A stretch of 64,000 nucleotides of DNA, taken from Bacillota bacterium. Lineage in GTDB: Bacteria > Bacillota > UBA4882 > JBLNCG01. The notes beneath the pieces are model-generated. The model was not told the origin of the DNA and did no database searches. It saw only the letters and a program-made list of their open reading frames with translations. The stretch is from contig JBLNCG010000019.1 of NCBI GenBank assembly GCA_050260475.1, forward strand, positions 10,166 to 74,165. The letters are read 5' to 3'. Shown here piece by piece: positions 1-64,000 of the stretch (within the stretch, counting starts at the first letter, position 1; each line of letters starts with the position of its first letter). Made by a program: the position numbers and the translations under genes.

Positions 1-13
1 AATCATTATTATC

Positions 14-39
14 AAAAACGCATGTACATGCGTTTTTTT
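14..39. terminator. Bidirectional intrinsic terminator-like hairpin (AAAAACGCATG-TAC-CATGCGTTTTTTT)
   Basis: Palindromic GC-containing stem flanked by A5 on the left and T7 on the right. Confidence 0.5.
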
Positions 40-114
40 CTTACTTCTAACTTCCCGCTTCACACTTCTCAGTCCCCCGGTCCCCTTCCCGGACCATCCG
101 CATATCTTATAGGA

Positions 115-226
115 GCAATTTGCGTTGTAACTATATTTTACGTACCACTAAATATCGATAGCCCAATGGTAGCCATACACTATGTTTAGTGGCAAGGCCT
201 GGCATTAAGGTAACAACGCAATTGCC
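115..226 (+). repeat. Intergenic palindromic repeat, copy E1 (full length, about 112 nt)
   Basis: Matches the consensus: outer inverted repeat GCAATTTGCGTTGTAAC / GTAACAACGCAATTGCC, inner inverted repeat CCACTAAATAT / ATGTTTAGTGG, and central core ATCGATAGCCCAATGGTAGCCATACAC. Confidence 0.9.
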
Positions 227-257
227 TTCAGTAAATCACGATAGGAGGTAATCCCGA

Positions 258-953
258 ATGTCGACCAACATTCCCTGCCCCGGAGGGACATTATATACCA
301 TCCGGCCCGGTGATGCCTATTATTTGCTGGCCCCGCGCTTCAATACCACCATCGCAGCATTGATTGCCGCCAATCCCGGGGTAGACCCCGCCAATCTGCA
401 AATCGGGCAACAGATCTGCATTCCTGTGGCCCCAGTCCCCGGACCTTGTCCGGGAGGCTTTTCCCATACCATCGTCACCGGAGATACTTTTTTCAGCCTT
501 GCCAGACGTTATGGCATCGCAGTGGCCGCCTTGACAGCCGCCAATCCGGGCGTGGATCCGGACCGGCTGCAGATCGGCCAGCAAATTTGCATCCCTGCGC
601 CGGCGCCCCGGCCCCAGCCCTGCCCAGGCTCTTTATACAGCATCAAACCGGGGGATACTTTCATTGGTTTGGCCAGGCGCTTCGGCTATACCTTGGATGC
701 CATTTTGGCGGCAAATCCCGGCGTAGATCCCAACAGGCTGCAAATCGGGCAGCAAATCTGCCTGCCGCCATCCCCCGGCGGAGGACCTTTTCCATGTTTC
801 GGGGGATCCATCTATATTGTCCAGCCCGGAGATACGCTTTTTGCAATCGCGCGAAAATTCGGCCTCAGCCTTGCAGCCCTGCTGCAGGCGAATCCCGAAA
901 TTGCCGATCCCGACCGCATCGTCGCGGGCCAAGCGGTCTGCATTCCCAGGTAA
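258..953 (+). CDS. LysM-repeat protein with four LysM domains separated by Pro/Cys-rich linkers; SafA-like, possibly spore-coat associated
   Basis: Four repeats of the form YxIxPGDTxxxLAxRFxxxxxALxxANPGVDPxxLQIGQQICIP. RBS AGGAGG lies 7 nt upstream of the ATG. Confidence 0.85.
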   Translation: MSTNIPCPGGTLYTIRPGDAYYLLAPRFNTTIAALIAANPGVDPANLQIGQQICIPVAPVPGPCPGGFSHTIVTGDTFFSLARRYGIAVAALTAANPGVDPDRLQIGQQICIPAPAPRPQPCPGSLYSIKPGDTFIGLARRFGYTLDAILAANPGVDPNRLQIGQQICLPPSPGGGPFPCFGGSIYIVQPGDTLFAIARKFGLSLAALLQANPEIADPDRIVAGQAVCIPR

Positions 954-1026
954 CCTTGTTTCCATTCGTCACATATTTCGGTGTTCCTAAGTAATATATA
1001 CGAAAAGATCGAAAGGAGCTGGTCAT

Positions 1027-1587
1027 ATGGATGAATTTTTCAGACATGAGAGCGAGGGGGAATGCGGCGAGGATGCGGATGGCGCCGGCGAAAACGGGAA
1101 ATGCGAAGTAATGCCTATTCCATTTTGCTGTTATGTAACGGTTCCGGAGGGTTTTGAACCCGCACGGGAATGCGAGAGGCCGGTGATCCTCGCGGCGATT
1201 GTCGGCAATTGCACCTTCCTGTGCGACTCCAAAAAGGAAATTGAAGACGTGAAGATCGGTACCGAATGCGGCAACCTTTACTGCGATATCGAAGTCCCCA
1301 AAACAGACCTGGTGGGTTCCATCAAAGTGCAAAGCGCTTTGAAAATAAAGGAGATCTGCGGCGAACAATACACCTTCGTATGCTGTTGCGACTGCGTCTG
1401 CATTAATGAGACCTTGTGCTACAGATGTCCGGGCTGCGAACCCCCTTCCGTGGAAGACGTGGCTATAGAAATCGATCCGCGTTCGCTGGATGCCTGTGCG
1501 GTCGATAATTGCAATTGCAAAACCCTTTACAAGATCACCGGGAAATTAAAAGTCGACTTCTCGTGCCCGCGCTGCAAGCAGTCTTGA
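1027..1587 (+). CDS. Cysteine-rich hypothetical protein (about 12% Cys; motifs CCYV, VCCCDCVC, CPGC, CPRC)
   Basis: ORF with RBS AAAGGAG 8 nt upstream. It is co-directional with the LysM gene and separated from it by 73 nt. Cys clustering is typical of spore coat or exosporium proteins, but I recognise no family. Confidence 0.6.
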   Translation: MDEFFRHESEGECGEDADGAGENGKCEVMPIPFCCYVTVPEGFEPARECERPVILAAIVGNCTFLCDSKKEIEDVKIGTECGNLYCDIEVPKTDLVGSIKVQSALKIKEICGEQYTFVCCCDCVCINETLCYRCPGCEPPSVEDVAIEIDPRSLDACAVDNCNCKTLYKITGKLKVDFSCPRCKQS

Positions 1588-1628
1588 TCCGGGCCGGCAT
1601 CCGCGAGTTAAGCGGCGGAGGTGAAACC

Positions 1629-1865
1629 ATGGTTGTAATGATTTTAATCGTTTTTTGCTTGATTCTGGCGGCCTTGACCAGCTTGATCCATCCCGTCATA
1701 TACCGTAAATTGCTGAATTTCCTTTCCGCGCCCTGCGGCAAACGCCCGGATCCCGGACCGTATAACCATAAGACCGTAAAGAAAAAATACACCGGGTTAA
1801 ACAGGCCGGCGGCGGTTTATACCAAAGTTTCCAGGATAAACAGAGATAAACGACAGGATAGATGA
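1629..1865 (+). CDS. Small membrane protein (78 aa, one N-terminal transmembrane helix)
   Basis: The internal ATG at 1629 follows GGAGGTGA by 5 nt. The hydrophobic stretch is VVMILIVFCLILAALTSLI. The longer ORF from 1509 overlaps the upstream gene and is less likely. Confidence 0.45.
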   Translation: MVVMILIVFCLILAALTSLIHPVIYRKLLNFLSAPCGKRPDPGPYNHKTVKKKYTGLNRPAAVYTKVSRINRDKRQDR

Positions 1866-1871
1866 AATTAA

Positions 1872-1893
1872 GACGGCATTAAGCCGTTTTTTT
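1872..1893 (+). terminator. Intrinsic terminator (GACGGC-ATTAA-GCCGT followed by T6)
   Basis: Hairpin plus T-run 7 nt after the stop codon of the small membrane ORF. Confidence 0.6.
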
Positions 1894-2309
1894 GTTGGCG
1901 GGGATCGCCGTCAACAATTGCCCTGAAGCAATGTGAAAAGCGAAGCAAAGGAAGGGTGATGAAATGGAAACCGGATTCCGGCGCGTACGGAAAAAAGAAG
2001 CAAATCCATCCTCAGGTCATGAATTGAAAGCTTGTCAAATGCCTTGAATAAAATGATATCCCCGATTTCCCCGTGCTGACGGCTCCTGTCATATCCCCAC
2101 CTAATCACTATATAAAATTCGTATGGAACAGTATCCGACTTTAAACTTTCCCATAATATAACACGGAAAATAAAACTATCCGGTATTTTTCAATGATTTA
2201 TGCGGAAATATATCGACTATTTTCCTGTTTTTGCGGAGATTTTGTATCGCATCCGCGATAAAGAAAACCCGGTTGGATGTATTTATTTAATCACCGGCCT
2301 ATTATATAA

Positions 2310-2425
2310 GGCAATCGCGTTGTTACCTCAATGCCAGGTCTTGCCATTAATATAGTGTATGGCTATCATTAGGCTATCGATATTTAGCGGCAAGGCGTAA
2401 AATCATCATAAAAACGCAAATTGCT
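2310..2425 (-). repeat. Intergenic palindromic repeat, copy E2 (full length, inverted relative to E1)
   Basis: Its reverse complement matches the consensus end to end (GAGCAATTTGCGTTTTTATGATGATTTTACG ... GGTAACAACGCGATTGCC). Confidence 0.9.
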
Positions 2426-2466
2426 CTATATGACGATTTGCCGGAAGGTTGAAAGGAAGATGATAT

Positions 2467-4254
2467 ATGTCATTTAAGCGCACGAAAAGACTCCGGGAGC
2501 AAGCCGGAGACCAAGGAGATAATCTGTTTTCAGGGCGCAAATCGCTGGAAAGAGCTTTTGACGAAGCGGTGGAATTGCACCGCCGGGGGGTGGCCGGGGA
2601 TAAAGAGGCAGTCAGCAAGGCTTTTGCTCTTTTCGAAAAAATACATGAGGCGGCGCCCAAAAACAACCTGGCGGCCGCTTACTACGGCAGCTCTCTCGCC
2701 CTTCAGGGAAGGGACGCCGTAGACCCGAACGAGAGATTTCAAAAAGCCATCCGGGGTTTAAAATACCTGGACGCGGCAGCGGAGAATGAACCGGAAAACA
2801 TTCAGATACGGACTCTACGCGGATATGTATGCAGCCGCCTCCCCGAGGCTTTTTTTCACCGCACGCATACGGCGATAGAGGATTTCGGTTCCCTGGTTTC
2901 CCGCTTTGAGAAAGATCCGGGCCTGTTCGCGAAAGATTTCTATTGCCAGTTGCTTTACGATCTCGGAGCAGCATACAAGAACCTCAACCGCTGCGATGAA
3001 GCCGAACAAACATGGAAAAAATTGCTTTCCGTCACCGGCGGCTCTAAATATTTGAACCTGTTGCGCCAGGAAGGCTGCTCCCCCCCAAAGAACCCCGGAA
3101 GTTCATCAAGCGCCAATCCATCCGATGAAACAAGGCGCCTGGAAGAGGGGAGGAAACTTCACCGTGCAGCACTGAACTGCCGAAAAGGCGCCGCCCAAAG
3201 CGCATACGATTTTTTCACGAAGGCTCTGGATGAAACGCCGGGCCATCCGCTTTACTCCGCCTACCAGGCGGACTGCCTGTCCATGATCGGTCGGGATGCC
3301 GAGGATCCCGGGATGATGTTCGGCAACGCCATCAAAGCCATGAAAGTGCTGGATAATGCCGTAAACAACAATCCGGACAACTTTGAAATACGCTTGTTAC
3401 GCGCCAACCACAGCTTTCGGCTGCCGGAAGCCTTTTTCCGCAGGACCGCCACAGCTATCAGCGATTATGAGTATCTAACCGGCAGGTATGAAACAGATCC
3501 CTCAAGTTTCCCGGTTCAGGAATATTGGCGGTTGCTTTATAACCTGGGCGAGGCTTACCTCCGTCTGGGCCTTTCCACGGAAAGCTCTTCCGTCTGGAAA
3601 AAACTGCTTGAACTTAAACCGGATCCGGAATATAAGGATGCGGTGGAAAAACAGATGGATGCCGGTCTTCCGGACCGGGTAAAACACGTTTCCTTGCATG
3701 ACAAAGACGCATATTACCGGGAAGCGGTGCGCCTTCATGACCTGGCGGTCAACGGGCGTCCGGGGGCGGCCAAATCCGCCCTGGAATTGTGGGAAAAGGC
3801 ATTCAAAGCCGATCCCGAGAACGCCCTGGCCGAAGCCTATTACGGAAGCAGCCTGGCCTTATGCGGCCGCAACTCTACCGAACCCAACCGTCTTTTTTCG
3901 GATACCATCAAGGGGTTGAAGCATATCAACCGGGCAGCGGGGAAAGACTGGAAAAATCCTCAAATCCGCTTGCTCCGGGCCTATCTCACCTTCTCTTTGC
4001 CCGAATCCTTTTTCCATATGACAGAACGGGCCGTCAAGGATTTCAGGTATTTGAAATCAGCATATGAGCAGGATACCTCCCTATTCCCGGCCGGAGTATA
4101 TTACCGGATTTTATACGACCTGGGGCGGGCATACCGCCGTCTGAACCAGGATGCGCTGGCTGATAAAGTCTGGAAGAAATTATCCAAGGAACATCCGGAT
4201 TTATACCGGGAACTGGTTGAAGGAACCATCCCCCCGGAGGAGGAGAGCCGATGA
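2467..4254 (+). CDS. Helical-repeat (TPR-like) protein with three internal repeats of about 170 aa
   Basis: 595 aa. The repeats share AxAYYGSSLAL-GR----PN--F---IKGLK-L-------P-N-QIR-LR-Y----LPE-FFH-T--A--DF-YL---YE-D---FP---Y-LLY-LG-AY--L-------WKKL. RBS AAAGGAAG lies 6 nt upstream. The stop overlaps the next start (ATGA). Confidence 0.7.
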   Translation: MSFKRTKRLREQAGDQGDNLFSGRKSLERAFDEAVELHRRGVAGDKEAVSKAFALFEKIHEAAPKNNLAAAYYGSSLALQGRDAVDPNERFQKAIRGLKYLDAAAENEPENIQIRTLRGYVCSRLPEAFFHRTHTAIEDFGSLVSRFEKDPGLFAKDFYCQLLYDLGAAYKNLNRCDEAEQTWKKLLSVTGGSKYLNLLRQEGCSPPKNPGSSSSANPSDETRRLEEGRKLHRAALNCRKGAAQSAYDFFTKALDETPGHPLYSAYQADCLSMIGRDAEDPGMMFGNAIKAMKVLDNAVNNNPDNFEIRLLRANHSFRLPEAFFRRTATAISDYEYLTGRYETDPSSFPVQEYWRLLYNLGEAYLRLGLSTESSSVWKKLLELKPDPEYKDAVEKQMDAGLPDRVKHVSLHDKDAYYREAVRLHDLAVNGRPGAAKSALELWEKAFKADPENALAEAYYGSSLALCGRNSTEPNRLFSDTIKGLKHINRAAGKDWKNPQIRLLRAYLTFSLPESFFHMTERAVKDFRYLKSAYEQDTSLFPAGVYYRILYDLGRAYRRLNQDALADKVWKKLSKEHPDLYRELVEGTIPPEEESR

Positions 4255-5582
4255 ACTCGCTTTTTGAAAAAAAACTGCATTCCCTGGCAAAACCGCCTTT
4301 GATCTCGAAGTACTTCGATACCGGCGAATTTACGGACGCCATGGCCCTAGATAAGCTGGCCGCATACCACGATGAAGCGGTCCAATCAATAATTGCAATT
4401 GCATTTGAAAAATCCCCGTTCTATCGGAGGAAAATGTCCGAAGCCGGCATTACCGCTTCGGATATCGCAGGAACCGCCGGTTTGCCGCGCTTGCCCTTTA
4501 CCGCCAAGGAAGAGCTCAGGGGAAATCCCTGGATCCTGCTGGCCTGCCCCAAAGAGGACATCGCCTTGATTCAGGTCTCCACGGGGACCACCGGCGGGGA
4601 GGAAATATATATCATGTATACCTGGGAGGATTTTTATCTCCACGACCTTTCCCCCGGCTATCCCTCACTGGTGCCCGTGGAAAAGGGGGATGTCTGTTTC
4701 GTCGCCCTCCCCTATGAAATGAGTTCCGCCGGGCTGGCCTTTCATAAAACTTTTATGGAGGGCTGCCGGGCCACCGTGATCCCTTCCGGAAAAGGCGGGG
4801 CCTATTCTACGCCGGAAAAGACCGTAAAGCTTATGCGCGACCTCAAACCGACCGTGGTAATCACCACGCCGTCCTGGGCGGTCACCCTGGCCGAGGCGGC
4901 TGCCGCTTCCTCCCTCGACTTGCCGGACCTGCATCTAAAAAAAATCTGGCTGACCGGAGAGGGGTGCTCTCCGTCCTTCCGCTCACGCGTAGAGAAAATG
5001 TGGGGCGCCATAGCCAATTTTTATTACGGTTCGCTGGAATGCGGATGCATAGGAATCGAATGCGACGCCCACCAAGGGTATCACATTACCGCCGGACATG
5101 TATTCCTAGAAATCGTGGATCCGAAAACAGGCCAAGCGCTGGAGCCGGGAGAGATCGGGGAAATTGCCGCCACATGCCTGTTGAGATATCACACTCCCCT
5201 GCTGCGCTATAAGACGCAAGATCTTGGATATATCGACCTTGAACCCTGCCCTTGCGGAGTACCGCTGCCGCGCCTATTTTTGCGGGGAAGGCTGGTGGAT
5301 CAAATCGAAATCCGTGGAACTTCCTTCTCCCCGTTTTACCTGGAGGAATTTTTGATGCGGCTCCCGGAAGTAGGCAACTGGTTTCAGATTGTCGCGGATC
5401 CCGCCTGCCCGGATCTGCTCCGCATACGGTGCGAATTGGCGCCCGGCGTACAGGCATCAACTGAACTCGCTGATATATTGGCCAGCAAAATGGAATACTT
5501 TACGGGGCTCCCCTGCCGGTTCGAATTTGCCGAACGGATCCCGCGCACAGGGGGAAAAGCTTTGCGCGTGGTCAAGGAATAA
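4251..5582 (+). CDS. PaaK / coenzyme-F390-synthetase / CapK-family adenylate-forming enzyme (paralogue 1)
   Basis: 443 aa. It carries the AMP-binding-like motif VSTGTTGG and has the overall PaaK architecture. The 4-nt overlap with the upstream gene suggests translational coupling. Confidence 0.75.
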   Translation: MNSLFEKKLHSLAKPPLISKYFDTGEFTDAMALDKLAAYHDEAVQSIIAIAFEKSPFYRRKMSEAGITASDIAGTAGLPRLPFTAKEELRGNPWILLACPKEDIALIQVSTGTTGGEEIYIMYTWEDFYLHDLSPGYPSLVPVEKGDVCFVALPYEMSSAGLAFHKTFMEGCRATVIPSGKGGAYSTPEKTVKLMRDLKPTVVITTPSWAVTLAEAAAASSLDLPDLHLKKIWLTGEGCSPSFRSRVEKMWGAIANFYYGSLECGCIGIECDAHQGYHITAGHVFLEIVDPKTGQALEPGEIGEIAATCLLRYHTPLLRYKTQDLGYIDLEPCPCGVPLPRLFLRGRLVDQIEIRGTSFSPFYLEEFLMRLPEVGNWFQIVADPACPDLLRIRCELAPGVQASTELADILASKMEYFTGLPCRFEFAERIPRTGGKALRVVKE

Positions 5583-5604
5583 TGCCCTGAAAGGAGTGTT
5601 GAAT

Positions 5605-6384
5605 ATGATCATCGACGCCCACGCCCATCTTTCCAACACCGATTACGGCAATACCCTTCTCTACCTCAAGCAGATACAGGAAGCCGGCATTGAAAAAGGA
5701 ATGGCGGTCCCCGGAGGAATGGTGGACGTCAGGAGAATGACGGACTATATCACCGGAAAATCCGCGCCGGATAATCCCGTCCCCGACAACGGATATGTGG
5801 CCCAAGCCTGCCGGGATCATGAAGGCGTCCTTTACGGTTTTCTATGCATAAATCCGCATGATCCGGATGCGCTTCACGCCGCGGAGCAAGGATTTCAAAA
5901 CGGATACCGGGGATTAAAATTATCCCCCCTCACCCACCAATTTTCCTTCGCCGGTAAAGCGGTGGCGGATCTTGCCGCCCTGTGCGGGAATTATGGGCTT
6001 CCCATGTATACCCATGTCGTATACAGCCCCGGAGCCTGCACCGGCAAATTCATCGCTTTGGCCAGGCAATTTCCCGGGACCCATTTTTTATTGGGGCACA
6101 TGGGATTCGGTCCGGCGGACAGCGAAGGGCTGGAAGCAGCGGCTGAACTGGACAATTTTTATATGGAAACATCCACCGGCAGCTTTCTTCACATCAAAGA
6201 GGCCGTAAAAAAAGCCGGGTCCGGGAAAGTTGTTTTCGGCTCGGAATTCCCTTTGTCCCACCCGTTCGTGGAGCTTGTAAAAATCCTGCGGCTTGACCTG
6301 GCTGAGGTGGATACGGAAAAAATCCTGGGGGGAAATATCAGCGCGCTGACCGGCCTGCCCGGCACCTGGAGGCATGAAAAATGA
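5605..6384 (+). CDS. Metal-dependent amidohydrolase (amidohydrolase-2-like TIM barrel)
   Basis: Starts MIIDAHAHL and contains HMGFGP. ATG at 5605 with AAAGGAG 7 nt upstream. The longer ORF from 5389 overlaps the previous gene and is rejected. Confidence 0.7.
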   Translation: MIIDAHAHLSNTDYGNTLLYLKQIQEAGIEKGMAVPGGMVDVRRMTDYITGKSAPDNPVPDNGYVAQACRDHEGVLYGFLCINPHDPDALHAAEQGFQNGYRGLKLSPLTHQFSFAGKAVADLAALCGNYGLPMYTHVVYSPGACTGKFIALARQFPGTHFLLGHMGFGPADSEGLEAAAELDNFYMETSTGSFLHIKEAVKKAGSGKVVFGSEFPLSHPFVELVKILRLDLAEVDTEKILGGNISALTGLPGTWRHEK

Positions 6385-7640
6385 ATTCCGGCGAAATGAA
6401 ACTCAAACTCTTGAACCGGACCCTTAAAAGGTGTGAAAAATCCGAATTCTACCGGGGCAGGCCGGGGGGGAAATCCTTGAAATCTTTGGATGATTTGAAA
6501 GGCATCCCGCTGACCACCAAGGATGATCTGCGCAACAACTCCCCGTACGGTTTGATCTGCGCGCCCCGCCGGGCGCTCGTGCAATACCACGAATCCTTCG
6601 GCACCACGGGAGTCCCGGTTTCCATATGGCTGACCAGGGAGGATCTGCGCCGTAACGCCAAAATAATATCATACTGGGGCGTGGGTTTCAACGCGGACGA
6701 TACAGTCTTAATCCGCTATCCTTATGCCATTTCAGGCGTCGCCCACATGGTGCACGCCGGAGCGCAACGTAAAAAGGCCTGCGTTATTCCGGCCAGCTCC
6801 CGTACCGCAGTATGCCCTTTTCCCCGTATCGTAAGCCTAATGCGCAAGCTGGGCGTAACCGTCCTGGCCGGATTGCCCCTGCAGGCGCTGCTCATCGCGG
6901 AAACCGCCGAGTTGATGGGTTACCGGCCCGGAAAGGATTTTCCGATGCTGCGCGCCCTCTGTACTGCCGGTGAACCGCTTTCGCCCTGGCGCCGGAAATT
7001 GCTGGAGGATATCTGGGGTGTCCCGGTGTTCGACAATTACGGCCTGACGGAAACCGGACCGCTTGCTCTGGATTGTGAATTCGGACACTTGCATCCCCTG
7101 GAGGATGATTATATCTTTGAAATCCTGCGCGATGACTTTCAAACACCGTCGGCGGAAAACGAATGCGGATATCTTGTCATCACCACATTATGCAGGGAGG
7201 GAACCCCCTTGCTGAGATATCTCACCGGAGACCTAGTAAGGATGGTCGAACAGGATTGCCCCTGCGGATCCCGCCTGACTATGGAAGTACACGGCCGTTC
7301 CGAGCAGCGCATATCCGCGGGTCCGGCAATCCTTGACATATGGGACCTCGATGAAATCGTTTCGTTTCTTCCATATCGCCGCTTCTGGATAGCGGCGCCC
7401 GCTCAAGACGGAATCAAAATAGTCCTTGAAGAAGAGCCGGAATCCGGCCCTCTGCATTATAAAAAAGCTGATTCGTTGGAAACCCGTTTCGGCGTCCGGG
7501 TGCACCTAGAAATCGTACCGAAAGGAACGCTTTTTAACCGCAGCAAACTCCTGGAAACGGCCATAATAGGTAAACCTGCTTATATCGTATCCCCGGAAGA
7601 GCTGGCCGAAAAAAAGCAACCGGCTGCATCCGTCCTCTAA
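6381..7640 (+). CDS. PaaK / F390-synthetase-family adenylate-forming enzyme (paralogue 2)
   Basis: 419 aa with motif SFGTTGVP and the context KGIPLTTKDDLR typical of the PaaK N-domain. It overlaps the amidohydrolase stop (ATGA). Confidence 0.7.
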   Translation: MNSGEMKLKLLNRTLKRCEKSEFYRGRPGGKSLKSLDDLKGIPLTTKDDLRNNSPYGLICAPRRALVQYHESFGTTGVPVSIWLTREDLRRNAKIISYWGVGFNADDTVLIRYPYAISGVAHMVHAGAQRKKACVIPASSRTAVCPFPRIVSLMRKLGVTVLAGLPLQALLIAETAELMGYRPGKDFPMLRALCTAGEPLSPWRRKLLEDIWGVPVFDNYGLTETGPLALDCEFGHLHPLEDDYIFEILRDDFQTPSAENECGYLVITTLCREGTPLLRYLTGDLVRMVEQDCPCGSRLTMEVHGRSEQRISAGPAILDIWDLDEIVSFLPYRRFWIAAPAQDGIKIVLEEEPESGPLHYKKADSLETRFGVRVHLEIVPKGTLFNRSKLLETAIIGKPAYIVSPEELAEKKQPAASVL

Positions 7641-7646
7641 ATTAAA

Positions 7647-7757
7647 GCAATTTGCGTTGTTATGATAATTTTACGTCCTGCCAAAATATCGATAGCCTAA
7701 TGGTAACCGTACACTTATTTAGCGGCAAGACCTTGAATTAAAATAAACGCAATTGCC
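7647..7757 (+). repeat. Intergenic palindromic repeat, copy E3 (full length)
   Basis: GCAATTTGCGTTGTTATGATAATTTTACGTCCTGCCAAAATATCGATAGCCTAATGGTAACCGTACAC ... AATAAACGCAATTGCC. Confidence 0.9.
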
Positions 7758-7797
7758 TCAATTAAGAAACATCCGCGACATCCGGAAAGGAGCATGT

Positions 7798-8907
7798 TTG
7801 TTGAATAAGAGCGTTATAAAAGAGATATGGTTTGACGGTCGGGGCCTCCCCCTCCATTCTCAAACCTGGAACCTGATTTACAACTCCCCCATCGCCAAGA
7901 TCATAACTACCCCAGATCAGCGCAAGAGTAACCGTTTTCCGTTTAAAACGGAATTCATGATCGAACCGGGGACTTCCGGAGATTTGGAAGGATTCACCGA
8001 AGGAGATACCGTAATTTCGGATCAGCCGGATCTTCTTTCTGCGGCACAAAGAAAAAGATTGAAAACATGCCTTATTCTGTCCGTAAAATCCGGCCAATCA
8101 CTGGATCAACTATGCAAGGAAGCTTCGTTATATGATTATGTTGCGTTGGATTTCGATTTGCCCACCAATATCCCTCTGGAGCTGTTTATAGCACGTTTAC
8201 AGGACGGCGATACGGCCATCCTTCGCATGACAAATACGGTAGAAGACGTAAAAGTCGCATTCGGAGTCCTGGAAAAAGGAAGCGACGGCGTAATCTTCGG
8301 CAGCGCGGAACTGGCGCAAATCGAGGCTTTATGTGCCTTCATGGTTGAAAATGAGAATTCGAAAATCGATTTGCGCCCGCTTATCGTTACGGAAATAAGA
8401 TATGCCGGTATGGGCATGCGCGCATGCATCGACACCACCGGCTTGATGACACAAGAAGAGGGAATGCTGGTCGGTTCCACCTCCAACGGCGGCATCTTTG
8501 TCTGCTCGGAAACACATTTCCTCCCTTATATGAACCTTCGCCCGTTCAGAGTAAATGCCGGCGCCGTGCATTCTTATGTCTGGATGCCGGGGGACAACGC
8601 GGAATACATCACCGATCTTTCGGCGGGCAGCAGGATTTTATGCGTGAATACAGGAAGCGGCTTGCGGGAGCTTACCGTGGGAAGGGTGAAGATCGAAAAA
8701 AGGCCCCTGCTCATGATAAAAGGCAGTTCCAATGGGGCGGAAATCAATGTCATTATTCAGGATGACTGGCACATCCGTTTGATGGGAGCGGACGGGAAGC
8801 CCAAAAACGCCACATTGATCCGCCCCGGGGATGAACTGCTTGCATACCCCTGCAAACCGGGACGACATGTAGGCATTAAAGTCCATGAGACAATCATCGA
8901 GAAATAA
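7798..8907 (+). CDS. 3-dehydroquinate synthase II, archaeal-type (AroB')
   Basis: N-terminus KEIWFDGRG and overall similarity to archaeal DHQ synthase II. I take the start as TTG 7798 (AAAGGAG 5 nt upstream). The ORF-track start at 7753 lies inside the repeat and is unlikely. Confidence 0.7.
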   Translation: MLNKSVIKEIWFDGRGLPLHSQTWNLIYNSPIAKIITTPDQRKSNRFPFKTEFMIEPGTSGDLEGFTEGDTVISDQPDLLSAAQRKRLKTCLILSVKSGQSLDQLCKEASLYDYVALDFDLPTNIPLELFIARLQDGDTAILRMTNTVEDVKVAFGVLEKGSDGVIFGSAELAQIEALCAFMVENENSKIDLRPLIVTEIRYAGMGMRACIDTTGLMTQEEGMLVGSTSNGGIFVCSETHFLPYMNLRPFRVNAGAVHSYVWMPGDNAEYITDLSAGSRILCVNTGSGLRELTVGRVKIEKRPLLMIKGSSNGAEINVIIQDDWHIRLMGADGKPKNATLIRPGDELLAYPCKPGRHVGIKVHETIIEK

Positions 8908-8918
8908 CGCCAAAGGGG

Positions 8919-9692
8919 GTGAACGAAATTTCTGGAAAGGAAATCCGATTGGGGCGCCTGTTTAAACAAGGGAAGCGCCTGTTTATCGTTCCCATGGACC
9001 ACGGTATCACTTCCGGCCCTTTGGGCGGACTGGAAGATATAAGTAAAACAGTAAAGCAGGTTTCCGAGGGCGGCGCCGACGCAGTAATCGTGCACAAAGG
9101 CCTGGCCAGGTATATTTCCTCCAATTTAGCTCCGGTCAACTGTGAATTGATTATTCACCTTTCGGCTTCCACATCTCTTGCCGCGGATCCGAGCAGAAAG
9201 GAACTGGTTTCCTCGGTTGAACAGGCGATAAGGCTGGGAGCAGCGGCGGCTTCAATTCATGTAAACCTGGGAACGCCTTCCGAACCGCAAATGTTGAAAG
9301 ATCTGGGATGGGCGGCGGAACAATGCGATCGCTGGGGTTTGCCCATGCTGGCCATGATGTATGTAAAAGACGGAAAACCGGAGAGCGAGTACGATGCGGG
9401 TAAAATCAGGCACGCTGCGAGAATCGCGGAAGAATTGGGCGCAGATATCATAAAGGTTAATTATACAGCTACACCGGACACTTTTTCCATGGTGACATCG
9501 TCGGTCAAATCGCCGGTAATAATCGCCGGCGGCCCGAAGGCGGATTCCCCGGACGCCCTTTATCGAATGATCAAGGAAGCTGTAGCAGCAGGGGCCCGGG
9601 GGGCCGCCATCGGAAGAAACGTCTTCGGAACCGCCGATCCGGTGAGTGTGTCCCGAACAATCCGCCGGATCCTGGATAATGAAATCCAATGA
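8919..9692 (+). CDS. DhnA-type class I aldolase-family enzyme, consistent with 2-amino-3,7-dideoxy-D-threo-hept-6-ulosonate synthase (AroA')
   Basis: LFIVPMDHGITSGP is typical of the DhnA/ADH-synthase family. GTG start with AAAGGGGG upstream. It sits immediately downstream of aroB'. Confidence 0.7.
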   Translation: MNEISGKEIRLGRLFKQGKRLFIVPMDHGITSGPLGGLEDISKTVKQVSEGGADAVIVHKGLARYISSNLAPVNCELIIHLSASTSLAADPSRKELVSSVEQAIRLGAAAASIHVNLGTPSEPQMLKDLGWAAEQCDRWGLPMLAMMYVKDGKPESEYDAGKIRHAARIAEELGADIIKVNYTATPDTFSMVTSSVKSPVIIAGGPKADSPDALYRMIKEAVAAGARGAAIGRNVFGTADPVSVSRTIRRILDNEIQ

Positions 9693-9791
9693 ATCCCGTT
9701 CCATTCAATAATGGATTAGCTCCCTCAGGAATGATATTCGAGCCGGTCCTGTCCGGGAAAGGAGGTGTCAAACGTGCCCAAACAGGAATTA

Positions 9792-9929
9792 ATGGATGCC
9801 GTCGAGGCTTTCCGTAAAAAACTGGAAACCGCCCGCCAGGGAGGAAATATCGCCCAGGATGTGGTAAAAGCCGTCGGTGAATTGCTTAAGGATCTCGGCA
9901 TTGAAGATAAAAAGACAAAAACAGCTTAG
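9792..9929 (+). CDS. Hypothetical small protein (45 aa: MDAVEAFRKKLETARQGGNIAQDVVKAVGELLKDLGIEDKKTKTA)
   Basis: Unannotated short ORF. GAAAGGAGG lies upstream of an alternative GTG at 9774. A terminator follows. Confidence 0.3.
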   Translation: MDAVEAFRKKLETARQGGNIAQDVVKAVGELLKDLGIEDKKTKTA

Positions 9930-9956
9930 ACATGCGGAGCCTCGCGAAAAGAGGAA

Positions 9957-9980
9957 GGGAGGCCGGAGCCTCCCTTTTTT
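9957..9980. terminator. Bidirectional intrinsic terminator (GGGAGGC-CGGA-GCCTCCC followed by T6)
   Basis: Perfect 7-bp GC stem with a T-run on the plus strand. It abuts the stop of minus-strand argC. Confidence 0.7.
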
Positions 9981-9983
9981 GCG

Positions 9984-10940
9984 TTATTCCAACCCAAATC
10001 CCTCATCCATGCCGAGCATGATGTTCATGCATTGCACCGCAGCTCCCGAAGCGCCTTTCCCCAGATTGTCCAATCTCGCCAGCAGCAGGATTTGCTCATC
10101 GTTCCCGAAAATAAACAGTTCAGCCCGGTTGGTGCCATTGCACGCCGTCGGATCGAAATAGCCGCCGTCAGCTCCGGCCTCCGGATCGAGCGGCATAACT
10201 TTTACAAAACGCTCTCCTTTATAATAGCCGGCCAAAAAGGCATGAGCTTCCTTCACCGTCAATTTTTGCTTCAATAAACGGCTGAATAATGGAACAGCCA
10301 CCGCCATTCCCTGGTAAAAATCCCCCACAATCGGCGTAAAAAGTGGCGGCGCCGCAAGCCCCGATATCTGTAACATTTCCGGCAGGTGTTTATGGCTTAA
10401 TCCAAGCGCGTAATGCCTTGAGGCCGCCATATGAACCCCCCTGGCGGATCCCTCGTATTGTTCGATAAGCTTCCTGCCGCCTCCGCTGTAACCTGTAACG
10501 GAATGGCAGGTTACGGCATAATCTCTCGGTACTGCGCCCTCCGTTATAAAGGGATAAAGCAAAAGCACAAAACCCGTGGCATGGCAGCCCGGCACGGAAA
10601 CCCGTGCCGCATGGGCGATTCTTTCTCTCTGCGCGCCGTTTAACTCCGGAAGTCCATAGACCCATCCGGGATCAATGCGGTGCGCCGTACTGGCGTCGAT
10701 CACGCGCGTCTTACCGCTGCTTATCAAGGAAACCGATTCTCGGGCAGCGTCATCCGGCAGGCAAAGAAAAACCAGGTCAGCTTCGTTGAGAATCGCGCGG
10801 CGCACTTCCGGATCTTTCCGTTTCTCCCCGTCGACGCACAGGACTTCCAAATCCGGCCTGTTTGCCAACCGTTCATGAATTTTCAAGCCCGTGGTCCCGG
10901 CCTGGCCGTCAATATAAATCTTATATTTCAAGGTATTCAC
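9984..10940 (-). CDS. argC: N-acetyl-gamma-glutamyl-phosphate reductase, short (uncommon) form
   Basis: 318 aa with the motif SVPGCHATGF and a Rossmann N-terminus YIDGQAGTTGLKIHERL. Confidence 0.8.
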   Translation of the reverse strand: MNTLKYKIYIDGQAGTTGLKIHERLANRPDLEVLCVDGEKRKDPEVRRAILNEADLVFLCLPDDAARESVSLISSGKTRVIDASTAHRIDPGWVYGLPELNGAQRERIAHAARVSVPGCHATGFVLLLYPFITEGAVPRDYAVTCHSVTGYSGGGRKLIEQYEGSARGVHMAASRHYALGLSHKHLPEMLQISGLAAPPLFTPIVGDFYQGMAVAVPLFSRLLKQKLTVKEAHAFLAGYYKGERFVKVMPLDPEAGADGGYFDPTACNGTNRAELFIFGNDEQILLLARLDNLGKGASGAAVQCMNIMLGMDEGFGLE

Positions 10941-10946
10941 TCCGCT

Positions 10947-11933
10947 TTATTCAATAATCGCTAAAATCTCCTTAAAATCTGCGCAATAATAACCGCACAA
11001 CTCCCGGGTCCCGCTTTCGATGATATTGCCGCCCGCAATGCCCGCGGTGGGGAAACCCGCAATCCTTATGGAACATACGCCGGCGCCGCTGTCGTCGATG
11101 CCGAGCACCGTATTTCGCTTGGCGAAATCGATGCCCAGGCCGATGGCGCAGGTTTCGGCATAAAGCCAGGGATGAGGTTTGGGGGAAAGTTCCCCGAGCG
11201 TGCCGGGCTCCCCCTTCCGCAGGGGAAAGCCGGCGGAGATAATGGCGTCGTAAAATTCCCTCGGATCCCCCATACCCATCACATTAAAGGCGGCGACTAT
11301 TTCCGGCCAGGCTTTTTCATACAGTCCGGAAGTCACCAGGCCGATTTTTATCCCCGCGGTTTTTACCGCCAAAAGAAATTCCTTCAGCCCCGGCCTTGGT
11401 TTGAAGGCATCCGGCCTGCCATTTCCCATCAAGATTTCCCGCATCTCACGGCGCGCGTGCTCAAGGTACAACCTGCGGGCATCAGCCAGTTCGCTGCCGG
11501 GGCAGTATTTTTGCATGCAATACCGGAGGTGCTCCGTAACGCTATGCCCGGATACATAAGGTAGATCCGCCTCTTCCAGCGCAAAGCGGGGATTCCCCAG
11601 CAGGCTGCCGACAGTCAACTGGATAATCCAGACCCAGAATTCCTCGCTTTGCACGCTGGTGCCGTCCAGGTCCATCAGCACGGCCCGCACCGGCTTTTCC
11701 AGCTTCACCGGATGGACCGGATAATAGGCGGAATAATTCATGGCGGAAACAACATAAGCCAGAGTATAGTCCGCAAACGCAATAAACTCCACCTTGCGAT
11801 CCCCGGTGGCCGTGATGGAGCGCACCCCGTTCTTTCCGGCTGCAAAGCGCAGATCGCTGCTCCGCTTAAGAGGGATCATGCCGGAGTCCTTCGAAAAAGT
11901 CCCCAGCCCGGGAATGTCAACCAAGGGCTTCAT
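10947..11933 (-). CDS. HAD-superfamily hydrolase
   Basis: HAD motif I LMDLDGTSV, C-terminal GIDDSGAGV. The start is probably the internal ATG at 11933 (the ORF extends to 11978). Confidence 0.6.
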   Translation of the reverse strand: MKPLVDIPGLGTFSKDSGMIPLKRSSDLRFAAGKNGVRSITATGDRKVEFIAFADYTLAYVVSAMNYSAYYPVHPVKLEKPVRAVLMDLDGTSVQSEEFWVWIIQLTVGSLLGNPRFALEEADLPYVSGHSVTEHLRYCMQKYCPGSELADARRLYLEHARREMREILMGNGRPDAFKPRPGLKEFLLAVKTAGIKIGLVTSGLYEKAWPEIVAAFNVMGMGDPREFYDAIISAGFPLRKGEPGTLGELSPKPHPWLYAETCAIGLGIDFAKRNTVLGIDDSGAGVCSIRIAGFPTAGIAGGNIIESGTRELCGYYCADFKEILAIIE

Positions 11934-13131
11934 ATCCCCGATCCTTCTTTCCGACCCACAGTTTTCCGGCCTGGTCATAGCGCCAGTATGCGCCTTCGAC
12001 CGTCAGACGGTTCTTGGGCCAACCGGGAATCAACCTGAGCGTCTCCTCCCAGGATTTGACACCGCTGATGGCGTCGTAGGCCTGTACATTTTCACCCCCC
12101 ACTGCACAGGCGATCTTTAGCGCCTCCTCGATGCTTTTGCCCTTCAAGTACGCCGCCAGGAATCCGGCGATGCTGCTGTCCCCGGAGCCTGTGGCCGAGG
12201 CAATTTCAGGCACGTAAAAGCTTTCTTCATGGAGCTCCCGGTTGGCCCAATTGTTGACATCGGCAGGTCCGGCCTTGCCGGCGGAAGCCAGCCTTTCCCT
12301 GTCTCCGGTCCTGATGTAAAGGCCTTTTATCCCGCACTTAATCACCGTTATCTTGGCTCCCAACGCCAGCAATTTATCGCTCAGGATATGCAAACAATTG
12401 ATGTCGAGGTTTTCAAGGGGATCGCGCCCCTTGGCGCCGGTATTTAAACCCTCATAACCCGGCCGGTTGATCATGAACATCGTCTCTTCTGCGCTGGGCA
12501 GGTAAATATCCACATACGGCAGCAAATCCCGCAAAATCCCTTCCCAATTTACCCTGCCGGATTCGGATTCGGGATCGGGCAGGGCCATGTCCAGGGATGT
12601 GGTCACGCCCAATTCCTTAACCCTTTTGTAAATCGCCACCAGTTCGGCGCCGTTGTTTTCATATACTCTCCGCATCAGCGGCGGATATCCCAGGTGAAAG
12701 AGCCGTGCCCGCCCCACCATCTCATAGTTGATATCCGCGGCGCAAAAAGTATTGTTGGCCCCGGGATTGTGCAGGAAAATCCGGTCGCAGCCCGGCGGAA
12801 TGATCACCACCGTATAGGACGTGCTTTCGCCTTTAGCCACAATCATGCCGTCCGCGGCTTTTCTTTGCGCAAGCAGTTTCAGCACGCCCTCACCGAAAAA
12901 ATCGTCCCCCACCTTGCCCATAAGTTTTGTGTTTACGCCGAGGATATTCAGGGCGAGGCCGGTATTGGACACCGGCCCTCCGGTGGAAATCTTGACTGCA
13001 CCCATATTGATCAGTTTTCCGGGGGCAAGGATATCCTTGATATCCGTTTTGCCGGCAGTCTCAAAGGCAGGAATGATGTCAAGGCAGATATGCCCCGCCA
13101 CCACCGCCTCAATATCGTTTTTCCGCGCCAT
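11917..13131 (-). CDS. PfkB-family carbohydrate kinase
   Basis: Motifs GGPVSNTGLAL and TGSGDSSIAGFL. RBS GGGAGGA lies 6 nt upstream of the ATG. Confidence 0.75.
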   Translation of the reverse strand: MARKNDIEAVVAGHICLDIIPAFETAGKTDIKDILAPGKLINMGAVKISTGGPVSNTGLALNILGVNTKLMGKVGDDFFGEGVLKLLAQRKAADGMIVAKGESTSYTVVIIPPGCDRIFLHNPGANNTFCAADINYEMVGRARLFHLGYPPLMRRVYENNGAELVAIYKRVKELGVTTSLDMALPDPESESGRVNWEGILRDLLPYVDIYLPSAEETMFMINRPGYEGLNTGAKGRDPLENLDINCLHILSDKLLALGAKITVIKCGIKGLYIRTGDRERLASAGKAGPADVNNWANRELHEESFYVPEIASATGSGDSSIAGFLAAYLKGKSIEEALKIACAVGGENVQAYDAISGVKSWEETLRLIPGWPKNRLTVEGAYWRYDQAGKLWVGKKDRGYEALG

Positions 13132-13156
13132 CCGAATCCTCCCTTGTAGGGATTAT

Positions 13157-15310
13157 TCAATCCATTTCCACTATATAGACTTTTGTATCGAAACCTTTCA
13201 TGGCGGTATTTATAATCATTCTATCCTGCGCATAACTGCAGGCCACCGGATCCCCGGTGAACAGATCCATCACCCTGCCCTTGGCCATGACGGTCAATTC
13301 TGTTTCAAAAGTCCTGTTCAACGCATTGAGCAAAAACACCAGCCAGGTCCGGCCATTGATGAGGACCCTGGCGCTTACATCGGTCTGGTTTGTAAAGGCT
13401 TCCCTGAAAACATCCCTGTTGATGTCGCTGATGAATTGCAAAAAACCTTTATTGGCGGTGCCGTTATATTGATAAAACGGATTTGAGCCGATATAGACGG
13501 CCTTTCCTTTACCGTAATCGTTGCAGATTATGGCCGGTTCCCCGGTCTCGAAGACCCCCATCACCTTTCCGGTTGTGGGTTCCAGAACTTCCTTATAAAA
13601 ACCGGTTTCGATTCTGGCGCTTCCATAAACCAGCGGCGGTATTTCCCTGGCGGAGCGGATATCCCTGCGCACGCATCCGAACAGCTCGTCCAGGCCAAGC
13701 CCCGGCGCCTTGACCGTGGTGAAGAACGTCTCATCCAGCTGGCCCGCGGACGCCTCGCACACCAAAGTCCCCCCCGCAGCCACCCATTCCTTCAGCTTAG
13801 CGACGGAGCGCCTGCTGATCCATATGGGAAAAGGCAGATAGATGACTTTATACTGTTTATATTCCTGATCCACCACCAATTCATCGATGCGGACGAAATC
13901 GAGCAAGTAGTCAAGACTCCATAAGGCCTTGTGCAGGCCCTTGATGGAATTCTTGATCTGGCAGTGGCAGCCCAGGGCGGCATAATTAACCAGATCATTG
14001 ATGGGGGTTACACCCGCGGCGATTTTTACCTCCGGAAGGCGGGCATTTTTGATGAGATCCTCGTGCTGATGCACGATCCGGCTCAGTTCTTTCACCACCT
14101 GCAATCTCTCCGAGGGAGCGCCGTCCATGTCCGTCAATCCGAAGCCATACTCCAGCCCGAAAAGCTCGCACCGGTACTGCCAGAACAGGATTCCTTTTCC
14201 CCCCTGGGCGATGCCCGACCATGCCCACATCTTCAATCTCTCCGGCGTCACAATACCGGGATCGAAGGCGCCGGTCTGGACGTCCCGGATCCCTTCCATG
14301 GTGGTGGAATTGCAGATGAAACAGCGCGGTTCCGCATCGTTGCGGTGAATTCCCATTCCATAAGGGCCGGCTTGGAGTTCGGACATCCAGAACTCCTTTC
14401 CCCGCGCGGCGCTTCGGGCGCCGGCCATGGCGATAAAGTATTCATGCTCCGGGCCGCACTGCGGAAAAGCCGCCGTGCCGTATATATCCGCCTCCCCGGC
14501 GAAAGCCCAATCGTCGATGCCTTCCTTGGTCGCCGGGCGGGTTACTCCGCTGCCGCCGCGGGTATGGATGATCACCGGATGATCGGGATCGTTATCCCGG
14601 ATAGCCTTGACGCGCCAGGCTATGGTGTCCTGCAGCGCCCCCATGGAAAAAAGCCTCCAATCCACCCAGTCGGCATAGGATCCCCTGCGCCTCGGAGGTT
14701 GCGCCTCGTCGAACCGGCCGTATTTTCTGCGCCAGACGGCGTTCAATTTATTGATGTCGCCGCCATATTTAACCGCCAGCCATCTCTGAAACTTCGCTAC
14801 GGTCTTGCCGCAATAGCAGTAAATCTCATCGTTGTACCTGGCCGGTTCGAACAGCGGCTCGTTGGCCGGCTCCCATCCGTAAACCGCCGGATGACTGCGG
14901 AACCGCCTCACCACTTCGGTGATGTATTTTTTCCCTTCCGCCGCGACTTTTTCATGGTCGAAACAAAGCCCGGGAAAGCCGCCCGCGGGAGTATTGCCCA
15001 TCGCTTCAGGATAAAACCTGCGCCCTGTAGCGGAAACATATAGCGCTTCCGGGTATTTCCTCTGCGCCCAGGCGGGCGCGGATTCCAGATTGAACAGCAA
15101 AACGGCCTTCAGATCATATTTATGGCACAGGTCCAGCAGCGTCCGGATCTCCATAAAATCAAACCTGCCCTGCTTCTGGCTGTACCAGTTCCACATCAGC
15201 CACGCCCGGATGATATTCAGGCCGTTTTCCCGGGCTGTCTTCAAATCCTTTTCCCAGTTCTCCGGAAGAGGGGTGGGAGCCCGGTAGAATTGCGTCCCTA
15301 TTGGAAACAA
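13157..15310 (-). CDS. Beta-galactosidase, glycoside hydrolase family 42
   Basis: 717 aa with a GH42 N-terminal TIM barrel (FPIGTQFYRAPTP ... NIIRAWLMWNW). TTG start with AAAGGAG upstream. Confidence 0.8.
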   Translation of the reverse strand: MFPIGTQFYRAPTPLPENWEKDLKTARENGLNIIRAWLMWNWYSQKQGRFDFMEIRTLLDLCHKYDLKAVLLFNLESAPAWAQRKYPEALYVSATGRRFYPEAMGNTPAGGFPGLCFDHEKVAAEGKKYITEVVRRFRSHPAVYGWEPANEPLFEPARYNDEIYCYCGKTVAKFQRWLAVKYGGDINKLNAVWRRKYGRFDEAQPPRRRGSYADWVDWRLFSMGALQDTIAWRVKAIRDNDPDHPVIIHTRGGSGVTRPATKEGIDDWAFAGEADIYGTAAFPQCGPEHEYFIAMAGARSAARGKEFWMSELQAGPYGMGIHRNDAEPRCFICNSTTMEGIRDVQTGAFDPGIVTPERLKMWAWSGIAQGGKGILFWQYRCELFGLEYGFGLTDMDGAPSERLQVVKELSRIVHQHEDLIKNARLPEVKIAAGVTPINDLVNYAALGCHCQIKNSIKGLHKALWSLDYLLDFVRIDELVVDQEYKQYKVIYLPFPIWISRRSVAKLKEWVAAGGTLVCEASAGQLDETFFTTVKAPGLGLDELFGCVRRDIRSAREIPPLVYGSARIETGFYKEVLEPTTGKVMGVFETGEPAIICNDYGKGKAVYIGSNPFYQYNGTANKGFLQFISDINRDVFREAFTNQTDVSARVLINGRTWLVFLLNALNRTFETELTVMAKGRVMDLFTGDPVACSYAQDRMIINTAMKGFDTKVYIVEMD

Positions 15311-15502
15311 TTATCAGTCACTCCTTTTTGCATTCATCCTTCCAGGGGATTGCAAATCAATAAAAACAATATATCATGAAGAAGAGGCGCAAGTCAACCT
15401 GCGCAGGTTATGATGCTTCCTTCTTTATCCAGACTTCTCCATAGGGATAGCACACTTCACACTTTACAGTTCATGCTTTTAAAAGAACATATCACAGCCC
15501 AT

Positions 15503-16570
15503 TCAGGGCTGAAGCATGATCTCTATAACCCCCGTATCTCCTTCACTGGTAATCGCCGTCCCGTACTTGGCGGAGAAAAGGCGCAGGTCGTTTAAAACCC
15601 TCTCGGCGTCGGCGCCGGTTCGGGGCCGGGTCTGGTATAAAGTCTCCCAGTTTGCCACATTCATCGGATAGATGACCAACTTTTCCGGATGATTGCCGTT
15701 CCAGAAGATCTTGAAGACGGCGCTGTCGGTCACTTTCTTCGACATGGAGCTGAAGGCGAAATTTCCCAGGCTGTAGGCGATGATCTTTCCGCGGTAAATT
15801 TCGATCCCCTGCAGGACATGGGGATGGTGGCCCACCACCAGGTCCGCGCCGGCCTGAATAAGCGCATGCCCCACTTCCTCCTGGTAGGGCAAGGGGTAAT
15901 TTCTCAACTCCCCGCTCCAGTGGACCGCCGCCACCACCAGTACGGCTCCGGCATCCCGCGCCTTTTGAACGTCTTTGGCGAAATACTCCGCAGCGGCCCA
16001 GGCCATCCCGGATCTCGACGAGGTCGCGTAATACTCCATGGGAAAAACCCGCGCATAGGAAAGAAGGGCGATTTTACGGCCGTTTTGTTCGGCAAAGGCC
16101 GGTTTCCGGGCTTCGGACAGGTTGAAACCGGCTCCGGCGCGGCCGATCCCCCGTTCGTCCAGGACCCGCAAGGTTTCCGCCAGCGCCTGCGGCCCGTAGT
16201 CCATGATATGGTTGTTGGCCAGGGAAACCAGATCAAATCCGCCCGAAAGAAGGGCGTCCGCGGTGCGGGGATCGGCGTGAAGGTAAAACTGCTTTTCTTT
16301 CACATATTTGCCTCCGGCGAGAGACAGGGGCGACTCCAGATTCCCGATGGTAAAGTCGGAGGAATTTAAAAGATCCTTCACATAAATGAAAGGATAATCC
16401 GGGCCGTTTTTAAGTATTCTATCCTGCAAACCTCCGCCGAAATAAAGATCGCCCACCACGATGACGGAATAAACGCCGGGATCGGGAACCTCGGCGGCGT
16501 CCCCCGCCCCCGCCCGGGCCATGCAGGTAAATAAAACCGCCGCCGATATAAACAGGATACTTTTACGCAT
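15503..16570 (-). CDS. CapA/PgsA-family metallophosphoesterase (poly-gamma-glutamate-synthesis-like) with a signal peptide
   Basis: Motifs VVGDLYFGG and GADLVVGHHPHVLQG. RBS AAAGGAGG. Confidence 0.75.
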   Translation of the reverse strand: MRKSILFISAAVLFTCMARAGAGDAAEVPDPGVYSVIVVGDLYFGGGLQDRILKNGPDYPFIYVKDLLNSSDFTIGNLESPLSLAGGKYVKEKQFYLHADPRTADALLSGGFDLVSLANNHIMDYGPQALAETLRVLDERGIGRAGAGFNLSEARKPAFAEQNGRKIALLSYARVFPMEYYATSSRSGMAWAAAEYFAKDVQKARDAGAVLVVAAVHWSGELRNYPLPYQEEVGHALIQAGADLVVGHHPHVLQGIEIYRGKIIAYSLGNFAFSSMSKKVTDSAVFKIFWNGNHPEKLVIYPMNVANWETLYQTRPRTGADAERVLNDLRLFSAKYGTAITSEGDTGVIEIMLQP

Positions 16571-16689
16571 CTTGCGTCCTCCTTTTTATGGCAGACCCAA
16601 TACAATGTATATTCTTAACAAAAATATTACTTCCGCGGGGGATAAAAATTAAAAAAAAATCATATCCTGTCTCTGGTGGAGGTGAAGGC

Positions 16690-16785
16690 ATGCGCAAAAA
16701 TCGTTGCAAGTATTGTGGTACGTGGCATTGGTCCTGGGAAACTCATTGCCGCAAATGCAGCGGAGACCTTTTTGCACGGTTTTAG
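16690..16785 (+). CDS. Putative 31-aa zinc-ribbon peptide (MRKNRCKYCGTWHWSWETHCRKCSGDLFARF)
   Basis: Strong RBS GGTGGAGGTGA 5 nt upstream. Cys pairs CxxC ... CxxC. A GC-rich hairpin follows at about 16832-16870. Confidence 0.35.
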   Translation: MRKNRCKYCGTWHWSWETHCRKCSGDLFARF

Positions 16786-16911
16786 AAACTTGGTCACGGA
16801 TCCTGCAGGATAATGAACGCATCATGTTGATCTGCGGGGCAAGGATGAACTTGATTCCCCCTTGCCCCGCGCGGACCATATGAAACGCTTTGAGTGCGGG
16901 CTTCCCGCCCT

Positions 16912-17646
16912 TTACGATTCAGGCATATCCAGATTTGTATATACGTTTTGCACGTCGTCGTTTTCCTCCAGGCCTTCCACCAGCGCGACGGCGTTTTTTA
17001 AGGCGTCGCCGTCAAGGTTAATGGTATTCAGCGGCACCATCGCCAGTTCGGCCGAGGAAAATATCAGGCCCTTTCCTTCCAGTCCGGATTTGACCCGTTC
17101 AAAAGAAGCGGGGTCCGTGTATATCTCCATGACTCCGTTTTCCACCAGAAAATCTTCGGCGTCAACCTCCATAATCATCTCGGTTATTTTATCCTCGCTG
17201 TTGCTGTTCTCATCCAATTCCACCACAAGGATCCCCTTGCGTTTAAACATCCAGGAAACGCAGTTGGTCTCGCCGAGATTGCCGCCGTTTTTGGCGAAAA
17301 TGTGCCGGACCTCACCTGCGGTCCGGTTGCGGTTGTCCGTCAGGACCTCCACCAGCACCGCCATTCCGCCCGGGCCGTATCCCTCGTAAACTACGGATTC
17401 GTATGCGGATTGCTTCGCTTCGCCGATGCCGCGCTTGATCGCGCGCATGATATTGTCATTGGGCATATTGACGGAGCGCGCTTTCTGAATAACAAGCCGG
17501 AGCCGGAAATTGTGATCCGGATCCCCTCCCCCTTCACCGGCGGCGGTGATGATCTCCCTGGTGATCTTGGTAAAAGCCTTGGATCTTGCGGCGTCGGTTT
17601 TTTCCTTGCCGCGTTTGATCTTGGACCATTTAGAGTGGCCGGACAT
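16912..17646 (-). CDS. yebC: YebC/PmpR-family transcriptional regulator
   Basis: The N-terminus MSGHSKWSKIKRGK is diagnostic. Confidence 0.9.
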   Translation of the reverse strand: MSGHSKWSKIKRGKEKTDAARSKAFTKITREIITAAGEGGGDPDHNFRLRLVIQKARSVNMPNDNIMRAIKRGIGEAKQSAYESVVYEGYGPGGMAVLVEVLTDNRNRTAGEVRHIFAKNGGNLGETNCVSWMFKRKGILVVELDENSNSEDKITEMIMEVDAEDFLVENGVMEIYTDPASFERVKSGLEGKGLIFSSAELAMVPLNTINLDGDALKNAVALVEGLEENDDVQNVYTNLDMPES

Positions 17647-17664
17647 TGGGACACCCTCCTATTT

Positions 17665-20067
17665 TTATCCCGGGGAGCGCTTGGCCAGCGCCTTCAGGAA
17701 ATTTTCCACGATGCGTGCGTCGAATTGGGAGTGGCTGCACTTTATCAGTTCAGAAACGGCTTTTTCATGGGTATAAGGCGGGCGGTAGGGACGATGGGAG
17801 GTCATGGCGTCGTATGCGTCGGCCACTGCAAGAATCCTCGCGAGCATCGATATTTCCCCGTTTCCGCCGGCTGGATACCCTTTTCCGTCGATCCGCTCGT
17901 GATGCTGAACGACGGCCTGGATAGCCTGGCCCAAAGTGCTTTCCTGCGGTTTCAATATTTTTTGCGCGATTAACGGGTGCTTTTTTACGATCTCATATTC
18001 TTCCTCCGTCAATTCACCCGGTTTCCCCAGAATCCTTTCATCAACCCCGATTTTCCCCACATCATGCAGGATGGCGGCTATCCTCAGGTTGTCCAGCAAT
18101 TCGGCGTTCAATCCGAGTTCCTGCCCGATCATGAGGGCGTACCGCTCCACTCGTTCGGAGTGCCCCATCGTATATGGATCCTTGGCTTCAATGGCGTAGG
18201 CCAGGGACTGGATCATGCTTAAATATTCCTCGCGAAGCATTTTATAAAGCCGGGCGTTTTCAATGGCGGCGGCGGACTGCTTTACCAGCAGAATCAAAAA
18301 ATTGACGTCCAGTTCCGCAAATTTTCCCTGGCAGTAAAACAAGCAAAGCCCCAGGAGATTATCCCCCATGGAAAGCGGCAGGGCCAGGTACTCCATATCT
18401 CCGGTCAGCCGGCCTTTTTCATAGGGTTTACTGCGGGTGAAACCGTTTTTAATCTCCGGCATCTCCTCAATAAGGGAGTCGTCTCCATACTGATAAACAA
18501 TCTTTTCCCCCTGTTTGTATTCGGCGGACATGTACTGCCCGAATTTTACCGTCGGAAGCTGCAGCGCCTTCTCTAGGACTTTCATAATTATGGCTTCTTC
18601 ATTGATGATGTTCCAGTTCTCCTTGTCCATATCCAGCAACGCCTGCAGGTTGTTGATGTTTTTTTGTAGATCGCGGTAGAGGATGGCCCTTTCCAGAGCA
18701 TTGGCCACTTGGGAGATCATAAGCTCCAGCATCTGCCTCTGATCGGTGGATAGATAACTGTTGATCCTGGAAGAAAACACCACCACGCCGAGGACATTGT
18801 CCTTGATGATCAGAGGAAACAACATCAGGTGGCGCATGGTTTCCGGCAGGTGCGGCAGAGCTTTCCTGTTCATGCAGTTTTCCAGATAAGCCGGTTTTTT
18901 CTCCACAAGCACTCTCCGTATAATGCCGCATGCTACGGGCAGGGGGGAAAGATCCATATCGTTCATATATCCGCCTGCTCTGGCATGGAGCATATATTCT
19001 TTACGGTTTTCATCCAGGAGATACAACAGGCAGTATTCCATCTGCGCCATTTCACCGAGTTTCTTTACGATTTGCAAGGTCAGGGTATTGAAATCCACGG
19101 AGGTATGAAGCACTCTTTCCAGTTCATACAGCATGGTGAGGCGCTTCAGTTTAAGCTGTTCATTTTCATACAACCGCGCCCGTTCGATGGCTACAGCCAT
19201 TTGCGTGGTGAAAACGGAAAGCAGGCGCAGATCCTCCTGTGTGAATCCCTCTTCATCCTCCCTGTTGAAAACATTGATTACTCCGATCACTTTGCCCTTG
19301 ATTTTTATCGGCGTACAGAGCTGGGCTTTCAGGTTGGAACGGTGCAAAGGATTGGTGAACCGGGGATCGCTGGGCAAATCATTGATGATCTCGGGTTGGC
19401 CCGTCCGGGCAACCCATCCGGTGATGCTTTCCCCCAGGTTTACAGGGCGCAGAACCGCCGCCTCCTCTCCCGTGACCACTCTAGGCACCAGCATGCCGCT
19501 TTCTTCATCCATCAGGTACAAGGAACCGATTTCCGTCTTGAGCGCTTTCTGGATGGCGCGCAGGATCCTGTCCAGCAAGGTTTCCAGTTCCATTTCGATG
19601 CCCAGCGCTTGATAAACCCGATAAAAGCTGAACAATTCCCGCCGCTGCCTGGCCAGTTCCTCCTCCTTTAACTGCAGTTTTTGATCCTTTTCGTTTTGTT
19701 CAATAAGCAGGCGCAGATTCTCCGAAAGCAGATTTACCAGCGTACTCACGGTGAGAGGCGACAAGTGGGCGGATTTCAACTCGCAGACCAAAAGACCGTA
19801 TTTAAATCCGTAAATAAGAATATTGTCCTGCGCCTTGCATATTTCACCGGCGAGCCGGGATGAACTTTCGGCGATATTCAACAGCGCGCCGGGGCTTACT
19901 TCCCGGCGGTAAAGCGATTCGATTTCATCCCGGCAACGGTAGCCTTCGGTGCTGAATATCACTTCGTTTTTTGCGTTCAAAACAGTAAAAGATAAGCATT
20001 CCGCCTTGGCGATGGCGGAAAGCTTATCTTTGAAAGGCAAAAGAATCGCTTCTAAGTTCTGTCCCAC
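17665..20067 (-). CDS. Multi-GAF-domain protein with a C-terminal HD-GYP phosphohydrolase domain (putative cyclic-di-GMP phosphodiesterase or signalling protein)
   Basis: HD motif HSERVERYALMIG ... AAILHDVGKIG ... GKGYP. Several GAF-like segments upstream. I take the start as GTG 20067 (AAAGGAG 6 nt upstream); the ORF extends to 20106. Confidence 0.75.
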   Translation of the reverse strand: MGQNLEAILLPFKDKLSAIAKAECLSFTVLNAKNEVIFSTEGYRCRDEIESLYRREVSPGALLNIAESSSRLAGEICKAQDNILIYGFKYGLLVCELKSAHLSPLTVSTLVNLLSENLRLLIEQNEKDQKLQLKEEELARQRRELFSFYRVYQALGIEMELETLLDRILRAIQKALKTEIGSLYLMDEESGMLVPRVVTGEEAAVLRPVNLGESITGWVARTGQPEIINDLPSDPRFTNPLHRSNLKAQLCTPIKIKGKVIGVINVFNREDEEGFTQEDLRLLSVFTTQMAVAIERARLYENEQLKLKRLTMLYELERVLHTSVDFNTLTLQIVKKLGEMAQMEYCLLYLLDENRKEYMLHARAGGYMNDMDLSPLPVACGIIRRVLVEKKPAYLENCMNRKALPHLPETMRHLMLFPLIIKDNVLGVVVFSSRINSYLSTDQRQMLELMISQVANALERAILYRDLQKNINNLQALLDMDKENWNIINEEAIIMKVLEKALQLPTVKFGQYMSAEYKQGEKIVYQYGDDSLIEEMPEIKNGFTRSKPYEKGRLTGDMEYLALPLSMGDNLLGLCLFYCQGKFAELDVNFLILLVKQSAAAIENARLYKMLREEYLSMIQSLAYAIEAKDPYTMGHSERVERYALMIGQELGLNAELLDNLRIAAILHDVGKIGVDERILGKPGELTEEEYEIVKKHPLIAQKILKPQESTLGQAIQAVVQHHERIDGKGYPAGGNGEISMLARILAVADAYDAMTSHRPYRPPYTHEKAVSELIKCSHSQFDARIVENFLKALAKRSPG

Positions 20068-20285
20068 GTGAACTCCTTTTAACTTGAAGAATATCCGTCC
20101 ACACACGCCCCCTACATCATACCGACAACATCGCTTATGGAATACACATGCACCGCTTAGTATGTTAAGCAGGATCCGCGCTGCAACAGGATGAAGTCTT
20201 TTTATAGCCTAATATTCTACTTTTATGCCTGAATTCCTTCCGGCCACTGCACTTATTCGCGCGTATCCTTGCCTTTCTCACTTTC

Positions 20286-20963
20286 TCATTCCTTGAACGG
20301 GGAAGCCGTTACAAGGTTTCTTATTTTGCTCAGGATAAAAGCGATTACGACCCCGATAACCGCCAGGGCAGCGAACAGGCGGGTAATGCTTTCATTAAAA
20401 AGTAAGAAGTCGTATAAACCGTGCCATGCCGCCGGCCAGAAGAAAGCCGCATAATATTTGCCGGGCTGTCTTTTAAATTTTGCCTCCGCCCAGTAATGCC
20501 CGGCGAGTCCGGAAAATGCGGCGTGCGCCAGACAGCCGACGACTGCCCGGAGTACGCCCACGGATAAACCGAATCTGGAGGTATAAAAGATGTTCTCTAT
20601 AACCGCAAACCCGAGCCCCACGCTTACTCCATAAATTATTCCATCCACCGGCTCATTGAAATCCCGGTGGCGCAGGGCGATCCAGTATAAAGCCAGCAGT
20701 TTTAGCCCCTCTTCAATGATACCGATGGATGCCGCGGCTGCAATCAAGTTGAACAGGCCGCGGACTTCCCCGCTGAAGAACCGGATTAAAAAAACCTGTT
20801 CGAATAACATCGCCGGGAAAATACTCACGATCCCGCCCAGAAAAGCCAGAATGACAAGATACTTCGGCTCCGGTTCATACCTGTCCTTTTTATAGAAGTA
20901 TTGCATCCATAATACGCCGGGAATAATAGAGACAAAAAGAACCAGTACAAGTTTTAACGACAT
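20286..20963 (-). CDS. prsW: PrsW-family intramembrane metalloprotease
   Basis: Multi-transmembrane protein with the EEGLK (EExxK) motif. Confidence 0.75.
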   Translation of the reverse strand: MSLKLVLVLFVSIIPGVLWMQYFYKKDRYEPEPKYLVILAFLGGIVSIFPAMLFEQVFLIRFFSGEVRGLFNLIAAAASIGIIEEGLKLLALYWIALRHRDFNEPVDGIIYGVSVGLGFAVIENIFYTSRFGLSVGVLRAVVGCLAHAAFSGLAGHYWAEAKFKRQPGKYYAAFFWPAAWHGLYDFLLFNESITRLFAALAVIGVVIAFILSKIRNLVTASPFKE

Positions 20964-21131
20964 TTTTTATCACGCCTTCTTTTTATTGGCTGTATTTAAA
21001 ACCCGCTGCAGTTAGTTTGCCGGCGGAGAAAAGGATCATACCGGGCAACCGGTAATAAAAGAAGGAAATCGGTCATAAGCGCAGAAAATGACCATATTTA
21101 TGGAACTTCAAACATCGATTGCAAAAGAGGG

Positions 21132-22001
21132 ATGCATTTGGCAGCAAAATTCGGTCCCGCCGGCCTGGACGAAATCTTTTATGCGGAAGGCGGCAAATCC
21201 TCCGCGGAAGCTCCATCCTTTTTACGGCGGAAAAACCTCGACGCTTTTGAGTACCAGTGCACGCGGGGAGTAAAAATCAGCGAATCACTAGCCCGCAAAC
21301 TGGGTGATGAAGCCCGAAATTCCGGCGTCTCTTTAAGCATCCACGGCCCTTATTACATCAATTTTTGCAGCGGTGAAGCGCAAATCCGGGCCAATTCATG
21401 CGGGTATGTCATGAGTTCGCTGGAGGCCGCCCATTGGATGGGGGCCGAAGTGGTGGTATTTCATCCGGGCCAGGCGGGAAAAAAGCCGCGCGCGGAGGCC
21501 CTGGAAATGATCTCCGCGGGTTTGATGCGCTGTATAGAGCAGGCGTCAAAGAAAGGATTCGCTCATATTAAACTGGCGCCCGAAACCGGAGGGAAAAAAA
21601 GCGCTTTCGGCGGCCTAGATGAAATCATCGCCCTTGCCAAACTCCATCCCCAAATCATTCCCTGTGTCGATTTCGCCCACCTTCATGCCAGGGAAGGAGG
21701 CTGCCTGAATACGGAAGAGGATTTCGACCGGATCCTGGATGCGCTTCTTTACGGCCTTGGAGAAAGCAAGGTTAAAAACCTGCACTGCCACTTCAGTCCG
21801 ATCGAATTCACCGCGGCCGGGGAAAAAAGGCACTGGACGACCCTAGAAACCCAGTTCGGTCCGGATTTTTTACCGCTTGCCAGAAGTTTCGTGAAAAAAA
21901 ACATCGAACCTACCGTAATCTGTGAATCCAACGGCAGGCAGAGCGCGGACGCGCAACTCTACAGGGATATGTACCGGGCGGCCTCCGGAAAATTTATATA
22001 A
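21132..22001 (+). CDS. Endonuclease IV-like TIM-barrel protein (AP-endonuclease family 2 / xylose-isomerase-like fold)
   Basis: LSIHGPYYINF ... VVFHPG resembles Nfo-family motifs. The start could instead be the TTG at 21138. Confidence 0.55.
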   Translation: MHLAAKFGPAGLDEIFYAEGGKSSAEAPSFLRRKNLDAFEYQCTRGVKISESLARKLGDEARNSGVSLSIHGPYYINFCSGEAQIRANSCGYVMSSLEAAHWMGAEVVVFHPGQAGKKPRAEALEMISAGLMRCIEQASKKGFAHIKLAPETGGKKSAFGGLDEIIALAKLHPQIIPCVDFAHLHAREGGCLNTEEDFDRILDALLYGLGESKVKNLHCHFSPIEFTAAGEKRHWTTLETQFGPDFLPLARSFVKKNIEPTVICESNGRQSADAQLYRDMYRAASGKFI

Positions 22002-23301
22002 TAATGCCTTTCAGCAATTTTTGAGCGCAAACCGGCTTATCGCTTACGCTAAAAGCCTCCCGTACCGTAATCCTCACCATTTCCGCCACCCTCCCATCCC
22101 TGGCGTGAAGCTCGCACAGGCACTCATTTCTGCATACCTTATCCCCCGTTTTTTTTCGGACTATGAGGCCGACATCGGGGAACACAGCCGCCCCTATCTC
22201 TGTCCGGCCTGCGCCAAGCTTTCCGGCAGCCAGGCCCAGGCTGTAAGTATCGATCCCGGCAATATAACCGTCCCGCGGCGATTTGACCTTATCAACCTTG
22301 GCCGCACGGGGCAAATATTTGTCAGGATCGCAACATAAATCCGCCGGCCCGCCCTGGGCAGTCACCAATTGCTGGAACTTAGCCAAGGCTTGGCCGTCCT
22401 TCCACGACCCGCGCAGGATTTTTTCAGCTTCACTCATGGTTTTGCAGCGTTCTCCCAAAAGCAGCATATGACAGCCCAGGATCATGCACAGCTCCTCCAG
22501 ATCCGCCGGGCAACTCCCCTGTAAAGCCCGGATGGCCTCTTTGACCTCCAATGCGTTACCGACAGCGCATCCCAGCGGTTGATCCATGCCGGTAATCAAG
22601 GCCACCGTTTTTTTCCCGACATGCCTGCCGATTTCCACCATGGAGCGGGCCAAAAACTCCGCTTCCCCCGCTGTTTTTACAAACGCCCCGTTTCCCGCCT
22701 TGACATCCAGTACCACGGCATCCGCCCCGGCGGCGATCTTTTTGCTCATCACGCTGGATGCGATAAGCGGGATGCTCTCTACCGCGCCGGTTGCGTCCCT
22801 AAGGGCATAAAGTTTCTTATCCGCGGGGACCAGATGCCCGGTCTGACCGGCCAGAGCCAGGCCGGTTTCCTTTACCTGGCGTATGATTTCCCCCAGATCA
22901 AATGCCGTGCGAAATCCCGGGATGGATTCCAGCTTGTCTATGGTGCCGCCCGTATGCCCCAGCGCCCGGCCGGACATCTTCACTACCGGGAGCCCTGCGG
23001 CGGCCACCAGCGGCGCCAGGATCAGCGTCGTTTTATCCCCTACGCCCCCGGTGCTGTGTTTATCCACTTTAATACCCGAAATCGGGGAGAGATCCAGCGT
23101 CTCCCCGGAATAAGCCATGGCCATGGTCAACTCCGACTGCTCAGCGGGATTTAATCCCTTAAAATAAACCGCCATGCACCAGGCGGCCATCTGGTAATCC
23201 GGTATGTCCCCCTGTGTGTAAGCCTGGACCATGGATTTGATTTCACCCGGGGCGTGAGCTTTTCCATCCCGCTTGGCCCGAATCAGGTCGATCATCAACA
23301 T
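21994..23301 (-). CDS. pdp: Pyrimidine-nucleoside (thymidine) phosphorylase
   Basis: MIDLIRAKRDGK ... KHSTGGVGDKTTL ... TGGTIDKLESIPG. I take the start as ATG 23301 (AAAGGA 8 nt upstream). Confidence 0.85.
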   Translation of the reverse strand: MLMIDLIRAKRDGKAHAPGEIKSMVQAYTQGDIPDYQMAAWCMAVYFKGLNPAEQSELTMAMAYSGETLDLSPISGIKVDKHSTGGVGDKTTLILAPLVAAAGLPVVKMSGRALGHTGGTIDKLESIPGFRTAFDLGEIIRQVKETGLALAGQTGHLVPADKKLYALRDATGAVESIPLIASSVMSKKIAAGADAVVLDVKAGNGAFVKTAGEAEFLARSMVEIGRHVGKKTVALITGMDQPLGCAVGNALEVKEAIRALQGSCPADLEELCMILGCHMLLLGERCKTMSEAEKILRGSWKDGQALAKFQQLVTAQGGPADLCCDPDKYLPRAAKVDKVKSPRDGYIAGIDTYSLGLAAGKLGAGRTEIGAAVFPDVGLIVRKKTGDKVCRNECLCELHARDGRVAEMVRITVREAFSVSDKPVCAQKLLKGIII

Positions 23302-23342
23302 CCGCAACATCCTTTTCAAAGTAATCTCCAACCCCGTTAGTA

Positions 23343-23377
23343 ACAAGACCCAGCATTAAGGCAACAACACAATTGCC
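23343..23377 (+). repeat. Truncated remnant of the palindromic repeat (right terminus only), copy E4
   Basis: ACAAGACCCAGCATTAAGGCAACAACACAATTGCC matches the consensus right arm GCAAGACCTTGAATTAAGGTAACAACGCAATTGCC. Confidence 0.7.
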
Positions 23378-23439
23378 TTTGGTAAGCTATTCTATCTTCT
23401 GTCTTCTGTATTTATCTCCCGTGCTCTGTATTCTTTTCT

Positions 23440-24609
23440 CTAAGTATATATCTCCCCGGCAAAACTCCGTCCCAAAGGCCATTTCTCTCCCGTAAGAAGC
23501 TGGAAAATGGAGGCGCCCAGATCAGCGAACGTATCCCTGACACCGAGATCAATCCCCGGTTTAATACCGGGCCCCCAGATCAAAAGCGGAACATATTCCC
23601 GGGAATGATCGGTACCGGCCGTAGTGGGATCGCAGCCGTGATCCGCCGTGATGCAAAGAAGATCCCCGTCTCCAAGACGGGCGGCGATTCCGCTGATTTG
23701 GTCGTCCGCTTCCTGAAGCGCCAGCGCCATACCTTTAACATCATTACGGTGCCCGTAAAGCATATCGAAATCCACGCAATTTGTGAAAACAAGCCCCCTG
23801 CCCGTAAAATCCAGGGCGGCGGACGTTGCGGACAGGCTTTCCCCGCTGCCGCGGGTATGATTGATGCGGGTCAAACCGCGCCGGGAAAAGATATCCTCGA
23901 TTTTGCCTATCCCATAAACCTCAAGCCCCCGCCCGGAAAGCCCGTCCAGAATGGTCGGCCCTGTGGGCGGTAGGGAGTAATCACGGCGGTTTTCCGTACG
24001 GATGAAACCGCCGGGCTTGCCGAAAAACGGGCGGGCGATAATCCTGCCCACCGTATGTTCCCCCTGCATGATGCCCCTGGCTTTTTCGCACCATTCATAC
24101 AGCAGCGCAAGGGGGACGATTTCTTCATGGGCGGCGATTTGCAGCACTGAATCCGCGGAAGTATAAACAATCGGACTTCCCGTATCCATATGCTCCCTGC
24201 CAAGGCGCTCGATGATCTCCGTGCCGGAGGCTGCGGTATTCCCAAGAATTTCCCTTCCGAAGGCTGTTTTCAACAACCGCACAACTTCAAGGGGGAATCC
24301 ATGAGGGTAGGTGGGAAAAGGCTTAGTCAGGGGCAGCCCGCTGATTTCCCAGTGGCCGGTCACTGTATCCTTACCAGGGGATCTTTCAGCCATTTTGCCG
24401 AATGCTCCCAACGGAAACCTGCATGGAGCCACTCCCCTGATGGATGCGATATTGCCCAGTCCCATTTTTTGAAACCAAGGAACATCCAAATTTTCTGCGG
24501 CGGCGGTATTCCCTATGGTATTGCTGCGTTCATCGCCGTAAGCGGAAGCGTCGGGAAGAGCGCCGATCCCCACCCCGTCCAGTATGATTAAAATTACGCG
24601 TTTTATCAT
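23440..24609 (-). CDS. deoB: Phosphopentomutase
   Basis: VILIILDGVGIG ... DHGCDPT. The likely start is the internal ATG at 24609. Confidence 0.85.
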   Translation of the reverse strand: MIKRVILIILDGVGIGALPDASAYGDERSNTIGNTAAAENLDVPWFQKMGLGNIASIRGVAPCRFPLGAFGKMAERSPGKDTVTGHWEISGLPLTKPFPTYPHGFPLEVVRLLKTAFGREILGNTAASGTEIIERLGREHMDTGSPIVYTSADSVLQIAAHEEIVPLALLYEWCEKARGIMQGEHTVGRIIARPFFGKPGGFIRTENRRDYSLPPTGPTILDGLSGRGLEVYGIGKIEDIFSRRGLTRINHTRGSGESLSATSAALDFTGRGLVFTNCVDFDMLYGHRNDVKGMALALQEADDQISGIAARLGDGDLLCITADHGCDPTTAGTDHSREYVPLLIWGPGIKPGIDLGVRDTFADLGASIFQLLTGEKWPLGRSFAGEIYT

Positions 24610-24669
24610 AAGGTTACTTTTCCCCATTCATGCGGAAAATCCTGTTCGCCTCCGCCGATCCATAAACGG

Positions 24670-24786
24670 GCAATTTGCGTTGCTATGATAATTCAACGTC
24701 ATGCCACCAAATATCGATAGCCTACATGGCAGCCATACGCTATATTTAACGGCACGACCTTGAATTAAGGTAACAACGCAATTACC
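24670..24786 (+). repeat. Intergenic palindromic repeat, copy E5 (full length, diverged termini)
   Basis: GCAATTTGCGTTGCTATGATAATTCAACGTCATGCCACCAAATATCGATAGCCTACATGGCAGCCATACGC ... GGTAACAACGCAATTACC. Confidence 0.9.
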
Positions 24787-24881
24787 CATAATAAAAACGC
24801 CCGGCAGATTTGCCCGGCGCTGTTTCCGGATAAATATATGTATTGCCCATCATCTTCCGACGGCGGCGGCGCATTCAAACG

Positions 24882-25769
24882 TTACGCCCGGGGATGCGTC
24901 TGATCGTAAACCTCCTTGATTTTACTCCTGGTAAGCTGGGTATAAATCTGGGTGGTGGAGATGTCCGCATGCCCCAGCATTTCCTGGACCGAACGGAGAT
25001 CCGCCCCGTTTTCCAGCAGGTGTGTGGCAAAAGAATGACGCAAGGTATGCGGGGTGATGTCCTTTCTGATCCCGCCTTCCATGGCGTATTTCTTGATGAT
25101 CTTCCAGAAGCCCTGCCGCGTCATCCGGTGTCCGTGATGGTTCAGAAACAGGGCAGCCTCTTTCTTGTCCCGCAAAAAACCGATCCTGCCGCGCTGAAGG
25201 TAATTTTGCAGGCTTTCTTTGGCCGCCGAACCGATGGGAACGATTCTCTCCTTGGATCCCTTGCCGAAACATCTTACATAGCTCGAATCCAGATTGGCGT
25301 CGTTCATGTTCAACGAAATCAACTCCGATACCCTCATTCCGGTCGCATACAAAAGCTCCAGCATGGCCTTGTCCCTCAAGCCCGTAGGGCAGCCCAAACT
25401 GGGCTGTTCCAGAAGAATTGCCACTTCTTCGGGGGACAAGATCTTGGGGATCCGCTTCTCCTGTTTGGGGGCGTCCAAATTCACCGTGGGATTTTTTGTT
25501 ATTATTTCTTCTCGCGTCAAGAATTGAAAAAATGCCTTGATCGCCGCTAGGGAACGGGAAATAGTCGCAGTTGAGCGGCCCTGGCCCTGGAGGTAAAGAA
25601 GGTAACCGACTACGGTGGCCTGAGTGGTTTCCTTGATGTCCACTTTCTTTTTTTCACTTAAGTAAGTAAAGTACTGCTTCAGGTCCCTGCCGTAAGATTC
25701 CAGAGTATTTTGCGCCAATCCGCGTTCGACCGCCAGGTAATTGAGGAAATTCTTCTGATAGTCTTGCAT
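24882..25769 (-). CDS. xerD: Tyrosine site-specific recombinase, XerD/XerC type
   Basis: Catalytic RHSFATHLL ... GHADISTTQIYT. Chromosomal context next to spoIIM and deoB. Confidence 0.8.
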   Translation of the reverse strand: MQDYQKNFLNYLAVERGLAQNTLESYGRDLKQYFTYLSEKKKVDIKETTQATVVGYLLYLQGQGRSTATISRSLAAIKAFFQFLTREEIITKNPTVNLDAPKQEKRIPKILSPEEVAILLEQPSLGCPTGLRDKAMLELLYATGMRVSELISLNMNDANLDSSYVRCFGKGSKERIVPIGSAAKESLQNYLQRGRIGFLRDKKEAALFLNHHGHRMTRQGFWKIIKKYAMEGGIRKDITPHTLRHSFATHLLENGADLRSVQEMLGHADISTTQIYTQLTRSKIKEVYDQTHPRA

Positions 25770-25973
25770 TATACACTCTCCTTATATGTCTAAGATGTAA
25801 TGTTATGTTTTTTCGACATAATCCTATAATATCCTTTTTTTATAATCCAGCAAACGTTGGAAATTCATCACATCAACGTTTTATGAAATAAGCGGACGCC
25901 TTTCATGCGGATTGAAAACAGTATTCTTATCCTGTAAATCCCCGCAGCGATGGTTTTCAGTGGTGAAACCTGT

Positions 25974-26630
25974 TTAACGCATGATGCCTGACAGCAATGA
26001 AATAAAAAAAGGTGAAACGTATGCCTCCAAGAAACTGGCGCCAATCAGGACAATGCCCGCCGCGGCAAGCCCGGCTACGTTTCCGGCGAACACATTTCCC
26101 AGGCGCGCCGGCCTTTGACCGGATCTTTGCCGCAAAAGAATCCCGGCAAGATCGATGCTCATGATGCTCACCAAAAAAAGTACGGGGAAAATCACCAGAT
26201 TATGGGGAACTATGGCAAGCAGAGAAAAAATAAAGCCCTTAAAAGTATATTCCTCCACCAGAAAACCCACGGTAAACCCGAAGATAAATCCCCGCGTGAA
26301 AATCAGCAGGAGGATCAACGGCACGCCGATCACCGTCAGGCCGAAAAGCCAGATCAGCCCGATAGTCTTCAGGTTGTTAAAAAGCGATAACCTCACCAGA
26401 GGGAGACCGGAAACCGCTTTCTGTTTAAACCCCTGGAAAAAAGATTCCAGATAGAGCACCAGTTCCTTTTTTTGCATGGCATTCAAGGTTTTCAGACTCA
26501 AGGCCCCGAAAAAAACGCCCATGAGGAATACAACCAATATTATAAAGAAAAAAACGCAATTTTTTTTAAAAAAATATCGGATCTCCTCTTTTAACCTTTG
26601 AATCCCCAAAATCCCGCCCCCTTTATACAT
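25974..26630 (-). CDS. spoIIM: Stage II sporulation protein M
   Basis: Polytopic membrane protein of SpoIIM length, with the hydrophobic segment pattern of the SpoIIM N-terminus. Confidence 0.65.
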   Translation of the reverse strand: MYKGGGILGIQRLKEEIRYFFKKNCVFFFIILVVFLMGVFFGALSLKTLNAMQKKELVLYLESFFQGFKQKAVSGLPLVRLSLFNNLKTIGLIWLFGLTVIGVPLILLLIFTRGFIFGFTVGFLVEEYTFKGFIFSLLAIVPHNLVIFPVLFLVSIMSIDLAGILLRQRSGQRPARLGNVFAGNVAGLAAAGIVLIGASFLEAYVSPFFISLLSGIMR

Positions 26631-26789
26631 CCGAACTTATAGGCGTCCTGTTTAAAAAACAATCTTTGTCCATCATTGCAGCAATAGGTTATCAAAGCTA
26701 TAGTAAAGTTTCAAGCTCGATCATGCTTGATAAATTATATGATCCCGTTACAGAAATATGATTTTCGGGCATGACAGTCCCGTCAATCC

Positions 26790-26819
26790 GCAAATAAAAA
26801 AGCAGCGGACAGTCCGCCG
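26790..26819 (-). terminator. Intrinsic terminator downstream of the DUF1015 gene
   Basis: Minus-strand hairpin GCGGCGGAC/GTCCGCTGC followed by a U-run (plus-strand A-run 26792-26799). Confidence 0.55.
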
Positions 26820-26848
26820 CGTTACTTTTGATCCGAAGCTGAACGTTT

Positions 26849-28174
26849 TTAAACGATTTTACGGCATTCCATGTAATATCTTTTCTCTTCCGCCTCGCCC
26901 ATGGAGAAGGTTTTGGGCGGAAGTATCCCGTAGCGGGCCACTGTCTTATAAAGGTTCTCCTTGGGTATGGGGGGAAGATAAAATCCCGTGTTGCCCGGTT
27001 TACGCCCGAGGCCGGAAACCACTTCCGTCCCATGAATATAATCTACACCCGCATCCTTGTTTTCCTTCAGAAAATCATTCAGGAAAATTTGCAGGGTCCC
27101 GGCTTCCAGGATATGGGGAGGATTTTGAATCCGGATATAACCTGAAGAGGCTACGGTGGTATATGCGAGAAAATGGGACCCCTGAGCCCGCAGCCGACTG
27201 CCGCTGCCGGAGCCGCTTATATCCCCGTTCTCTTCTTTTATTTCAAAAACCGCACCCTTCCTTTCATAAAAATGCCGCATGGCTGCAAACAAAACTTCCG
27301 GCGGCGCACCGAAAACCACCCGGTGGATGGGTTCAAACCTCAGCCCCTCATCATGTACATTAACCAGTTCCACCAGGGCATAACGCGCCGGATGTTCAAA
27401 AGCGGCGCCTCTTGCGGCCGCGGCCTTGATCCTTTCCCAGACCGTTTTGGCCGTCGCCAGGGAATGATTGCCGTCACCCACCGCAAACAGAAAGACACTC
27501 CCGTCCGGACTCCGGCCGGCAAGCTTCCGGAGCCCCCGGTATATACCGCGGATTTGCTCAGCCCCCTTTACCAGATGTCCCGTAATATGCCCTCCGTTCA
27601 TCATCAGATCCGTATCATAAACTTGTTTCATTGCCGCAGGATCGCGCCCGAGAGGTTCGATTACCAGACGCTCCGGATCGTCAATTAGTACCATGATATG
27701 AGGGATCTCAAGGCTTGCTCCTTCACGAATCCTCACCCTGGGGGGGATACGCTCGAGAACCGTAGCTTCCGTAGCCCTGATATACGATGGAGATCCCGGC
27801 CGGTAGTCATAATACTCCAGATCCAGGGCGGCCATCAGGCCCCTGCGGATTTTAACCCGGGGTGTGCTGCGCTCCAGGTATATAAATCCCGCTCCGCAGG
27901 AGAGCAGTGTGCCGTCCAGGAGGTATTCTTTCATGGTGCGGTGGATCTTGCAGATCCTTTCGGCCTCCCCTCCCCTGCCGAGATATATTTCAGGCAAGAC
28001 CAGATGGCAGGTGGAAGGGAAATGCTTTACCAGTTTCTCCACGCCTTCCCAGTAATCGGGTTGTGATGTATACTGGTCGCAGGCCACCACCGCCCACTTT
28101 TGCAAATCCACCCCGGGTCCGGGAAGCAGAATATCGGGTATCTTTACGCCCAACCCGGCAAATGCCCTGTCCAT
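26849..28174 (-). CDS. DUF1015-family protein
   Basis: Conserved DUF1015-like N-terminus MDRAFAGLGVKIPDILLPGP. The start at 28174 has GGGGGGAA upstream. Confidence 0.6.
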   Translation of the reverse strand: MDRAFAGLGVKIPDILLPGPGVDLQKWAVVACDQYTSQPDYWEGVEKLVKHFPSTCHLVLPEIYLGRGGEAERICKIHRTMKEYLLDGTLLSCGAGFIYLERSTPRVKIRRGLMAALDLEYYDYRPGSPSYIRATEATVLERIPPRVRIREGASLEIPHIMVLIDDPERLVIEPLGRDPAAMKQVYDTDLMMNGGHITGHLVKGAEQIRGIYRGLRKLAGRSPDGSVFLFAVGDGNHSLATAKTVWERIKAAAARGAAFEHPARYALVELVNVHDEGLRFEPIHRVVFGAPPEVLFAAMRHFYERKGAVFEIKEENGDISGSGSGSRLRAQGSHFLAYTTVASSGYIRIQNPPHILEAGTLQIFLNDFLKENKDAGVDYIHGTEVVSGLGRKPGNTGFYLPPIPKENLYKTVARYGILPPKTFSMGEAEEKRYYMECRKIV

Positions 28175-28469
28175 GAGATTCCCCCCGCCGCAAAATATGA
28201 AAACCGCTTCGCTTTTTTTTTGCCAATTTCCTGCCTGTTCCGGCAATTTTAATGAATTCTTGACATATGAGCAATTTCATGACGGATAAAACGATATGCC
28301 GCAACAGAAAACGGCCTCACAGGCATGCGCGGCCGTCATCTGCAAACCGGCTTAACTACTCCGACCGGGTTCGGTATTTCCGAAATCATGATTCATAAAT
28401 TTCATCACCGGTTAAATAATTTCAAACCGGTAAACCTCACCCATTGTGTTTCTCCAAGTCTTTCGCCTG

Positions 28470-29270
28470 TTATATTTGCGTCCCGGCCGCCGGGTTGTTT
28501 TCCGCAGGTGGAGCTTCCGAAACCAGGGATCGTAACCCGGTTATCATATGGAAAATACCCACCCCCAGATAAATTAGGTAGAAGGAAGGCACCTCCACAC
28601 CGGAAAGGTCAACTGCGCATCTGATAATCATCGGCAGTGTCAATGCAAAAATGCCGAGTTTGTATATTTCACCGAAGGTTATTTTTAAGCCTGCGGGCCT
28701 GCCGAAGAGCGAAGCCGCGATAGCCACAAGCCATGCGCTGATCATTTGCCCGACAAAATAAAAGATCATTGCGAAGAAAGCAAAGGCATACAGGAAATAG
28801 TTGAGGAATGGCAGCCACTCCTGGACGGTCTTCTTGTCCAGTCGCAAAGGCCCCATCTCCTTGTAGGAATATTCCCGCTTTTCAAAGCTGTTTTGCTTCG
28901 TCACGAAACGGTCTTTGCCGATCCAGAAGCCCTGCTTATATCCTTCCAATATCGAAGGATCGGTCTTTCCGCTGGTGTCGATCATTATAAGCACATCATC
29001 CTGCTTGTATTGAATGGGCATTTCCGCATCGACCGTAAGTTCCCCTTTTTCCAGAAAGAATTCCGGCACATTCGTCCCATACCACGATTTAATTTTTTCG
29101 ATCCCGTTTTTAAGAAAAATCATCGGCCGGATCAGGCCAATGCCCCCAAATACTATCGTAAACAAAAAAAGATAAAGAAAAGCTTTGCCTGTGCTCAGCT
29201 TATGCAGATCCCTGTATTTCCCGGTGACGCTGGCGGTTACCTGCCCAACCAGATTCAAAGGTTGATCCAC
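28470..29270 (-). CDS. DUF1189-family membrane protein
   Basis: Multi-pass membrane protein of the length and hydropathy typical of DUF1189. Confidence 0.5.
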   Translation of the reverse strand: MDQPLNLVGQVTASVTGKYRDLHKLSTGKAFLYLFLFTIVFGGIGLIRPMIFLKNGIEKIKSWYGTNVPEFFLEKGELTVDAEMPIQYKQDDVLIMIDTSGKTDPSILEGYKQGFWIGKDRFVTKQNSFEKREYSYKEMGPLRLDKKTVQEWLPFLNYFLYAFAFFAMIFYFVGQMISAWLVAIAASLFGRPAGLKITFGEIYKLGIFALTLPMIIRCAVDLSGVEVPSFYLIYLGVGIFHMITGLRSLVSEAPPAENNPAAGTQI

Positions 29271-29377
29271 TGATTAGCCCCCTTTAAATTTAAATTATGC
29301 GGAATCCCCTCCGGACAATCCGGCTTTTTTATCCCCGCAGCCTTCACTGGACATATCGGTTAAAAACGCCGGGAAAT

Positions 29378-29938
29378 TTATGCCGGAAACAGGCCGGCTT
29401 CTTTGGCGTAAAGAAGACCCAATATGGTTTTAGCGTCGCAAACGGCGCCTTTTTTCACCATTTCCATCAGTTCCGCGGGTTCGTAAAGCCGGATATCCAC
29501 GAATTCGTCTTCATCCGTGTGCGGGCCGGTGCAAGTCCCCGCCCTGGCTGAAAACAGATGGATGATTTCATCAGTAAAACCGGGGGAGGTATAAAAGGAA
29601 AGAAGATAACGGATCTCGACCGCGTCATATCCCGTTTCCTCTTTAAGTTCCCTGCGCGCGCATTCTTCGGGGTCTTCGCCGGGATCAAGCTTCCCGGCCG
29701 GAATTTCAAGGGTTTCCCGCTCCAGGGGATAACGGTACTGGCAGACCAGGATGAGCCTCCCTGCCTTGTCCAAAGCTACCACAGCCACCGCCCCGGGATG
29801 CTCCACCACCTCCCGGGTGGTTTCCTTCCCGTCGGGCAGTTCCACCAAATCCTCCCGAAAGCTGATTATCCTCCCGGTAAAAATCCGCCTCCGATCGATC
29901 ATCCGCTCCTTTTTTACCATTGGCGCAGTCCTTTCCAT
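29378..29938 (-). CDS. nudF: NUDIX hydrolase, ADP-ribose pyrophosphatase-like
   Basis: Nudix box GKLDPGEDPEECARRELKEETGY. Similar to B. subtilis NudF. Confidence 0.8.
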   Translation of the reverse strand: MERTAPMVKKERMIDRRRIFTGRIISFREDLVELPDGKETTREVVEHPGAVAVVALDKAGRLILVCQYRYPLERETLEIPAGKLDPGEDPEECARRELKEETGYDAVEIRYLLSFYTSPGFTDEIIHLFSARAGTCTGPHTDEDEFVDIRLYEPAELMEMVKKGAVCDAKTILGLLYAKEAGLFPA

Positions 29939-31002
29939 ATCTCCGCCGCCGCTCTCCCTGCAAGACAGGCGGTGATGAAGAAATACGGATCATCCCGGAA
30001 AGTCCGGCCCATGCTTGAAAGAGGGAGAGATGCCCCCTCGAGAATCAGCCTTTCCTCCCGGCAAGAGGAAAAAACCACTTTATGCTTGTCCGCCAGGACG
30101 GAAATTTTCTCTTGCAGGAGTTTTTTACGTCCGGCATCGAGATCATCGGGGAGCAGCACCAGGGCTTGACGGCTGCATGCCTTACCCAGAGCCACCAGGG
30201 TATGTTCGCTGACGCCGTAATGCCGCTGTCTGGCATCGGCAAAACTGACGCGGGGGACAGCGATGGGGTATCCATCCAGATTGGCCGCGGCATCCACGTT
30301 GATCCCCTGCTCGATACCGGAAAATCCATACGGCGTCCCGGTCCCCACGATGCCGGGGCCCATTCCGACCACTATCAAATCCGCTCCTGCCACATGCCGC
30401 GCGGCAATAAGACCGGAATAAATATTGACTGCCTCCAGATCCCCGCCGAACGCCTGCCCCACCGTTACCACCGCCTGCAACAGCCCCTCCGATTTCAAGA
30501 TGCGCAGCGTCTCACTGAACTGCGCGGGCAGGGCGGCCCCGTCCGTCATACAAAAAACAATCCTGGCGCCCGGCGTATCCAGCATACGCCAGCCCAGGAT
30601 AACCGGAATCAATTGGGAATGAAGCGTCCCCACCACCACGGGAACTCCGGCGATGGATTCCGCTTGAACCATCCGGTCGTGCCAGGGGGAATCTCCCTCC
30701 TCCACTGAAAGCACCGGAAACTGCCAGGGAGTGTAACGGAGTTTCATGATATGTCCGGGACAGGACGAGGATGCCTCTCCGCTCCTTTCCCGCGCCTGGA
30801 TGAAATGACAGCCTCCCGTCCCGAGCCGCAGGTCCACGGCGGTGGTGTTGAGCAGCACACGCTCGCCTATCCCGGGGCTGCCGGTGAAGGAGGGATAAAA
30901 AACGGCCATAAAATTTCCGTCTTCCAGGTCCACCTGCGCCAATCCGTAATCTCCGGTTTGTTTTATAATTCCGGTCACAACGCCCCAACGCGTATTGAAC
31001 AT
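29914..31002 (-). CDS. DUF3866-family protein
   Basis: 362 aa. This family commonly sits next to nudF in Firmicutes. Confidence 0.5.
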   Translation of the reverse strand: MFNTRWGVVTGIIKQTGDYGLAQVDLEDGNFMAVFYPSFTGSPGIGERVLLNTTAVDLRLGTGGCHFIQARERSGEASSSCPGHIMKLRYTPWQFPVLSVEEGDSPWHDRMVQAESIAGVPVVVGTLHSQLIPVILGWRMLDTPGARIVFCMTDGAALPAQFSETLRILKSEGLLQAVVTVGQAFGGDLEAVNIYSGLIAARHVAGADLIVVGMGPGIVGTGTPYGFSGIEQGINVDAAANLDGYPIAVPRVSFADARQRHYGVSEHTLVALGKACSRQALVLLPDDLDAGRKKLLQEKISVLADKHKVVFSSCREERLILEGASLPLSSMGRTFRDDPYFFITACLAGRAAAEIWKGLRQW

Positions 31003-31006
31003 AGTT

Positions 31007-31381
31007 TTAGTACAGAATCCCCCTTCTGCGCAAAGCCCGTTGATTGATGTTATAGTTGCAGCCGGAGGATAAATCCCGGTAAAACGCGGAAATATCCTCT
31101 TCCAGGATCCGGCTCTTTTCTTTTAAAGCCGCGATCTCGTCAAGCAGGGCTGCAATCCTTAAAGAAGTGTCGCTTTTCCAGAGGAGGGCGAAACCGGCGC
31201 AGTAAAAGAGGAAAAAAATTAGAAACACCACCGGTTCAAAGGCATCCTTGAGATAGCACCAGGGGATGGAAAAGCAGGCGACAATCAAAAAAAGCAGGCC
31301 GAAATAATAATTGCTGTCACGCTGAAACACCTTCTTCATGTTCTCCTTCCACCGGTTGAGCATGTTCTTCATCCTTTCCAT
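31007..31381 (-). CDS. Hypothetical small membrane protein
   Basis: ORF with two predicted transmembrane helices. It overlaps the 3' end of scpB, so its true start is uncertain. Confidence 0.35.
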   Translation of the reverse strand: MERMKNMLNRWKENMKKVFQRDSNYYFGLLFLIVACFSIPWCYLKDAFEPVVFLIFFLFYCAGFALLWKSDTSLRIAALLDEIAALKEKSRILEEDISAFYRDLSSGCNYNINQRALRRRGILY

Positions 31382-31943
31382 TTTCCTTGAGTTCCCTCGC
31401 CGCGGCGAAATTTAACTGATCCGGCCAGTCCTCGTAATGGGGTAATTCGTTCAAACTGTTCAACCCGAAATGCAAAAGGAAGTGCCTGGTAGTCCTGTAT
31501 AAGATCGGCCTTCCCACAGTGTCCTTACGGCCGGCCTCTTCAATCAAATCCTTCTCCAGCAGGGTATGAATGGAACTGTCCGCCTTCACTCCGCGCAGCG
31601 ATTCAATTTCCGCCTTGGTGATGGGCTGTTTGTATGCGATAATGGCCAGGGTTTCCAAAGTAGCCGGAGACAGTACGCCGGTCCGTGGTACTTTTTTCAA
31701 TTTTTCCAGATAAGGGGCGCATACGGGGATTGTACAGATCTGATAGCCGTTCGCCGCTTTGATGAGCTGAAGGCCGTGATGGGAAGAGCGGTATTCATCC
31801 TCCAACTCCTTGATCAACTGCTCTGTGGTATGAATGCTGATGCCGATTATCTCCGCTATTTCTCCGGCGGCAACCGGCTGGGATGATGAGAAAATCAACG
31901 CTTCAATTGTCGCCCGGGCCAGAATCAGATTCACGCTTATCAA
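31317..31943 (-). CDS. scpB: Segregation and condensation protein B
   Basis: N-terminus ATIEALIFSSSQPV ... IAEII is typical of ScpB. Confidence 0.85.
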   Translation of the reverse strand: MISVNLILARATIEALIFSSSQPVAAGEIAEIIGISIHTTEQLIKELEDEYRSSHHGLQLIKAANGYQICTIPVCAPYLEKLKKVPRTGVLSPATLETLAIIAYKQPITKAEIESLRGVKADSSIHTLLEKDLIEEAGRKDTVGRPILYRTTRHFLLHFGLNSLNELPHYEDWPDQLNFAAARELKENGKDEEHAQPVEGEHEEGVSA

Positions 31944-32727
31944 CCTCCCCGGGGGGCAACATCATGGCGATCGCACCGAAAATCCCCTGCTGAATCACAA
32001 AAATCCTTCTCAGCCGGAGCAGTTCCAGCATCGCCAAGAAATAAGTGATCACGCCTTCCTTGGTCAGAGGCTGATCCATCATTTCGTGAAAATACAACTT
32101 CGCCCTTTTGGTGATCTTATCCATAATCTCCTTCATGCGCTCCCGGATTGACTTTCCTTTCTTGGGGATCAGCACATGCATCATATTGACCTGATTCAGG
32201 CTTTCTAAAACATTTAAAAACGCCTGGAGAAGATCGGGTAACGCCACACCCGTCAATGGGGAAGGAGCGTTGCCCGGCTCCGTATCCCAAAAAATCCCGC
32301 CGGTCCGGAAGTAGAGGTTCTGCTGTTCCGCTTCCCGGCTTTTTAGCATCATGGATAAATCCTTATAAAGTTTATATTCCAGCAGTTTACGAACCAGTTC
32401 CTGGCGCGGATCCTCCTGCTCCTGTTCCCCTTCAGCGGATTCCGCCGCTTCCGGTACGAGCATTTTAGCCTTTATCTGCATAAGAGTGGCGGCCATCACC
32501 AGGAATTCGCCGGCCTGTTCCACATTGAGCGAGTCCATATTCTGCAAATGAAGCAGATATTCTTCGGTAATCCTGGCTATGGGGATATCCAGGATATCGA
32601 TCTCGTGTTTATCGATGAGATGCAGGAGCAAATCAAAGGGACCGGTGAAAATGTCCAGATGGATCTGGTAATCCAATGGCTCTTTAATAATTATACTTAT
32701 CTCTGCATCCCTTTCTCCTAAGAGCAA
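31903..32727 (-). CDS. scpA: Segregation and condensation protein A
   Basis: FTGPFDLLLHLIDKHEIDILDIPIARITEEYL is typical of ScpA. The start is ambiguous because the TTG at 32727 lies inside repeat E6. Confidence 0.8.
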   Translation of the reverse strand: MLLGERDAEISIIIKEPLDYQIHLDIFTGPFDLLLHLIDKHEIDILDIPIARITEEYLLHLQNMDSLNVEQAGEFLVMAATLMQIKAKMLVPEAAESAEGEQEQEDPRQELVRKLLEYKLYKDLSMMLKSREAEQQNLYFRTGGIFWDTEPGNAPSPLTGVALPDLLQAFLNVLESLNQVNMMHVLIPKKGKSIRERMKEIMDKITKRAKLYFHEMMDQPLTKEGVITYFLAMLELLRLRRIFVIQQGIFGAIAMMLPPGEVDKRESDSGPGDN

Positions 32728-32837
32728 ATTTGCGTTGTTATGATGATTTTACGTCTTGCCACTAAATATCGATAGCCTAATGGCAGCTACACCATATTTA
32801 GTGGCAAACCTTGAATGAAGGTAACAACGCAATTGCC
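32724..32837 (+). repeat. Intergenic palindromic repeat, copy E6 (full length)
   Basis: GCAAATTTGCGTTGTTATGATGATTTTACGTCTTGCCACTAAATATCGATAGCCTAATGGCAGCTACACC ... GGTAACAACGCAATTGCC. Confidence 0.9.
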
Positions 32838-32850
32838 TTCTGAAATTAAA

Positions 32851-33456
32851 TTATAATCCGGTAAGCAGCCTTACGACAATAGAAACAGGGATTGATATGA
32901 TGCGCCCGGCCATAAAAATAACCGCCAGGAGCAGCAAGGGCCCTATCGATTCAAGTTTTGCGAACTGATAAGCGGCGCCGCCGCGTAAAAAATAAAACAG
33001 GATTTTCGAACCGTCCAACGGCGGAACAGGAATAAGATTGAAAAACATAAGGCCGATATTGAGAATAACGCCTTGCACCAGGAACCTCCATGCAAAAGGA
33101 GGCAGGCTGATTATTCCCGCCGTATTTAAACGGATTATCACAGAAACCGCGCCCGCCAACAGCAAATTCATAAAAGGCCCCGCCAAAGCCACGTACATCA
33201 TGTCACGGAGCGGTTTGCGGAAATATTGCCCCCGGATCATAACCGGTTTCCCCCAGCCAAATCCGGCGAAGATAATCCCCAACAGTCCCATGGGATCTAC
33301 ATGCGCCCAGGGGGCCAATGTCAACCTGCCGTCCTGGGATGGCGTCGGATCTCCCAGCCGGTCCGCAGTCCAGGCATGCCCAAATTCATGGAAGGCAATG
33401 GCCGGGAAAATCCAGGGTATTACGAATAACAACCTGTCTAAAATGCCGTCAAACAT
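32851..33456 (-). CDS. Peptidase M50-family (site-2-protease-like) membrane metalloprotease
   Basis: HEFGHAW zinc-binding motif and a multi-transmembrane profile. Confidence 0.75.
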   Translation of the reverse strand: MFDGILDRLLFVIPWIFPAIAFHEFGHAWTADRLGDPTPSQDGRLTLAPWAHVDPMGLLGIIFAGFGWGKPVMIRGQYFRKPLRDMMYVALAGPFMNLLLAGAVSVIIRLNTAGIISLPPFAWRFLVQGVILNIGLMFFNLIPVPPLDGSKILFYFLRGGAAYQFAKLESIGPLLLLAVIFMAGRIISIPVSIVVRLLTGL

Positions 33457-33505
33457 AAATCCGCTCCTTTTTGAAGGTTAATTTTATCAGAAACCGGTAA
33501 GAATT

Positions 33506-34852
33506 TCATAGCGCTATTTTATCCCTGCCCTCCCGGTTCATCCGCAGGCGTTCCGGCACCCGGTCAAGGCGCACCAGATCTTGATAGGATTCGCGCTCAA
33601 GGATTAGATCGGCCTTGCCGTCCGCTACGAGTATCATGGCGGGCCGCGGGATGCGGTTGTAATTGCTGGACATCGCATAATTATACGCCCCGGTCGTAAA
33701 AACGGCGAGAAGATCCCCTTTTTCCATCCTGGGAAGAGCTATGTCCCAGAGCAGCATATCGCCGGATTCGCAGCATCTGCCGGTGACCGTGACTTTCTCG
33801 TTTTCGGCGGAGATCACCCGGTTGGCGACTGCGGCGCGATAAACGGCCTGATATAAAGCCACGCGGGGGTTGTCCGCCATTCCTCCGTCCACGGCCACGT
33901 ATTTACGTATGCCGGGGATTTCCTTGATGTTTCCTACCGTATAAAGTGTTGTCCCTGCTTCTCCCACCAGAGACCGTCCCGGCTCCACCAGAATCTCCGG
34001 AACGGGATAGTCGAATTTTTTGCACATGATGAAAAGCTCTTCGGCGATTGCTTCGGCGTAAGCAGGAATGCCCGGCGGAGCGTCTTCCTCGTAGTACCAG
34101 GAACCGAGTCCGCCCCCGAGATCCAGTTCGGAAAACACCGCTCCGGTTTCCCGGCGCACCTGCGCCATAAAACCGATCATCACGTCAACCGCGGCGCTGA
34201 ATGAATTTAAATCGAAAATTTGTGAACCGATATGGCAGTGGTATCCCCGCAAATCCACCCCGGACATGCCTAAAGCCGTTCTGGCGGCTGCCAGGGCCGC
34301 CCCGCTGGAAATGTTCAGGCCGAACTTGGAATCCTGCATACCCGTTTGTATGTAGGAATGGGTATGGGCTTCTATCCCTGGGGTGACGCGGAGGTATATT
34401 CGCGTCTTTTTCCTGGCCTTGAGGCTTAAGTTATTCACGGCATCCAGATCCGCCATGCCGTCGACCACGATGCAGCCCACGCCGTATTGCAGCGCCAAAT
34501 AAATCTCCGCATCGCTCTTGTTATTGCCGTGGAAAAAAATCCTGTCCGCGGGAAATCCGGCTTCCATGGCGGTATAAAGCTCCCCGCCGGACACCACGTC
34601 AAGGCAAACCGACTCATCATTCATGAGAAGGCAAACGGCTTCGGTCAGCAAAGCCTTTCCCGCATATATAACCCGGGATTTCGGCAGTACCCTGGCAAAC
34701 GATTCGCGGTAAGCGCGGCAACGCTCCCTGATCTCCGCTTCATCCAGAATATATAAAGGAGTGCCGAATTTCCTGGCCAGTTCTACCGTATCGCAACCGC
34801 CTATCTCCAGGTGATTGGAGGTGTTGATGCACTTGGTGCCGGATAAATGCAA
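33506..34852 (-). CDS. lysA: Diaminopimelate decarboxylase
   Basis: 448 aa PLP fold-III decarboxylase with ADLILERESYQD at the C-terminus. TTG start with AAGGGGG upstream. Confidence 0.85.
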   Translation of the reverse strand: MHLSGTKCINTSNHLEIGGCDTVELARKFGTPLYILDEAEIRERCRAYRESFARVLPKSRVIYAGKALLTEAVCLLMNDESVCLDVVSGGELYTAMEAGFPADRIFFHGNNKSDAEIYLALQYGVGCIVVDGMADLDAVNNLSLKARKKTRIYLRVTPGIEAHTHSYIQTGMQDSKFGLNISSGAALAAARTALGMSGVDLRGYHCHIGSQIFDLNSFSAAVDVMIGFMAQVRRETGAVFSELDLGGGLGSWYYEEDAPPGIPAYAEAIAEELFIMCKKFDYPVPEILVEPGRSLVGEAGTTLYTVGNIKEIPGIRKYVAVDGGMADNPRVALYQAVYRAAVANRVISAENEKVTVTGRCCESGDMLLWDIALPRMEKGDLLAVFTTGAYNYAMSSNYNRIPRPAMILVADGKADLILERESYQDLVRLDRVPERLRMNREGRDKIAL

Positions 34853-34929
34853 CGCGAAAACCCCCTTGCCGGCGCATAAAAAAGCTGAATTCAGCCCCGC
34901 CGGAGCTTGAAACCGCCCGGGGACTGGTA

Positions 34930-34959
34930 ATCTGGTCTAATCTTAACATTAAAAAAGAT
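34930..34959 (-). promoter_or_regulatory. Sigma-A-type promoter for lysA (TTGACA-18-TAAGAT)
   Basis: Minus-strand TTGACA (plus 34954-34959) and TAAGAT (plus 34930-34935), about 75 nt upstream of the lysA start. Confidence 0.5.
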
Positions 34960-35045
34960 GGCTGTCAAGGCGCCGCGAAGCTTCCTTCTGTTTTTTCTGT
35001 GATAATGTCACCTTGAGATTATTCTGGGAAAATGTCACTATGAGA

Positions 35046-35075
35046 AAGGAAAAACCCTTCGAAAATACGGAAGGG
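35046..35075 (-). terminator. Intrinsic terminator (CCCTTC-9-GAAGGG followed by U5) downstream of the LOR-family gene and repeat E7
   Basis: Minus-strand hairpin plus T-run. Confidence 0.6.
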
Positions 35076-35099
35076 ATTTCTCATCGCCGTTTATTTTTA

Positions 35100-35216
35100 G
35101 GGTAATTGCGTTGTTGCCTTAATTCAAGGTCTTGCCACTAAATATAGTATATGGCTGCCATTAGGCTATCGATATTTAGCGGAAGACGTAAAATTATCAT
35201 AACAATGCAAATTGCT
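35100..35216 (-). repeat. Intergenic palindromic repeat, copy E7 (full length, inverted)
   Basis: Its reverse complement matches the consensus: GAGCAATTTGCATTGTTATGATAATTTTACGTCTTCCGCTAAATATCGATAGCCTAATGGCAGCCATATAC ... GGCAACAACGCAATTACC. Confidence 0.9.
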
Positions 35217-35239
35217 CTTTTAAAAATACTCGCCCCCGG

Positions 35240-35818
35240 CTACCGTTGCCTGCCCTCGATGGCGCACAAGAGAATCGCTCCTGCCAATCCCAGCCTTTTA
35301 TCCAGGACATGCTGGATATCGGGGGTAAAATCAACCGTCATCTTCAGAACAAAGGGGTTGAAATTTTGTTTTATGGCGCATACAAGGGCCCCGTTCATCG
35401 TCACGTGATAAGTCTGGGGGATTAAATTGGACAAAAACCGACGAATTATGGCTAACAAAAGGCTGTCTTCGACAATGGCACCTATTTCGCGGTCGCTGGC
35501 GTCCATGATGGCCCATTCATCCCGGAGCATGGATTTGAAGCCTTTCCTTTTCAAGGCGCCGATTTTTTGACCGGCGGCGCTGTCCACCACATCGTAGGTT
35601 GCGGAAAAATCGATGATCTGCCTTGCTTTGACGGAAAACACTTCACTCTGCATGTCCGTACCTGTATAAAGCCGGATGTCCTCTTTCAGTTTAAAGGCCT
35701 TCATTTTCGAATAGAAAACCAGTTGCTTATCCGGTCCGTAAATATGGAACGCACCTCCGAAGATTTTGAAGATTTTCCTGCGCACAAGATAAGTGGAATA
35801 TTGGAACAAATCCGCCAT
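35240..35818 (-). CDS. LURP-one-related / DUF567 (tubby C-terminal-like fold) protein
   Basis: 192 aa with the beta-rich repeat pattern of the LOR family. Confidence 0.55.
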   Translation of the reverse strand: MADLFQYSTYLVRRKIFKIFGGAFHIYGPDKQLVFYSKMKAFKLKEDIRLYTGTDMQSEVFSVKARQIIDFSATYDVVDSAAGQKIGALKRKGFKSMLRDEWAIMDASDREIGAIVEDSLLLAIIRRFLSNLIPQTYHVTMNGALVCAIKQNFNPFVLKMTVDFTPDIQHVLDKRLGLAGAILLCAIEGRQR

Positions 35819-35969
35819 ATCGTTTAACCCTCCTTTTTAATATAATCGGACACCTCCGCCGGCGTCCTTATATCTGAAAATAATGATCTTTCAGACAACA
35901 GGAAATCCGGATCTTAGAACGAATTTATTGGATGTCCGGCAATTATTAATGGAGAAAGAAGGGATTAAG

Positions 35970-36671
35970 ATGAAACGTTATATTGTAGGATTTGCGGCCC
36001 TATTCTTGTGCCTTGCGTGCCTCGCCGGCGGGGCGAATGCCGGTTTCCTGGATAAAATCCTTAAAAAAGGCCCCAGTGATGAAAAAATAGCAGCTGGCCT
36101 CAAGGAAGCCTTGCATATCGGCACGGAGAACACCGTCAACCTGACCGGGCGCACGGACGGATATTTCGGCAATCCGGCCATTAAAATCCTGATGCCCGAA
36201 AAAATGTTGAAAGCCGAAAAAACCATGCGCAAACTGGGGCTTGACCGCCAGGTGGACGAATTCGTCCTCAGCATGAACCGCGCCGCGGAAAAGGCTGCGC
36301 CCTTCGCCAGGGATATCTTCTGGGGCGCCATCAAGGAAATGACCTTCCAGGACGTGCGCAAGATTTGGAAGGGAAAGGATACGGAAGCCACGGAATATTT
36401 CAGGTCGAAGACCTACGACAAATTATACGGCGCCTTTCATCCCCAGGTTTCCCAGGCTATGGACGAGGTAGGGGTGACCCGGCAATACAAAGCCCTGGAG
36501 AAAAAAATCAAATCCATCCCCTTCATAGAGGTGGAAACGGTGGATATAGACCGGTATGTGGTGGAAAAGGCCCTGGGCGGCCTGTTCAACGTGCTCGGGG
36601 ACGAAGAGCGGAAAATCCGCGAAGATCCTGCCGCCCGCGTGACGGAGTTGCTGAGGGAGATTTTCGGGTAG
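35970..36671 (+). CDS. DUF4197-family lipoprotein
   Basis: Signal peptide with lipobox MKRYIVGFAALFLCLAC. ATG at 35970 with GGAGAAAGAAGGG upstream. Confidence 0.6.
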   Translation: MKRYIVGFAALFLCLACLAGGANAGFLDKILKKGPSDEKIAAGLKEALHIGTENTVNLTGRTDGYFGNPAIKILMPEKMLKAEKTMRKLGLDRQVDEFVLSMNRAAEKAAPFARDIFWGAIKEMTFQDVRKIWKGKDTEATEYFRSKTYDKLYGAFHPQVSQAMDEVGVTRQYKALEKKIKSIPFIEVETVDIDRYVVEKALGGLFNVLGDEERKIREDPAARVTELLREIFG

Positions 36672-36931
36672 CTGCCAGTGGTGATCGCCAAAGCCGAAAT
36701 CCCAAATTGAAGCACACTGCCAGCCCTGCAATACGTTCCATCAATAAAGAAAAGAGAGCAAAGTGACGGAAATCAGGACAGTATCCCGGGACGATGCGGA
36801 GGCTTTTGAGAGACTCCTGGTGATCCTGGAAAAATGAATTACACCGACAAACCGTAGCGGCTGTCTCCATTGCCTCCCTAAAACGGTTTCCATACTTTTC
36901 CTTTTTCACTTTAAAAATCCCGGGATTTTTA

Positions 36932-37921
36932 CTATCCCACCTGCTCGCTGCGGATCTTTTCCGCGGGGAGGCTGGACCATTTGCCGCAGCGGTCGCCGAA
37001 ATACGCGAAGATCCTTCCGCTGCGCAGGATGGCCACCACCTCGCAATTATTGCTGCAATCCTTGCAGTTCCGGCCTTTGGTAAGGATCTCCTCCTCGCAA
37101 AGCTCCCATCCGAAAAAGGAGGTCTGTTTCTCGGCCCCGGCAAAGTATTCGCGCACCAGTAGGGCTGCCCCCAGGGCGCCCATCACGTCATAATGCCTGG
37201 GTATGGTGACCGGAAAGCCCAGGGCTTTTTCAAAGGCGCGGCGGATTCCCAGGTTGGCCGCCACTCCGCCCTGGAAAACCACCTGCGGAAGGATCTCCTT
37301 CCCTTTGCCCACATTGTTCAAGTAATTCCGCACCAGGGCGTCGCATAACCCGGCGGCGATATCCGCCAACGGATGTCCAATCTGCTGCTTATGGATCATG
37401 TCGGATTCCGCGAACACCGCGCAGCGTCCGGCAATCGCTACGGAATTTTCCGCTTGAAGAGCGAGCTCCCCGAACTCCTCGATGGACAGATCGAGCCTTG
37501 CGGCCTGCTGGTCCAGGAAGGAACCGGTGCCGGCCGCGCACACCGTATTCATGGCAAAATCGACGGCAACGCCATTCCTGATGATGATGATTTTGGAATC
37601 CTGACCCCCTATCTCCATGATCGTACGGACCTCTGGGAAGCAGTGCAAAGCGGCAACCGTATGGGTGGTGATTTCATTCTTAATCAGATCCGCGCCGGTC
37701 ATACGCCCCACCAGATGGCGGGCGCTTCCGGTGGCCGCCACTCCCGATATTTTACGCCTGCCCGCCGCTTCCCCGATCCGGATCAGACCGTTTTGCACGG
37801 CGGGAATCGGTTTGCCTCCGGTGCGCAAATACACCGTATGAAGGACTTCACTGTTTTCATCTGTCAACACCAGGTTTGTACTCACCGAGCCCACATCAAT
37901 CCCTAAAAATAAGCCTTGCAT
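36932..37921 (-). CDS. BadF/BadG/BcrA/BcrD-type ATPase (CoA-substrate-specific enzyme activase)
   Basis: LFLGIDVGSVSTNLVL ... CAAGTGSFLD. I take the start as ATG 37921 (GGAGG upstream). Confidence 0.8.
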   Translation of the reverse strand: MQGLFLGIDVGSVSTNLVLTDENSEVLHTVYLRTGGKPIPAVQNGLIRIGEAAGRRKISGVAATGSARHLVGRMTGADLIKNEITTHTVAALHCFPEVRTIMEIGGQDSKIIIIRNGVAVDFAMNTVCAAGTGSFLDQQAARLDLSIEEFGELALQAENSVAIAGRCAVFAESDMIHKQQIGHPLADIAAGLCDALVRNYLNNVGKGKEILPQVVFQGGVAANLGIRRAFEKALGFPVTIPRHYDVMGALGAALLVREYFAGAEKQTSFFGWELCEEEILTKGRNCKDCSNNCEVVAILRSGRIFAYFGDRCGKWSSLPAEKIRSEQVG

Positions 37922-37961
37922 CCTTAAACCTCCGTTATCCGCGCAGTACGGAAAAATATGA

Positions 37962-39056
37962 TCATACGGCCTTTCTCTTTTTCTCCAGCAAGTCGACAAA
38001 CGCCTCAAGCCTGGTAAGAACCCCGGTCCCCGAGGTATGCTCGTCGATGAGCAAAGAAAGCACGGGAATACCCTTTTCTTTGCTGATCTGCTGCAAAATA
38101 CTCATGGCCACAAGCTCCGGCATGCATCCCAGTGGGGCGAGCTGGATCACCCCGTTAATCCCTTCCTTGGCCGCAAGCGCGGTATGGGCTACGGATTCCA
38201 CGCTATGCCCGCCCACAAAATGGGTCAAATACGGCCGCGCAGCCGCGCGCAAACGGCGCTGCCAGTCTAAATGGAACAGACTGCAGAATATCTGCTCCCG
38301 GACCCATCGCGAGAAATATATAGTCCGGACCACCTCGATCCCCATCATGCTCAGAGTCTCTTCCATATTGAAGTTGACGGCCGGCTCCAGAACCACGTAT
38401 ATCTCCCCCACCAGCATAATCTTAAGGGGTTTTATCTTAATTTGCGGATAAGCATCCATGGCCAGGGAGGATTCCCGCAAGATCCGGTACATCTCCCCCG
38501 CTTCCGAAGCCTGGTCTATATGCTGGAGAAAAATCCGCCGTTCCCGCCAGAGGCGCCTGCAGTTCTCCGGTCCCACCCGCGGGGCCAGGAAAAGGATTTT
38601 TCGATCCAGGCGGTCCATCACGGCCAGTTTATGCCAGCAAAGATATGCAGCGCGCGGCAGATTACGCCAAAATGCATTGCCCAGCACTCTTGTAAACTTT
38701 TCCACCAGTTCGCCCAGGTTATTTTTCGGATGTTCCAACACCACAAAGGGCAGATCATAGCCCATCGTCCGGAGAATCTCCCTTTGTACTTCACCGTAAA
38801 GGCCGAAGCGGCAAGGCCCTACCCCTCCCGCCATAAAGATGATGTCCACCCCCGACGGGATGGCTTCGAGGTAATTTCCGAAGTTCACTTTCAGAGGCAG
38901 GCAGGCGAACTCGGGGGTATGACTGCTTCCCAGGGAAATGGTTTCCCGCGTGATGGGCGGGGGAAGAGTCACATCAAAGCCCAGTTCGTTCAACAGGCAC
39001 TTGAAGGCGATGCTTTGCGTTCCCATGTGAGGGAAAGTAGCTTTATAACGCGGCAT
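37962..39056 (-). CDS. Acyl-CoA dehydratase activase-related protein (DUF2229 / HgdB-like), second module
   Basis: This is the segment found fused to activase ATPases in large CoA-enzyme-activase proteins. Start at 39056 with GGAG upstream. Confidence 0.6.
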   Translation of the reverse strand: MPRYKATFPHMGTQSIAFKCLLNELGFDVTLPPPITRETISLGSSHTPEFACLPLKVNFGNYLEAIPSGVDIIFMAGGVGPCRFGLYGEVQREILRTMGYDLPFVVLEHPKNNLGELVEKFTRVLGNAFWRNLPRAAYLCWHKLAVMDRLDRKILFLAPRVGPENCRRLWRERRIFLQHIDQASEAGEMYRILRESSLAMDAYPQIKIKPLKIMLVGEIYVVLEPAVNFNMEETLSMMGIEVVRTIYFSRWVREQIFCSLFHLDWQRRLRAAARPYLTHFVGGHSVESVAHTALAAKEGINGVIQLAPLGCMPELVAMSILQQISKEKGIPVLSLLIDEHTSGTGVLTRLEAFVDLLEKKRKAV

Positions 39057-40017
39057 GTTTTTTACTCCGATCAAGTAAATCAAGGAGCGCTTCGATTCTT
39101 GTCTGCAAGCCGGCGCGCCCGGTATGCTCATCCAAAGTTATTTTCAAAAGAGGCGGAGATCCCGGCGTTCTCTGGAGATATCTCCCTAAAAGTTCGCCGA
39201 TAATGGCATCCGGGCCGCACAGGCAGGCTGAAAGGAAGACTATCCCGTCCACCTTGCATGAGGAATAATAAAGGCCCGCAGATAAAATCCTCTGCCCCAT
39301 GGGCCAGAATACCGCCTTCCCCTGCATGCCCTCTAACATCTCAGCGGCGGATTCGGGGACCATCTCCTCCGTCAGCACCTTCACCCCGTTTTTGGCCAAA
39401 GCCTGAAGAAACTGCTGATTGGCCAACTCATCATAAACCAGGTACGGATGTCCCAATACGGCTATCTGCAACTGCATCCCCTTTTCCAGTTTGACATGGG
39501 CCTTCCGCTGAACCAGATAATCTATGGCCTCGGGCGGTTTATAACCTGTTTTGCACAGCTCCAGAAAAGTCCGGTGCTCTTTTAAGGCGTCCATCCATGC
39601 ATCTTTGATTTGCCGCTTTTTTAATCCGGGAGCGATCTTGCGCATTCCCGCCACCCATTGGTCCATTCCGGGGCAGCCGGCTTCGTCCACATCGTGCCAG
39701 TATTCACACGCCCTTGAAAATTTCATTCGCGCCAAATCCGGCAATCCCATCAGCTTCGGGCAAAAATGCCCCTTCCCCCACCTGCCGAAGCCCGGTGAAA
39801 AAAGCACATCCACCTTGTCCTGGAGATATGCGAGATGTCCGAAATGCATTTTTACCGGCAGGCAAGCCTCATCCAGAGCCAGGGAAAGGCCCTTTTGAAG
39901 TATGGACTGGCTAGTCGGCGGCGAGACCTGGCAGGACCACCCCAGTTCCTGGAAAAAAGCCGCCCAGAAAGGGTAATAATAATAATAATATAATGAACGC
40001 GGTATGCCTACAATCAT
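39043..40017 (-). CDS. Acyl-CoA dehydratase activase-related protein (DUF2229-like), first module
   Basis: GIPRSLYYYYYYPFWAAFFQELGW resembles the conserved N-terminal motif of DUF2229. Confidence 0.6.
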   Translation of the reverse strand: MIVGIPRSLYYYYYYPFWAAFFQELGWSCQVSPPTSQSILQKGLSLALDEACLPVKMHFGHLAYLQDKVDVLFSPGFGRWGKGHFCPKLMGLPDLARMKFSRACEYWHDVDEAGCPGMDQWVAGMRKIAPGLKKRQIKDAWMDALKEHRTFLELCKTGYKPPEAIDYLVQRKAHVKLEKGMQLQIAVLGHPYLVYDELANQQFLQALAKNGVKVLTEEMVPESAAEMLEGMQGKAVFWPMGQRILSAGLYYSSCKVDGIVFLSACLCGPDAIIGELLGRYLQRTPGSPPLLKITLDEHTGRAGLQTRIEALLDLLDRSKKHAAL

Positions 40018-40045
40018 CGATCGTCCTGCCCCTTTGCTTAATCAT

Positions 40046-40097
40046 GCCTTCGGGAAGTAAAACTTAAGAAAATAATCAAATATTACTTCCCGAAGGC
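40046..40097. promoter_or_regulatory. Perfect 15-bp inverted repeat with a 22-nt loop in the leader of the activase-like operon
   Basis: Arms GCCTTCGGGAAGTAA and TTACTTCCCGAAGGC, 29 nt upstream of the start at 40017. Confidence 0.5.
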
Positions 40098-40280
40098 TAT
40101 CGGTTAACCCGATTCGGCTTAATTTTTTGTTTATGCGTTTCTTGTAAATAAAATATTCGAGCCTGATTTTATCACTTACTTGCCGAATTGAGGTTAATAA
40201 TTCTTCATAATGGTAAGTATAATTCCGTAATATCCAGCGAATTCCTGCCGGCCGGTGAAAAACCCATTACACCCGGTCCG

Positions 40281-40844
40281 TTAATATTCTTGTTGATTAT
40301 GCATCGATCTGTTCAAGATCTCCTCCACCGCCCGGGTGGTAATCTGCGCCTCATTATCCGAATCGCCCATTTTCCCCAGATCCCCGATCCCCGCGATTAT
40401 CGGCGCGTCCAAATCCCGTAAAGTATCGACGGTGTCTCCTCTCAGTTTTTCGCCGTCTACAGCCGGAGCGCCGTCTTTTTTTACCGCCCCGCCGATGATT
40501 TCCCCGTCTTTAGTAACGGAAAAATCCACCTCCACGCCCCGCCCCTGCTCCGCGTTGGAAGCCACCGCCAAAATTCCCAGAACTTCGATGCCGTTATGAC
40601 GGATCAGCTCCTTAAGCGCCGCTTCCCCCGCGCCTTTGCCTTCATATCCCGCATCATCCACCATCACCAAAACAGGATCGTACGGGGTTTGTCTGATTAA
40701 ATTCACCATATCCTCTCCGGTAAGACGGGACGGGTTTCCTGAGGAAAGGGAGATGCACCTTCCTCCCACATTGCGGGCGGCCTTTTCCACCGCCGCCTTT
40801 GCCTTCCCATCCCCGTCCGTGATGATGATCACCCTGCGCTTCAC
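40281..40844 (-). CDS. Hypothetical protein with Toprim-like N-terminus (IIITDGDGKA ... VMVDDAGYEG)
   Basis: 187 aa, Gly/Asp-rich. I recognise no family with confidence. Confidence 0.4.
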   Translation of the reverse strand: MKRRVIIITDGDGKAKAAVEKAARNVGGRCISLSSGNPSRLTGEDMVNLIRQTPYDPVLVMVDDAGYEGKGAGEAALKELIRHNGIEVLGILAVASNAEQGRGVEVDFSVTKDGEIIGGAVKKDGAPAVDGEKLRGDTVDTLRDLDAPIIAGIGDLGKMGDSDNEAQITTRAVEEILNRSMHNQQEY

Positions 40845-41302
40845 TGGCGCTCCCCTTTCTGTGATTTGGCTTCACGCACCAAAGTCACGTAATCATTCCA
40901 ACAGCGCTTCACATCCCATGCCACCAAAGGTCTTCCCACTGGAGCCAGCTTCAATACCCTTGAGATAAATCCGCCGAGTCTGGAAAACATCCGGGTCGCA
41001 GGCAGGGTAAAAACCAGCAACACTTCGTGATCCGGTATCCGGTAATACCTGAGGAGGCTTTTAATCAATTGCACCCCTATGCGGGTATTGGAACCTAGAC
41101 CCAGGATATAAACTTCATCGCCGTTTTCATCCCTGCCCATGAAAAAGAGCTGTCCGGCGGCCGTATCGGCTGTTTTATCGAACCTGGGAAGGTTACAGAT
41201 ATCTTTTACTGAGGGAGAGGTGTTTTGAACATTGCCCAGATGCAGATGAGCGGCTATGACAGAGGAATGAGCGCCCCCGTAACAATGGTAGATTATTTTC
41301 AT
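40841..41302 (-). CDS. DUF3189-family protein (paralogue B)
   Basis: N-terminus MKIIYHCYGGAHSSVIAAHLHLG. It is a tandem paralogue of the upstream gene. Confidence 0.55.
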   Translation of the reverse strand: MKIIYHCYGGAHSSVIAAHLHLGNVQNTSPSVKDICNLPRFDKTADTAAGQLFFMGRDENGDEVYILGLGSNTRIGVQLIKSLLRYYRIPDHEVLLVFTLPATRMFSRLGGFISRVLKLAPVGRPLVAWDVKRCWNDYVTLVREAKSQKGERQ

Positions 41303-41754
41303 GAAATTTCATTTTTTGTTTTTTGCACTATTTTTACTATCCTTCGATAAGCAAGCATGGTGCCCCACATTACCAAAGGCCGCCCGAAAACAACTATCTT
41401 CAGCGCCCTGGATGAATACCCTCCTATCATCATGAGCAGATTGAAAGATTGATAACAATTGACGAACTTCCATTCCGCGGGATCGTGCCCCAATACTCCC
41501 ACTATGCTCCGGAGCAAGATTTCCAGCATCTTTGTTTGTTGTTTACGGCCCAGGATGAATATTTCGTGCCCTGCACGGTCTTTGCCCACAAAATGCAATA
41601 TTCCGTGTGTCGCGGAATCGGGTCCGTCATAAAGGGGGGCGGAAAGCAACTCTTCCCTGCCGGGAATTCTGTCCGCCGGCAGATAACCCAAATGAATCGA
41701 CGCTGCGGCTGCCGATGCATGAGCGCCCCCGAAACAATGATAGATAATCTTCAT
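41299..41754 (-). CDS. DUF3189-family protein (paralogue A)
   Basis: N-terminus MKIIYHCFGGAHASAAAASIHLG. Overlaps the next gene by 4 nt. Confidence 0.55.
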   Translation of the reverse strand: MKIIYHCFGGAHASAAAASIHLGYLPADRIPGREELLSAPLYDGPDSATHGILHFVGKDRAGHEIFILGRKQQTKMLEILLRSIVGVLGHDPAEWKFVNCYQSFNLLMMIGGYSSRALKIVVFGRPLVMWGTMLAYRRIVKIVQKTKNEIS

Positions 41755-41887
41755 GTCCCTTCACCCCAATGATGCGCCAATGAAGCAGCAGGGCGATGAA
41801 ATGCTTGCTTGACAAACTGTATTGTACCCTCTTCCATGATACGTTATACCGACCCCGCTGCAGGACATCGGCGGCCGGGCATAGAGG

Positions 41888-41921
41888 AAAAAAATAAAAC
41901 AGGCGCCATAAAAGACGCCTG
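41888..41921 (-). terminator. Intrinsic terminator downstream of the ispH-rpsA fusion gene
   Basis: Minus-strand hairpin CAGGCG/CGCCTG followed by UUUUAUUUUUUU. Confidence 0.6.
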
Positions 41922-41935
41922 CCCGTCATGAAATG

Positions 41936-43954
41936 TCACTTCGGGATCGGTTCGGCGTTTTTACCGCCGGACAAAACGTTTGCCTCTTTCAGCCGGGCTT
42001 TATTGATGCTGAGGCTCAGCCTTTTTTGCTGCGGTTCGCTTTTTAACACCATCACCGCCACTCCCTGATCAAGACGCAAAACATCATCAGGTTTATGCAC
42101 TCTTTCATCAGCGAGTTCGGAAATATGGACCAAACCTTCCACGCCATCCTCCACCTGGATGAACGCCCCGTAGGGGGCAAATCCGGTCACTTTGCCCTTT
42201 ACAATCGTCCCTTCGGGGTATCGATCACCTATTCCCGCCCAGGGGTCCGGAAGAAGCTGCTTCATGCTGAGGGAGATTTTCCGTCCGGCGGCGTCCAGGC
42301 TTTTTACTCCCACCTGAACTTCATCGCCGACATTCAACTTCTCGGAGGGGTGTTTGATCTTGTCCCAGGCGATCTCGGAGATATGCAGGAGCCCATCCAC
42401 GCCCGATGCCAGGCTGATAAAAGCGCCGAAGGGAGTAATCCGCTCCACCGTGCCGTGGAATATATCACCCTCCCGGACGCTGTCCCAAAACTTTTTTTCT
42501 TCCTTCCTGCGGTCGTCCTCTTTTACCGCGCGGTGCGATACGGTCATCTTTTCCTTGTGCGGATTGATTTCGATGATTTTTACCGGCAGGATCCGGCCCT
42601 CCATATCCGGGAGATCCCCGGTTCTCCCGGCGGTGGCGTGGGATGCGGGCATAAAGGCTTCCATGCCCTCCACCTCCATGATCAAGCCTCCCTTGACCGC
42701 CTGCTTCACCTTTCCTTCAAGGACCAATCCTTCCTGAAAAATCCGTTGCAAATCCTCCCATTTTTTCATGGAAATCAGCGGCAGCATTGAAAGACGGATT
42801 TGCTCACCGTCTTTGGCGTCCTTCACCACTACATCGATCTCGTCGCCGATTTGGTAAATCTCCGCAAGCGGCGTCTCTGGACTCAAGCCCGTCTCTTCCC
42901 TGGGGATCTCCAGATCGTTTTTACCTCCCAGGGATACATAGAGCGCATCCGGCCGGACGTGGACCACCAAGGCTCGCAATTTTTGCCCGGGCATGTAATG
43001 TGCCTTGGATACGCGCAACAGATCTTCCATGGACATGTCTTCCTCTTCCGGTTCGGGGGAAACTGCGGCGTCATTCTTTTCAACAGGGCGTTCCGGTTCC
43101 GGGGGGACAGTTTGCTCCGCATCTTCTCCCTTAAGCCTGTTCAACACTTCGTCGATCTGGGTCTGAGGCGTGGATGCCCCCGCGGTAATGCCGACCGTTC
43201 CGAAAGGGGACAGATCGATCATTTCCAGTTCGGACGGATCTTCTATGTGAAAAGTGGGGATTCCCGTTCCGCCTGAAAGTTTGGCCAACTGGGTGGTATT
43301 GGCGCTGTTCTTCCCTCCCAAAACCAGCATGGCATCCACCTGCTTCGCCAGGTCCAGGGTGCCCTTTTGCCTTTCCTCCGTAGCCTGGCAAATGGTCTTC
43401 AAGATCCTGATATCCTTTCCCTTGCGTATCAACACGGAAACCGCCTTCATAAAATTCTCCTCGGTCTGGGTGGTCTGGGAAATAATCCCGATTTTGGCAG
43501 GCAAGGATAATTCTCCGGCTTCCTCCGGGTTTTGCACTACGTAGGCGCGATCTTCTATGACCGCGGTAATGGCTTTAACCTCTGCGTGGTTTTTTTCACC
43601 CACCACCACCACGGCATAACCTTCTCTATCTAGCTCCGCCGCGAGATCCTGGGCTTTCTTCACATTGGGGCAGGTAGTGTCGATTATCGTAAGACCGCGG
43701 GATTTCGCCTCTTCGATATCCTGCGGAGACACTCCGTGGCATCGCAGGAGCAGCACCCCGCCGTCCACGTCAGCCAGTTTTTCCGCCACGGTCAAACCCC
43801 GGCCGGCCAATTCCCGCACCACCCGGGGATTATGAATCAGCGGGCCGTACGAATAGATCGGTCGTTCCGAACGGAGCAAACACTCCTCCGCCATGGCCAG
43901 GGCCCTTTTCACTCCGAAACAAACCCCCGCCCGGGGGCAGACTATAAATTCCAT
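41936..43954 (-). CDS. ispH: Bifunctional 4-hydroxy-3-methylbut-2-enyl diphosphate reductase / ribosomal-protein-S1-domain protein
   Basis: IspH fold at the N-terminus (CPRAGVCFGVKRA ... HNPRVV) followed by several S1 RNA-binding repeats. Confidence 0.9.
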   Translation of the reverse strand: MEFIVCPRAGVCFGVKRALAMAEECLLRSERPIYSYGPLIHNPRVVRELAGRGLTVAEKLADVDGGVLLLRCHGVSPQDIEEAKSRGLTIIDTTCPNVKKAQDLAAELDREGYAVVVVGEKNHAEVKAITAVIEDRAYVVQNPEEAGELSLPAKIGIISQTTQTEENFMKAVSVLIRKGKDIRILKTICQATEERQKGTLDLAKQVDAMLVLGGKNSANTTQLAKLSGGTGIPTFHIEDPSELEMIDLSPFGTVGITAGASTPQTQIDEVLNRLKGEDAEQTVPPEPERPVEKNDAAVSPEPEEEDMSMEDLLRVSKAHYMPGQKLRALVVHVRPDALYVSLGGKNDLEIPREETGLSPETPLAEIYQIGDEIDVVVKDAKDGEQIRLSMLPLISMKKWEDLQRIFQEGLVLEGKVKQAVKGGLIMEVEGMEAFMPASHATAGRTGDLPDMEGRILPVKIIEINPHKEKMTVSHRAVKEDDRRKEEKKFWDSVREGDIFHGTVERITPFGAFISLASGVDGLLHISEIAWDKIKHPSEKLNVGDEVQVGVKSLDAAGRKISLSMKQLLPDPWAGIGDRYPEGTIVKGKVTGFAPYGAFIQVEDGVEGLVHISELADERVHKPDDVLRLDQGVAVMVLKSEPQQKRLSLSINKARLKEANVLSGGKNAEPIPK

Positions 43955-43970
43955 TCTTTTCCTCCCAAAC

Positions 43971-44603
43971 TCAATATGCCTTCAATTCCCGGTGCAGCCC
44001 GGCGATGACCTGCATCAGATACTCCGTGGCCGCTTTCACCCTTTGTTTATGATCAGGATAAACGGTTTCCGAAAAAAGTCCGCTCAAACTGAAAGCTTTG
44101 CCGAATTTCAGCCGGTATTCCGGTCTGCAGAATCTGCGCCTTTTAATGTAAACCGCCGTCGGTAGAATCGGAGCGTCTGTCTCCAGGGCGATCAGGGCCG
44201 CCCCCGGCCGGCCTTTCAGAAGCGAATCCGTTTTAGACCTGGTGCCTTCCGGAAACAGGCAAACGGTCTTCCCGTTTCGCACCAGTTTTATAGCTTCCCC
44301 CAGGGCTTTCAAATCCGCGCCGCCCCTGTGCACCGGAAAAGCCCCCCATCCCCGGATAACCGCTCCGAACACCGGGATGCCGAACAGTTCCTTTTTGGCC
44401 ATGAAATGCACTTTAAATTTCAATCCCATGGAGGTCCCGATAAAGGGCGGATCCCAGAAATTGATATGGTTGGAGGCGGTAATAAACCGCGAATCCACGG
44501 GAAGGTTTTCCCTCCCCCAGATCCGGATCCGGAAAAAAGTCCGCAGATAAAACTTGCAGATGACAAAACCTATTCTATAGAGCATGGCGGACGTCCTCCA
44601 CAA
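43971..44603 (-). CDS. plsC: 1-acyl-sn-glycerol-3-phosphate acyltransferase
   Basis: Acyltransferase motifs NHINFWDP and FPEGTRS. Confidence 0.85.
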   Translation of the reverse strand: MWRTSAMLYRIGFVICKFYLRTFFRIRIWGRENLPVDSRFITASNHINFWDPPFIGTSMGLKFKVHFMAKKELFGIPVFGAVIRGWGAFPVHRGGADLKALGEAIKLVRNGKTVCLFPEGTRSKTDSLLKGRPGAALIALETDAPILPTAVYIKRRRFCRPEYRLKFGKAFSLSGLFSETVYPDHKQRVKAATEYLMQVIAGLHRELKAY

Positions 44604-45789
44604 TCGCCAGAATTTTATCCCTGACCTGTTCGATGGCGAGCTTCGTGGAATCTACCAACACCGCATCCCGAGCCTGTTTAAGCGGGGACACCTCCCGTTC
44701 GCTGTCGGTCTTGTCCCGATCCTTGATCTGCGCAAGAAGCTCCCTGAAGGAAATTCGGACGCCCTTCGCCGCAAGTTCCTTCTGCCTGCGCCGGGTTCGC
44801 TCCTTTAAAGTGGCGGTGAGGAAGATCTTTGCTTCCGCCTCCGGCAAAACCACCGTTCCGATGTCGCGCCCGTCCATGACCACGCCGCCCCCGGCGGCCA
44901 TAATCCGCTGCTGCGCCACCAGCGCTTCCCTGACCCCCTTGATGACTCCTATCTTTGAAGCGCCCCTGGCGATATCTACATCGCGAATAGCCTCGCTTAC
45001 ATCTTCGCCGTCCAGGCAGATTCGCGTCTGCCACCCGCCGTCCGGAGTCCGCGCAAGTCCTTTCAAGGCAAGGCGCGCCTCCCTGGCTATTTTTGTGACG
45101 CCCGCGCCGTCCCCCCAATCCACATTCTCCCGTGCGGCTTTTAAGGCCACCGCGCGGTACATGGCGCCGGTATCGATATATATATAACCCAGGGCTTCCG
45201 CCAGGAGCCTGGCGATGGTACTTTTACCCGAACCGGCGGGCCCGTCGATGGCTATGTTGATTTTACGCGTTTCCTTAACGCTCGAAACCAATGCGCTTAT
45301 ATTCTCCCTTCTTGTAAAATCCGCCGGATTGTCATAAGCCGCAAGCATACCCTGTTCATCGGGTGTCAAAGCTTTTTTCCCTTTCAGGATCCACTTCATC
45401 GGCAACATCAGCACCTTGAAAAAGGGCGGCAGCCTGCGGTAGTCAAAGCCGCCACGCAGATAGAAAAACCGGATTTGCTCCCGCTGCCCGGGTGTGAAAT
45501 TCGCCTTTAAGATCTCACTGACGGTCTCTTCCCTGGCAGGCGACGCGCCCGTGGCAAAGACGACGACTTTCTTGCCTTCAAGCCTGCGGAGGTTCCGGGT
45601 AACCAATTCGATTCCGTTAATCCGTGAAGCGTAAAGACCTCCTCCGTAAATCACCGTGTCATAACTCTCCAGGGTACCGGCGGAAACCTTGGAAGCCTCG
45701 AAAATATCGGCCGCCAGCTCTTCCGCAATCCATTGAGCGTATTTTGCCGTAAAACCGGTTTTGGATTTGTACGCCACTATTGTTCTCAT
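44575..45789 (-). CDS. cmk: Flavodoxin-like domain fused to cytidylate kinase
   Basis: Residues 1 to about 180 are flavodoxin-like (MRTIVAYKSKTGFTAKYAQWIAEEL). The C-terminal 225 aa are Cmk (IAIDGPAGSGKST ... DGRDIGTVV). It is a single uninterrupted ORF. Confidence 0.75.
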   Translation of the reverse strand: MRTIVAYKSKTGFTAKYAQWIAEELAADIFEASKVSAGTLESYDTVIYGGGLYASRINGIELVTRNLRRLEGKKVVVFATGASPAREETVSEILKANFTPGQREQIRFFYLRGGFDYRRLPPFFKVLMLPMKWILKGKKALTPDEQGMLAAYDNPADFTRRENISALVSSVKETRKINIAIDGPAGSGKSTIARLLAEALGYIYIDTGAMYRAVALKAARENVDWGDGAGVTKIAREARLALKGLARTPDGGWQTRICLDGEDVSEAIRDVDIARGASKIGVIKGVREALVAQQRIMAAGGGVVMDGRDIGTVVLPEAEAKIFLTATLKERTRRRQKELAAKGVRISFRELLAQIKDRDKTDSEREVSPLKQARDAVLVDSTKLAIEQVRDKILAIVEDVRHAL

Positions 45790-45912
45790 ATTAAACGCCT
45801 CTATATAATTAAAAAGAGTATCCTGGTTCTAATTTGCGCCATTGGCAAACTTTCCCTCAAATCCAAAGCTGCCAAACTGGTCCCAAAGATATAACCTGCT
45901 GAATTTTATCCT

Positions 45913-47019
45913 TTATTTTCGCTGGTAAACCACAAATCCCTTTTCCCTCAACACCTTCGTGGCCTGCTCCATGGCCTGCTCGTTTTCCAGGGCCAGGCGG
46001 AGGGTGCCGCCCTCTCCCTCGCGCACGCGTAAAATCTCGATGTCCTTGATATTGATGGAGGCTTGGGCGAGCCATGTCAAAACCTCGTGGATCGCTCCGG
46101 GCCTGTCCTCTACGACCACCACGATTTCCGCGAGCGGCGCCAGGAAGCCCTTGCTGCGCTGCGGGATCTGCTCCCGGACCCTTCTGGCACAAGCCAGCTT
46201 TTCCACCAGACGCAGGGCATCGGCTTTTTCCAATATATCCTGCAAATCCCGGATCTCCGATAGATAAGCCTCCAGGACCCGGCATACCTGGATCCTGTTC
46301 GCCATGAAAATATCCCTCCAGAGTTCCGGATCGCCCGACGCCACCCGCGTGGTGTCCCTGAAACCGCCGGCGGCAAGATTTAAAAGCCCTGGGCTTTTCT
46401 GGTCCAGCCCCGCCACGGCATTGACCAGGGCCACAGCGGTTAAATGCGGGAGATGGCTCACGGCGCCGACAACATAGTCGTGAACTTCCGGGGAGAGCTC
46501 CCAGACATGCGCTCCGGTGGCTTCCATCATATCCTGTACGGTATTCCGGATTGAAGAAGGAGTAGGTGCGGCGGGGGTAAGGCAATAAACCGCGTTCTGG
46601 AAAAGAAACGGATCCGCGGCGGCAATGCCTTGCCGTTCACTGCCTGTCATGGGGTGACCCCCGATAAAATACTGCCCGGGATGCAGCAAGGGGGTGATTT
46701 CTCTGATGACGCCGGATTTCACGCTTCCGACATCCGTGATAATCAGGGGATCCTTTTTGAGGTTCAAAATCTTCCGTACGATATCGGTTATGGCGCTTAC
46801 GGGCGTGGCGACAACCACTATTTCTGCGCCGGTTAAGCTTTCTAACATCTCCGTAGCGCCGATCTGAATGGCTTCTTTTTGTACAGCCTCCTTGACGATT
46901 TCCCCGTCGCGGTCAACCCCGGTTACCCGGTATTTCCCGCTTCGCACAAGGGCCATCCCCAGCGAACCGCCGATCAGCCCAAGCCCGATGATTGTAACGT
47001 TTATTTTTTCCGTCCCCAT
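45913..47019 (-). CDS. tyrA: Prephenate dehydrogenase with a C-terminal ACT domain
   Basis: Rossmann motif IIGLGLIGGS. ACT-like C-terminus. The start could be 47019 or 47028. Confidence 0.85.
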   Translation of the reverse strand: MGTEKINVTIIGLGLIGGSLGMALVRSGKYRVTGVDRDGEIVKEAVQKEAIQIGATEMLESLTGAEIVVVATPVSAITDIVRKILNLKKDPLIITDVGSVKSGVIREITPLLHPGQYFIGGHPMTGSERQGIAAADPFLFQNAVYCLTPAAPTPSSIRNTVQDMMEATGAHVWELSPEVHDYVVGAVSHLPHLTAVALVNAVAGLDQKSPGLLNLAAGGFRDTTRVASGDPELWRDIFMANRIQVCRVLEAYLSEIRDLQDILEKADALRLVEKLACARRVREQIPQRSKGFLAPLAEIVVVVEDRPGAIHEVLTWLAQASINIKDIEILRVREGEGGTLRLALENEQAMEQATKVLREKGFVVYQRK

Positions 47020-47094
47020 CAGCACCATCCTGCCGTCTTTCCGTCATCAATCACCAATTATCATAAGCTTTGATAATTGTTCGCCGATAATGGT

Positions 47095-48192
47095 TCATTG
47101 GATTACTGCCGCCAGTTCCCTTAAAAACCTCTCATTCTGCTCAAGGTTGCCGACGGTCACCCGGATGCATTTGGGAAGGCCGTAGATATCGCCGGTGCGG
47201 ATAATCACGCCGCGTTTTTGGAGGGCAGCGAAAACCTCCCGGCAGTCCCTGGGCAGTTCCACCAGAATGAAATTGGTTTCGGTGGGCCAGTATTTAAGGC
47301 CCATTTTTTCAAAGGCCCGGTATAACTGATTTTTTCCTGCGCCGTTCAATGCCCTGCTTTTCTCCACATGGCTGGAACCCAAGCTCGCCCGGGCGGCTTC
47401 CTGAGCTACCAGGTTGACGTTGAAAGGTTCCCTGACCTTGCCCAGCATGGCGATTAATCCTTCCGGGGCAACGCCGTAGCCGACGCGCAGTCCGGCCAGG
47501 CCGTAAATCTTTGAAAATGTGCGCAGTACGATGACATTCCGCCCCTCGCGGAAATAATTCATCCCATCCGGATAATCCCCGGCTTCAGCGTACTCGAAAT
47601 AAGCCTCGTCAAAGGCTACGATGATATCTCCGGGAAGCCCGTCCAGGAAATCATCCACTTCCGCTTTTGTAACATACGTGCCGGTAGGGTTATTGGGGTT
47701 GCATAAAAATATGATTTTCGTCCTGCGGGAAACCGCCGCCTTCATGGCAGGCAGGTCATGACGCATATCGCGGCAAGGGATGCTTTTTACCTGGGCCCCC
47801 ATCAGGCGCGCAGAAAATTCATATTCGCTGAAAGTGGGATCCGCCACGATGATCTCGCTGTCAGGCGTTAAAAAAGCATGACCAAGCAACTCAAGGATCT
47901 CATCCGAGCCGTTTCCCACCATGATATTTTTCGCTTCCACCCCCAGCCTCTCCGCCAGGGCGTTTTTTAAATAATAGACATTTCCATCCGGGTATAACGA
48001 AACCTTGTCCGCAGCCTTTTTAATGGCTTCCCGGGCTTCCGGACAAGGTCCCAAGGGATTTTCGTTGGAGGCGAGTTTAATCACATCGGTGATCCCAAGT
48101 TCCCTTTGTACTTCTTCAATGGGCTTACCCGGTACATAAGGTTTGATCGCCGCAAGCTGAGGGCGGGCAATTTGTTGATAATCCAACTTCAT
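47095..48192 (-). CDS. hisC: Histidinol-phosphate / aromatic aminotransferase
   Basis: PLP class I/II aminotransferase (NPNNPTG ... SKIYGLAGLRVGY). ATG at 48192 with AAAGGAGA upstream. The ORF-track 5' extension is rejected. Confidence 0.85.
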   Translation of the reverse strand: MKLDYQQIARPQLAAIKPYVPGKPIEEVQRELGITDVIKLASNENPLGPCPEAREAIKKAADKVSLYPDGNVYYLKNALAERLGVEAKNIMVGNGSDEILELLGHAFLTPDSEIIVADPTFSEYEFSARLMGAQVKSIPCRDMRHDLPAMKAAVSRRTKIIFLCNPNNPTGTYVTKAEVDDFLDGLPGDIIVAFDEAYFEYAEAGDYPDGMNYFREGRNVIVLRTFSKIYGLAGLRVGYGVAPEGLIAMLGKVREPFNVNLVAQEAARASLGSSHVEKSRALNGAGKNQLYRAFEKMGLKYWPTETNFILVELPRDCREVFAALQKRGVIIRTGDIYGLPKCIRVTVGNLEQNERFLRELAAVIQ

Positions 48193-48560
48193 TCTCCTTT
48201 CCGCGCCAGATCGGGGCGCAAGGCCACCGCTTCGCGCAGGTAAATGTGGCGGATTTCGGTTTTGTTCATCCTGGTGTTTACATGCATGAGAACCCTGATG
48301 CATTTTCGCAGGCCGTCCGGTTTGGCGATCTCCTGGGCGCCCAAGAGCGGAACATCGGACAATCCTATTTCCCTGGCCGCGGCTGCCGGAAACCCCGCAT
48401 TCAAATCAGGGGTCATGGTGAAGATAATGCTGATGATATCATCCACAGCCAGCCGGTTTTCCGCCATGATGCGTTTTAGCAGCTCCATGGTGGCGCTCAA
48501 TATTTCCGCGTTTGAATTGTGTCTTGCCGTTGTTGCCCCTCGAATTCCCAAAACCGCCAT
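48189..48560 (-). CDS. aroH: Chorismate mutase, AroH class
   Basis: MAVLGIRGATTA ... is typical of the B. subtilis-type monofunctional chorismate mutase. GGAGG lies 5 nt upstream. The stop overlaps the hisC start. Confidence 0.8.
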   Translation of the reverse strand: MAVLGIRGATTARHNSNAEILSATMELLKRIMAENRLAVDDIISIIFTMTPDLNAGFPAAAAREIGLSDVPLLGAQEIAKPDGLRKCIRVLMHVNTRMNKTEIRHIYLREAVALRPDLARKGE

Positions 48561-48576
48561 ACCGTCCTCCAATATT

Positions 48577-48604
48577 CAGTGACCAGTAACCAGTAATCAG
48601 TAAG
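48577..48604 (-). promoter_or_regulatory. Four tandem heptads (plus strand CAGTGAC CAGTAAC CAGTAAT CAGTAAG; mRNA NUUACUG x4) 6 nt upstream of the aroH Shine-Dalgarno
   Basis: Read directly from the sequence. They are partly complementary to the NAG array 30 nt upstream. Confidence 0.6.
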
Positions 48605-48635
48605 ATAAATACAATACTCAAATTATTATTAATCG

Positions 48636-48673
48636 CTGCAGACTGATTGCTGATCACTATTCACTGCACTCTA
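48636..48673 (-). promoter_or_regulatory. Putative HutP-type RNA-binding site: six NAG triplets with exact 4-nt spacers (mRNA UAG-agug-CAG-ugaa-UAG-ugau-CAG-caau-CAG-ucug-CAG)
   Basis: Plus strand has CTG/CTA triplets at 48636, 48643, 48650, 48657, 48664 and 48671, each separated by 4 nt. The first UAG is the stop codon of the HutP-family gene. Confidence 0.6.
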
Positions 48674-49090
48674 TCTGATCGCCCTGTGCCCCATGCCGAC
48701 GGCCACTTCATCCAGATGGAGCAAGCCGATGCCGAAAAAGATCGCCACGCTCACATGATCCCCCCGCCGGGCGATACCGATCTTGCCTCCCACATTCAAG
48801 CCCATGGCTTTTGGCAGGATTGCCGCAAGCGCTTCATGAGTGGCTCCGGCCACCGCTCCTTCATCCACATGGTTGTTTTCTATAAGAAACTCCCGCTTGG
48901 CAGCTACAACCGCGCGCTCCACGATTTTTTTCACGGAGTCGTTGAACTCCCCGCCGTAATCCACCCCGGCGGCCCTGATCTCTTTCCTTTTCAACTGCTC
49001 CTTCAGTAAACTCTCCTCTTCCCGCGTGCCGGAAACGGCCATCATAATCGCGGCCTTGGCCACTTCCTTGCTTCCCTTGGACGGTTCCAT
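48671..49090 (-). CDS. HutP-family RNA-binding regulatory protein
   Basis: 139 aa. The C-terminus FFGIGLLHLDEVAVGMGHRAI aligns with HutP YGTIGAPIKGLEHETFGVGINHI, and the central GATHEALAA aligns with HATMEAL. Confidence 0.7.
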   Translation of the reverse strand: MEPSKGSKEVAKAAIMMAVSGTREEESLLKEQLKRKEIRAAGVDYGGEFNDSVKKIVERAVVAAKREFLIENNHVDEGAVAGATHEALAAILPKAMGLNVGGKIGIARRGDHVSVAIFFGIGLLHLDEVAVGMGHRAIR

Positions 49091-49130
49091 CTTTAAAACC
49101 TCGTTTGTTTTTTTATTTCAGCCAGAAAGA

Positions 49131-49304
49131 GCAATTTGCGTTGTAACTATATCCTGATTCCGTGACATCCTTTGACGACCAGGCAAAATCACGGGAGCTT
49201 GCCTATAATGGGAAAAACGAATCAAAACTCGCAATTGCCCGGAGCAGTGGGAATAAATTTAGAATATTTTATCACATTAACGCTCATCTGGCAAGGCAAC
49301 GCAA
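49131..49304 (+). repeat. Chimeric or nested repeat copy E8: canonical termini (GCAATTTGCGTTGTAACTATAT ... CGCAATTGCC, 49131-49239) with an unrelated 65-nt interior, then a partial inverted terminus (GGCAAGGCAACGCAAATTTC, 49285-49304)
   Basis: The termini are conserved while the interior (TTGACG ... GCCTATAATGGG) differs from every other copy. Confidence 0.7.
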
Positions 49305-49339
49305 ATTTCTCGCCGATACTTCACTCCGCCTGATACAAA

Positions 49340-49367
49340 CCCCGCCGATACGTCCGGCGGGGTTTTT
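49340..49367. terminator. Intrinsic terminator (CCCCGCCG-ATACGT-CGGCGGGG followed by T5); the T-run is best on the plus strand
   Basis: 8-bp GC stem. Lies between minus-strand cupin and E8. Confidence 0.6.
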
Positions 49368-49381
49368 CCGTCTTCCCTGAT

Positions 49382-49648
49382 TCAACCAAAACGATAATAT
49401 TTGCGCACTTTCTCATGAACCGTCCAGACACAGGAAAGGCCGGCAGGGAAAGTAACCAGATCCCCCTTGCCGAAGGACACTTCCTGATCCGCGGTTTTCA
49501 CCGTTACCCTGCCTTCCAGGAGATAACAGGTCTCCTTGTCGTCGTAATGCCAGTCGAAAGTGGACGGTTCGCATTCCCACATTCCCCAAACGGAGACATT
49601 CATCTTTTCAAGCTGCTCACCGGTTGGTTTTTCCACGGTAATCGGCAT
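49382..49648 (-). CDS. Cupin-domain small protein
   Basis: 88 aa with a cupin beta-barrel signature (GRVTVKTADQEVSFGKGDLVTFPAG). Confidence 0.6.
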   Translation of the reverse strand: MPITVEKPTGEQLEKMNVSVWGMWECEPSTFDWHYDDKETCYLLEGRVTVKTADQEVSFGKGDLVTFPAGLSCVWTVHEKVRKYYRFG

Positions 49649-49652
49649 GAAA

Positions 49653-52600
49653 TCACCCCTTTTTAGCTATTTTAATCGCGACCTTATGGCCGTTGACATC
49701 CCATTCCTCAGAGCCGGCGCCCGGTTGTTTCCGGCGCATCAGTTCCACGGCAAGCGTTTCCTCGACTATATAGCTTCGGAAAGCTTCCACAGCCGCCGCT
49801 ACTTCATCATCCGCGTGATAATCCACATCGATGCGGTCTGTCAACTCTAGGCCGGCGTTTTTCCGCATATTCTGGACCTTGGAGACCATCTCCCGCGCCA
49901 GGCCTTCCTGCAGTAATTCAGGAGTCAACCCGGTATCAAGGATCACGTAGTTGCCCCGTGCCATCTCCACCGCAAAGCCTTGCTTATCCTCCACGCGGAC
50001 CTCCAGATCCTCCTCAGTCAGGGAAACATGCGTGCCGTCCACGGTCAGCGCAAGTACGCCGGATTGCCGGAGCGACTTGACATATTCCGCGGCGTCGCCC
50101 ACGGCAAGCTCCGCGCCGATCCCTTTCATAAGCTTACCGTACTTGGGTCCCAACACCGGAAAGTTCGGCTTCACCGTATAAGAAACGTATTCATCGAAAT
50201 TCTTCACATATTGCAGCGCCTTGACGTTTAATTCTTCCTTCACCAGCCCTTCCACACTTTCCAGGACAGGACGGTGCTTTTCATCCACTCTCAAGGCGGG
50301 CAGCGGCTGTCTGACCTTGATCCGCACCTTGTTCCGCGCCGCGCGCCCCAGCGAGACAAGATCGATCACCAGGCCCATATGACCCTCCAGTTCCGCATCG
50401 ATGGATTTTTCATCCGCCTCCGGATACAGTTCGATATGCACGGAAGCGAGTTTATCTTTGCCCTGCTTGAGGTTTTGATAAATATCCTCCGCCAGGAAAG
50501 GAGCAAACGGGGCCATAAGCTTGGCAACAGCCAGCAGTACTTCCCACAGGGTGCGGTAAACGGCCTTTTTACTCCGGTTCATTTCGGAAGCCCAAAAACG
50601 TTCACGTGTCCGCCGCACGTACCAGTTGGAGACCTCATCCACCACGAAGGACTGGATGGCCCGCACGGTATGCGTCATTTCATATTCTTCCATGTTTGTC
50701 CGGACTTCCCGGATCAAGGAATTAAGCCGAGAGATGATCCAGCGATCGATCTCCTCCCTTTCCGCCGCCGGTATGTCGTAGCTTTCGGGATCCGCGCCGT
50801 CGATATTGGCGTAAAGAGTAAAAAAGGCGTATACATTCTGCAGCGTTCCTAAAAACTTGGAGGAGACCTCTTTTACTCCGTCCTCATCGAAACGGGTCGG
50901 CGTCCAGGGCGGCGAGACCGCCATCAGGTACCACCGGGAGGCATCCGCGCCGTATTTCTCCATCAATTGCCAGGGATCCACGGTGTTGCCCCTGGATTTG
51001 GACATCTTCAGCCCGTTCTTGTCCAGGACCAAATCGTTTACGAGTACGGATTTAAATGACGATCTGCCCGAAATAAAGGCGGAAATGGCAAGCAGGGAGT
51101 AAAACCATCCCCTTGTCTGGTCGATGCCCTCGCAGATGAAATCCGCCGGGAAAAGCCGGTCGAAATCGGCCTTGTGCTCAAAAGGATAGTGCCATTGCCC
51201 GTAAGGCATGGAACCCGAATCGAACCAGCAGTCGATAACCTCGGCGGTTCTGGTCATCTTGCCGCCGCATGCGCATTTGAGATGGACCTCGTCGATATAC
51301 GGCCGGTGCAGTTCGATGGTTTCCTGATCAATCTTTTCCACGGCCCGCTCCGCCAGTTCCCGCCTGGACCCGATGGAGGCAAGTCCGCTGCAGACATCGC
51401 ATTTCCAGATATTCAGCGGCGTACCCCAATAGCGGTCCCTTGACAGGGACCAGTCGATCAGGTTTTCCAGCCAGTTGCCGAACCGGCCTTTTCCAACATG
51501 TTCGGGATACCATTTGATCTCGTTGTTGCATGCGATCAGACGGTCCTTATATTTGGTGGTGGCAATATACCAAGATTTCCGGCCGTAATAAAGCAAGGGG
51601 GTGTCGCAGCGCCAACAATACGGGTATGAATGAGTCATGCGCTCCCTGGAAAACAACTTACCCTGTTCCTTAAGGTACCGTGTGATGTCCGGGTCCGCTT
51701 CGCGCACGAAACGGCCCGTCCAGGGACGGACATCCGGGGTAAATTTTCCTTCTTTATCCACGGGCTGTAAAAAAGGCAATCCGTGCTTTTGTCCGAGCTG
51801 GTAATCGTCTTCGCCGAAAGCCGGGGCGATATGCACGATTCCGGTGCCGTCATCCGTAGAGACGAAGTCCGCTCCATAGACTTTGAAAGCGTTCTTCGCA
51901 TCGGCTTTTACAAAGGGCATCAACTGCTCATATGGGATCCCTTCCAGGGCGGCCCCTTTCATCTCCTCCAGGATTTCCGCATCCTTCCCCAGGACCGCCT
52001 CCACGCGCTCCCGCACCAGGATGTAAACGTTCCCGTCGCCGGTCTTGCGCGCTTTTACATACGTATGAGCGGGATTTACCGCCAGAGCCACGTTGGAAGG
52101 CAGGGTCCACGGGGTGGTGGTCCATACCAGGAAATATTCCCTTTCCCTGCCTGTCTTTTTCATGCGCACGTAAATGGAATCGATGGTTTCATCCTTGTAA
52201 CCCAGCGAGACCTCGTGCGAAGCCAACGGAGTCCCGCAGCGGGCGCAGTACGGCATGATCTTGTGGCCTTCATAAATCAACCCCTCGTCAAAGTATTTTT
52301 TCAGGATCCACCAGATCGTCTCAATATAATCATTATGAAGCGTAATGTAGGGATGATCCATATCCAGCCAGTAGGCGATGCGCTCCGTCATCCTGCGCCA
52401 TTCCTTTTCATAAGCAAATACGGACTCGCGGCATTTTTTATTGAAGGCCTCCATACCGTAATCCTCGATCTGCTGTTTGGAGGAAAGGCCGAGTTGCTTT
52501 TCCACCTCGATCTCCACCGGCAGTCCGTGGGTATCCCAGCCCGCCTTGCGATCCACCTGGAAACCCTGCATGGTCTTGTAACGGCAAACGGTATCCTTCA

Positions 52601-52796
52601 ATGTCCGCGACAAAACATGATGGATCCCCGGTTTTCCGTTGGCGGTGGGCGGCCCTTCATAAAACACAAAGCGCGGGCAGCCTTCCCTTGCGGTCACGCT
52701 TAAATCGGGGATCTTTTCGGAAAGCCAATATTGCAGGATCTCCTCTTCTTTTTTTGCCAGCGGGGATCTGGTATCGACTTCATGAAACTTTCCCAT
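49653..52796 (-). CDS. ileS: Isoleucine--tRNA ligase, type 2
   Basis: 1047 aa with HIGH-type motif PPTANGKPGIHH and KMSKS. Confidence 0.95.
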   Translation of the reverse strand: MGKFHEVDTRSPLAKKEEEILQYWLSEKIPDLSVTAREGCPRFVFYEGPPTANGKPGIHHVLSRTLKDTVCRYKTMQGFQVDRKAGWDTHGLPVEIEVEKQLGLSSKQQIEDYGMEAFNKKCRESVFAYEKEWRRMTERIAYWLDMDHPYITLHNDYIETIWWILKKYFDEGLIYEGHKIMPYCARCGTPLASHEVSLGYKDETIDSIYVRMKKTGREREYFLVWTTTPWTLPSNVALAVNPAHTYVKARKTGDGNVYILVRERVEAVLGKDAEILEEMKGAALEGIPYEQLMPFVKADAKNAFKVYGADFVSTDDGTGIVHIAPAFGEDDYQLGQKHGLPFLQPVDKEGKFTPDVRPWTGRFVREADPDITRYLKEQGKLFSRERMTHSYPYCWRCDTPLLYYGRKSWYIATTKYKDRLIACNNEIKWYPEHVGKGRFGNWLENLIDWSLSRDRYWGTPLNIWKCDVCSGLASIGSRRELAERAVEKIDQETIELHRPYIDEVHLKCACGGKMTRTAEVIDCWFDSGSMPYGQWHYPFEHKADFDRLFPADFICEGIDQTRGWFYSLLAISAFISGRSSFKSVLVNDLVLDKNGLKMSKSRGNTVDPWQLMEKYGADASRWYLMAVSPPWTPTRFDEDGVKEVSSKFLGTLQNVYAFFTLYANIDGADPESYDIPAAEREEIDRWIISRLNSLIREVRTNMEEYEMTHTVRAIQSFVVDEVSNWYVRRTRERFWASEMNRSKKAVYRTLWEVLLAVAKLMAPFAPFLAEDIYQNLKQGKDKLASVHIELYPEADEKSIDAELEGHMGLVIDLVSLGRAARNKVRIKVRQPLPALRVDEKHRPVLESVEGLVKEELNVKALQYVKNFDEYVSYTVKPNFPVLGPKYGKLMKGIGAELAVGDAAEYVKSLRQSGVLALTVDGTHVSLTEEDLEVRVEDKQGFAVEMARGNYVILDTGLTPELLQEGLAREMVSKVQNMRKNAGLELTDRIDVDYHADDEVAAAVEAFRSYIVEETLAVELMRRKQPGAGSEEWDVNGHKVAIKIAKKG

Positions 52797-53153
52797 GGTA
52801 TCAACTCCTTTTCTTACTGATGCAAATTTGAATACAGGAGACAGGAGACAGAAGTCGGAATATATTAGAGCAATCTGCTTTATTTAAGAACTCCGGAACA
52901 AAAAAAATAAAAAACCGCCCCAAAGGGACGGTTTGTCTTCCGCGGTACCACCCAATTTGCCCGGCCCATACGGGGCCGGCCACTTTTCTCCGGTAACGGC
53001 GGACACCGGCCGCACCTACTTGCGGTTCGGGCGGCTGCTCCAGGATGATCTTCGGCTGAACCCAAGGCGCCGGCTTTCACCTTCCCCGGCTCTCTTCAAG
53101 CCTTCGCAAATCAGCTTACTCTTCCTATCAATGCCTTTGTAAGAGGTTTAATT
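52797..53153 (-). promoter_or_regulatory. T-box riboswitch leader of ileS
   Basis: Minus-strand sense contains AAUUGGGUGGUACCGCGG (plus 52941-52959). A terminator CCGUCCC/GGGGCGG followed by UUUUUUAUUUUUUU lies at plus 52901-52934. Stem-I has the AGAGAG motif and the candidate specifier region is GAUCAUC. Confidence 0.8.
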
Positions 53154-53160
53154 TAGTCAA

Positions 53161-53190
53161 TTGTAGCATTAAGAAAGGCCCATTGTCAAG
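53161..53190 (-). promoter_or_regulatory. Sigma-A-type promoter for ileS (TTGACA-18-TACAAT)
   Basis: Minus strand: TTGACA is the reverse complement of 53185-53190, and TACAAT of 53161-53166. Confidence 0.6.
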
Positions 53191-53268
53191 AGGCGGAAAG
53201 AGTTTTCTGCAACAGGGAGGAAAAACGCAAGACGCAGAAGAATTTATCAAGGTAATGCTCTTCGATAA

Positions 53269-53384
53269 GCAATTTGCGTTGTTATGACAATTTTACGTCT
53301 TGCCGCTAAATATCGATAGCCTAATGGTAGCCATACACTATATTTAGCGGCAAGACCTTGAATTAAGGTAACAACACAATTGCC
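53269..53384 (+). repeat. Intergenic palindromic repeat, copy E9 (full length)
   Basis: GCAATTTGCGTTGTTATGACAATTTTACGTCTTGCCGCTAAATATCGATAGCCTAATGGTAGCCATACAC ... GGTAACAACACAATTGCC. Confidence 0.9.
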
Positions 53385-53416
53385 TCCCGATAGAAAACTA
53401 AAACAAGGAGAAACCC

Positions 53417-54595
53417 ATGGAAGACAATCAAGTGGCAATATATCTTGATTTTGAGAATCTGGCCATCTCCGCCGAGGAAGTGTATCCTTCCAAGGACAGG
53501 CCGCTGTCCATCGAGCCCGTGGTGGACTATGCCACCACCAAAGGAAACGTCTGCATAAAAAAGGCTTACGCGGACTGGTCCAACGAGCTTTTTTCCCAGT
53601 ACCAGAACATCCTGATGGAACACGGTTTTGAACTGGTGCATCTTCCCGCCACCAATCAGCAGGGCAAAAACGGTTCCGATGTCCGTCTGGCCGTGGATGT
53701 CATGGAAAACCTGGAACTGTTCCAGACCATCAGCACCGTAATCATCGGCTCCGGGGACACGGACTTCGTGCCCCTGATCCAGCGCGTCCGCGCCCGCGGG
53801 ATCCAGGTAATCAGCATCGGATTTGACCACAGCGTGGGCAACCTGGTGAAAATCAACAGCGTGGAATTCAAGTCCCTGGAAGAACTGCTGGGCAAACCGG
53901 AAGAGGAGTCGCTTTCCTCCGAACTTGTCGGGGAGGTGGATATTTCATACGGCCGGGAGCTTTTGATCCGCTATATCAGAAACCGAAACAACGACGAGCC
54001 GGTGCTCCTCGCCACGCTGAAGCAGGACCTGCTGCGGCTGGATCCGTCCTTTTCCGAAAAGAAACTGGGTTTTTCCTCCTTCAAAAAATTCATTAAGTCC
54101 TTCACGGGAGATCTGGTCAGCCAGATAAATTCCACGGATAAAGAGGGTTTGCTGCTGGTGCATTTGAATGATGCGGAAATCCCCCAGAACAAGCGGACGG
54201 ATCTCAAGGAGGAAGCCCGCTCATTCCTTGCCAAAAACATCCGCTTTCAAAAAAATCCCGCCAAGCGCTTGGCCATCTCCAAGCTGCTCCTCGACGAGTA
54301 CAAGGAAAACCGCGAGATGACCATGAGCGAAATGATCGATTTCACCGGCGATAAAATTAAAGGCTTCACCAAATCCGAGATCCGGAAATTCATCAACCTG
54401 CTTTTTTCCGGCAAGGCCTTCGAGCAGGTAAAAAAGGGCCAGTGGCGCCCCCTGCTGTTCAGGCCGATCAAACTCAAGGAAACCATGAACAGCCCGGAAA
54501 ACTTGGAACGGCTATACATGAACCGGGTGGTGGAAATCCTAAAAAACCGCTACTCCGCGCTTACCGAAGAGGAGGTGGACGCTTTAATAAAATAA
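53417..54595 (+). CDS. NYN-domain (LabA/PIN-like) nuclease-fold protein with a C-terminal OST-HTH/LOTUS-like region
   Basis: N-terminus VAIYLDFENL ... GSGDTDFVPLIQRVRARG is typical of NYN. RBS AAGGAG. Confidence 0.65.
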   Translation: MEDNQVAIYLDFENLAISAEEVYPSKDRPLSIEPVVDYATTKGNVCIKKAYADWSNELFSQYQNILMEHGFELVHLPATNQQGKNGSDVRLAVDVMENLELFQTISTVIIGSGDTDFVPLIQRVRARGIQVISIGFDHSVGNLVKINSVEFKSLEELLGKPEEESLSSELVGEVDISYGRELLIRYIRNRNNDEPVLLATLKQDLLRLDPSFSEKKLGFSSFKKFIKSFTGDLVSQINSTDKEGLLLVHLNDAEIPQNKRTDLKEEARSFLAKNIRFQKNPAKRLAISKLLLDEYKENREMTMSEMIDFTGDKIKGFTKSEIRKFINLLFSGKAFEQVKKGQWRPLLFRPIKLKETMNSPENLERLYMNRVVEILKNRYSALTEEEVDALIK

Positions 54596-55818
54596 ACAAG
54601 TTCTTTCCACTCCGGCAGCGGCGAAAGAACGCGGGGCAAAATGCCGTGCAGATACGCGATTAAAACGCCGTAATTTACCACGGGCACCCCTTCTTCCTTT
54701 GCTTTGGTTATGCGCCGCAAGATTTCCCTTCTGTTCAGCATGCATCCGCCGCAGTGCACCACCAGTTTGTATCTTCCCAAATCAGCGGGAAAGCCCGTAC
54801 CGCTGCACCATTCGAATACCGGCTCACCGCCTGCCTTCTGCCGCAGCCAGAGGGGGATCTTGACCGTGCCGATGTCGCCGGGCTGGCGATGGTGGGTGCA
54901 GGCTTCGGCGATTAATACCCTATCCCCGGCTTCAAGTCTTTCCACTGCCCGGACTCCTTTCACCAATTCACTGAGATCTCCTTTTTGCCTGGCCTGCAGA
55001 ATGGAAAAGGAAGTCAACGGAATATCCTCCGGCGCCGCCGCGGCGACTGCGGCAAATGCCTGGGAATCCGTAACCACTAGGGCAGGCTCTTTCCCAAGAT
55101 TACCCAAGACCTCGCGCAGCGTATTCTCTTTCGTTACAACCACCGCCGCGTCATGGTCCAGGCACTCGCGGATAACCTGCTGCTGGGGTAAAATAAGCCT
55201 TCCCTTAGGAGCAGCCTTGTCTATGGGTGTTACCAAAACCGCCAGATCCCCCGGCCGAATCAATCCGCACATCAATCCCGGATTTTGTTCGCCGCGGGGG
55301 GCGTTATCGATCAACGCCTCTTTTAAGGCATCCATGCCCTTCCCGGAGACCGCGGAAATTTCCAACAGTTTTAATCCGAGCCTGTTTTCCCACTCCCTGC
55401 GTGAATCCGCGGAATATCCTGCGGCATCCGTTTTGTTGACGGCGCCGACCGCCGCGATGCCCTTTTTACGAATCTGCGCCAGGAGATCCGTTTCATATCC
55501 GGTTACGCCTTCCTGTCCGTCGATGAGCAGGACGGCGAGATCCGTTCTTTCCAAAATCTCAAGAGCGCGCCTAACCCGCATCTCCCCCAGCAGACCGGCA
55601 TCATCAAGCCCCGCCGTATCGATAAGCACCACCGGGCCCAGAGGCAATAGCTCCATGGTTTTAAAAACAGGGTCCGTGGTGGTGCCCGCCACTTCCGATA
55701 CAAGCGATACCGGCTGCCCGGCAAGGGCGTTCAACAGGCTCGATTTGCCGGCATTGCGCCTACCGAAAACGGCGATATGGATGCGGGCGGAAATCGGAGT
55801 TTCATTTAAGCTGTTCAT
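54550..55818 (-). CDS. hydF: [FeFe]-hydrogenase maturation GTPase
   Basis: GTP-binding FGRRNAGKSSLLNAL ... DTAG. HydF length and C-terminal Cys motifs. Confidence 0.8.
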   Translation of the reverse strand: MNSLNETPISARIHIAVFGRRNAGKSSLLNALAGQPVSLVSEVAGTTTDPVFKTMELLPLGPVVLIDTAGLDDAGLLGEMRVRRALEILERTDLAVLLIDGQEGVTGYETDLLAQIRKKGIAAVGAVNKTDAAGYSADSRREWENRLGLKLLEISAVSGKGMDALKEALIDNAPRGEQNPGLMCGLIRPGDLAVLVTPIDKAAPKGRLILPQQQVIRECLDHDAAVVVTKENTLREVLGNLGKEPALVVTDSQAFAAVAAAAPEDIPLTSFSILQARQKGDLSELVKGVRAVERLEAGDRVLIAEACTHHRQPGDIGTVKIPLWLRQKAGGEPVFEWCSGTGFPADLGRYKLVVHCGGCMLNRREILRRITKAKEEGVPVVNYGVLIAYLHGILPRVLSPLPEWKELVYFIKASTSSSVSAE

Positions 55819-55895
55819 TTCTCCCCCTTATGTTTTCATTTTACCATGTTTTCATCTTTTCGTTTCCCGATTTGTATCCCTCGCTGGCTATCAGA

Positions 55896-56013
55896 GCAAT
55901 TTGCGTTGTTAATAATGATCACGTCTTGCACTAACTAAATATCGATAGCCTAATGGCAGCCATACATTATATTTAGTGGCAAGACCTTGAATCAAGGTAA
56001 CAACGCAATTGCC
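55896..56013 (+). repeat. Intergenic palindromic repeat, copy E10 (full length), between hydG and hydF
   Basis: GCAATTTGCGTTGTTAATAATGATCACGTCTTGCACTAACTAAATATCGATAGCCTAATGGCAGCCATACAT ... GGTAACAACGCAATTGCC. Confidence 0.9.
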
Positions 56014-56016
56014 TTC

Positions 56017-57396
56017 TCAATAATATAAATCCCTGTTTCCGCCCTTAATCTGCATGAGTTTATCCGAAACCTCCCCGCGGATGACGGGATCCAGGCAGGA
56101 TAAATGTCGTTCTATCGCCGTCCTGCCCTTTTCCTCCAAATCCGCATCAGCGTAATCCTGCAAGTATTCCTGAAAGGTCAGAATGGCGTTGGGGGCGCAC
56201 ACTTTTTTTATTTCGCCGGATTTCGCCAATGCCATAAACCTGTCCCCGGTGCGGCCCTGCCGGTAGCATGCCGTGCAAAAGCTGGGCAGGTAACCGTCAT
56301 TCAAGAGCTCCAGAATAATTTCAGAAATCCGGCGGTGATCGCCCACTTCAAATTGCGGCGTGGATGTTTGCGCCCCGTATCCCCCTACCGTGGTACGGGA
56401 GCCGGCGCTGATCTGTGAAACTCCGAGCGAAATAACCTCCCTTCTGAAGGACGGTTCTTCGCGGGTGGAAAGGATAATCCCGGTGTAAGGAAGGGCCAGC
56501 CGCAGCAGGGCCACGATGCGGCGAAATTCCTCATCCGATACCAGCGGGAAGCCGTCCAGCCGGACCCCCGGCGCAGGCCTCAAACGCGGCACGGAAACCG
56601 TATGCGGTCCGACCCCGAACTTTTCCTCAAGATGGGCTGCGTGAATAATAAGCGACACCACTTCAAATTTATAGTCATACAGCCCGAAAAGGACTCCGGC
56701 TCCCACATCATCGATACCCGCCTGCATAGCCCGGTCGAATGCGGACAACTGCCGGTCGTAATTCCGTTTGGGCCCGGCGGGATGGACTTTCTCATAAGTG
56801 GGCCGGTGGTAAGTCTCCTGGAAAAGAATATAAGTACCGATCCCCGCCGTTTTTAACCGCCGGTAATCATCGACGGAGGCGGCGGCAATATTAACGTTGA
56901 TTCTGCGGATATTTCCCCGCGCTTTGCGGACGCGATAAATGGTGTCCATGGATTCCAGAATATAAGACAGCGGCGCATGGGCGGGATCCTCACCGGCCTC
57001 CAGCGCCAGCCTTTTATGACCCATATCCTCAAGGATTTCAACTTCACGGGCGATTTCCGCCTGGGAAAGCCTGCGGCGCCCCGTCCCGTTCCCGCACCGG
57101 TAGCCGCAGTAAATACAAGAATTGACGCAATAATCCGAAATATACAGAGGGGCAAAAATAACGATCCGTTTTCCATAAATCTCTTCTTTGATATGACGGG
57201 CCGCCCGAAAAACCTCCGCCCAGACCTCCCCGTCATCGGTTTGCAGGAAAACCGCCGCTTCATCCGGGGATAAACCGCGGCATGAACGCGCTTTGGCCAG
57301 CAGTCCTTTATAGCCGCCGTTTTTACGGCCGGATTCGATTGCCGCGTGAACGGACTCTTCCATAAGCCAGCTTGATCCAGATTCCTCCGAAATCAT
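56017..57396 (-). CDS. hydG: [FeFe]-hydrogenase maturation radical-SAM enzyme
   Basis: Radical SAM CxxxCxxC (CVNSCIYCGYR). ThiH-like length of 459 aa. Confidence 0.8.
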   Translation of the reverse strand: MISEESGSSWLMEESVHAAIESGRKNGGYKGLLAKARSCRGLSPDEAAVFLQTDDGEVWAEVFRAARHIKEEIYGKRIVIFAPLYISDYCVNSCIYCGYRCGNGTGRRRLSQAEIAREVEILEDMGHKRLALEAGEDPAHAPLSYILESMDTIYRVRKARGNIRRINVNIAAASVDDYRRLKTAGIGTYILFQETYHRPTYEKVHPAGPKRNYDRQLSAFDRAMQAGIDDVGAGVLFGLYDYKFEVVSLIIHAAHLEEKFGVGPHTVSVPRLRPAPGVRLDGFPLVSDEEFRRIVALLRLALPYTGIILSTREEPSFRREVISLGVSQISAGSRTTVGGYGAQTSTPQFEVGDHRRISEIILELLNDGYLPSFCTACYRQGRTGDRFMALAKSGEIKKVCAPNAILTFQEYLQDYADADLEEKGRTAIERHLSCLDPVIRGEVSDKLMQIKGGNRDLYY

Positions 57397-58367
57397 TTTT
57401 TCCGCCTTCTTTCATAAAAAATGGAATGTCCAGGGCCTTTACCCATGACAAGGCCGCATTCATCCAGCAGTTTCACTAAACTGCGATACTCGTTGCAAGG
57501 ATCGTAAGGCTTCGCCTTGCCCGGATAGATCGTATAATCCTCCCGGTATTCCGCTGGCGTAAGATTGGGCATCACAACGTCGGCCCCGTATTGCAACCCC
57601 AGCAGCCTGCCCTGCGGATGCAACGTGGCCAGGGCTGTGGTGGACGGCATGTGCGCGTAAGGAAGCATAAGCCTGACACGCGCGATCATGCGCAAGGTCT
57701 CTGACAACTCCCCGCCTTGCTCCCTTCCGAAAGGGGTGTCCGGATGAGGGATGAAAGGTCCGATTCCCACCATATCCGGTCTCATCTCCCGCATCAATTT
57801 CAAATCCGCCCGGCAACCGCGATCCTCCGCCCCCGGCAGGCCCGTCATGAAACCCATGCCCACCTGGTACCCCATTTGCCTGAGTAGGATAAGATCCGCT
57901 AGGCGGTCCGCGAGCCGCCGGCCGGGGCGTAAATATCCATACAACTCCGGATCGGCGGTCTCATGACGCAAAAGATAGCGGTCCGCCCCCGCATCTTTCC
58001 ACAGCTTATACTCCTCCGCTTCCCTTTCACCAAGTGAGAGAGTAACCGCCAGCCCCATTCTTTTTATCCCCCGGATCACCGGGGCCAGCATTTCCGCGGA
58101 ACAGCCGGGATCCTCCCCGGACTGCAGAACAACTGTGCCATAACCCAATTTTTTAGCCAGACGCGCGCAGCTTAAGATTTCCTCCGGTTTCATCCGATAG
58201 CGCCGCACTTTTTCATTGTCCCTGCGCAGGCCGCAATACAGGCAATTGCACCGGCAATGGTTGGATATCTCCACAAGGCCGCGGAAATGAACCGCATTGC
58301 CCAAATGCTTCCGGCGGACCTGATCCGCCCGGGCCATTAATTGATTGTCAACCGGGCAAGTAATCAT
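57393..58367 (-). CDS. hydE: [FeFe]-hydrogenase maturation radical-SAM enzyme
   Basis: Radical SAM CRCNCLYCGLRR. BioB-like. Overlaps the hydG start. Confidence 0.75.
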   Translation of the reverse strand: MITCPVDNQLMARADQVRRKHLGNAVHFRGLVEISNHCRCNCLYCGLRRDNEKVRRYRMKPEEILSCARLAKKLGYGTVVLQSGEDPGCSAEMLAPVIRGIKRMGLAVTLSLGEREAEEYKLWKDAGADRYLLRHETADPELYGYLRPGRRLADRLADLILLRQMGYQVGMGFMTGLPGAEDRGCRADLKLMREMRPDMVGIGPFIPHPDTPFGREQGGELSETLRMIARVRLMLPYAHMPSTTALATLHPQGRLLGLQYGADVVMPNLTPAEYREDYTIYPGKAKPYDPCNEYRSLVKLLDECGLVMGKGPGHSIFYERRRKK

Positions 58368-58633
58368 TTTTTTGCCAGGGCCGCTCTGACCTTAACGCCG
58401 TGCAACCCTCCCAATTTTCCGGTCAAAGTGTTGATTTCATCTTCCGTTCCCTCCACGATAAGAGCCAGGATTCCCAGATTGCGCTCACGGTCGGGGATTC
58501 CCATCCTGCCGAGGATGATCGACCCGGCGTCGCTGATGGTTTTGCTAAGCTGAAACTGAACGGCCGCGGGATTTTCCACTATAATAGCGATGGCGCCGAT
58601 CCTTTTTTCCACTGTATCTCCTCCAAGAGACAA
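58364..58633 (-). CDS. TM1266-family putative iron-only-hydrogenase system regulator (ACT-like small protein)
   Basis: 89 aa. Its position upstream of hydE-hydG-hydF matches the TM1266-like family. Confidence 0.6.
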   Translation of the reverse strand: MSLGGDTVEKRIGAIAIIVENPAAVQFQLSKTISDAGSIILGRMGIPDRERNLGILALIVEGTEDEINTLTGKLGGLHGVKVRAALAKK

Positions 58634-58829
58634 AATTTAAACCGGACCATCCCCTCAAGGATGTCCGGTTTGATCGCGCATGAATAGGCGGATCAACCTT
58701 TATACCCTTGCCTTTCAGGATGAAATCCTTTGAGTTCAGGGAGCAAGGCCTGATTCCCCTTGGCCAAAAGCCGCAGGCTCTTGGTTTCAGGCTCATGATA
58801 TATCTATTTTACACCATTTCAAGATAAAT

Positions 58830-59711
58830 TTAAAGCTTATTAACCTCCAGCGACAGGTTGGATTTGCGGAGATCATCGGCCAGTTCGGCCTGTCGTTTGA
58901 GCAACACGCTGATATACAGGCTTTCCAGCACACAGAGTTCTGTAATTCTTTTTGCCATAACCTCCCCCTGCATATGTTCCGCAAACACGGCGGTCAAAAG
59001 AATGATATCGGAATTCTTTGCCAGGGGTGAAACAGGATAATTGGTGATGGAGATTGTCGTCGCCTCCGTCGTTCTGGCATATTTTACCACATCAACGAGG
59101 CTGCGCGTCCTGCCGGAATGAGAAATGGCCAGCAGCACATCCCCCGGCGCCATATGAGAGGCGGCGATCAACTGCAGATCGAGATCCGGGGAGGCGTAAA
59201 CCTCGTATCCTATCCTTATGAATTTTTGGAATCCGGATTGGGCTACGGTGAAGGCATCGCCCATCCCGCATAGAACGATTTTTTTCGCCGTACAGATTGC
59301 CTCCACGGCTTTTTTATATTCCTCTTTATGCAGGATATTCAAAGTATCCGTCAGGGATTGAATGGAGGCGTTGAATACCTTTTTTACCACGGTTTCCGGA
59401 TCATCCGCGCCGGTGATCCCTTCGTATAGCAAAACAGGACTTGTTTCCCTCTCTCTCAGCAGGTAGTTTTTCAAATCCGGGTATCCGTCAAAACCCAAAC
59501 GGCGCGCCAGGCGCATCATCGTCGCCTCACTGCAGCCCGCCTCCTGGGCGGACTCAACAATCGTAGCCGATGCAAAAAAGTCCGGCCTGGCGATGAGCAA
59601 ATCCGCGGCCTTTTTTTCCGCGGTTTTAAGGGAATCATAGATTGCCTGAAGTTTTACCAGGCAGCCGTGGGGTATCTTCCGGACTATATCCTCGCTTAAG
59701 CTGATCGGCAT
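58830..59711 (-). CDS. RpiR/MurR-family transcriptional regulator (HTH plus SIS domain)
   Basis: N-terminal HTH (LKTAEKKAADLLI) and C-terminal SIS. Confidence 0.75.
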   Translation of the reverse strand: MPISLSEDIVRKIPHGCLVKLQAIYDSLKTAEKKAADLLIARPDFFASATIVESAQEAGCSEATMMRLARRLGFDGYPDLKNYLLRERETSPVLLYEGITGADDPETVVKKVFNASIQSLTDTLNILHKEEYKKAVEAICTAKKIVLCGMGDAFTVAQSGFQKFIRIGYEVYASPDLDLQLIAASHMAPGDVLLAISHSGRTRSLVDVVKYARTTEATTISITNYPVSPLAKNSDIILLTAVFAEHMQGEVMAKRITELCVLESLYISVLLKRQAELADDLRKSNLSLEVNKL

Positions 59712-59740
59712 TTTTCACATCTCCTTATGCCAAACTTGAT

Positions 59741-61246
59741 TTATAGCTTCCGATTCAACTCCTTCAGCGTCCCGTATACCTGCTTGTAGATCCCATATTT
59801 CTCCTCGTACTGCTTTTGCAGCCCGGGATCCGGCAGGTATTCCCCGCTCAAGGAAACCGTCGCCTTTACGGCCGTTTCGAAAGACGGGTATACTCCCGCG
59901 GCGGCGCCCGCCAAAATCGCCGCGCCAAGGCAGGCGGCCTCCCTGACCTTCAGCGTTGAAACCCTGCACCCCGTGATGTCCGCTTTAATTTGCAGCCATA
60001 CCGGCGACCGCGCCGCCCCGCCCACGGCTCTCAATTCATTGACATTCACTCCCGCGCGCCGCATGGCTTCAATATTGATTTTCAATTCATAGGTTAAAGA
60101 ATCAAGGATGCCTTTCACCACATCATTTCTGGTAGTGGCCATGGTCAGTCCCAGGACGGCGCCTTTGGATTGCAGATCGCACCAGGGCGTGCCGCTGCCG
60201 TTGAAATGCGGAAGCACCAATACGGATGAAGGCCCTTGGGGAGCCCTGGAGATCATCAGAGTATAAGGATCCGCGCCGTTTCGCTCCGCTTCCCGCACCT
60301 CGACGCCGCCGAAATTATCGCGATACCACCTGAAAAGCAGCCCTCCCGCGTGGTTCAACGCGAATGTGAAATACATGTCGCTTTTGGCATGGCAATAACA
60401 GGGATAGTAGCTTTCGTACATGGCGTCATTCATCATCGGCTGAAAAAACGCGGTGGAAAGTACTTCCGCCGTACCATGGGAGTCGACGGCGATGTTCTCC
60501 CCAATCACCCCCGCACCCAATGCGGCGCATGTCTGGTCATGACCGCCTGCCACCAGCAGCGCGTCCCGGTTAAGCCCAAGATCGCCGGCAAGGGCGGGAT
60601 TGATTTTCCCCGCCTCCTCCCCGGAAGAAACCGCCCGGGAAAGCTTCTCCGGATCCACTCCCACCGCGCCGAGAATTTCTCCCGACCATTTTTTCCGGAT
60701 CGTATCAAAAGCCATGGTGCGGGAAGCCATGGTATAATCGACGACCGGTTCCGCCCCCAGTTTGGCCAGGATAAAATCGGCATATGTCATGAATTTATAT
60801 GTCCGGCTGTAATCTTCAGGCGTATTTTCCGCAAACCACAAGATTTTAGTGAGAGAGTTCATGGGGTGGGGCCGCATTCCCGTGATTTCAAACAGCTTTC
60901 GCTCCCCGACGGCGCGTGCGCAATCCTCTCCCTGCTTGACGGAACGATAATCCATGCCTAGCAAAGCGTTGTGCAGCGGCTTGATGTCCCGATCCACGGG
61001 TATAACCGCATCGCCCTGGACCGACAAGCTTAGGGCGCCGATTTTCTTGACGCCGCTTTCAAAGACGGCCTTGCGGATAACGTCCCTGGTCAATCTCCAG
61101 ACTTTTTCCGGATCCTGTTCCGCCCATCCGTGTTTGGGATAAATGATGTCATATTCATGAAAACCATACCCCCTGATATTGCCTTCGGGATCAAAGACGA
61201 TGGCCTTGCAGCCGGTGGTGCCCACGTCCAAACCCATGAGATGCAT
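59741..61246 (-). CDS. FGGY-family carbohydrate kinase
   Basis: MGLDVGTTGCKA ... HGWAEQDPE. ATG at 61246 with GGAGGTG 6 nt upstream. Confidence 0.8.
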   Translation of the reverse strand: MHLMGLDVGTTGCKAIVFDPEGNIRGYGFHEYDIIYPKHGWAEQDPEKVWRLTRDVIRKAVFESGVKKIGALSLSVQGDAVIPVDRDIKPLHNALLGMDYRSVKQGEDCARAVGERKLFEITGMRPHPMNSLTKILWFAENTPEDYSRTYKFMTYADFILAKLGAEPVVDYTMASRTMAFDTIRKKWSGEILGAVGVDPEKLSRAVSSGEEAGKINPALAGDLGLNRDALLVAGGHDQTCAALGAGVIGENIAVDSHGTAEVLSTAFFQPMMNDAMYESYYPCYCHAKSDMYFTFALNHAGGLLFRWYRDNFGGVEVREAERNGADPYTLMISRAPQGPSSVLVLPHFNGSGTPWCDLQSKGAVLGLTMATTRNDVVKGILDSLTYELKINIEAMRRAGVNVNELRAVGGAARSPVWLQIKADITGCRVSTLKVREAACLGAAILAGAAAGVYPSFETAVKATVSLSGEYLPDPGLQKQYEEKYGIYKQVYGTLKELNRKL

Positions 61247-61291
61247 GACGGCCACCTCCACGATATGGAATACCGGATAATACGGTACAGA

Positions 61292-61394
61292 GCAATTAAC
61301 GCTGCTTATGATGTTTTATGTCTTGCCACCGAATATCCATAGCCTAATAAATATTGGGCGGCAGACCTTGAATCAAGGCAACAACGCAATTGCC
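61292..61394 (+). repeat. Degenerate copy of the palindromic repeat (E11)
   Basis: GCAATTAACGCTGCTTATGATGTTTTATGTCTTGCCACCGAATATCCATAGCCTAATAAATATTGGGCGGCAGACCTTGAATCAAGGCAACAACGCAATTGCC. Confidence 0.75.
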
Positions 61395-61416
61395 TTCGGT
61401 AAAAAAGATGGGGGAT

Positions 61417-62829
61417 TTATTCCCCTCTCAGCCAGGCCCGAATTTTATCCTCCACCGGATCATAGAAATCGGGGTTAATGCCGATGTATCTGCAGGCTTC
61501 GTAAATAACCGGCAGGATATTGCCGTGGATACCTACGCAGTGGTGCACGTACGGGCCGGTGACGATCTTTTCCTCGGTGCGGGGCCAGTTTTCCACTTCA
61601 ATCCACATATATGTCCCGATGGTTTTGGGGCCTTCGATGCCCCTGGCCGTACCGAGCAGGATGGAGTAATTGCCGTTATCCCCGTCGAAGCGGAGCAGGC
61701 TGATTTCCCCGCCTTTGATCTCAGCGATTACGGAACCCGGGCAATGCTCGGGGAAGGCAAAGGGCCTGCCCAACCGGGCTTTGGTTTTCGCCAGTGAAAT
61801 GGGCCAGGGGCCGCAATGCTGCAGAAGCTCTCCATGGGGATTCTCCGGATGGCGCACGGACCAGTCGGCGAAGAAGGGTGGATTCTGGCCCATGGCCGCG
61901 GCCTGGGCCATGACGGCCGTGATTGCGCCATGGATATCCGTTTCGCAAACCACCGGAATCCCTTCATCAGTAAGCAGCGAATTGGCGGCGCAGGGCATCA
62001 CGTGCAGCACTTCCTGCAAGGAACTCCAGCACTGGATGGCAACGGCGTTGCAGCCGTAAAGGGCGGCCAGACGCTTCATGGCGGTTTTCATCGCCGCCAC
62101 CCTCCGCACGAATTCTTCGGGCACGGAGACTTCCATATTGGCCTTGATGTAATCCACGGTTTTCGCAACTTCCGGATCGCTGCTTTTTTCCAACTCCAGG
62201 ACTTTATTGGTGAATTCGGACATGGTGACGGGCCTGAGCTGAATGCCGAACCTTTCCAGCAGTTCGCCCTCGTTACACATCATGGTCCAGAAATCCGCAG
62301 GCCGGGTGGAAATCTGCAGAATCCTCATCTTCCGGAATTCCTTGACCACGTTGGCCGCGGCAAGAAAATTCCTCACGCCCCTCTCGAAAACCTCGTCCTC
62401 CAGGCGGCAGTTCACTATATAAGTAAACGGCAGGTTGAACCGGCGAAACACTTTGCCCGTTGCGAACAGGCCGCATTGAGTATCGCGCAGCCGGGCGCCG
62501 TCCGGCAGCGGGGCTTCATCCCGCGGCCCCCAGAGCAGGATGGGCACTTTTAGGGCATGGGCGACCTTGCATACCACATCCTCGGTGCCGAAATTGCAGT
62601 GCGGGAAAAATACCGCGTTCACGCCGGCATCCTTGAATTTTTTTACCACCTTGGCCACGTCTTCTTCGGCGTGCAGCAAGCCTTCTTCGTTGACATCCTC
62701 CATGTCCACATAATTCACGCCGAGTTGCTGCAGTTTCTGCTGGGTCAATTTTTTGAATTTATGGGCGTCTTCCTTGCTGAAGATGAACCTCCGGGTCGGC
62801 GCCAGGCCGATCAAGACTTTGTGATCCAT
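61417..62829 (-). CDS. L-fucose / L-arabinose isomerase-family protein
   Basis: 470 aa with the FucI/AraA-like fold. It sits in a sugar operon with an FGGY kinase. Confidence 0.55.
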   Translation of the reverse strand: MDHKVLIGLAPTRRFIFSKEDAHKFKKLTQQKLQQLGVNYVDMEDVNEEGLLHAEEDVAKVVKKFKDAGVNAVFFPHCNFGTEDVVCKVAHALKVPILLWGPRDEAPLPDGARLRDTQCGLFATGKVFRRFNLPFTYIVNCRLEDEVFERGVRNFLAAANVVKEFRKMRILQISTRPADFWTMMCNEGELLERFGIQLRPVTMSEFTNKVLELEKSSDPEVAKTVDYIKANMEVSVPEEFVRRVAAMKTAMKRLAALYGCNAVAIQCWSSLQEVLHVMPCAANSLLTDEGIPVVCETDIHGAITAVMAQAAAMGQNPPFFADWSVRHPENPHGELLQHCGPWPISLAKTKARLGRPFAFPEHCPGSVIAEIKGGEISLLRFDGDNGNYSILLGTARGIEGPKTIGTYMWIEVENWPRTEEKIVTGPYVHHCVGIHGNILPVIYEACRYIGINPDFYDPVEDKIRAWLRGE

Positions 62830-62888
62830 GTGTTTATCCCCCTTTTTGCTTGTTCCAACTGGAAAAAGTTAATCAACTCAAATTAAGG

Positions 62889-62975
62889 GCAATTTGCGTT
62901 GTAACTATATTTTTACGTCTTACCATTCACAACGCTTCTAAATATTGATAGCCTAATGATAGCCGCACGCCATAT
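62889..62975 (+). repeat. Truncated copy of the palindromic repeat (E12; left arm and core only)
   Basis: GCAATTTGCGTTGTAACTATATTTTTACGTCTTACCATTCACAACGCTTCTAAATATTGATAGCCTAATGATAGCCGCACGCCATATTTG. The right arm is missing. Confidence 0.75.
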
Positions 62976-62985
62976 TTGCTCCGGA

Positions 62986-64000
62986 TCAAGAAAACTCCTG
63001 TTTTGCGCCGATCAAGAGGATATCGGTATTGAAATCATGCATTTTAAACACGAACAAGCTCCCGTCATTGGCCAATACCGGTTTAGCCACGCGGCGGTTG
63101 GCGAGATCAAAAAGCGTCCAGTCATATCCGGAGAGATCCATCTTCACCTTGATGTCGGCGTTATAGGGGGCGTAGACGGCTATTTTCCTCGAGCCGTTGG
63201 ACACGCAGGCGGTGATTTCCCCGGTTTCGTTGACGATAATATCCGCAGGTTCCAAATCAAATAATTGATTTTGTTCAAAAATCCAGCGGGCAAATCCCGC
63301 ATCCCAGGCTCCTTGCAACTGCAGCGCCGCCCGCCACGGAAAAGGGGTGCCGGAGAAAGATTCGCTACTGAATTTCACATGCCGCCTGTGCCAGGACCAG
63401 ATCCCGTGGGCTCCGTAAGTGACACCGGCTTTGGCTCCGGACAAAAGGCTTTGCCAGACAGCTTTGCGCACATCGAAGGCGCTGAAGCGGCCGTATTTAT
63501 TGCCGTGTCCATGGCCTTCGTAACAAGGCTCCCCGTTGACGACGGGCTTTTTAACGGGCTTTTCCAAAAATTTACCGGCCAGGTAATAGGAGTTGTTTTG
63601 ATGTTCCGCCATATGGCTCGATTGATACATATAAAAATCAAGATGGGGGGATTGGACGAATTCCTCCGGCAGATCGGCGTTCCCGCCTGAAAGATGCATG
63701 GTGGTAAGCGCCTCCGGGCACATGGATTTGACGGTTTCAAGCGCCGTAAGGTAATGCTTTTTTAAAAGCTCCGATTCAAAAGCCGTATCACCGGAGATTA
63801 TATAGATGGGGTTGAATTCGCGGAAAGCGTTCACCACATATTCCGTATAGGGCTTCACCGCCTCCGCCGGCATGATGTAATCCGGATGCGATTTGGAAGC
63901 CCAGGAGTCGGGTACATAGTTGCACCACAACACCACCAGGGCCGCAGTAAATCCCTTTTGAGCCGCCGCTTCAACCATTTTACGGGCGCGCGTAAAATAC
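62986..64000 (-). CDS. Putative glycoside hydrolase (DUF4038 / GH140-like TIM barrel), partial with N-terminus beyond the window
   Basis: The ORF is open to the window edge. I have only weak family recognition. Confidence 0.4.
   Translation of the reverse strand, partial: YFTRARKMVEAAAQKGFTAALVVLWCNYVPDSWASKSHPDYIMPAEAVKPYTEYVVNAFREFNPIYIISGDTAFESELLKKHYLTALETVKSMCPEALTTMHLSGGNADLPEEFVQSPHLDFYMYQSSHMAEHQNNSYYLAGKFLEKPVKKPVVNGEPCYEGHGHGNKYGRFSAFDVRKAVWQSLLSGAKAGVTYGAHGIWSWHRRHVKFSSESFSGTPFPWRAALQLQGAWDAGFARWIFEQNQLFDLEPADIIVNETGEITACVSNGSRKIAVYAPYNADIKVKMDLSGYDWTLFDLANRRVAKPVLANDGSLFVFKMHDFNTDILLIGAKQEFS

What the first reader, a model, noticed from the sequence alone, without database searches (positions are those of the whole stretch)
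115..62975. High-density family of about 115-nt near-palindromic intergenic repeats (12 loci in 64 kb)
Twelve loci share one consensus. It has a 16-17-bp terminal inverted repeat (AGCAATTTGCGTTGTTAC / GTAACAACGCAATTGCCTT) and a perfect inner 15-bp inverted repeat (CTTGCCACTAAATAT / ATATTTAGTGGCAAG). The core GATAGCCTAATGGCAGCCATA is rich in palindromes. The loci are at 115, 2310, 7647, 23343, 24670, 32724, 35100, 49131, 53269, 55896, 61292 and 62889. Copies occur in both orientations and are strictly intergenic. Nine of the twelve lie within 30-80 nt of a start codon, between the likely promoter and the RBS. All copies are preceded by RAG and followed by TT(C) plus an AT-rich flank. Two copies are truncated and one (49131) keeps both termini but has a different interior, which is how non-autonomous derivatives of a transposon behave. 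The whole element would fold into a long hairpin of about 55 bp as RNA or a cruciform as DNA. I do not recognise it as a named family (REP, BIME, ERIC, Correia, RUP and BOX differ). The density of one per 5 kb implies hundreds of copies per genome. The likely functions are transcript-end stabilisation, termination, promoter or operator delivery, or small-RNA production.
Basis: seen in the sequence. Interest (0 to 1): 0.85.

Follow-up and report, generated by a model that had tools for sequence, protein, structure and literature searches.

The report
Dense hairpin-forming miniature transposon (MITE) family
The repeats are real: a roughly 118-bp non-coding mobile element (a MITE) fills the gaps between housekeeping genes of an uncultured spore-forming anaerobe. 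It is an ordinary kind of selfish DNA rather than a new regulatory RNA.

Summary
The window holds 8 full copies (115-122 bp), one internally deleted copy, two truncated copies and one doubtful ends-only copy of a single family.

- The copies are 79-92% identical and A+T-rich (37% GC, against 52.7% for the window).
- They make up 2.1% of the window and about 18% of its non-coding DNA. Only 1 nt overlaps coding sequence.
- The ends are roughly 19-bp terminal inverted repeats (RRGCAATT(T)GCGTTGTTA).
- Copies are flanked by A+T-rich 5-bp direct repeats: two perfect, two 4/5. This signal is absent when the flanks of different copies are paired.
- That is the signature of a transposase-mobilised MITE. 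No transposase lies in the window.
- The 50-55-bp hairpin is strong (z = -7 to -10), but nothing shows it is maintained. Pairing equals the shuffled expectation, there is no covariation, and copies lie in both orientations.
- There is no Rfam match. No copy was found in any accessible external collection. The host is a deep-branching Bacillota MAG.

I could not measure genome-wide copy number or identify the parent IS. Effects on mRNA, such as RNase III cleavage or altered stability, are inferred by analogy only.

Verdict: a new member of a known kind, of modest interest.

The parts
113..228 (+). Full copy (116 bp), subfamily with GTAACTATAT after the left inverted repeat. It ends about 30 nt upstream of the start of the LysM-protein gene (258).
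   Evidence: nhmmer E = 1.2e-35; boundaries; flanks TATAG/CAGTA (1/5)
2308..2426 (-). Full copy (119 bp), inverted on the genome. It has perfect 5-bp direct repeats ATATA (2303-2307 and 2427-2431) and lies 41 nt upstream of the TPR-protein gene (2467).
   Evidence: nhmmer E = 2.1e-37
7645..7759 (+). Full copy (115 bp) with perfect 5-bp direct repeats AATTA (7640-7644 and 7760-7764). The left repeat overlaps the stop codon of the upstream AMP-binding-enzyme gene. The copy lies 38 nt upstream of the RBS-supported start (7798) of the DHQS-II gene.
   Evidence: nhmmer E = 3.6e-32
23337..23381 (+). 45-nt fragment of the right end, in the deoB-pdp spacer.
   Evidence: nhmmer E = 7.8e-7, profile positions 78-122
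24668..24788 (+). Full copy (121 bp) in the xerD-deoB spacer. Its minus-strand RNA folds at -60.8 kcal/mol.
   Evidence: nhmmer E = 6e-37
32722..32839 (+). Full copy (118 bp) between an M50-peptidase-like gene (stop 11 nt away) and scpA.
   Evidence: nhmmer E = 1.9e-36
35099..35217 (-). Full copy (119 bp), inverted on the genome. Flanks TAAAA/AAAAA (4/5). It lies 22 nt after the stop of the upstream gene and 246 nt upstream of lysA.
   Evidence: nhmmer E = 8.4e-38
49129..49243 (+). Doubtful relative. The left 22-35 nt of the family, an unrelated interior and about 10-12 nt of the right end (CGCAATTGCC), in the cupin-hutP spacer.
   Evidence: nhmmer E = 0.017 for the left end only; alignment
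53267..53386 (+). Best-preserved full copy (120 bp). Flanks TCGAT/CCGAT (4/5). It sits in the divergent spacer between the ileS T-box leader and the NYN-protein gene, whose start is 30 nt away.
   Evidence: nhmmer E = 1.2e-40
55894..56015 (+). Full copy (122 bp) between hydG and hydF. The hydG stop codon lies inside the 5-nt right flank. The copy lies 76 nt upstream of the hydF start.
   Evidence: nhmmer E = 4.5e-35
61290..61396 (+). Copy with an internal deletion of the apical region (107 bp). Both inverted repeats are kept.
   Evidence: nhmmer E = 9.1e-19; alignment
62887..62977 (+). Truncated copy: left arm and apical core with a 12-nt insertion, right arm missing. It ends 8 nt from the stop of the downstream-lying apiosidase-like gene.
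   Evidence: nhmmer E = 1.2e-15; alignment

Best explanation

Proposed mechanism:
1. A transposase encoded elsewhere in the genome binds the roughly 19-bp terminal inverted repeats (RRGCAATT(T)GCGTTGTTA).
2. It inserts the unit into A+T-rich sites with a 5-bp staggered cut. Repair of the cut leaves 5-bp direct repeats.
3. Insertions survive only where they damage neither a coding sequence nor the roughly 25-30 nt ribosome-binding region. The copies therefore pile up between a stop codon and the next RBS.
4. The long hairpin is a by-product of the element's palindromic build (outer and inner inverted repeats around an asymmetric 30-nt core). It decays neutrally in individual copies.
5. Where a copy is co-transcribed with its neighbours, the roughly 50-bp duplex RNA is a plausible RNase III substrate. 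It may change the stability of the flanking cistrons.

Shown here: the family itself, the inverted repeats, the flanking duplications, the intergenic restriction, the folding potential and the absence of covariation.
Inferred: mobilisation in trans, the transposase type and any effect on RNA.
For: - Twelve loci match one consensus; chance expectation is below 0.1.
- Terminal inverted repeats are the best-conserved part, at 0.04-0.06 deviations per site against 0.08-0.18 in the spacers and inner stems.
- The 5-nt flanks match as direct repeats in 27 of 45 positions, against 11 of 45 as inverted repeats.
- Flank identity is 0.60, against 0.32 +/- 0.05 when flanks of different copies are paired. 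None of 2000 permutations reached it, and 11 of 2000 did after correcting for the grid of registers tried.
- Copies lie in both genome orientations (10 plus, 2 minus) and both orientations relative to the downstream gene (4 sense, 8 antisense).
- Truncated, internally deleted and subfamily variants exist.
- The consensus is 37% GC in a 52.7% GC window. Copies cover 17.8% of non-coding DNA with 1 nt of coding overlap.
- All six ends of three independent short-read contigs from run SRR24035587 fall inside copies, as expected for a multicopy repeat. This also rules out an assembly artefact.
- These features match the definition of prokaryotic MITEs in PMC10969869.
Against: - No autonomous element with the same ends was found.
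- No empty site in a relative could be examined, so mobility rests on the flanking duplications alone. Three of nine copies show only 1/5 matching.
- No copy was found outside the window.
- A 20-nt apical block (AAATATCGATAGCCTAATGG) is more conserved than the stems. A purely passive element does not require that.
Confidence: 0.8

Rival explanations
1. A domesticated regulatory module. The element, or its conserved apical block, is kept because it acts on the neighbouring genes. It could work as a structured RNA in the 5' UTR or intercistronic spacer, as a binding site for a host protein, or as a portable sporulation-type promoter.
For: - 11 of 12 copies end 27-76 nt upstream of a start codon.
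- The 20-nt block AAATATCGATAGCCTAATGG is almost invariant, at about 0.02 deviations per site.
- The consensus contains AAATATC-N17-CATACACT. From my own memory this resembles the Bacillus sigma-E consensus, and the host is a spore-former.
- The hairpins fold strongly, with z = -6.9 to -9.8.
Against: - There is no covariation, and pairing equals the shuffled expectation.
- Orientation relative to the downstream gene is mixed, 4 sense to 8 antisense.
- The sigma-E-like -10 is exact in only 3 of 9 copies and varies as much as neutral positions.
- Promoter-like and terminator-like hits are at shuffle level.
- The nearness to start codons follows from the short spacers. Removing the element leaves spacers of about 40-70 nt at 7647, 32724, 55896 and 61292, and about 130 and 260 nt at 24670 and 35100.
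- There is no Rfam match.
Confidence: 0.1
2. A hairpin element moved as single-stranded DNA by a tyrosine (HUH) transposase, like REP/BIME with RAYT or the IS200/IS605-derived palindromic elements. It would not be a cut-and-paste inverted-repeat element.
For: - The whole unit is a hairpin, and the reverse strand folds better in all 9 copies.
- Arm mismatches are skewed towards A.C on the element strand, which read as G.U or G.T on the other strand: about 24 against 12.
Against: - Such elements insert next to a fixed tetra- or pentanucleotide and make no target duplication. Here the 5-nt flanks differ between copies and are duplicated.
- The size (118 bp) and low G+C differ from REPs, which are 20-40 nt and G+C-rich (PMC3733652 abstract).
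- The mismatch skew follows the genome strand (25 against 11). It fits the replication-strand mutation bias implied by the negative GC skew.
Confidence: 0.05
3. An immobile repeat spread by recombination or segmental duplication, or an artefact of MAG assembly.
For: No copy was found outside this one window.
Against: - The flanking genes are unrelated housekeeping genes, and nothing but the element itself is repeated.
- Copy-specific 5-bp duplications are present.
- Short-read contigs assembled independently are 100% identical to the window and enter the copies.
Confidence: 0.03

Closest known systems
Correia elements (CREE) of Neisseria
   Same: Both are units of about 100-155 bp with terminal inverted repeats. 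Both occur at very high density in intergenic spacers, are often co-transcribed, and fold into long hairpins. In Neisseria these hairpins are cut by RNase III (PMC10969869). Both families also have internally deleted variants.
   Different: Correia elements are confined to another phylum. From my own knowledge, the inverted-repeat sequence is unrelated (26 bp, TATAGTGGATTAAC...) and the duplication is TA rather than 5 bp. No IHF site or end promoters were shown here.
bcr1 and other BCR repeats of the Bacillus cereus group
   Same: Both are small (100-400 bp) dispersed non-coding repeats in Bacillota chromosomes with features of mobile elements. Both are associated with an A+T-rich 5-nt motif at the insertion site (PMC6542083).
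   Different: bcr1 uses a fixed TTTAT motif and is thought to move by a site-specific mechanism. Here the 5-nt flanks differ from copy to copy. bcr1 is restricted to the B. cereus group. No sequence comparison was run.
ERIC/IRU, RUP and other bacterial MITEs (Chunjie, QMITE, Nezha)
   Same: They share the architecture given in the review: under 500 bp, inverted repeats of 4-30 bp, direct repeats in younger copies, A+T-rich, intergenic, and stable stem-loop transcripts (PMC10969869). The density here, one per 5.3 kb, would fall in the range of ERIC in Photorhabdus (711 copies) if it holds genome-wide.
   Different: The sequence is unrelated. The host is an uncultured deep-branching Bacillota lineage. 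The parent IS is unknown, so I cannot say whether it is a type I or type II MITE.
REP/BIME elements
   Same: Both are extragenic palindromes placed just after stop codons inside operons.
   Different: REPs are 20-40 nt, G+C-rich, carry a GTAG or CGTC tag and have no target duplication (PMC3733652 abstract). This element is 118 bp, A+T-rich and flanked by duplications.

Membership tests
Prokaryotic MITE | Short (<500 bp) and non-coding | tested here: met
   Full copies are 115-122 bp, each a single hairpin-forming non-coding unit.
Prokaryotic MITE | Terminal inverted repeats of about 4-30 bp | tested here: met
   RRGCAATT(T)GCGTTGTTA at both ends, with a 1-nt indel between the arms. These are the best-conserved segments.
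Prokaryotic MITE | Flanking direct repeats (target-site duplication), at least in younger copies | tested here: met
   5-bp flanks: two copies 5/5, two 4/5, two 3/5, three 1/5. Identity is 0.60 against 0.32 +/- 0.05 for mismatched flank pairs. Grid-corrected, 11 of 2000 permutations reached it.
Prokaryotic MITE | Multicopy, dispersed, A+T-rich and mainly intergenic | tested here: met
   12 loci in 64 kb; 37% GC against 52.7%; 1 nt of coding overlap. Short-read contigs break inside the copies. Genome-wide number not measured.
Prokaryotic MITE | A related autonomous IS or transposon with the same ends that supplies the transposase | not testable with these tools
   The window has no transposase and the rest of the MAG is not held in the collections. 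Inverted-repeat scans of viral contigs gave only chance hits.
Prokaryotic MITE | Presence/absence polymorphism (empty sites) in relatives | not testable with these tools
   The nearest relatives share only 64-66% HydF identity and lack the element.
Rfam structured RNA families | Match to a curated covariance model | tested here: not met
   The only gathering-level hit in the window is the T-box leader. A permissive scan of the best copy gave nothing below E = 1.
Structured cis-regulatory RNA (generic) | Base pairs maintained by compensatory change | tested here: not met
   89.4% paired against 88.8 +/- 0.4% in shuffles (72 of 500 as high). Covariation score 0.074 against 0.079. With only 9 sequences the power is low.
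REP/BIME (RAYT-associated) | 20-40-nt G+C-rich palindrome with a GTAG/CGTC tag and no target duplication | tested here: not met
   118 bp, 37% GC, flanked by duplications. A RAYT gene was not searched for genome-wide.
IS200/IS605-derived palindromic elements | Insertion 3' of a fixed short target, with no inverted-repeat ends and no duplication | tested here: not met
   The flanks vary between copies and are duplicated.
Integron attC sites | Imperfect palindrome with RYYYAAC / GTTRRRY cores after each cassette ORF, in a one-directional array next to an integron integrase | tested here: not met
   The neighbours are housekeeping genes on both strands. The nearby recombinase scores as the XerD equivalog (397.8 bits, cut-off 329.6) and below the integron-integrase cut-off (163.5 against 265). 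I checked the core motifs by eye only.
Correia / ERIC / RUP / BOX / bcr1 | Sequence similarity to the family consensus | not tested
   No reference sequences are held in the tools. From memory the inverted repeats differ, and the host ranges of these families do not include this lineage.

The most novel reading that the evidence does not exclude
The element is more than passive DNA. Its nearly invariant 20-nt apical block (AAATATCGATAGCCTAATGG, containing the palindrome TATCGATA) would be a binding site or RNA loop under selection in each copy. In that case a mobile element has distributed one regulatory input across dozens to hundreds of operon spacers of a spore-forming anaerobe. The input could be a sporulation-sigma-type promoter or a protein- or RNase-recruiting hairpin.
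Probability: 0.1. Interest if true: 0.55.

Novelty: new member of a known kind. Interest (0 to 1): 0.3.

Why it matters
If the local density (one copy per 5.3 kb, about 18% of non-coding DNA) holds genome-wide, this uncultured Bacillota lineage would rank among the more MITE-laden bacteria known. That has three consequences:
- Short-read assemblies of it shatter at every copy, as the Logan contigs show.
- Many operons carry a roughly 50-bp duplex in their intercistronic RNA.
- The family could serve as a strain-typing marker and as a natural test of how RNase III handles such inserts in Firmicutes.

It does not open a new class of element or mechanism.

Tried and rejected
1. A genome-contig scan with a 16-nt core pattern. 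The pattern was too short for 596 Gb. This was my error.
2. A metagenome-contig scan with a 22-nt degenerate core. It returned 4 chance hits that match only the pattern.
3. Viral-contig scans with both inverted repeats and the core. The inverted-repeat scans returned 34 loci with only pattern-length matches, and the core scan returned none. One apparent inverted pair 2.4 kb apart lies inside a 1256-aa phage ORF.
4. BLASTN of the consensus against plasmids and phages found nothing.
5. The closest HydF relatives (64-66% identity) were fetched as contigs. They carry no element, and their hydF-flanking genes (DUF362/ferredoxin-type, DHDPS) differ from the NYN-domain gene next to hydF here.
6. Test for RNA-level selection tied to the direction of transcription. 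G.U against A.C mismatches on the transcribed strand were 19 against 17, so there is no signal. The skew follows the genome strand instead.
7. Sigma-70-type promoter and intrinsic-terminator scans were at shuffle level. One TTGATT-N18-TATAAT match in the 55896 copy is not conserved.
8. The sigma-E-like motif in the apical region is not conserved beyond the neutral level.
9. Avoidance of ATCGAT/TATCGATA, as a hint of a restriction-modification link: ATCGAT occurs 36 times against 36.8 expected.
10. The integron attC reading and the XerD neighbour: it is housekeeping XerD.
11. An exact-protein look-up of IleS failed, probably because of start-codon choice.


Full report
**Observation.** I built a profile from the eight full-length copies and ran it over the window. 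It recovers:
- eight full copies (E = 1e-32 to 1e-40);
- a copy with its apical part deleted (61290-61397);
- a 5' 91-nt copy carrying a 12-nt insertion (62887-62977);
- a 45-nt right-end fragment (23337-23381);
- a weak ends-only relative (49129-49243; left end E = 0.017).

A general repeat search finds no other sizeable family in the window.

**Host and context.** The only Rfam gathering hit is a T-box leader in front of an isoleucyl-tRNA synthetase gene, and there are no tRNA genes. Pfam annotation shows a housekeeping chromosome segment of a spore-forming anaerobic Firmicute. It includes ScpA/ScpB, XerD, SpoIIM, SpoVAE, LysA, HydE/G/F, IspH-S1, Cmk, TyrA and HutP. No transposase is present. 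The HydF protein is identical to one from an NCBI record named 'MAG: Bacillota bacterium' on a 140,273-bp contig. The next relatives are only 64-66% identical, so the lineage has no close sequenced relatives in the collections.

**Anatomy.**
- The 121-nt consensus is GAGCAATTTGCGTTGTTATGATAATTTTACGTCTTGCCACTAAATATCGATAGCCTAATGGTAGCCATACACTATATTTAGTGGCAAGACCTTGAATTAAGGTAACAACGCAATTGCCTTC.
- It has outer inverted repeats of about 19 bp that differ by one T, and a partly complementary spacer on each arm (about 13 nt on the left, about 11 on the right).
- Inside these lies a 16-bp inner inverted repeat around an asymmetric apical core of about 30 nt. The core is what gives the element an orientation.
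- Copies are 79-92% identical (mean 85%). The consensus is 37% GC, against 52.7% for the window and 44.5% for other non-coding DNA.
- The copies occupy 2.1% of the window and 17.8% of its non-coding DNA, and overlap coding sequence by 1 nt.
- Three loci (115, 49131, 62889) share a variant left subterminal sequence (GTAACTATAT). This indicates at least two source lineages.

**Evidence for transposition.**
- I set the element boundaries at RRGCAAT...ATTGCCYY. This register (5-bp repeat, 2 extra nt at each end) was among the best of the grid I scanned (0.60 identity), and a 4-bp register scored slightly higher (0.64).
- With these boundaries, the five bases on each side are direct repeats: ATATA/ATATA (2310), AATTA/AATTA (7647), TAAAA/AAAAA (35100) and TCGAT/CCGAT (53269). 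Two copies match 3/5 and three match 1/5.
- Overall identity is 27 of 45. The same flanks compared as inverted repeats give 11 of 45. Flanks paired between different copies give 0.32 +/- 0.05.
- None of 2000 permutations reached the observed value. After correcting for the grid of registers and lengths tried, 11 of 2000 did.
- The flanks are 77% A+T.
- Inverted repeats, a variable duplicated target, both orientations, and deleted or truncated derivatives are the defining features of prokaryotic MITEs as reviewed in PMC10969869.

**Independent support for multicopy status.** The only DNA on record for three window proteins is from short-read contigs of run SRR24035587. These map at 100% identity to 199-2378, 53356-55963 and 61363-62918. 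All six contig ends fall inside element copies. The repeat is therefore present in the raw data and breaks a de Bruijn assembly, as a dispersed repeat does.

**Position relative to genes.**
- Using start codons with a Shine-Dalgarno motif, 11 of 12 copies end about 27-76 nt upstream of a start codon.
- Six of them also begin 0-22 nt after the stop codon of a co-directional upstream gene.
- At 7647 and 55896 the stop codon lies in or touches the 5-nt flank.
- Subtracting the element leaves spacers of roughly 40-70 nt at 7647, 32724, 55896 and 61292, and roughly 130 and 260 nt at 24670 and 35100.
- The simplest reading is that insertions are tolerated anywhere that spares the coding sequence and the ribosome-binding region. 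Nothing shows a position 'between promoter and RBS'.
- Orientation relative to the downstream gene is 4 sense to 8 antisense.

**The hairpin.** Individual copies fold at -26 to -61 kcal/mol, with z-scores of -6.9 to -9.8. The consensus folds at -51 kcal/mol on the element strand and -55 on the reverse strand.

Pairing is not maintained by selection, though:
- On the nine-copy alignment, 89.4% of cells form standard pairs, against 88.8 +/- 0.4% when 3' partners are shuffled among copies (72 of 500 shuffles as high).
- Three pairs change on both sides, against 2.2 expected.
- The covariation score is 0.074, against 0.079 in shuffles.
- At the one clearly polymorphic pair, all four combinations occur: A-U 3, G-U 2, A.C 3, G-C 1.

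The hairpin is thus inherited from the palindromic master copy and is eroding independently in each arm. Nine sequences give low power, but nothing points the other way.

**Strand asymmetry.** The reverse strand folds better in every copy, and arm mismatches are skewed towards A.C on the element strand (about 24 against 12). The skew does not follow the direction of transcription (19 against 17). It follows the genome strand (25 against 11), in a window with uniformly negative GC skew. I therefore attribute it to replication-strand mutation bias. The test is inconclusive.

**Conservation profile.** The inverted repeats (0.04-0.06 deviations per site) and a 20-nt apical block, AAATATCGATAGCCTAATGG (about 0.02), are the most conserved parts. 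The spacers and inner stems run at 0.08-0.18. Conserved ends fit a requirement for transposase binding in the source lineages.

The apical block is unexplained. It may be a host-factor or transposase contact, as central sites are in other MITEs. It is the main reason I keep a 10% rival of domesticated function. From memory, the consensus also contains a sigma-E-like AAATATC-N17-CATACACT. The -10-like part is exact in only three of nine copies and varies at the neutral rate. Generic promoter and terminator scans are at shuffle level.

**Search for relatives and a parent.**
- There is no Rfam family.
- There is no BLASTN match in plasmids or phages.
- One metagenome scan and three viral scans gave only chance matches.
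- The contigs of the nearest HydF relatives lack the element.
- My genome-contig scan used too short a pattern and was wasted.

Genome-wide copy number, the autonomous partner and empty sites therefore remain untested.

**Mechanism and comparison.**
- Most likely (0.8), a transposase encoded elsewhere recognises the roughly 19-bp ends and inserts the unit with a 5-bp stagger into A+T-rich DNA.
- Selection then confines the survivors to spacers.
- Co-transcribed copies form duplex RNA of about 50 bp that RNase III could cut, as shown for Correia elements in Neisseria (PMC10969869).
- The element works like Correia, ERIC, RUP and the Bacillus cereus bcr1 repeat (PMC6542083). It is not a member of any of them by host range or by what I recall of their sequences.
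- It fails the tests for REP/BIME, IS200/IS605-type elements, attC sites and Rfam RNAs.

**Verdict.** This is a real and well-described repeat family. It is a new member of a known kind (a MITE) in an uncultured Bacillota lineage, at notably high local density. Interest is 0.3.

Noticed in passing
window 52921-53140 (-), upstream of 49653-52796 (-): A T-box leader (Rfam RF00230, 123.8 bits) sits in front of a 1047-aa class I tRNA synthetase with a DUF5915 C-terminal domain, a long-form IleS type. A sigma-70-like promoter (TTGACA-N18-TACAAT with TG) lies at 53189-53160.
   Followed up: partly
window 199-2378, 53356-55963, 61363-62918 (loci L106, L062, L105): Short-read (Logan, SRR24035587) contigs for three window genes are 100% identical to the window. 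All six of their ends stop inside element copies, so the repeat fragments short-read assemblies of this organism.
   Followed up: yes
window 24668-24788, minus strand: In this copy all six private arm changes are transitions that leave G.U pairs on the minus strand (-60.8 kcal/mol, against -41.9 on the plus strand). The minus strand is the strand of the flanking xerD and deoB genes. Across all copies, though, the skew tracks the genome strand rather than transcription.
   Followed up: partly
element consensus positions about 41-75, e.g. window 53306-53340: The apical region reads AAATATC-N17-CATACACT, which resembles the Bacillus sigma-E (and CATAnnnTA sigma-K) promoter consensus as I recall it. 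The -10-like part is exact in only 3 of 9 copies. The adjacent 20-nt block AAATATCGATAGCCTAATGG is almost invariant, for unknown reasons.
   Followed up: partly
window 7798-8907 (+) and 8919-9692 (+): A 3-dehydroquinate synthase II (archaeal type) sits next to a DeoC/LacD-family aldolase. This is the gene pair of the alternative (archaeal-type) entry into aromatic amino-acid synthesis. It follows two AMP-binding enzymes and an amidohydrolase.
   Followed up: no
window 40841-41302 (-) and 41299-41754 (-): Two tandem DUF3189 paralogues with overlapping stop and start. Their 5' ends share a 42-nt stretch at 86% identity (repeat D12).
   Followed up: no
window 44575-45789 (-): A single 404-aa ORF combines an N-terminal flavodoxin-like domain with a complete cytidylate kinase. 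It is either a fusion or an over-extended ORF call.
   Followed up: no
window 49129-49243 (+): This locus has the family's left end (subfamily GTAACTATAT) and about 10-12 nt of its right end, but an unrelated interior of about 75 nt. It could be a second MITE type using the same ends, or a decayed and rearranged copy.
   Followed up: partly
window 54550-58367 (-): The hydE-like, hydG and hydF maturase genes are in one direction. The element is inserted exactly at the hydG stop codon, 76 nt before hydF. The hydG-hydF spacer RNA would therefore carry the hairpin.
   Followed up: partly

What the first reader, a model, noticed from the sequence alone, without database searches (positions are those of the whole stretch)
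2467..9692. Plus-strand island: tri-repeat TPR-like protein, two PaaK/F390-synthetase-like adenylating enzymes, an amidohydrolase, and archaeal-type DHQ synthase II plus ADH synthase
Four translationally coupled genes (2467-7640, with ATGA overlaps) encode a 595-aa protein built from three repeats of about 170 aa, two paralogous PaaK/CapK/F390-synthetase-family adenylate-forming enzymes, and an amidohydrolase-2 hydrolase. One repeat copy lies between them and an aroB'/aroA' pair (7798-9692). The aro pair is the archaeal-type route to 3-dehydroquinate from aspartate semialdehyde and a deoxy-keto-sugar phosphate. The PaaK family activates aryl-acetates and aryl acids. Its adjacency to an alternative shikimate-precursor module suggests a dedicated pathway that makes or conjugates a shikimate-derived aromatic acid. 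The whole block sits between two repeat copies on an otherwise minus-strand housekeeping background.
Basis: partly seen in the sequence, partly recalled or inferred. Interest (0 to 1): 0.6.

Follow-up and report, generated by a model that had tools for sequence, protein, structure and literature searches.

The report
Benzoxazole (closoxazole-type) biosynthetic gene cluster
This six-gene operon most likely makes its own 3-amino-4-hydroxybenzoic acid and joins it into a closoxazole-like benzoxazole natural product, so it is not an alternative shikimate pathway; the one unexplained part is a conserved three-module helical-repeat protein that the studied versions of the pathway lack.

Summary
The genes are real and lie at the stated coordinates. 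Each of the five enzymes pairs one-to-one with an enzyme of the experimentally characterised closoxazole cluster clxA-E of Clostridium cavendishii (35-41% identity). The gene order, ligase-amidohydrolase-ligase-DHQS-II-like-aldolase, matches the order published for pfxA-E of Pyxidicoccus. It also matches 10 of 12 myxobacterial loci fetched here (46-60% identity for the ligases and the amidohydrolase).

The "archaeal aroB'/aroA'" label does not discriminate. ClxE, a proven 3,4-AHBA-pathway aldolase, scores above the NCBIfam "ADH synthase" equivalog cut-off and is closer to the archaeal MJ0400 than the window protein is.

Context decides the reading. In 37 Bacillota-type loci with complete flanks, the pair lies within 10 kb of the amidohydrolase in 31. 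These include aerobic Bacilli.

The best reading is a 3,4-AHBA-derived benzoxazole cluster, a kind known since 2022.

The TPR protein appears to be undescribed in the papers I could read. It consists of three copies of a ~175-aa module. That module occurs in 64 of 68 Bacillota-type loci, in none of the myxobacterial loci and not at the clx locus. It also exists as stand-alone genes and belongs to a small family. Its role is unknown.

The flanking "repeat copies" belong to a dispersed palindromic intergenic element and do not mark an island boundary.

The parts
2296..2436 (-). Copy of a dispersed ~125-nt palindromic intergenic repeat, upstream of the operon. It contains a sigma-70-like hexamer pair at 2341-2369.
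   Evidence: The promoter-like match is not above the shuffle expectation.
2467..4254 (+). Protein of three ~175-aa TPR-like modules (DNA 2542-3078, 3115-3648, 3697-4221). Its role is unknown. Its stop overlaps the start of ligase 1 (ATGA).
   Evidence: Pfam TPR families. Module matches to stand-alone homologues. AlphaFold model is all-helical, pLDDT 89.8. Foldseek finds only generic TPR proteins, TM below 0.3. The module is present in 64 of 68 Bacillota-type loci.
4251..5582 (+). Ligase 1, a PaaK-like ANL adenylating enzyme of the ClxC/PfxA type. It is inferred to activate the benzoxazole carboxylate and attach a third aryl unit.
   Evidence: 41% identity and 337 bits to ClxC. 57-60% identity to the first ligase of the myxobacterial pfx-type loci. 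It falls below all PaaK equivalog cut-offs.
5605..6384 (+). Amidohydro_2 metal-dependent hydrolase of the ClxD/PfxB type, the inferred benzoxazole-forming cyclase.
   Evidence: 38% identity to ClxD. 49-53% identity to the myxobacterial homologues in pfx-type five-gene loci. The HxH motif and further His/Glu positions are invariant with ClxD. PF04909 at 2e-20.
6381..7640 (+). Ligase 2, an ANL enzyme of the ClxA/PfxC/NatL2 type. It is inferred to adenylate 3,4-AHBA and join two units.
   Evidence: Best solved structures are ClxA 9s3l (5.5e-70), AjiA1 (7e-65) and NatL2 (8e-62), against true PaaK at 1e-25 to 1e-37. 35% identity to ClxA. ClxA residues Y219, T222, D281 and the C-terminal Lys K393 are kept.
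7637..7777 (+). Second copy of the dispersed palindromic repeat, inserted in the intergenic gap inside the operon.
   Evidence: The published Logan contig L001 ends inside it.
7798..8907 (+). DHQS-II-family protein (PF01959) of the ClxB/GriH type, the inferred 3,4-AHBA synthase. TTG start with a GGAAAGGAG ribosome-binding site upstream.
   Evidence: 39% identity to ClxB. All DHQS-II equivalog cut-offs are missed, and the best model, NF002625, is the same as for ClxB. Start read from the sequence.
8919..9692 (+). DeoC/DhnA-type class I aldolase of the ClxE/GriI type. It is inferred to condense aspartate semialdehyde with a C3 ketose phosphate.
   Evidence: 39% identity to ClxE and 45% to MJ0400, while ClxE itself is 49% identical to MJ0400. 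TIGR01949 score 296.0, below the cut-off of 299.45.

Best explanation
The block 2467-9692 is a single operon for a 3-amino-4-hydroxybenzoate (3,4-AHBA)-derived benzoxazole of the closoxazole type. All steps below are inferred by homology to characterised enzymes.

1. The aldolase (8919-9692) and the DHQS-II-like enzyme (7798-8907) make 3,4-AHBA from aspartate semialdehyde and a C3 sugar phosphate. This is GriI/GriH chemistry, shown for ClxE/ClxB.
2. Ligase 2 (ClxA/PfxC type) adenylates 3,4-AHBA and joins it to a second molecule as a labile ester, which can rearrange to an amide.
3. The amidohydrolase (ClxD/PfxB type) cyclodehydrates this dimer to a 2-aryl-benzoxazole carboxylate.
4. Ligase 1 (ClxC/PfxA type) adenylates that carboxylate and adds a third aryl amine unit.

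No CoA thioester or carrier protein is involved.

The three-module TPR protein is co-translated with ligase 1 and is an accessory specific to Bacillota. My preferred guess, at low confidence, is that it is a scaffold or binding protein that couples the ligases to the cyclase or holds the product. It is not needed for closoxazole synthesis in the clx and pfx systems.
For: - One-to-one homology of all five enzymes to ClxA-E from the C. cavendishii locus L004: 41, 38, 35, 39 and 39% identity at E 1e-59 to 1e-115.
- The same gene order as published for pfxA-E (PMC12118335). The same order is seen in 10 of 12 myxobacterial loci. Identity there is 53-60% for ligase 1, 49-53% for the amidohydrolase and 46-48% for ligase 2.
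- The nearest solved structures to ligase 2 are the benzoxazole ligases ClxA, AjiA1 and NatL2, not PaaK. The domain-swapped C-terminal Lys and the nucleotide-binding residues are kept (PMC12519233).
- Control: the proven AHBA enzymes ClxB and ClxE give the same NCBIfam score profile as the window pair.
- The six genes are syntenic across Bacilli, Clostridia and heliobacteria.
- The cluster is rare, found in 113 of 185,579 species genomes with the patterns used. That fits specialised rather than housekeeping metabolism.
- Functions of ClxA-E and PfxA-C come from PMC9400959 and PMC12118335.
Against: - Identity to the characterised enzymes is only 35-41% (Clx), and P. fallax itself was not among the loci I hold. 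The product is therefore inferred, not shown.
- The aldolase passes the PRK07226 'ADH synthase' subfamily cut-off and nearly passes TIGR01949.
- ClxA residue N226, which contacts the 4-OH of AHBA, is Pro here, although it is also Pro in the myxobacterial homologues.
- Some relatives have TPR-amidohydrolase-DHQS-II-aldolase with no ligase within 10 kb. The ligase-then-cyclase logic does not explain this unless the ligases lie elsewhere in those genomes.
- The strong conservation of the amidohydrolase across Bacillota (62-70% identity in the best 120 database hits; 54-69% in the non-myxobacterial genome loci) is unusual for a natural-product cluster.
- The TPR protein has no assigned step.
Confidence: 0.78

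Rival explanations
1. The pair is AroA'/AroB' and makes 3-dehydroquinate from aspartate semialdehyde and 6-deoxy-5-ketofructose-1-phosphate. The PaaK-like enzymes then activate a shikimate-derived aryl acid as a CoA thioester.
For: The aldolase scores 300 bits on PRK07226 (cut-off 241) and 296 bits on TIGR01949 (cut-off 299.45). It is 45% identical to MJ0400. PF01959 matches at 1e-94.
Against: The proven AHBA aldolase ClxE scores higher on the same models (341 and 323 bits) and is 49% identical to MJ0400, so these scores do not discriminate. All DHQS-II equivalog cut-offs are missed. Both ligases miss the PaaK cut-offs by a factor of more than 3. Ligase 2 is far closer to the CoA-independent benzoxazole ligases. 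The pair travels with ClxA/C/D homologues, not with aro genes; tyrA and hisC lie 36 kb away in the window.
Confidence: 0.07
2. The pair is simply this anaerobe's primary route to DHQ and sits next to an unrelated ligase/amidohydrolase operon by chance.
For: No canonical DAHP synthase or aroB was seen in the parts of the 64-kb window that I scanned. A repeat copy separates the pair from the quartet.
Against: The adjacency is conserved in 31 of 37 loci with complete flanks. These include aerobic Bacilli such as Metabacillus, Rossellomorea and Brevibacillus, which from general knowledge use the canonical pathway; I did not test that here. In relatives the genes are contiguous without the repeat. 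64 kb is too little sequence to show that aroG/aroB are absent.
Confidence: 0.03
3. The enzyme families are the same but the end product differs. The Bacillota version would make an AHBA-derived compound other than a free closoxazole. Examples are a different third unit, a metal-binding compound that is re-imported, or an aryl group that is held by or attached to the multi-module TPR protein.
For: The TPR module is present in 64 of 68 Bacillota-type loci and absent from the clx and pfx-type loci. Ligase-less variants and amidohydrolase-less variants also carry the module. Liv-type and NMT1-type ABC transport genes adjoin the cluster in Desulfitobacterium, and Liv-type genes adjoin it in Thermincola. 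Identity to Clx is 35-41%.
Against: No direct evidence. The window locus has no transporter and no tailoring genes. The five core enzymes suffice for closoxazole in E. coli and in vitro (PMC9400959, PMC12118335).
Confidence: 0.15

Closest known systems
pfxA-E closoxazole cluster of Pyxidicoccus fallax (Lernoud et al. 2025, PMC12118335) and its myxobacterial homologues
   Same: The five-gene order is identical: ClxC-type ligase, amidohydrolase, ClxA-type ligase, DHQS-II-like, aldolase. Identity to the Sorangium, Archangium, Cystobacter, Chondromyces and Nannocystis loci is 53-60% for ligase 1, 49-53% for the amidohydrolase and 46-48% for ligase 2.
   Different: The myxobacterial loci have no TPR-module gene (0 of 12). 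Their aldolase is divergent (31-33% identity). I did not hold the P. fallax locus itself, so the comparison is with relatives of the same gene order.
clxA-E closoxazole cluster of Clostridium cavendishii (Horch et al. 2022, PMC9400959)
   Same: All five enzymes have a one-to-one homologue here at 35-41% identity. The NCBIfam score profiles are the same. The ClxA structure 9s3l is the best solved-structure hit of ligase 2.
   Different: The gene order differs (clx: ligase, AHBA synthase, ligase, amidohydrolase, aldolase). There is no TPR module within 10 kb of clx. ClxA N226 and K140 are not conserved.
NatL2/NatAM (nataxazole) and AjiA1 benzoxazole enzymes of Streptomyces
   Same: Ligase 2 matches NatL2 and AjiA1 at 8e-62 and 7e-65 and keeps the C-terminal extension Lys. 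The ligase-then-amidohydrolase logic is the same.
   Different: The precursor there is chorismate-derived 3-hydroxyanthranilate. NatAM is not detectably related to this amidohydrolase, since no such hit appeared among solved structures. Those pathways also use carrier proteins.
GriI/GriH (grixazone) and BagB/BagC/BagE (bagremycin/ferroverdin) 3,4-AHBA systems of Streptomyces
   Same: The enzyme families are the same. BagE_FevW is the best NCBIfam model for ligase 2 (241 bits), and BagC_FevH and BagB_FevI score 228 and 209 bits on the pair.
   Different: All scores are far below those models' cut-offs (800, 750 and 500). Those clusters have no Amidohydro_2 cyclase.
Archaeal AroA'/AroB' (MJ0400/MJ1249) route to 3-dehydroquinate
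   Same: The two protein families are the same. The aldolase is 45% identical to MJ0400.
   Different: The equivalog cut-offs are not met. The N-terminal ~90 residues of ClxB and of the Brevibacillus and Desulfitobacterium homologues align to the NF002625 and BagC models but not to most of the archaeal DHQS-II models. The genomic context is clx-like and not aro.

Membership tests
Closoxazole-type (clx/pfx) benzoxazole gene cluster | A ClxA/PfxC/NatL2-type ANL ligase with a C-terminal extension that supplies a catalytic Lys | tested here: met
   Ligase 2 matches ClxA (9s3l) at 5.5e-70 and NatL2 at 8e-62. Y219, T222, D281 and K393 are conserved.
Closoxazole-type (clx/pfx) benzoxazole gene cluster | A second, ClxC/PfxA-type ANL ligase | tested here: met
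   Ligase 1 is 41% identical to ClxC (337 bits) but only 29% identical to ClxA.
Closoxazole-type (clx/pfx) benzoxazole gene cluster | A ClxD/PfxB-type Amidohydro_2 cyclase | tested here: met
   38% identity to ClxD over 251 aa at 9e-59. The HxH motif and other metal-site-like positions are invariant in alignment A1. Catalytic activity was not tested.
Closoxazole-type (clx/pfx) benzoxazole gene cluster | A ClxB (DHQS-II-like) plus ClxE (DhnA aldolase) pair supplying 3,4-AHBA | tested here: inconclusive
   Homology is met at 39% identity each, and the HMM profile is the same as for ClxB and ClxE. Sequence alone did not separate AHBA-forming from DHQ-forming members.
Closoxazole-type (clx/pfx) benzoxazole gene cluster | The five genes are clustered and conserved as a unit | tested here: met
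   The order equals pfxA-E. All six genes co-occur in 25 of 37 loci with complete flanks, and 10 of 12 myxobacterial loci share the five-gene order.
Closoxazole-type (clx/pfx) benzoxazole gene cluster | Production of a meta-substituted benzoxazole from 3,4-AHBA | not testable with these tools
   This needs expression and LC-MS.
Archaeal-type DHQ pathway (ADH synthase AroA' plus DHQ synthase II AroB') | Scores above the curated equivalog cut-offs of the ADH synthase and DHQS-II models | tested here: not met
   TIGR01949 gives 296.0 against 299.45. DHQS-II equivalogs give 182-246 bits against 392-629. The test is weak in the other direction, because ClxE passes TIGR01949 with 323 bits.
Archaeal-type DHQ pathway (ADH synthase AroA' plus DHQ synthase II AroB') | The genome lacks DAHP synthase and AroB, so the pair is the only entry to the shikimate pathway | not testable with these tools
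   Only 64 kb of the MAG is available. No aroG or aroB was found in the scanned parts of the window, but that proves nothing.
Archaeal-type DHQ pathway (ADH synthase AroA' plus DHQ synthase II AroB') | Context with aromatic amino-acid genes rather than natural-product genes | tested here: not met
   The pair is linked to ClxA/C/D homologues in 31 of 37 complete loci. tyrA and hisC lie at 45.9-48.3 kb.
Phenylacetate-CoA ligase PaaK | Score above the PaaK equivalog cut-offs | tested here: not met
   Ligase 1 gives 192 against 700 and 165 against 646. Ligase 2 gives 141 against 700 and 122 against 646.
Tetratricopeptide-repeat proteins | Pfam TPR models above the gathering score and an all-helical hairpin-repeat fold | tested here: met
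   TPR_19 gives 48.1 against 25 and TPR_14 gives 45.4 against 23.5. The AlphaFold model is all-helical, and Foldseek hits are TPR proteins at E down to 1e-7 with TM below 0.3. This places the fold but not the function.

The most novel reading that the evidence does not exclude
The ~175-aa TPR-like module may be a dedicated and so far undescribed partner of ClxA/ClxC-type aryl-acid ligase pairs and ClxD-type cyclases. It could be a multi-site scaffold that channels the labile ester intermediate. It could also be a stoichiometric binder or a covalent acceptor of the aryl or benzoxazole product, which would make the Bacillota pathway protein-associated rather than a free small-molecule pathway. 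Three points fit this idea but none demonstrates it: three different cluster architectures share the module, the module number varies from 1 to 6, and one variant carries Lys-rich tails.
Probability: 0.12. Interest if true: 0.7.

Novelty: new variant of a known kind. Interest (0 to 1): 0.4.

Why it matters
Three points matter.

1. Annotation. DHQS-II and "ADH synthase" labels in bacteria can hide 3,4-AHBA synthases. A curated equivalog model (TIGR01949) accepts the proven AHBA enzyme ClxE. Metabolic reconstructions that infer an "archaeal shikimate entry" from these two genes in Bacillota are therefore probably wrong wherever the genes sit next to ClxA/C/D homologues.

2. Distribution. A conserved closoxazole-type cluster is spread through spore-forming Bacillota. 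It occurs in Metabacillus, Brevibacillus, heliobacteria, Desulfitobacterium, Syntrophomonas and Thermincola. In the papers I could read, a product has been reported from only one Bacillota species, C. cavendishii.

3. A concrete target. The conserved multi-module TPR protein has no counterpart in the studied clx and pfx pathways. It may explain how the labile ester intermediate is handled, or what the compound is for.

Tried and rejected
- **HMM naming of the pair.** I tried to separate AHBA-forming from DHQ-forming enzymes with NCBIfam models. I rejected this as a discriminator after the ClxB/ClxE control.
- **Identity to MJ0400.** This was also rejected as a discriminator, because ClxE is closer to MJ0400 than the window protein is.
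- **Solved structures.** There is none for the DHQS-II-like protein. For the amidohydrolase there is only a weak hit, 3cjp.
- **Supplementary tables of Horch et al.** These are not held as text, so I could not check whether the Bacillota clusters or the TPR gene are listed there.
- **PDB code search.** Searching the literature for 9S3L found nothing. I identified the chain as ClxA through a protein search instead.
- **Foldseek on the full TPR model.** It returned only generic TPR proteins. I did not model a single module.
- **Downstream neighbours.** I considered the downstream semialdehyde dehydrogenase as a supplier of aspartate semialdehyde. It is ArgC. Neither it nor the HAD and PfkB genes recur in any of the 80 loci.
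- **Mobile-island boundaries.** I considered that the flanking repeats mark a mobile island. I rejected this because the element has at least 9 full copies in the window and relatives have the six genes contiguous without it.
- **Rfam.** Nothing was found in the region.
- **Literature on TPR with AHBA.** These searches were unproductive.

Full report
**Observation.** Profile searches give TPR families for 2467-4254 and AMP-binding for both 4251-5582 and 6381-7640. They give Amidohydro_2 for the gene between the two ligases, DHQS (PF01959, 1e-94) for 7798-8907 and DeoC (2e-52) for 8919-9692.

Several details need correcting. The amidohydrolase starts at 5605, not inside ligase 1. An independent gene call on a 5.3-kb public contig identical to this locus gives a 259-aa product, and the homologues start at the same MIIDAHAH. 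Two of the three junctions of the quartet are therefore ATGA overlaps (4251, 6381), and the third is a 22-nt spacer. The DHQS-II-like gene most plausibly starts at the TTG at 7798, behind GGAAAGGAG, which gives 369 aa, like its homologues.

The source is an uncultured Bacillota MAG. The rest of the window is housekeeping and sporulation genes, almost all on the - strand. They include YebC, XerD, SpoIIM, deoB, lysA, scpAB, ispH-rpsA, cmk, tyrA, hisC, ileS with a T-box, and hydF/hydG.

**Tri-repeat protein.** The 595-aa protein consists of three copies of a ~175-aa helical module at aa 26-204, 217-394 and 411-585. The clearest proof is that the same module exists as separate 182-186-aa genes in Desulfitobacterium and Brevibacillus. 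These match each of the three stretches at E 1e-31 to 3e-55. An AlphaFold model built on 68 homologues is confident (pLDDT 89.8) and entirely helical, with about nine helices per module. Foldseek against the PDB returns only generic TPR proteins such as APC/C subunits, OGT and Ctr9, with TM-scores below 0.3.

**What the enzymes are.** NCBIfam gave the first lead. The best model for ligase 2 is BagE/FevW, and the pair also hits BagC/FevH and BagB/FevI, all below cut-off. Against solved structures, ligase 2 matches three benzoxazole-pathway ligases far better than true phenylacetate-CoA ligases. The scores are 9s3l 5.5e-70, AjiA1 7e-65 and NatL2 8e-62, against PaaK at 1e-25 to 1e-37.

I reconstructed the 9s3l chain from the printed alignment. 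It proved identical to a C. cavendishii protein whose contig carries the published clxA-E cluster (Horch et al. 2022, PMC9400959). Direct BLASTP gives the following one-to-one pairs:

| Window protein | Clx partner | Identity |
|---|---|---|
| Ligase 1 | ClxC | 41% |
| Amidohydrolase | ClxD | 38% |
| Ligase 2 | ClxA | 35% |
| DHQS-II-like | ClxB | 39% |
| Aldolase | ClxE | 39% |

For comparison, the experimentally validated Pyxidicoccus Pfx enzymes are reported as 27-40% similar to their Clx counterparts (PMC12118335).

**Functions known from the literature.**
- ClxB and ClxE together make 3,4-AHBA in E. coli.
- ClxA joins two AHBA units.
- ClxC adds the third unit.
- PfxC forms an ester, PfxB cyclises it and does not accept the rearranged amide, and PfxA makes closoxazole A.
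- ClxA forms aryl esters, and its structure shows a domain-swapped C-terminal Lys (K393).

Ligase 2 keeps Y219, T222, D281 and K393. The AHBA 4-OH contact N226 is Pro here, as it is in the myxobacterial homologues.

**Is the pair aroA'/aroB'?** Names and scores cannot decide this.

| Measure | Window aldolase | ClxE (proven AHBA pathway) |
|---|---|---|
| TIGR01949 "ADH synthase" score (cut-off 299.45) | 296 bits | 323 bits |
| PRK07226 score | 300 bits | 341 bits |
| Identity to archaeal MJ0400 | 45% | 49% |

ClxB and the window DHQS-II-like protein share the same best model, NF002625, a "family protein" subfamily. Both miss every DHQS-II equivalog cut-off.

**Synteny.** I scanned one genome per species (185,579 species) with an amidohydrolase alignment. 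The scan found 113 relatives, and I examined 80 loci.

| Gene | Present in non-myxobacterial loci (of 68) |
|---|---|
| TPR module | 64 |
| Ligase 1 type | 60 |
| Ligase 2 type | 51 |
| DHQS-II-like | 49 |
| Aldolase | 47 |

Most absences fall at contig ends. The modal order is exactly that of the window. Restricting to the 37 loci with full 10-kb flanks gives TPR in 37, the pair in 31 and all six genes in 25.

Carriers include aerobic Bacilli (Metabacillus, Rossellomorea, Halalkalibacter, Filobacillus, Aquisalibacillus, Brevibacillus, Aneurinibacillus). They also include heliobacteria, Thermincola, Syntrophomonas, Desulfitobacterium and Ammonifex.

Twelve Myxococcota loci carry the five enzymes in the same order without any TPR gene. 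That is the order published for pfxA-E. The clx locus has no TPR module within 10 kb. The window's neighbours ArgC, HAD and PfkB recur in none of the 80 loci.

**Mechanism.** I therefore read the locus as a pfx/clx-type benzoxazole cluster.
1. The aldolase and the DHQS-II-like enzyme make 3,4-AHBA. The GriI/GriH chemistry, aspartate semialdehyde plus dihydroxyacetone phosphate, is from my own knowledge of Suzuki et al. 2006 and was not tested here.
2. Ligase 2 dimerises AHBA through an adenylate.
3. The amidohydrolase closes the oxazole ring.
4. Ligase 1 adds a third unit.

All steps are inferred by homology. None is shown for this organism.

**Features that do not fit neatly.**
- The amidohydrolase is unusually conserved. 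It is 62-70% identical to the window protein in the best 120 database hits and 54-69% in the non-myxobacterial genome loci. The TPR protein is only 40-56% identical.
- Metabacillus litoralis and M. crassostreae have an operon of TPR, amidohydrolase, DHQS-II-like and aldolase with no ligase within 10 kb. Thermincola has the same four genes in a divergent arrangement, also without a ligase.
- The TPR module belongs to a small family. Among 1.84 billion cluster representatives, 746, 229 and 86 match at E up to 1e-3, 1e-10 and 1e-30. I looked up four distant single-module members. Two sit beside a different operon made of a ClxC-like ligase, a ClxA-like ligase and a DAHP_synth_1-family enzyme. That operon has no amidohydrolase and no DHQS-II/aldolase pair, and its modules carry Lys-rich tails. 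The other two are in unrelated contexts.
- The module number per locus is usually 3 (35 loci) or 4 (19 loci), and ranges up to 6.
- In some loci a single module directly precedes ligase 1 while the triple module precedes the amidohydrolase.
- The TPR stop overlaps the start of ligase 1 both here and in Brevibacillus.

These patterns tie the module to this chemistry but do not reveal its role. A scaffold that passes the labile ester to the cyclase, a product-binding protein and an acyl acceptor are all open possibilities.

**The repeats.** The "repeat copies" belong to a ~125-nt element with at least 9 full copies in the window. Mean column identity is 78%. The element folds as one long hairpin (-45 kcal/mol, z = -7) and has no Rfam family. 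One copy has landed in the gap between ligase 2 and the DHQS-II-like gene. A public assembly breaks there. The copies do not define an island.

**Verdict.**
- It is most likely wrong about DHQ, shikimate and PaaK-type CoA activation.
- The kind has been known since 2022, and its spread into Firmicutes was already noted by Horch et al..
- As far as the main texts I could read show, two findings are undescribed. One is the conserved multi-module TPR partner and its wider association with this ligase pair. The other is that a curated "ADH synthase" model accepts a proven AHBA enzyme.
- Interest is moderate.

Noticed in passing
window 105-245, 2296-2436(rc), 7637-7777, 24660-24800, 32715-32855, 35084-35224(rc), 53259-53399, 55886-56026, 61289-61414; partial copies at 23334-23385, 49126-49155, 62884-62977: A dispersed ~125-nt palindromic intergenic element occurs about once per 5-7 kb. 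Its copies align with 78% mean column identity, and it folds into one long hairpin (-45 kcal/mol, z = -7). It has no Rfam family. It looks like a MITE- or REP-like element of this lineage.
   Followed up: partly
L004:14588-15412 (ClxE) against NCBIfam TIGR01949: The curated equivalog model for 'ADH synthase' scores the experimentally proven 3,4-AHBA-pathway aldolase ClxE at 323 bits, above its 299.45 cut-off. Automatic annotation will therefore name AHBA aldolases as archaeal shikimate enzymes.
   Followed up: yes
L086:3737-8873 and L088:2146-8720: A second cluster type has two single TPR-like modules, one with a Lys-rich C-terminal tail. They lie divergent from a ClxC-like ligase, a ClxA-like ligase and a DAHP_synth_1-family enzyme. 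In L088 an APS kinase is also present. There is no amidohydrolase and no DHQS-II/aldolase pair.
   Followed up: partly
L034:7428-12691 (Metabacillus litoralis), L035, L041; L016:5459-10756 and L021 (Thermincola): These are variants without ligases. The Metabacillus loci have TPR modules, the amidohydrolase, the DHQS-II-like gene and the aldolase in one operon. Thermincola has the same genes in a divergent arrangement. No ClxA/C-type ligase lies within 10 kb.
   Followed up: partly
L002:7239-9907 and 13359-17842 (Desulfitobacterium dichloroeliminans); L016:2337-5430 (Thermincola): Liv-type (Peripla_BP_6) ABC transporter genes lie inside or beside the cluster in both relatives. Desulfitobacterium also has NMT1-type ABC transporter genes there. 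This hints at uptake of a building block or of the product. The window locus has none.
   Followed up: no
window 9984-10940 (-): The semialdehyde-dehydrogenase-family gene that converges on the operon is ArgC (TIGR01851, 428 bits against a cut-off of 230), not aspartate-semialdehyde dehydrogenase. It is not conserved next to the cluster in any of the 80 loci.
   Followed up: yes
window 258-953 and 1027-1587 (+): Upstream on the same strand lie a protein with four LysM repeats that matches the SafA/ExsA spore-coat LysM domain and a Cys-rich 186-aa orphan ORF with no family hit. LysM genes also lie near the cluster in L009, L019, L031 and L034.
   Followed up: no
window 52921-53140 (-): A T-box leader (124 bits) lies upstream of ileS (49653-52796).
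   Followed up: no
L010, L045, L046: Contigs binned as Bacteroidota, Actinomycetota and Patescibacteria MAGs carry this cluster. Their amidohydrolases are 63-69% identical to the window protein, the same range as the Bacillota loci. This looks like mis-binning of Bacillota contigs.
   Followed up: no
window 41936-43954 (-): A fused ispH-rpsA gene encodes a bifunctional HMBPP reductase / ribosomal protein S1 (NF000907, 660 bits).
   Followed up: no

What the first reader, a model, noticed from the sequence alone, without database searches (positions are those of the whole stretch)
48561..49090. HutP-family RNA-binding regulator with a downstream array of six NAG triplets on 4-nt spacing, controlling a chorismate-mutase / aminotransferase / prephenate-dehydrogenase operon
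A 139-aa HutP homologue (48671-49090, minus strand) ends in a UAG stop that is the first of six NAG triplets. Each is separated by exactly 4 nt: UAG-agug-CAG-ugaa-UAG-ugau-CAG-caau-CAG-ucug-CAG. This is the architecture bound by hexameric HutP in the Bacillus hut operon, which reads two sets of three XAG motifs with 4-nt spacers. Thirty nucleotides downstream, four tandem heptads (UUACUG x4) are partly complementary to the array, for example CAGUGA pairs with UCACUG and CAGUAAUCAG with CUGAUUACUG. They end 6 nt before the aroH Shine-Dalgarno. The leader can therefore fold into an array/heptad helix that bound protein would open. The regulated genes are aroH-hisC-tyrA (tyrosine and phenylalanine branch) and not histidine utilisation. 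That would make this a HutP-type antitermination or translation switch recruited to aromatic amino acid biosynthesis, presumably with a different ligand.
Basis: partly seen in the sequence, partly recalled or inferred. Interest (0 to 1): 0.8.

Follow-up and report, generated by a model that had tools for sequence, protein, structure and literature searches.

The report
HutP-like regulator of aromatic synthesis genes

Summary
The sequence observation is correct. A 139-aa HutP-family ORF ends in UAG. That UAG starts six NAG triplets on a 7-nt register, and four complementary heptads lie 6 nt before the aroH Shine-Dalgarno. The two sets form a ~24-bp hairpin (-30 kcal/mol, z -2.7).

The array is absent from all 85 related loci, including the closest (80% protein identity). 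It has no terminator, and blocking it does not change Shine-Dalgarno accessibility. Similar tandem-repeat hairpins sit in unrelated intergenic regions of related genomes.

What is conserved is the hutP-aroH gene pair (80 of 85 loci) and a different RNA signature: tandem GGNAG units on an 8-nt register. There are 41 clusters on the coding strand, against about 3 expected and 1 on the other strand. They lie in 5' leaders before a short terminator and over the ribosome-binding sites of aroH and DAHP synthase.

In this window the best matches to that signature fall on the aroH and tyrA ribosome-binding sites.

Most likely this is a TRAP-like, ligand-gated repressor of aromatic amino acid synthesis built on the HutP fold. 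I found no description of it in the searched literature or in Rfam. The six-NAG hairpin is probably not its operator.

The parts
49266..49294 (-). Promoter-like site TTGCCA-17-TAAAAT with a TG extension, upstream of the hutP-like gene.
   Evidence: The same TTGCCTTGCCAG...TGATAAAAT arrangement precedes hutP in the closest relative L081. A terminator-like hairpin from the upstream cupin gene lies at 49370-49335.
49131..49240 (-). Divergent copy of a ~110-nt dispersed palindromic repeat (GGCAATTGCG...GTTACAACGCAAATTGC). It fills the hutP 5' leader where relatives carry the GGNAG/terminator leader.
   Evidence: The end motif occurs 9 times in the window against 0.14 expected. Flanks are aligned. 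The leader shows no significant fold (z +0.59). Leader model R1 has no hit in the window at E<=1.
48671..49090 (-). HutP-family protein gene (139 aa), first gene of the operon.
   Evidence: Pfam HutP E=3.8e-48. AlphaFold model pLDDT 87, pTM 0.83. Foldseek top 10 PDB hits are all HutP, TM 0.67-0.77, ~20% identity. 3547 homologues at E<=1e-5.
49057..49086 (-). Match to the clade's 8-nt-register GGNAG signature inside hutP codons 2-11 (GGAAG CAA GGAAG TGG CCAAG). Possible autoregulatory site, weak evidence.
   Evidence: Rank 5 of ~128,000 positions, 11.0 bits. One of only four gene starts above 4.5 bits. The serine codon here is AGY in 82/86 loci, but the lysine codon is unbiased.
48636..48673 (-).
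   Evidence: It is the only run of >=3 in or near any hutP-aroH spacer that exceeds chance. It scores below 0 against the clade's site matrix.
48577..48666 (-). Intercistronic hairpin. 5' arm 48666-48643 (NAG units 2-5), AT-rich loop, 3' arm 48600-48577 (heptads).
   Evidence: MFE -30.1 kcal/mol, z -2.67. The same helix appears in the longer fold. No U-tract terminator.
48576..48603 (-). Four tandem heptads TTACTGA/TTACTGG/TTACTGG/TCACTGA, the complement of a CAG-N4 array.
   Evidence: period 7, 3.9 copies, 90% matches.
48548..48571 (-). Candidate operator over the aroH Shine-Dalgarno and start codon: UGGAG GAC GGUAU GGC GGUUU.
   Evidence: Rank 2 of ~128,000 positions, 16.4 bits, with a matrix built only from relatives' sites. 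It shares GGAGGACGGUA with the L060 aroH site GGAGGACGGUAGGAUAUG.
48189..48560 (-). aroH, monofunctional AroH-type chorismate mutase.
   Evidence: Pfam CM_1 E=4.9e-45. TIGR01796 equivalog, 138 bits against a cut-off of 82.
47095..48303 (-). hisC-type class I/II aminotransferase.
   Evidence: TIGR01141, 351 bits against a cut-off of 276.55.
47019..47042 (-). Candidate operator over the tyrA Shine-Dalgarno and start codon: GGAAA GAC GGCAG GAU GGUGC.
   Evidence: Rank 4 of ~128,000 positions, 13.0 bits. Second highest among 52 gene starts scored. Sequence.
45913..47028 (-). tyrA, prephenate dehydrogenase with a C-terminal ACT domain.
   Evidence: PDH_N, PDH_C, ACT. In one search the best NCBIfam hit is a prephenate dehydrogenase model, below its cut-off.

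Best explanation
The ORF belongs to a compact, highly conserved clade of the HutP family. In anaerobic Bacillota this clade is almost always the first gene of a hutP-aroH operon, followed in various loci by hisC, DAHP synthase, tyrA or cmk.

The clade's conserved RNA signature is two to four tandem GGNAG units on an 8-nt register, for example GGUAG GAC GGUAG UGC GGCAG. It is not NAG-N4. These units sit in two kinds of place:
- (a) In 5' leaders, between the promoter and a short, sequence-conserved terminator (GCACUCC-loop-GGAGUGC-U6).
- (b) Directly over the Shine-Dalgarno and start codons of aroH and DAHP synthase.

I infer that the protein works like TRAP rather than like B. subtilis HutP. 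When loaded with a ligand, it binds the repeats, blocks ribosome binding, and in the leaders favours termination, so that it represses aromatic amino acid synthesis. The ligand is probably an aromatic end product and is not histidine plus Mg.

In this window the canonical leader is missing, and a dispersed ~110-nt repeat occupies its place. The best matches to the signature lie on the aroH ribosome-binding site (48571-48548) and the tyrA ribosome-binding site (47042-47019).

The six-NAG array and its complementary heptads are a lineage-specific inverted pair of degenerate heptanucleotide tandem repeats. They fold the 110-nt spacer into a hairpin. This most likely acts as a neutral or mRNA-stability/processing element that keeps the hutP stop codon and the aroH ribosome-binding site close together. 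It is probably not the operator.

Shown here: family and fold membership, gene linkage, the site statistics, and the hairpin. Inferred: RNA binding by this clade, the direction of regulation, the ligand, and the role of the hairpin.
For: Family and fold:
- Pfam HutP E=3.8e-48. The structural model matches HutP crystal structures.

Linkage:
- aroH lies directly downstream in 75/80 genome loci spanning Syntrophomonas, Neomoorella, Desulfitobacterium, Pelotomaculum, Dethiobacter and others, and in 5/5 closer relatives.

The signature:
- GGNAG x3 at period 8 with >=11 of 12 matches gives 48 hits (41 clusters) on the coding strand and 1 on the other strand. Periods 6, 7, 9 and 10 give 5-15 hits. 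Twenty Markov resamples give 0-6 hits.
- Locations: 13 in hutP 5' leaders, ~12 at DAHP synthase ribosome-binding sites or leaders, and others at aroH ribosome-binding sites.
- Start regions scoring >=10/12: DAHP synthase 9/26, aroH 8/79, control genes 6/194.
- A covariance model trained on 15 hutP leaders finds untrained leaders before DAHP synthase genes at E=1e-6 to 1e-3, all on the coding strand.
- The repeats pair with the 5' half of the terminator in the nascent-RNA MFE of about 11 of 19 leaders.

In the window:
- Site-matrix ranks 2, 4 and 5 of ~128,000 positions fall on the aroH ribosome-binding site, the tyrA ribosome-binding site and the hutP start.
- One search scored 52 gene starts; three exceed 4.5 bits, two of them in this operon (tyrA, hutP). 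Adding aroH, which that gene set omitted (16.4 bits), gives three of four outliers in this four-gene operon (hypergeometric p~7e-4).

The array as a generic repeat hairpin:
- It is absent from all 85 related loci.
- There is no terminator and no effect on Shine-Dalgarno accessibility.
- The same architecture (six UAG heptads, a spacer, complementary heptads ending at a Shine-Dalgarno) lies between trpG and trpD in L053, at -80.9 kcal/mol and z -7.1.
- A similar hairpin lies between lrgB and a flavoprotein gene in L017, and there are further cases in L002, L012 and L037.
- Other intergenic heptads occur in this window.
Against: - No binding data exist for any member of this clade.
- The window's ribosome-binding-site matches are degenerate. 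Only one or two true NAG occur per site, and scores are 13-16 bits against a training median of 25.6. The top window hit is at an unrelated gene.
- Several close relatives (L081, L082, L084, L001, L004) have no good period-8 site at aroH or tyrA.
- The antiterminator pairing is not better than composition-matched shuffles (mean z -0.5), so the direction of regulation is not established.
- An unbiased metagenome scan for GGTAGNNNGGTAGGACGGT mostly returned long perfect GGTAGGAC tandem arrays with no aro genes nearby (76/80 loci). Only L128 and L149 fit the regulon. The motif alone is therefore not diagnostic.
- In the array the AG positions are invariant while the spacers have diverged (my rough estimate p~0.02), and the stop codon is in register. 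This leaves room for selection on NAG.
- The loci were all collected through hutP, so site enrichment was judged only against other parts of the same loci.
Confidence: 0.6

Rival explanations
1. The six NAG-N4 triplets are the operator of this HutP homologue. Protein binding opens the array/heptad helix and so switches transcription read-through or aroH translation.
For: - The spacing equals that bound by B. subtilis HutP: UAG every 7 nt, three per face.
- The array starts at the regulator's own stop codon and is complementary to heptads that end 6 nt before the Shine-Dalgarno.
- AG is invariant in all six units while the spacers differ.
- This genome lacks the canonical 5' leader, so a replacement operator is conceivable.
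Against: - It is not conserved in any of 85 loci, including the 80%-identical neighbour.
- The clade's conserved sites use an 8-nt register with GG before NAG, and the array scores below 0 against them.
- There is no linker between two triplet sets, as HutP's two faces need.
- There is no terminator, and Shine-Dalgarno accessibility is unchanged when the array is blocked.
- CAG/CUG are the only G-C pairs of each heptad, so selection for the helix alone explains their conservation.
- Identical architectures occur in operons unrelated to hutP.
Confidence: 0.15
2. The HutP-like protein is not an RNA-binding regulator here. It is a protein partner or allosteric subunit of AroH chorismate mutase, and the GGNAG repeats are unrelated short tandem repeats.
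For: - The gene pairing is near-obligate, often with overlapping stop and start codons (IGR -4 to 40 nt in most loci), which is typical of stoichiometric partners.
- AroH is a trimer and HutP a hexamer with three-fold symmetry (general knowledge).
- The histidine/Mg ligand residues are lost.
- GGTAGGAC tandem arrays occur widely without aro genes.
Against: - The repeats in hutP loci are strand-specific (48 against 1). They are position-specific (leaders and ribosome-binding sites of aroH and DAHP synthase) and conserved across genera as imperfect three-unit sites, unlike slippage arrays.
- No genuine HutP-chorismate mutase fusions were found among 325 family representatives. The long hits examined are partial HutP segments joined to unrelated domains or unassigned sequence, none a chorismate mutase.
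- Sites also lie at DAHP synthase and tyrA, which a chorismate mutase partner would not need.
Confidence: 0.1
3. The hairpin is a DNA-level or mobile element: a small inserted repeat or a recombination or protein-binding palindrome, with no role in RNA.
For: - This genome is rich in dispersed palindromic repeats. A ~110-nt element has 9 copies in 64 kb, one of them in the hutP leader.
- The spacer is 110 nt here, against a typical -4 to 40 nt.
Against: - No second copy of the heptad unit array exists in the window.
- The arms are tandem repeats and not unique terminal repeats.
- No promoter-like site lies within it.
Confidence: 0.1

Closest known systems
HutP of Bacillus subtilis (hut operon antiterminator; PDB 1VEA, 1WPV, 1WMQ, 3BOY)
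   Same: Same Pfam family and same fold (TM 0.67-0.77). The regulator gene is the first gene of the operon it would control. The cognate or candidate RNA consists of repeated NAG triplets in single-stranded RNA. Glu81 and His138 equivalents are kept (E86, H135).
   Different: - Only ~20% identical, and not detectable by phmmer or by a clade profile.
- His73/His77 become invariant Gly in an EGAxAGAT motif, Arg88 lies in a Bacillus-only insertion, and Arg98 becomes Leu. The roles of these residues are from my memory of the HutP structure papers.
- It controls biosynthetic aroH/DAHP synthase/tyrA genes and not hut catabolic genes.
- Conserved sites are GGNAG on an 8-nt register, often over ribosome-binding sites. 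This implies repression, the opposite of antitermination.
TRAP (MtrB), trp RNA-binding attenuation protein of Bacillus
   Same: Works alike, by inference: an amino-acid-loaded ring protein binds tandem (G/U)AG-type repeats. The repeats lie either in a 5' leader, where they compete with a terminator, or over ribosome-binding sites of pathway genes. The result is feedback repression of an aromatic pathway.
   Different: The fold and family are unrelated. The repeat register is 8 nt with a GG prefix, against 5-6 nt for TRAP. Typical TRAP arrays (5-10 GAG/UAG at period 5) coexist downstream of aroH in L028, L039, L053, L055, L063, L069, L071, L073 and L075. The two systems are therefore separate and would divide the pathway between them.
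Short tandemly repeated repetitive (STRR) heptanucleotide sequences of cyanobacteria, and REP-type intercistronic hairpins
   Same: The window's array plus heptads is an intergenic, inverted pair of tandem 7-nt repeats that folds into a long hairpin inside an operon. Equivalents with other unit sequences occur in related genomes.
   Different: STRR are defined in heterocystous cyanobacteria (my own knowledge, not tested). Here each locus has its own unit, and no genome-wide family was shown. A stabilising or processing role is inferred only by analogy with REP elements.

Membership tests
HutP family (Pfam PF09021) | Profile match above the curated threshold over the full domain. | tested here: met
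   163.4 bits against a cut-off of 25, residues 10-136 on profile positions 1-128. B. subtilis HutP itself scores 111 bits.
HutP family (Pfam PF09021) | HutP fold: helices packed on a four-stranded antiparallel sheet. | tested here: met
   Model pLDDT 87, pTM 0.83, with four strands and four helices. The top 10 PDB matches are all HutP, probability 1.0, TM 0.67-0.77.
HutP family (Pfam PF09021) | Homohexamer with two RNA-binding faces. | not testable with these tools
   Only a monomer could be modelled.
HutP sensu stricto (histidine-activated hut antiterminator) | L-histidine/Mg2+ site: His73, His77, His138, Glu81, Arg88, Arg98 (roles from my memory of the structure papers). | tested here: not met
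   hhalign and MAFFT agree: H73->G78, H77->G82, R98->L98, R88 falls in a Bacillus-only insertion, and E81->E86 and H138->H135 are kept. The alignment is at ~20% identity, so individual columns are uncertain.
HutP sensu stricto (histidine-activated hut antiterminator) | Two sets of three NAG with 4-nt spacers, separated by a 12-20-nt linker and flanking a terminator stem. | tested here: not met
   The window has six contiguous NAG-N4 triplets with no linker and no terminator. Relatives have GGNAG-N3 units.
HutP sensu stricto (histidine-activated hut antiterminator) | Located upstream of hutHUIG histidine-utilisation genes. | tested here: not met
   The downstream genes are aroH, hisC-type aminotransferase and tyrA. 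aroH is downstream in 80/85 related loci.
TRAP-like RNA-binding attenuation systems (functional class, not homology) | Tandem NAG-type repeats over ribosome-binding sites of pathway genes. | tested here: met
   Relatives: sites at aroH and DAHP synthase ribosome-binding sites. Window: the aroH and tyrA ribosome-binding sites rank 2 and 4.
TRAP-like RNA-binding attenuation systems (functional class, not homology) | Leader repeats form part of an antiterminator that competes with an intrinsic terminator. | tested here: inconclusive
   A terminator is present in ~35 of 82 leaders scanned. The repeats pair with its 5' half in ~11/19 nascent folds. The pairing is no better than shuffles, mean z -0.5. 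It is absent from the window.
TRAP-like RNA-binding attenuation systems (functional class, not homology) | TRAP protein family (MtrB). | tested here: not met
   The protein has the HutP fold.
Intrinsic terminator / antiterminator switch between hutP and aroH | G+C-rich hairpin followed by a U-tract. | tested here: not met
   0 terminator-like sites in 47900-49700. The hairpin is followed by AAUAUUGGAGG.
Heptanucleotide tandem-repeat hairpins (STRR-like) | Tandem 7-nt units in an intergenic region, with an inverted complementary array. | tested here: met
   Tandem Repeats Finder: period 7, 3.9 copies. Hairpin z -2.67. Analogues in L053, L017, L002, L012 and L037.
Heptanucleotide tandem-repeat hairpins (STRR-like) | The same unit dispersed at many sites in one genome. 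| tested here: not met
   Other intergenic heptads in the window have different units. Only 64 kb of this genome was available.
Rfam cis-regulatory RNA families | Match to a curated covariance model. | tested here: not met
   There is no hit at E<=1 in the hutP-aroH region of the window, and none on the leaders of 8 relatives.

The most novel reading that the evidence does not exclude
This HutP clade is a TRAP analogue for the common and Phe/Tyr branches of aromatic synthesis in anaerobic Firmicutes. In addition, in this genome the six-NAG heptad array is a newly born, functional binding site for it. On this reading, expansion of a short tandem repeat containing AG created an operator after a mobile repeat destroyed the ancestral leader. 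Short-repeat hairpins would then be a source of new operators for NAG-reading ring proteins.
Probability: 0.12. Interest if true: 0.85.

Novelty: new variant of a known kind. Interest (0 to 1): 0.68.

Why it matters
HutP is known as a histidine-activated antiterminator of the Bacillus hut operon. The review I read treats it only in that role.

The data here suggest that a large, tightly conserved clade of the family does something else. This clade fits the Pfam profile better than B. subtilis HutP itself (163 against 111 bits). It heads chorismate mutase operons and is accompanied by GGNAG repeats in leaders and over ribosome-binding sites of aromatic-pathway genes.

That would be a second, independently evolved TRAP-like attenuation protein. 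In some of these loci it sits beside TRAP-type repeat arrays in the same locus. It would also explain how Phe/Tyr and common-pathway genes are controlled in Syntrophomonas, Moorella, Desulfitobacterium and relatives.

The prediction is directly testable with one purified protein and a few short RNAs.

The work also gives a caution. NAG periodicity on its own can be produced by ordinary tandem repeats, so it should not be read as a protein-binding site without comparative support.

Tried and rejected
- Known RNA family: Rfam at E<=1 finds nothing on the window's region or on eight relatives' leaders.
- Terminator or promoter inside the hutP-aroH spacer: none.
- Shine-Dalgarno sequestration switch: blocking the array does not change accessibility.
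- Conservation of NAG-N4 in orthologous spacers: absent. Pairwise alignment with the closest spacer is meaningless.
- Rosetta-stone fusions of HutP with chorismate mutase: the long hits examined are partial HutP segments joined to unrelated domains or unassigned sequence, none a chorismate mutase.
- Autoregulatory site inside hutP codons: the serine AGY bias (82/86) is explained equally by codon-class inertia, and lysine codons are unbiased. I keep this only as a weak candidate.
- Antiterminator covariation by duplex energy against shuffles: weak, and helix extraction failed for several leaders.
- Independent regulon test by exact-pattern scan of metagenomes: dominated by unrelated GGTAGGAC tandem arrays. 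Only 2 of 80 loci were informative.
- DAHP synthase in the window: none, so that class of target could not be checked in this genome.
- Direct sequence detection of B. subtilis HutP from this clade: failed. Only Pfam and fold comparison link them.
- Literature: no paper in the library combines HutP with chorismate mutase, and only the review already read uses any of 'HutP family', 'HutP-like', 'HutP homolog' or PF09021. No listed result of the broader searches holds HutP together with aromatic-pathway terms.
Full report
**1. The observation**

On the minus strand, a 139-aa ORF (49090-48671) ends in TAG at 48673-48671. It is followed by agtg-CAG-tgaa-TAG-tgat-CAG-caat-CAG-tctg-CAG, which gives six NAG triplets with exact 4-nt spacers (48673-48636). 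After an AT-rich stretch come four heptads, TTACTGA TTACTGG TTACTGG TCACTGA (48603-48576). GGAGG follows at 48570-48566 and the aroH ATG at 48560.

Tandem Repeats Finder calls the heptads at period 7, 3.9 copies. The array arm and the heptad arm pair over about 24 bp. MFE is -30.1 kcal/mol, z -2.67, and 4 of 200 shuffles fold as well (the same helix appears).

The ORF matches Pfam HutP at E=3.8e-48. The next genes are an AroH-type chorismate mutase, a HisC-type aminotransferase, and prephenate dehydrogenase with an ACT domain. A promoter-like site lies upstream of hutP at 49294-49266. No terminator-like or promoter-like site lies between hutP and aroH.

**2. The protein**

It is a genuine HutP-family member, but a distant one from the characterised protein.
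- phmmer and a profile of its clade do not find B. subtilis HutP among PDB sequences, even at E<=10.
- An AlphaFold model (pLDDT 87, pTM 0.83) has HutP crystal structures as its ten best PDB matches. Probability is 1.0, TM 0.67-0.77, about 20% identity.
- hhalign and MAFFT agree on the ligand residues. B. subtilis His73 and His77 align with invariant glycines in an EGAxAGAT motif. Arg88 lies in a Bacillus-only insertion and Arg98 aligns with Leu. Glu81 and His138 have conserved counterparts.

The roles of those residues in histidine/Mg binding come from my memory of the structure papers.

The clade is compact and very conserved. There are 3547 homologues, the top ones at 65-80% identity, but only 325 representatives at the 50% clustering level.

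**3. Gene context elsewhere**

A scan of one genome per species returned 80 loci. They come from Syntrophomonas, Syntrophothermus, Neomoorella, Desulfitobacterium, Pelotomaculum, Dethiobacter, Candidatus Formimonas, Acididesulfobacillus, Desulforadius, Gelria and many MAGs.
- aroH lies directly downstream in 75 of the 80. In various loci it is followed by hisC, DAHP synthase, tyrA or cmk.
- Five closer relatives (75-80% identity) have the same order, three of them with overlapping stop and start codons.

The association of this HutP clade with chorismate mutase is therefore a rule, not a peculiarity of this window.

**4. The array is not conserved**

The hutP-aroH spacer is -4 to 40 nt in most loci. 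No locus has three or more NAG at period 7 in that spacer beyond chance, and only the window has a run of six.
- The closest relative (80% identity, L081) has a 57-nt spacer without the array. The two spacers do not align.
- No closer relative exists in a 5.8-billion-protein collection.

The array also lacks an expression platform. There is no U-tract. Forcing the array single-stranded changes mean Shine-Dalgarno/AUG accessibility only from 0.48 to 0.52.

Finally, B. subtilis HutP reads two sets of three triplets separated by a 12-20-nt linker that carries the RNA to the other face of the hexamer. Six contiguous triplets are not that architecture.

**5. What is conserved instead**

Upstream of hutP, many relatives have a leader made of four parts: a promoter, two to four tandem GGNAG units on an 8-nt register (for example GGCAG GAC GGUAG UGC GGCAG), about 15-25 nt, and then a short terminator of conserved sequence (GCACUCC-loop-GGAGUGC-U6).

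The same units overlap the Shine-Dalgarno and start codon of aroH where the spacer allows it. Examples are L017, L025, L029, L040, L041, L043, L046, L052 and L060.

They also overlap the start, or form a further leader, of a gene 2.5-3 kb downstream. That gene is DAHP synthase.

The statistics are as follows:
- Three GGNAG units at period 8 with at least 11 of 12 matches occur 48 times (41 clusters) on the coding strand of 621 kb, and once on the other strand.
- Periods 6, 7, 9 and 10 give 5-15 hits.
- Twenty first-order Markov resamples give 0-6 hits.
- Start regions scoring at least 10 of 12: DAHP synthase 9/26, aroH 8/79, control genes 6/194.
- A covariance model trained on 15 hutP leaders recovers untrained leaders in front of DAHP synthase genes at E=1e-6 to 1e-3, all on the coding strand.
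- Rfam has no family for these leaders.

**6. The window in that light**

The leader model has no hit in the 64-kb window at E<=1. The window's hutP leader shows no significant fold. It is occupied by a divergent copy of a ~110-nt palindromic repeat whose end motif occurs nine times in the window, against 0.14 expected.

A position matrix built only from relatives' sites gives these ranks out of about 128,000 positions:
- Rank 2, 16.4 bits: the aroH ribosome-binding site (48571-48548, UGGAG GAC GGUAU GGC GGUUU).
- Rank 4, 13.0 bits: the tyrA ribosome-binding site (47042-47019, GGAAA GAC GGCAG GAU GGUGC).
- Rank 5, 11.0 bits: hutP codons 2-11.

One search scored 52 gene starts. Three exceed 4.5 bits: an unrelated 595-aa repeat-protein gene at 2467, tyrA and hutP. 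aroH was left out of that gene set and scores 16.4 bits. Counting it, three of four outliers lie in this four-gene operon (hypergeometric p about 7e-4). The six-NAG array itself scores below zero.

The sites are degenerate, with one or two true NAG each, so this is suggestive and not conclusive.

**7. What the array most likely is**

All the other runs of five or more NAG at period 7 in this data set are tandem heptanucleotide repeats.
- In L053, six UAGUUGC units follow trpG. After a spacer comes a complementary GCAACUA array that ends at the trpD Shine-Dalgarno. It folds at -80.9 kcal/mol, z -7.1. This is the same architecture as in the window, in a different operon.
- L017 has one between lrgB and a flavoprotein gene. 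L002, L012 and L037 have others.
- The window itself has further intergenic heptads at 15451, 23390 and 52834.
- The metagenome scan showed that inverted arrays of short tandem repeats are common in general.

In the window's helix, CAG/CUG supply the only G-C pairs of each heptad. Selection for the helix alone therefore explains why AG is invariant while the spacers drift.

I conclude that the array plus heptads is a lineage-specific repeat hairpin. It closes a 110-nt insertion so that the hutP stop codon and the aroH ribosome-binding site remain close. A role in mRNA stability or processing is possible by analogy with REP elements, but is not shown.

**8. Mechanism proposed**

Shown here: HutP fold, conserved linkage to aroH, and strand-specific and position-specific GGNAG-N3 sites at leaders and ribosome-binding sites of aromatic-pathway genes.

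Inferred: the protein binds these repeats when loaded with a ligand. It thereby occludes ribosome binding, and in the leaders it sequesters the 5' strand of an antiterminator so that the terminator forms. This is TRAP-like feedback repression.

The antiterminator appears in the nascent-RNA MFE of about 11 of 19 leaders, but it is no better than composition-matched shuffles. The direction of regulation therefore rests mainly on the logic of ribosome-binding-site overlap in a biosynthetic pathway.

Classical TRAP-type arrays (5-10 GAG/UAG at period 5) lie downstream of aroH in nine loci. In L053 the array precedes trpE. This suggests the two proteins divide the pathway between them.

**9. Caveats**

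- All loci were collected through hutP, so enrichment was measured only within loci.
- Several close relatives lack good period-8 sites at aroH or tyrA.
- The exact pattern GGTAGNNNGGTAGGACGGT in metagenomes is mostly found in long perfect tandem arrays without aro genes. Only L128 (before DAHP synthase) and L149 (before aroH) fit the regulon.
- The tight gene pairing could also mean a HutP-AroH protein complex. No genuine fusions were found.

**10. Novelty**

No paper in the library combines HutP with chorismate mutase, and only the 2025 review uses any 'HutP family'-type term. No listed result of the two broader searches holds HutP together with aromatic-pathway terms. A 2025 review treats HutP only as the Bacillus hut antiterminator.

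I rate this as a new variant of a known kind: an RNA-binding attenuation protein on the HutP scaffold, with a new register, new targets and probably the opposite sign of regulation.

The system it pointed to is not.

Noticed in passing
window 115-131, 2408-2424, 7647-7663, 24670-24686, 35199-35215, 49131-49147, 53269-53285, 55896-55912, 62889-62905 (element ends; full copies ~110-115 nt, e.g. 53269-53379 and 24670-24781): A dispersed ~110-nt palindromic, MITE-like repeat: GGCAATTGCGTTGTTACC...GATAACAACGCAAATTGC. There are nine copies in 64 kb against 0.14 expected, mostly intergenic and mostly in one orientation. One divergent copy fills the hutP 5' leader. There is no Rfam match in the stretch scanned.
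   Followed up: partly
L028 4892, L039 2389, L053 4768, L055 4926, L063 5252, L069 4931, L071 4930, L073 1481, L075 5329: Classical TRAP-type arrays (5-10 GAG/UAG at 5-nt period) lie just downstream of aroH in these relatives. In L053 the array precedes trpE. Two different NAG-reading systems therefore sit side by side.
   Followed up: partly
L053 6946-7100; L017 ~1780-1960; L002 ~6480-6590; L012 ~3500-3590; L037 5999-6033 and 1157-1191: Intergenic inverted arrays of tandem heptanucleotides, with a different unit in each locus (UAGUUGC, AAGCUAU, GAGCGAC, ...). The L053 one lies between trpG and trpD and folds at -80.9 kcal/mol (z -7.1). Their function is unknown.
   Followed up: partly
window 15451-15473, 23390-23409, 52834-52851: Further short heptad tandem repeats in intergenic regions of this genome. 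On the minus strand, 23390-23409 reads ACAGAAG ACAGAAG AUAGAAU. 52834-52851 reads CUGUCUC CUGUCUC in the ileS leader, between the T-box and the Shine-Dalgarno.
   Followed up: no
L086-L165 (metagenome contigs): Long perfect GGTAGGAC octanucleotide tandem arrays, many with an inverted GTCCTACC array. One recurrent element has a central ACTGCGT..CGCAGT hairpin. They are common in environmental contigs and are not next to aro genes.
   Followed up: no
window 2436-2465 (+): The top match in the window to the GGNAG period-8 matrix (16.4 bits) overlaps the ribosome-binding site of a 595-aa repeat-rich protein (2467-4254), just after a copy of the dispersed repeat. It is either a false positive or an extra target.
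   Followed up: no
hutP codon 7 (window 49072-49070) and the same codon in 85 loci: The invariant serine of the N-terminal GSKEV motif uses AGY in 82 of 86 genes, against 43% AGY elsewhere in hutP. This keeps a GGNAG unit in the mRNA. It may be codon-class inertia rather than selection on the RNA.
   Followed up: partly
leaders upstream of hutP in L002, L003, L005, L007, L018, L019, L021, L053, L067, L081 and others: The short leader terminator is conserved in sequence as well as in shape: GCACUCC / GGAGUGC, often with UAG in the loop or just 5' of the stem. This hints that it is recognised by something more than RNA polymerase.
   Followed up: partly
window 52921-53140 (-): T-box leader (123.8 bits) upstream of ileS (49653-52796).
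   Followed up: no
window 44575-45789 (-) and 41936-43954 (-): Two fusion genes lie downstream of tyrA. One is flavodoxin-like domain plus cytidylate kinase. The other is IspH (LytB) plus four S1 domains.
   Followed up: no
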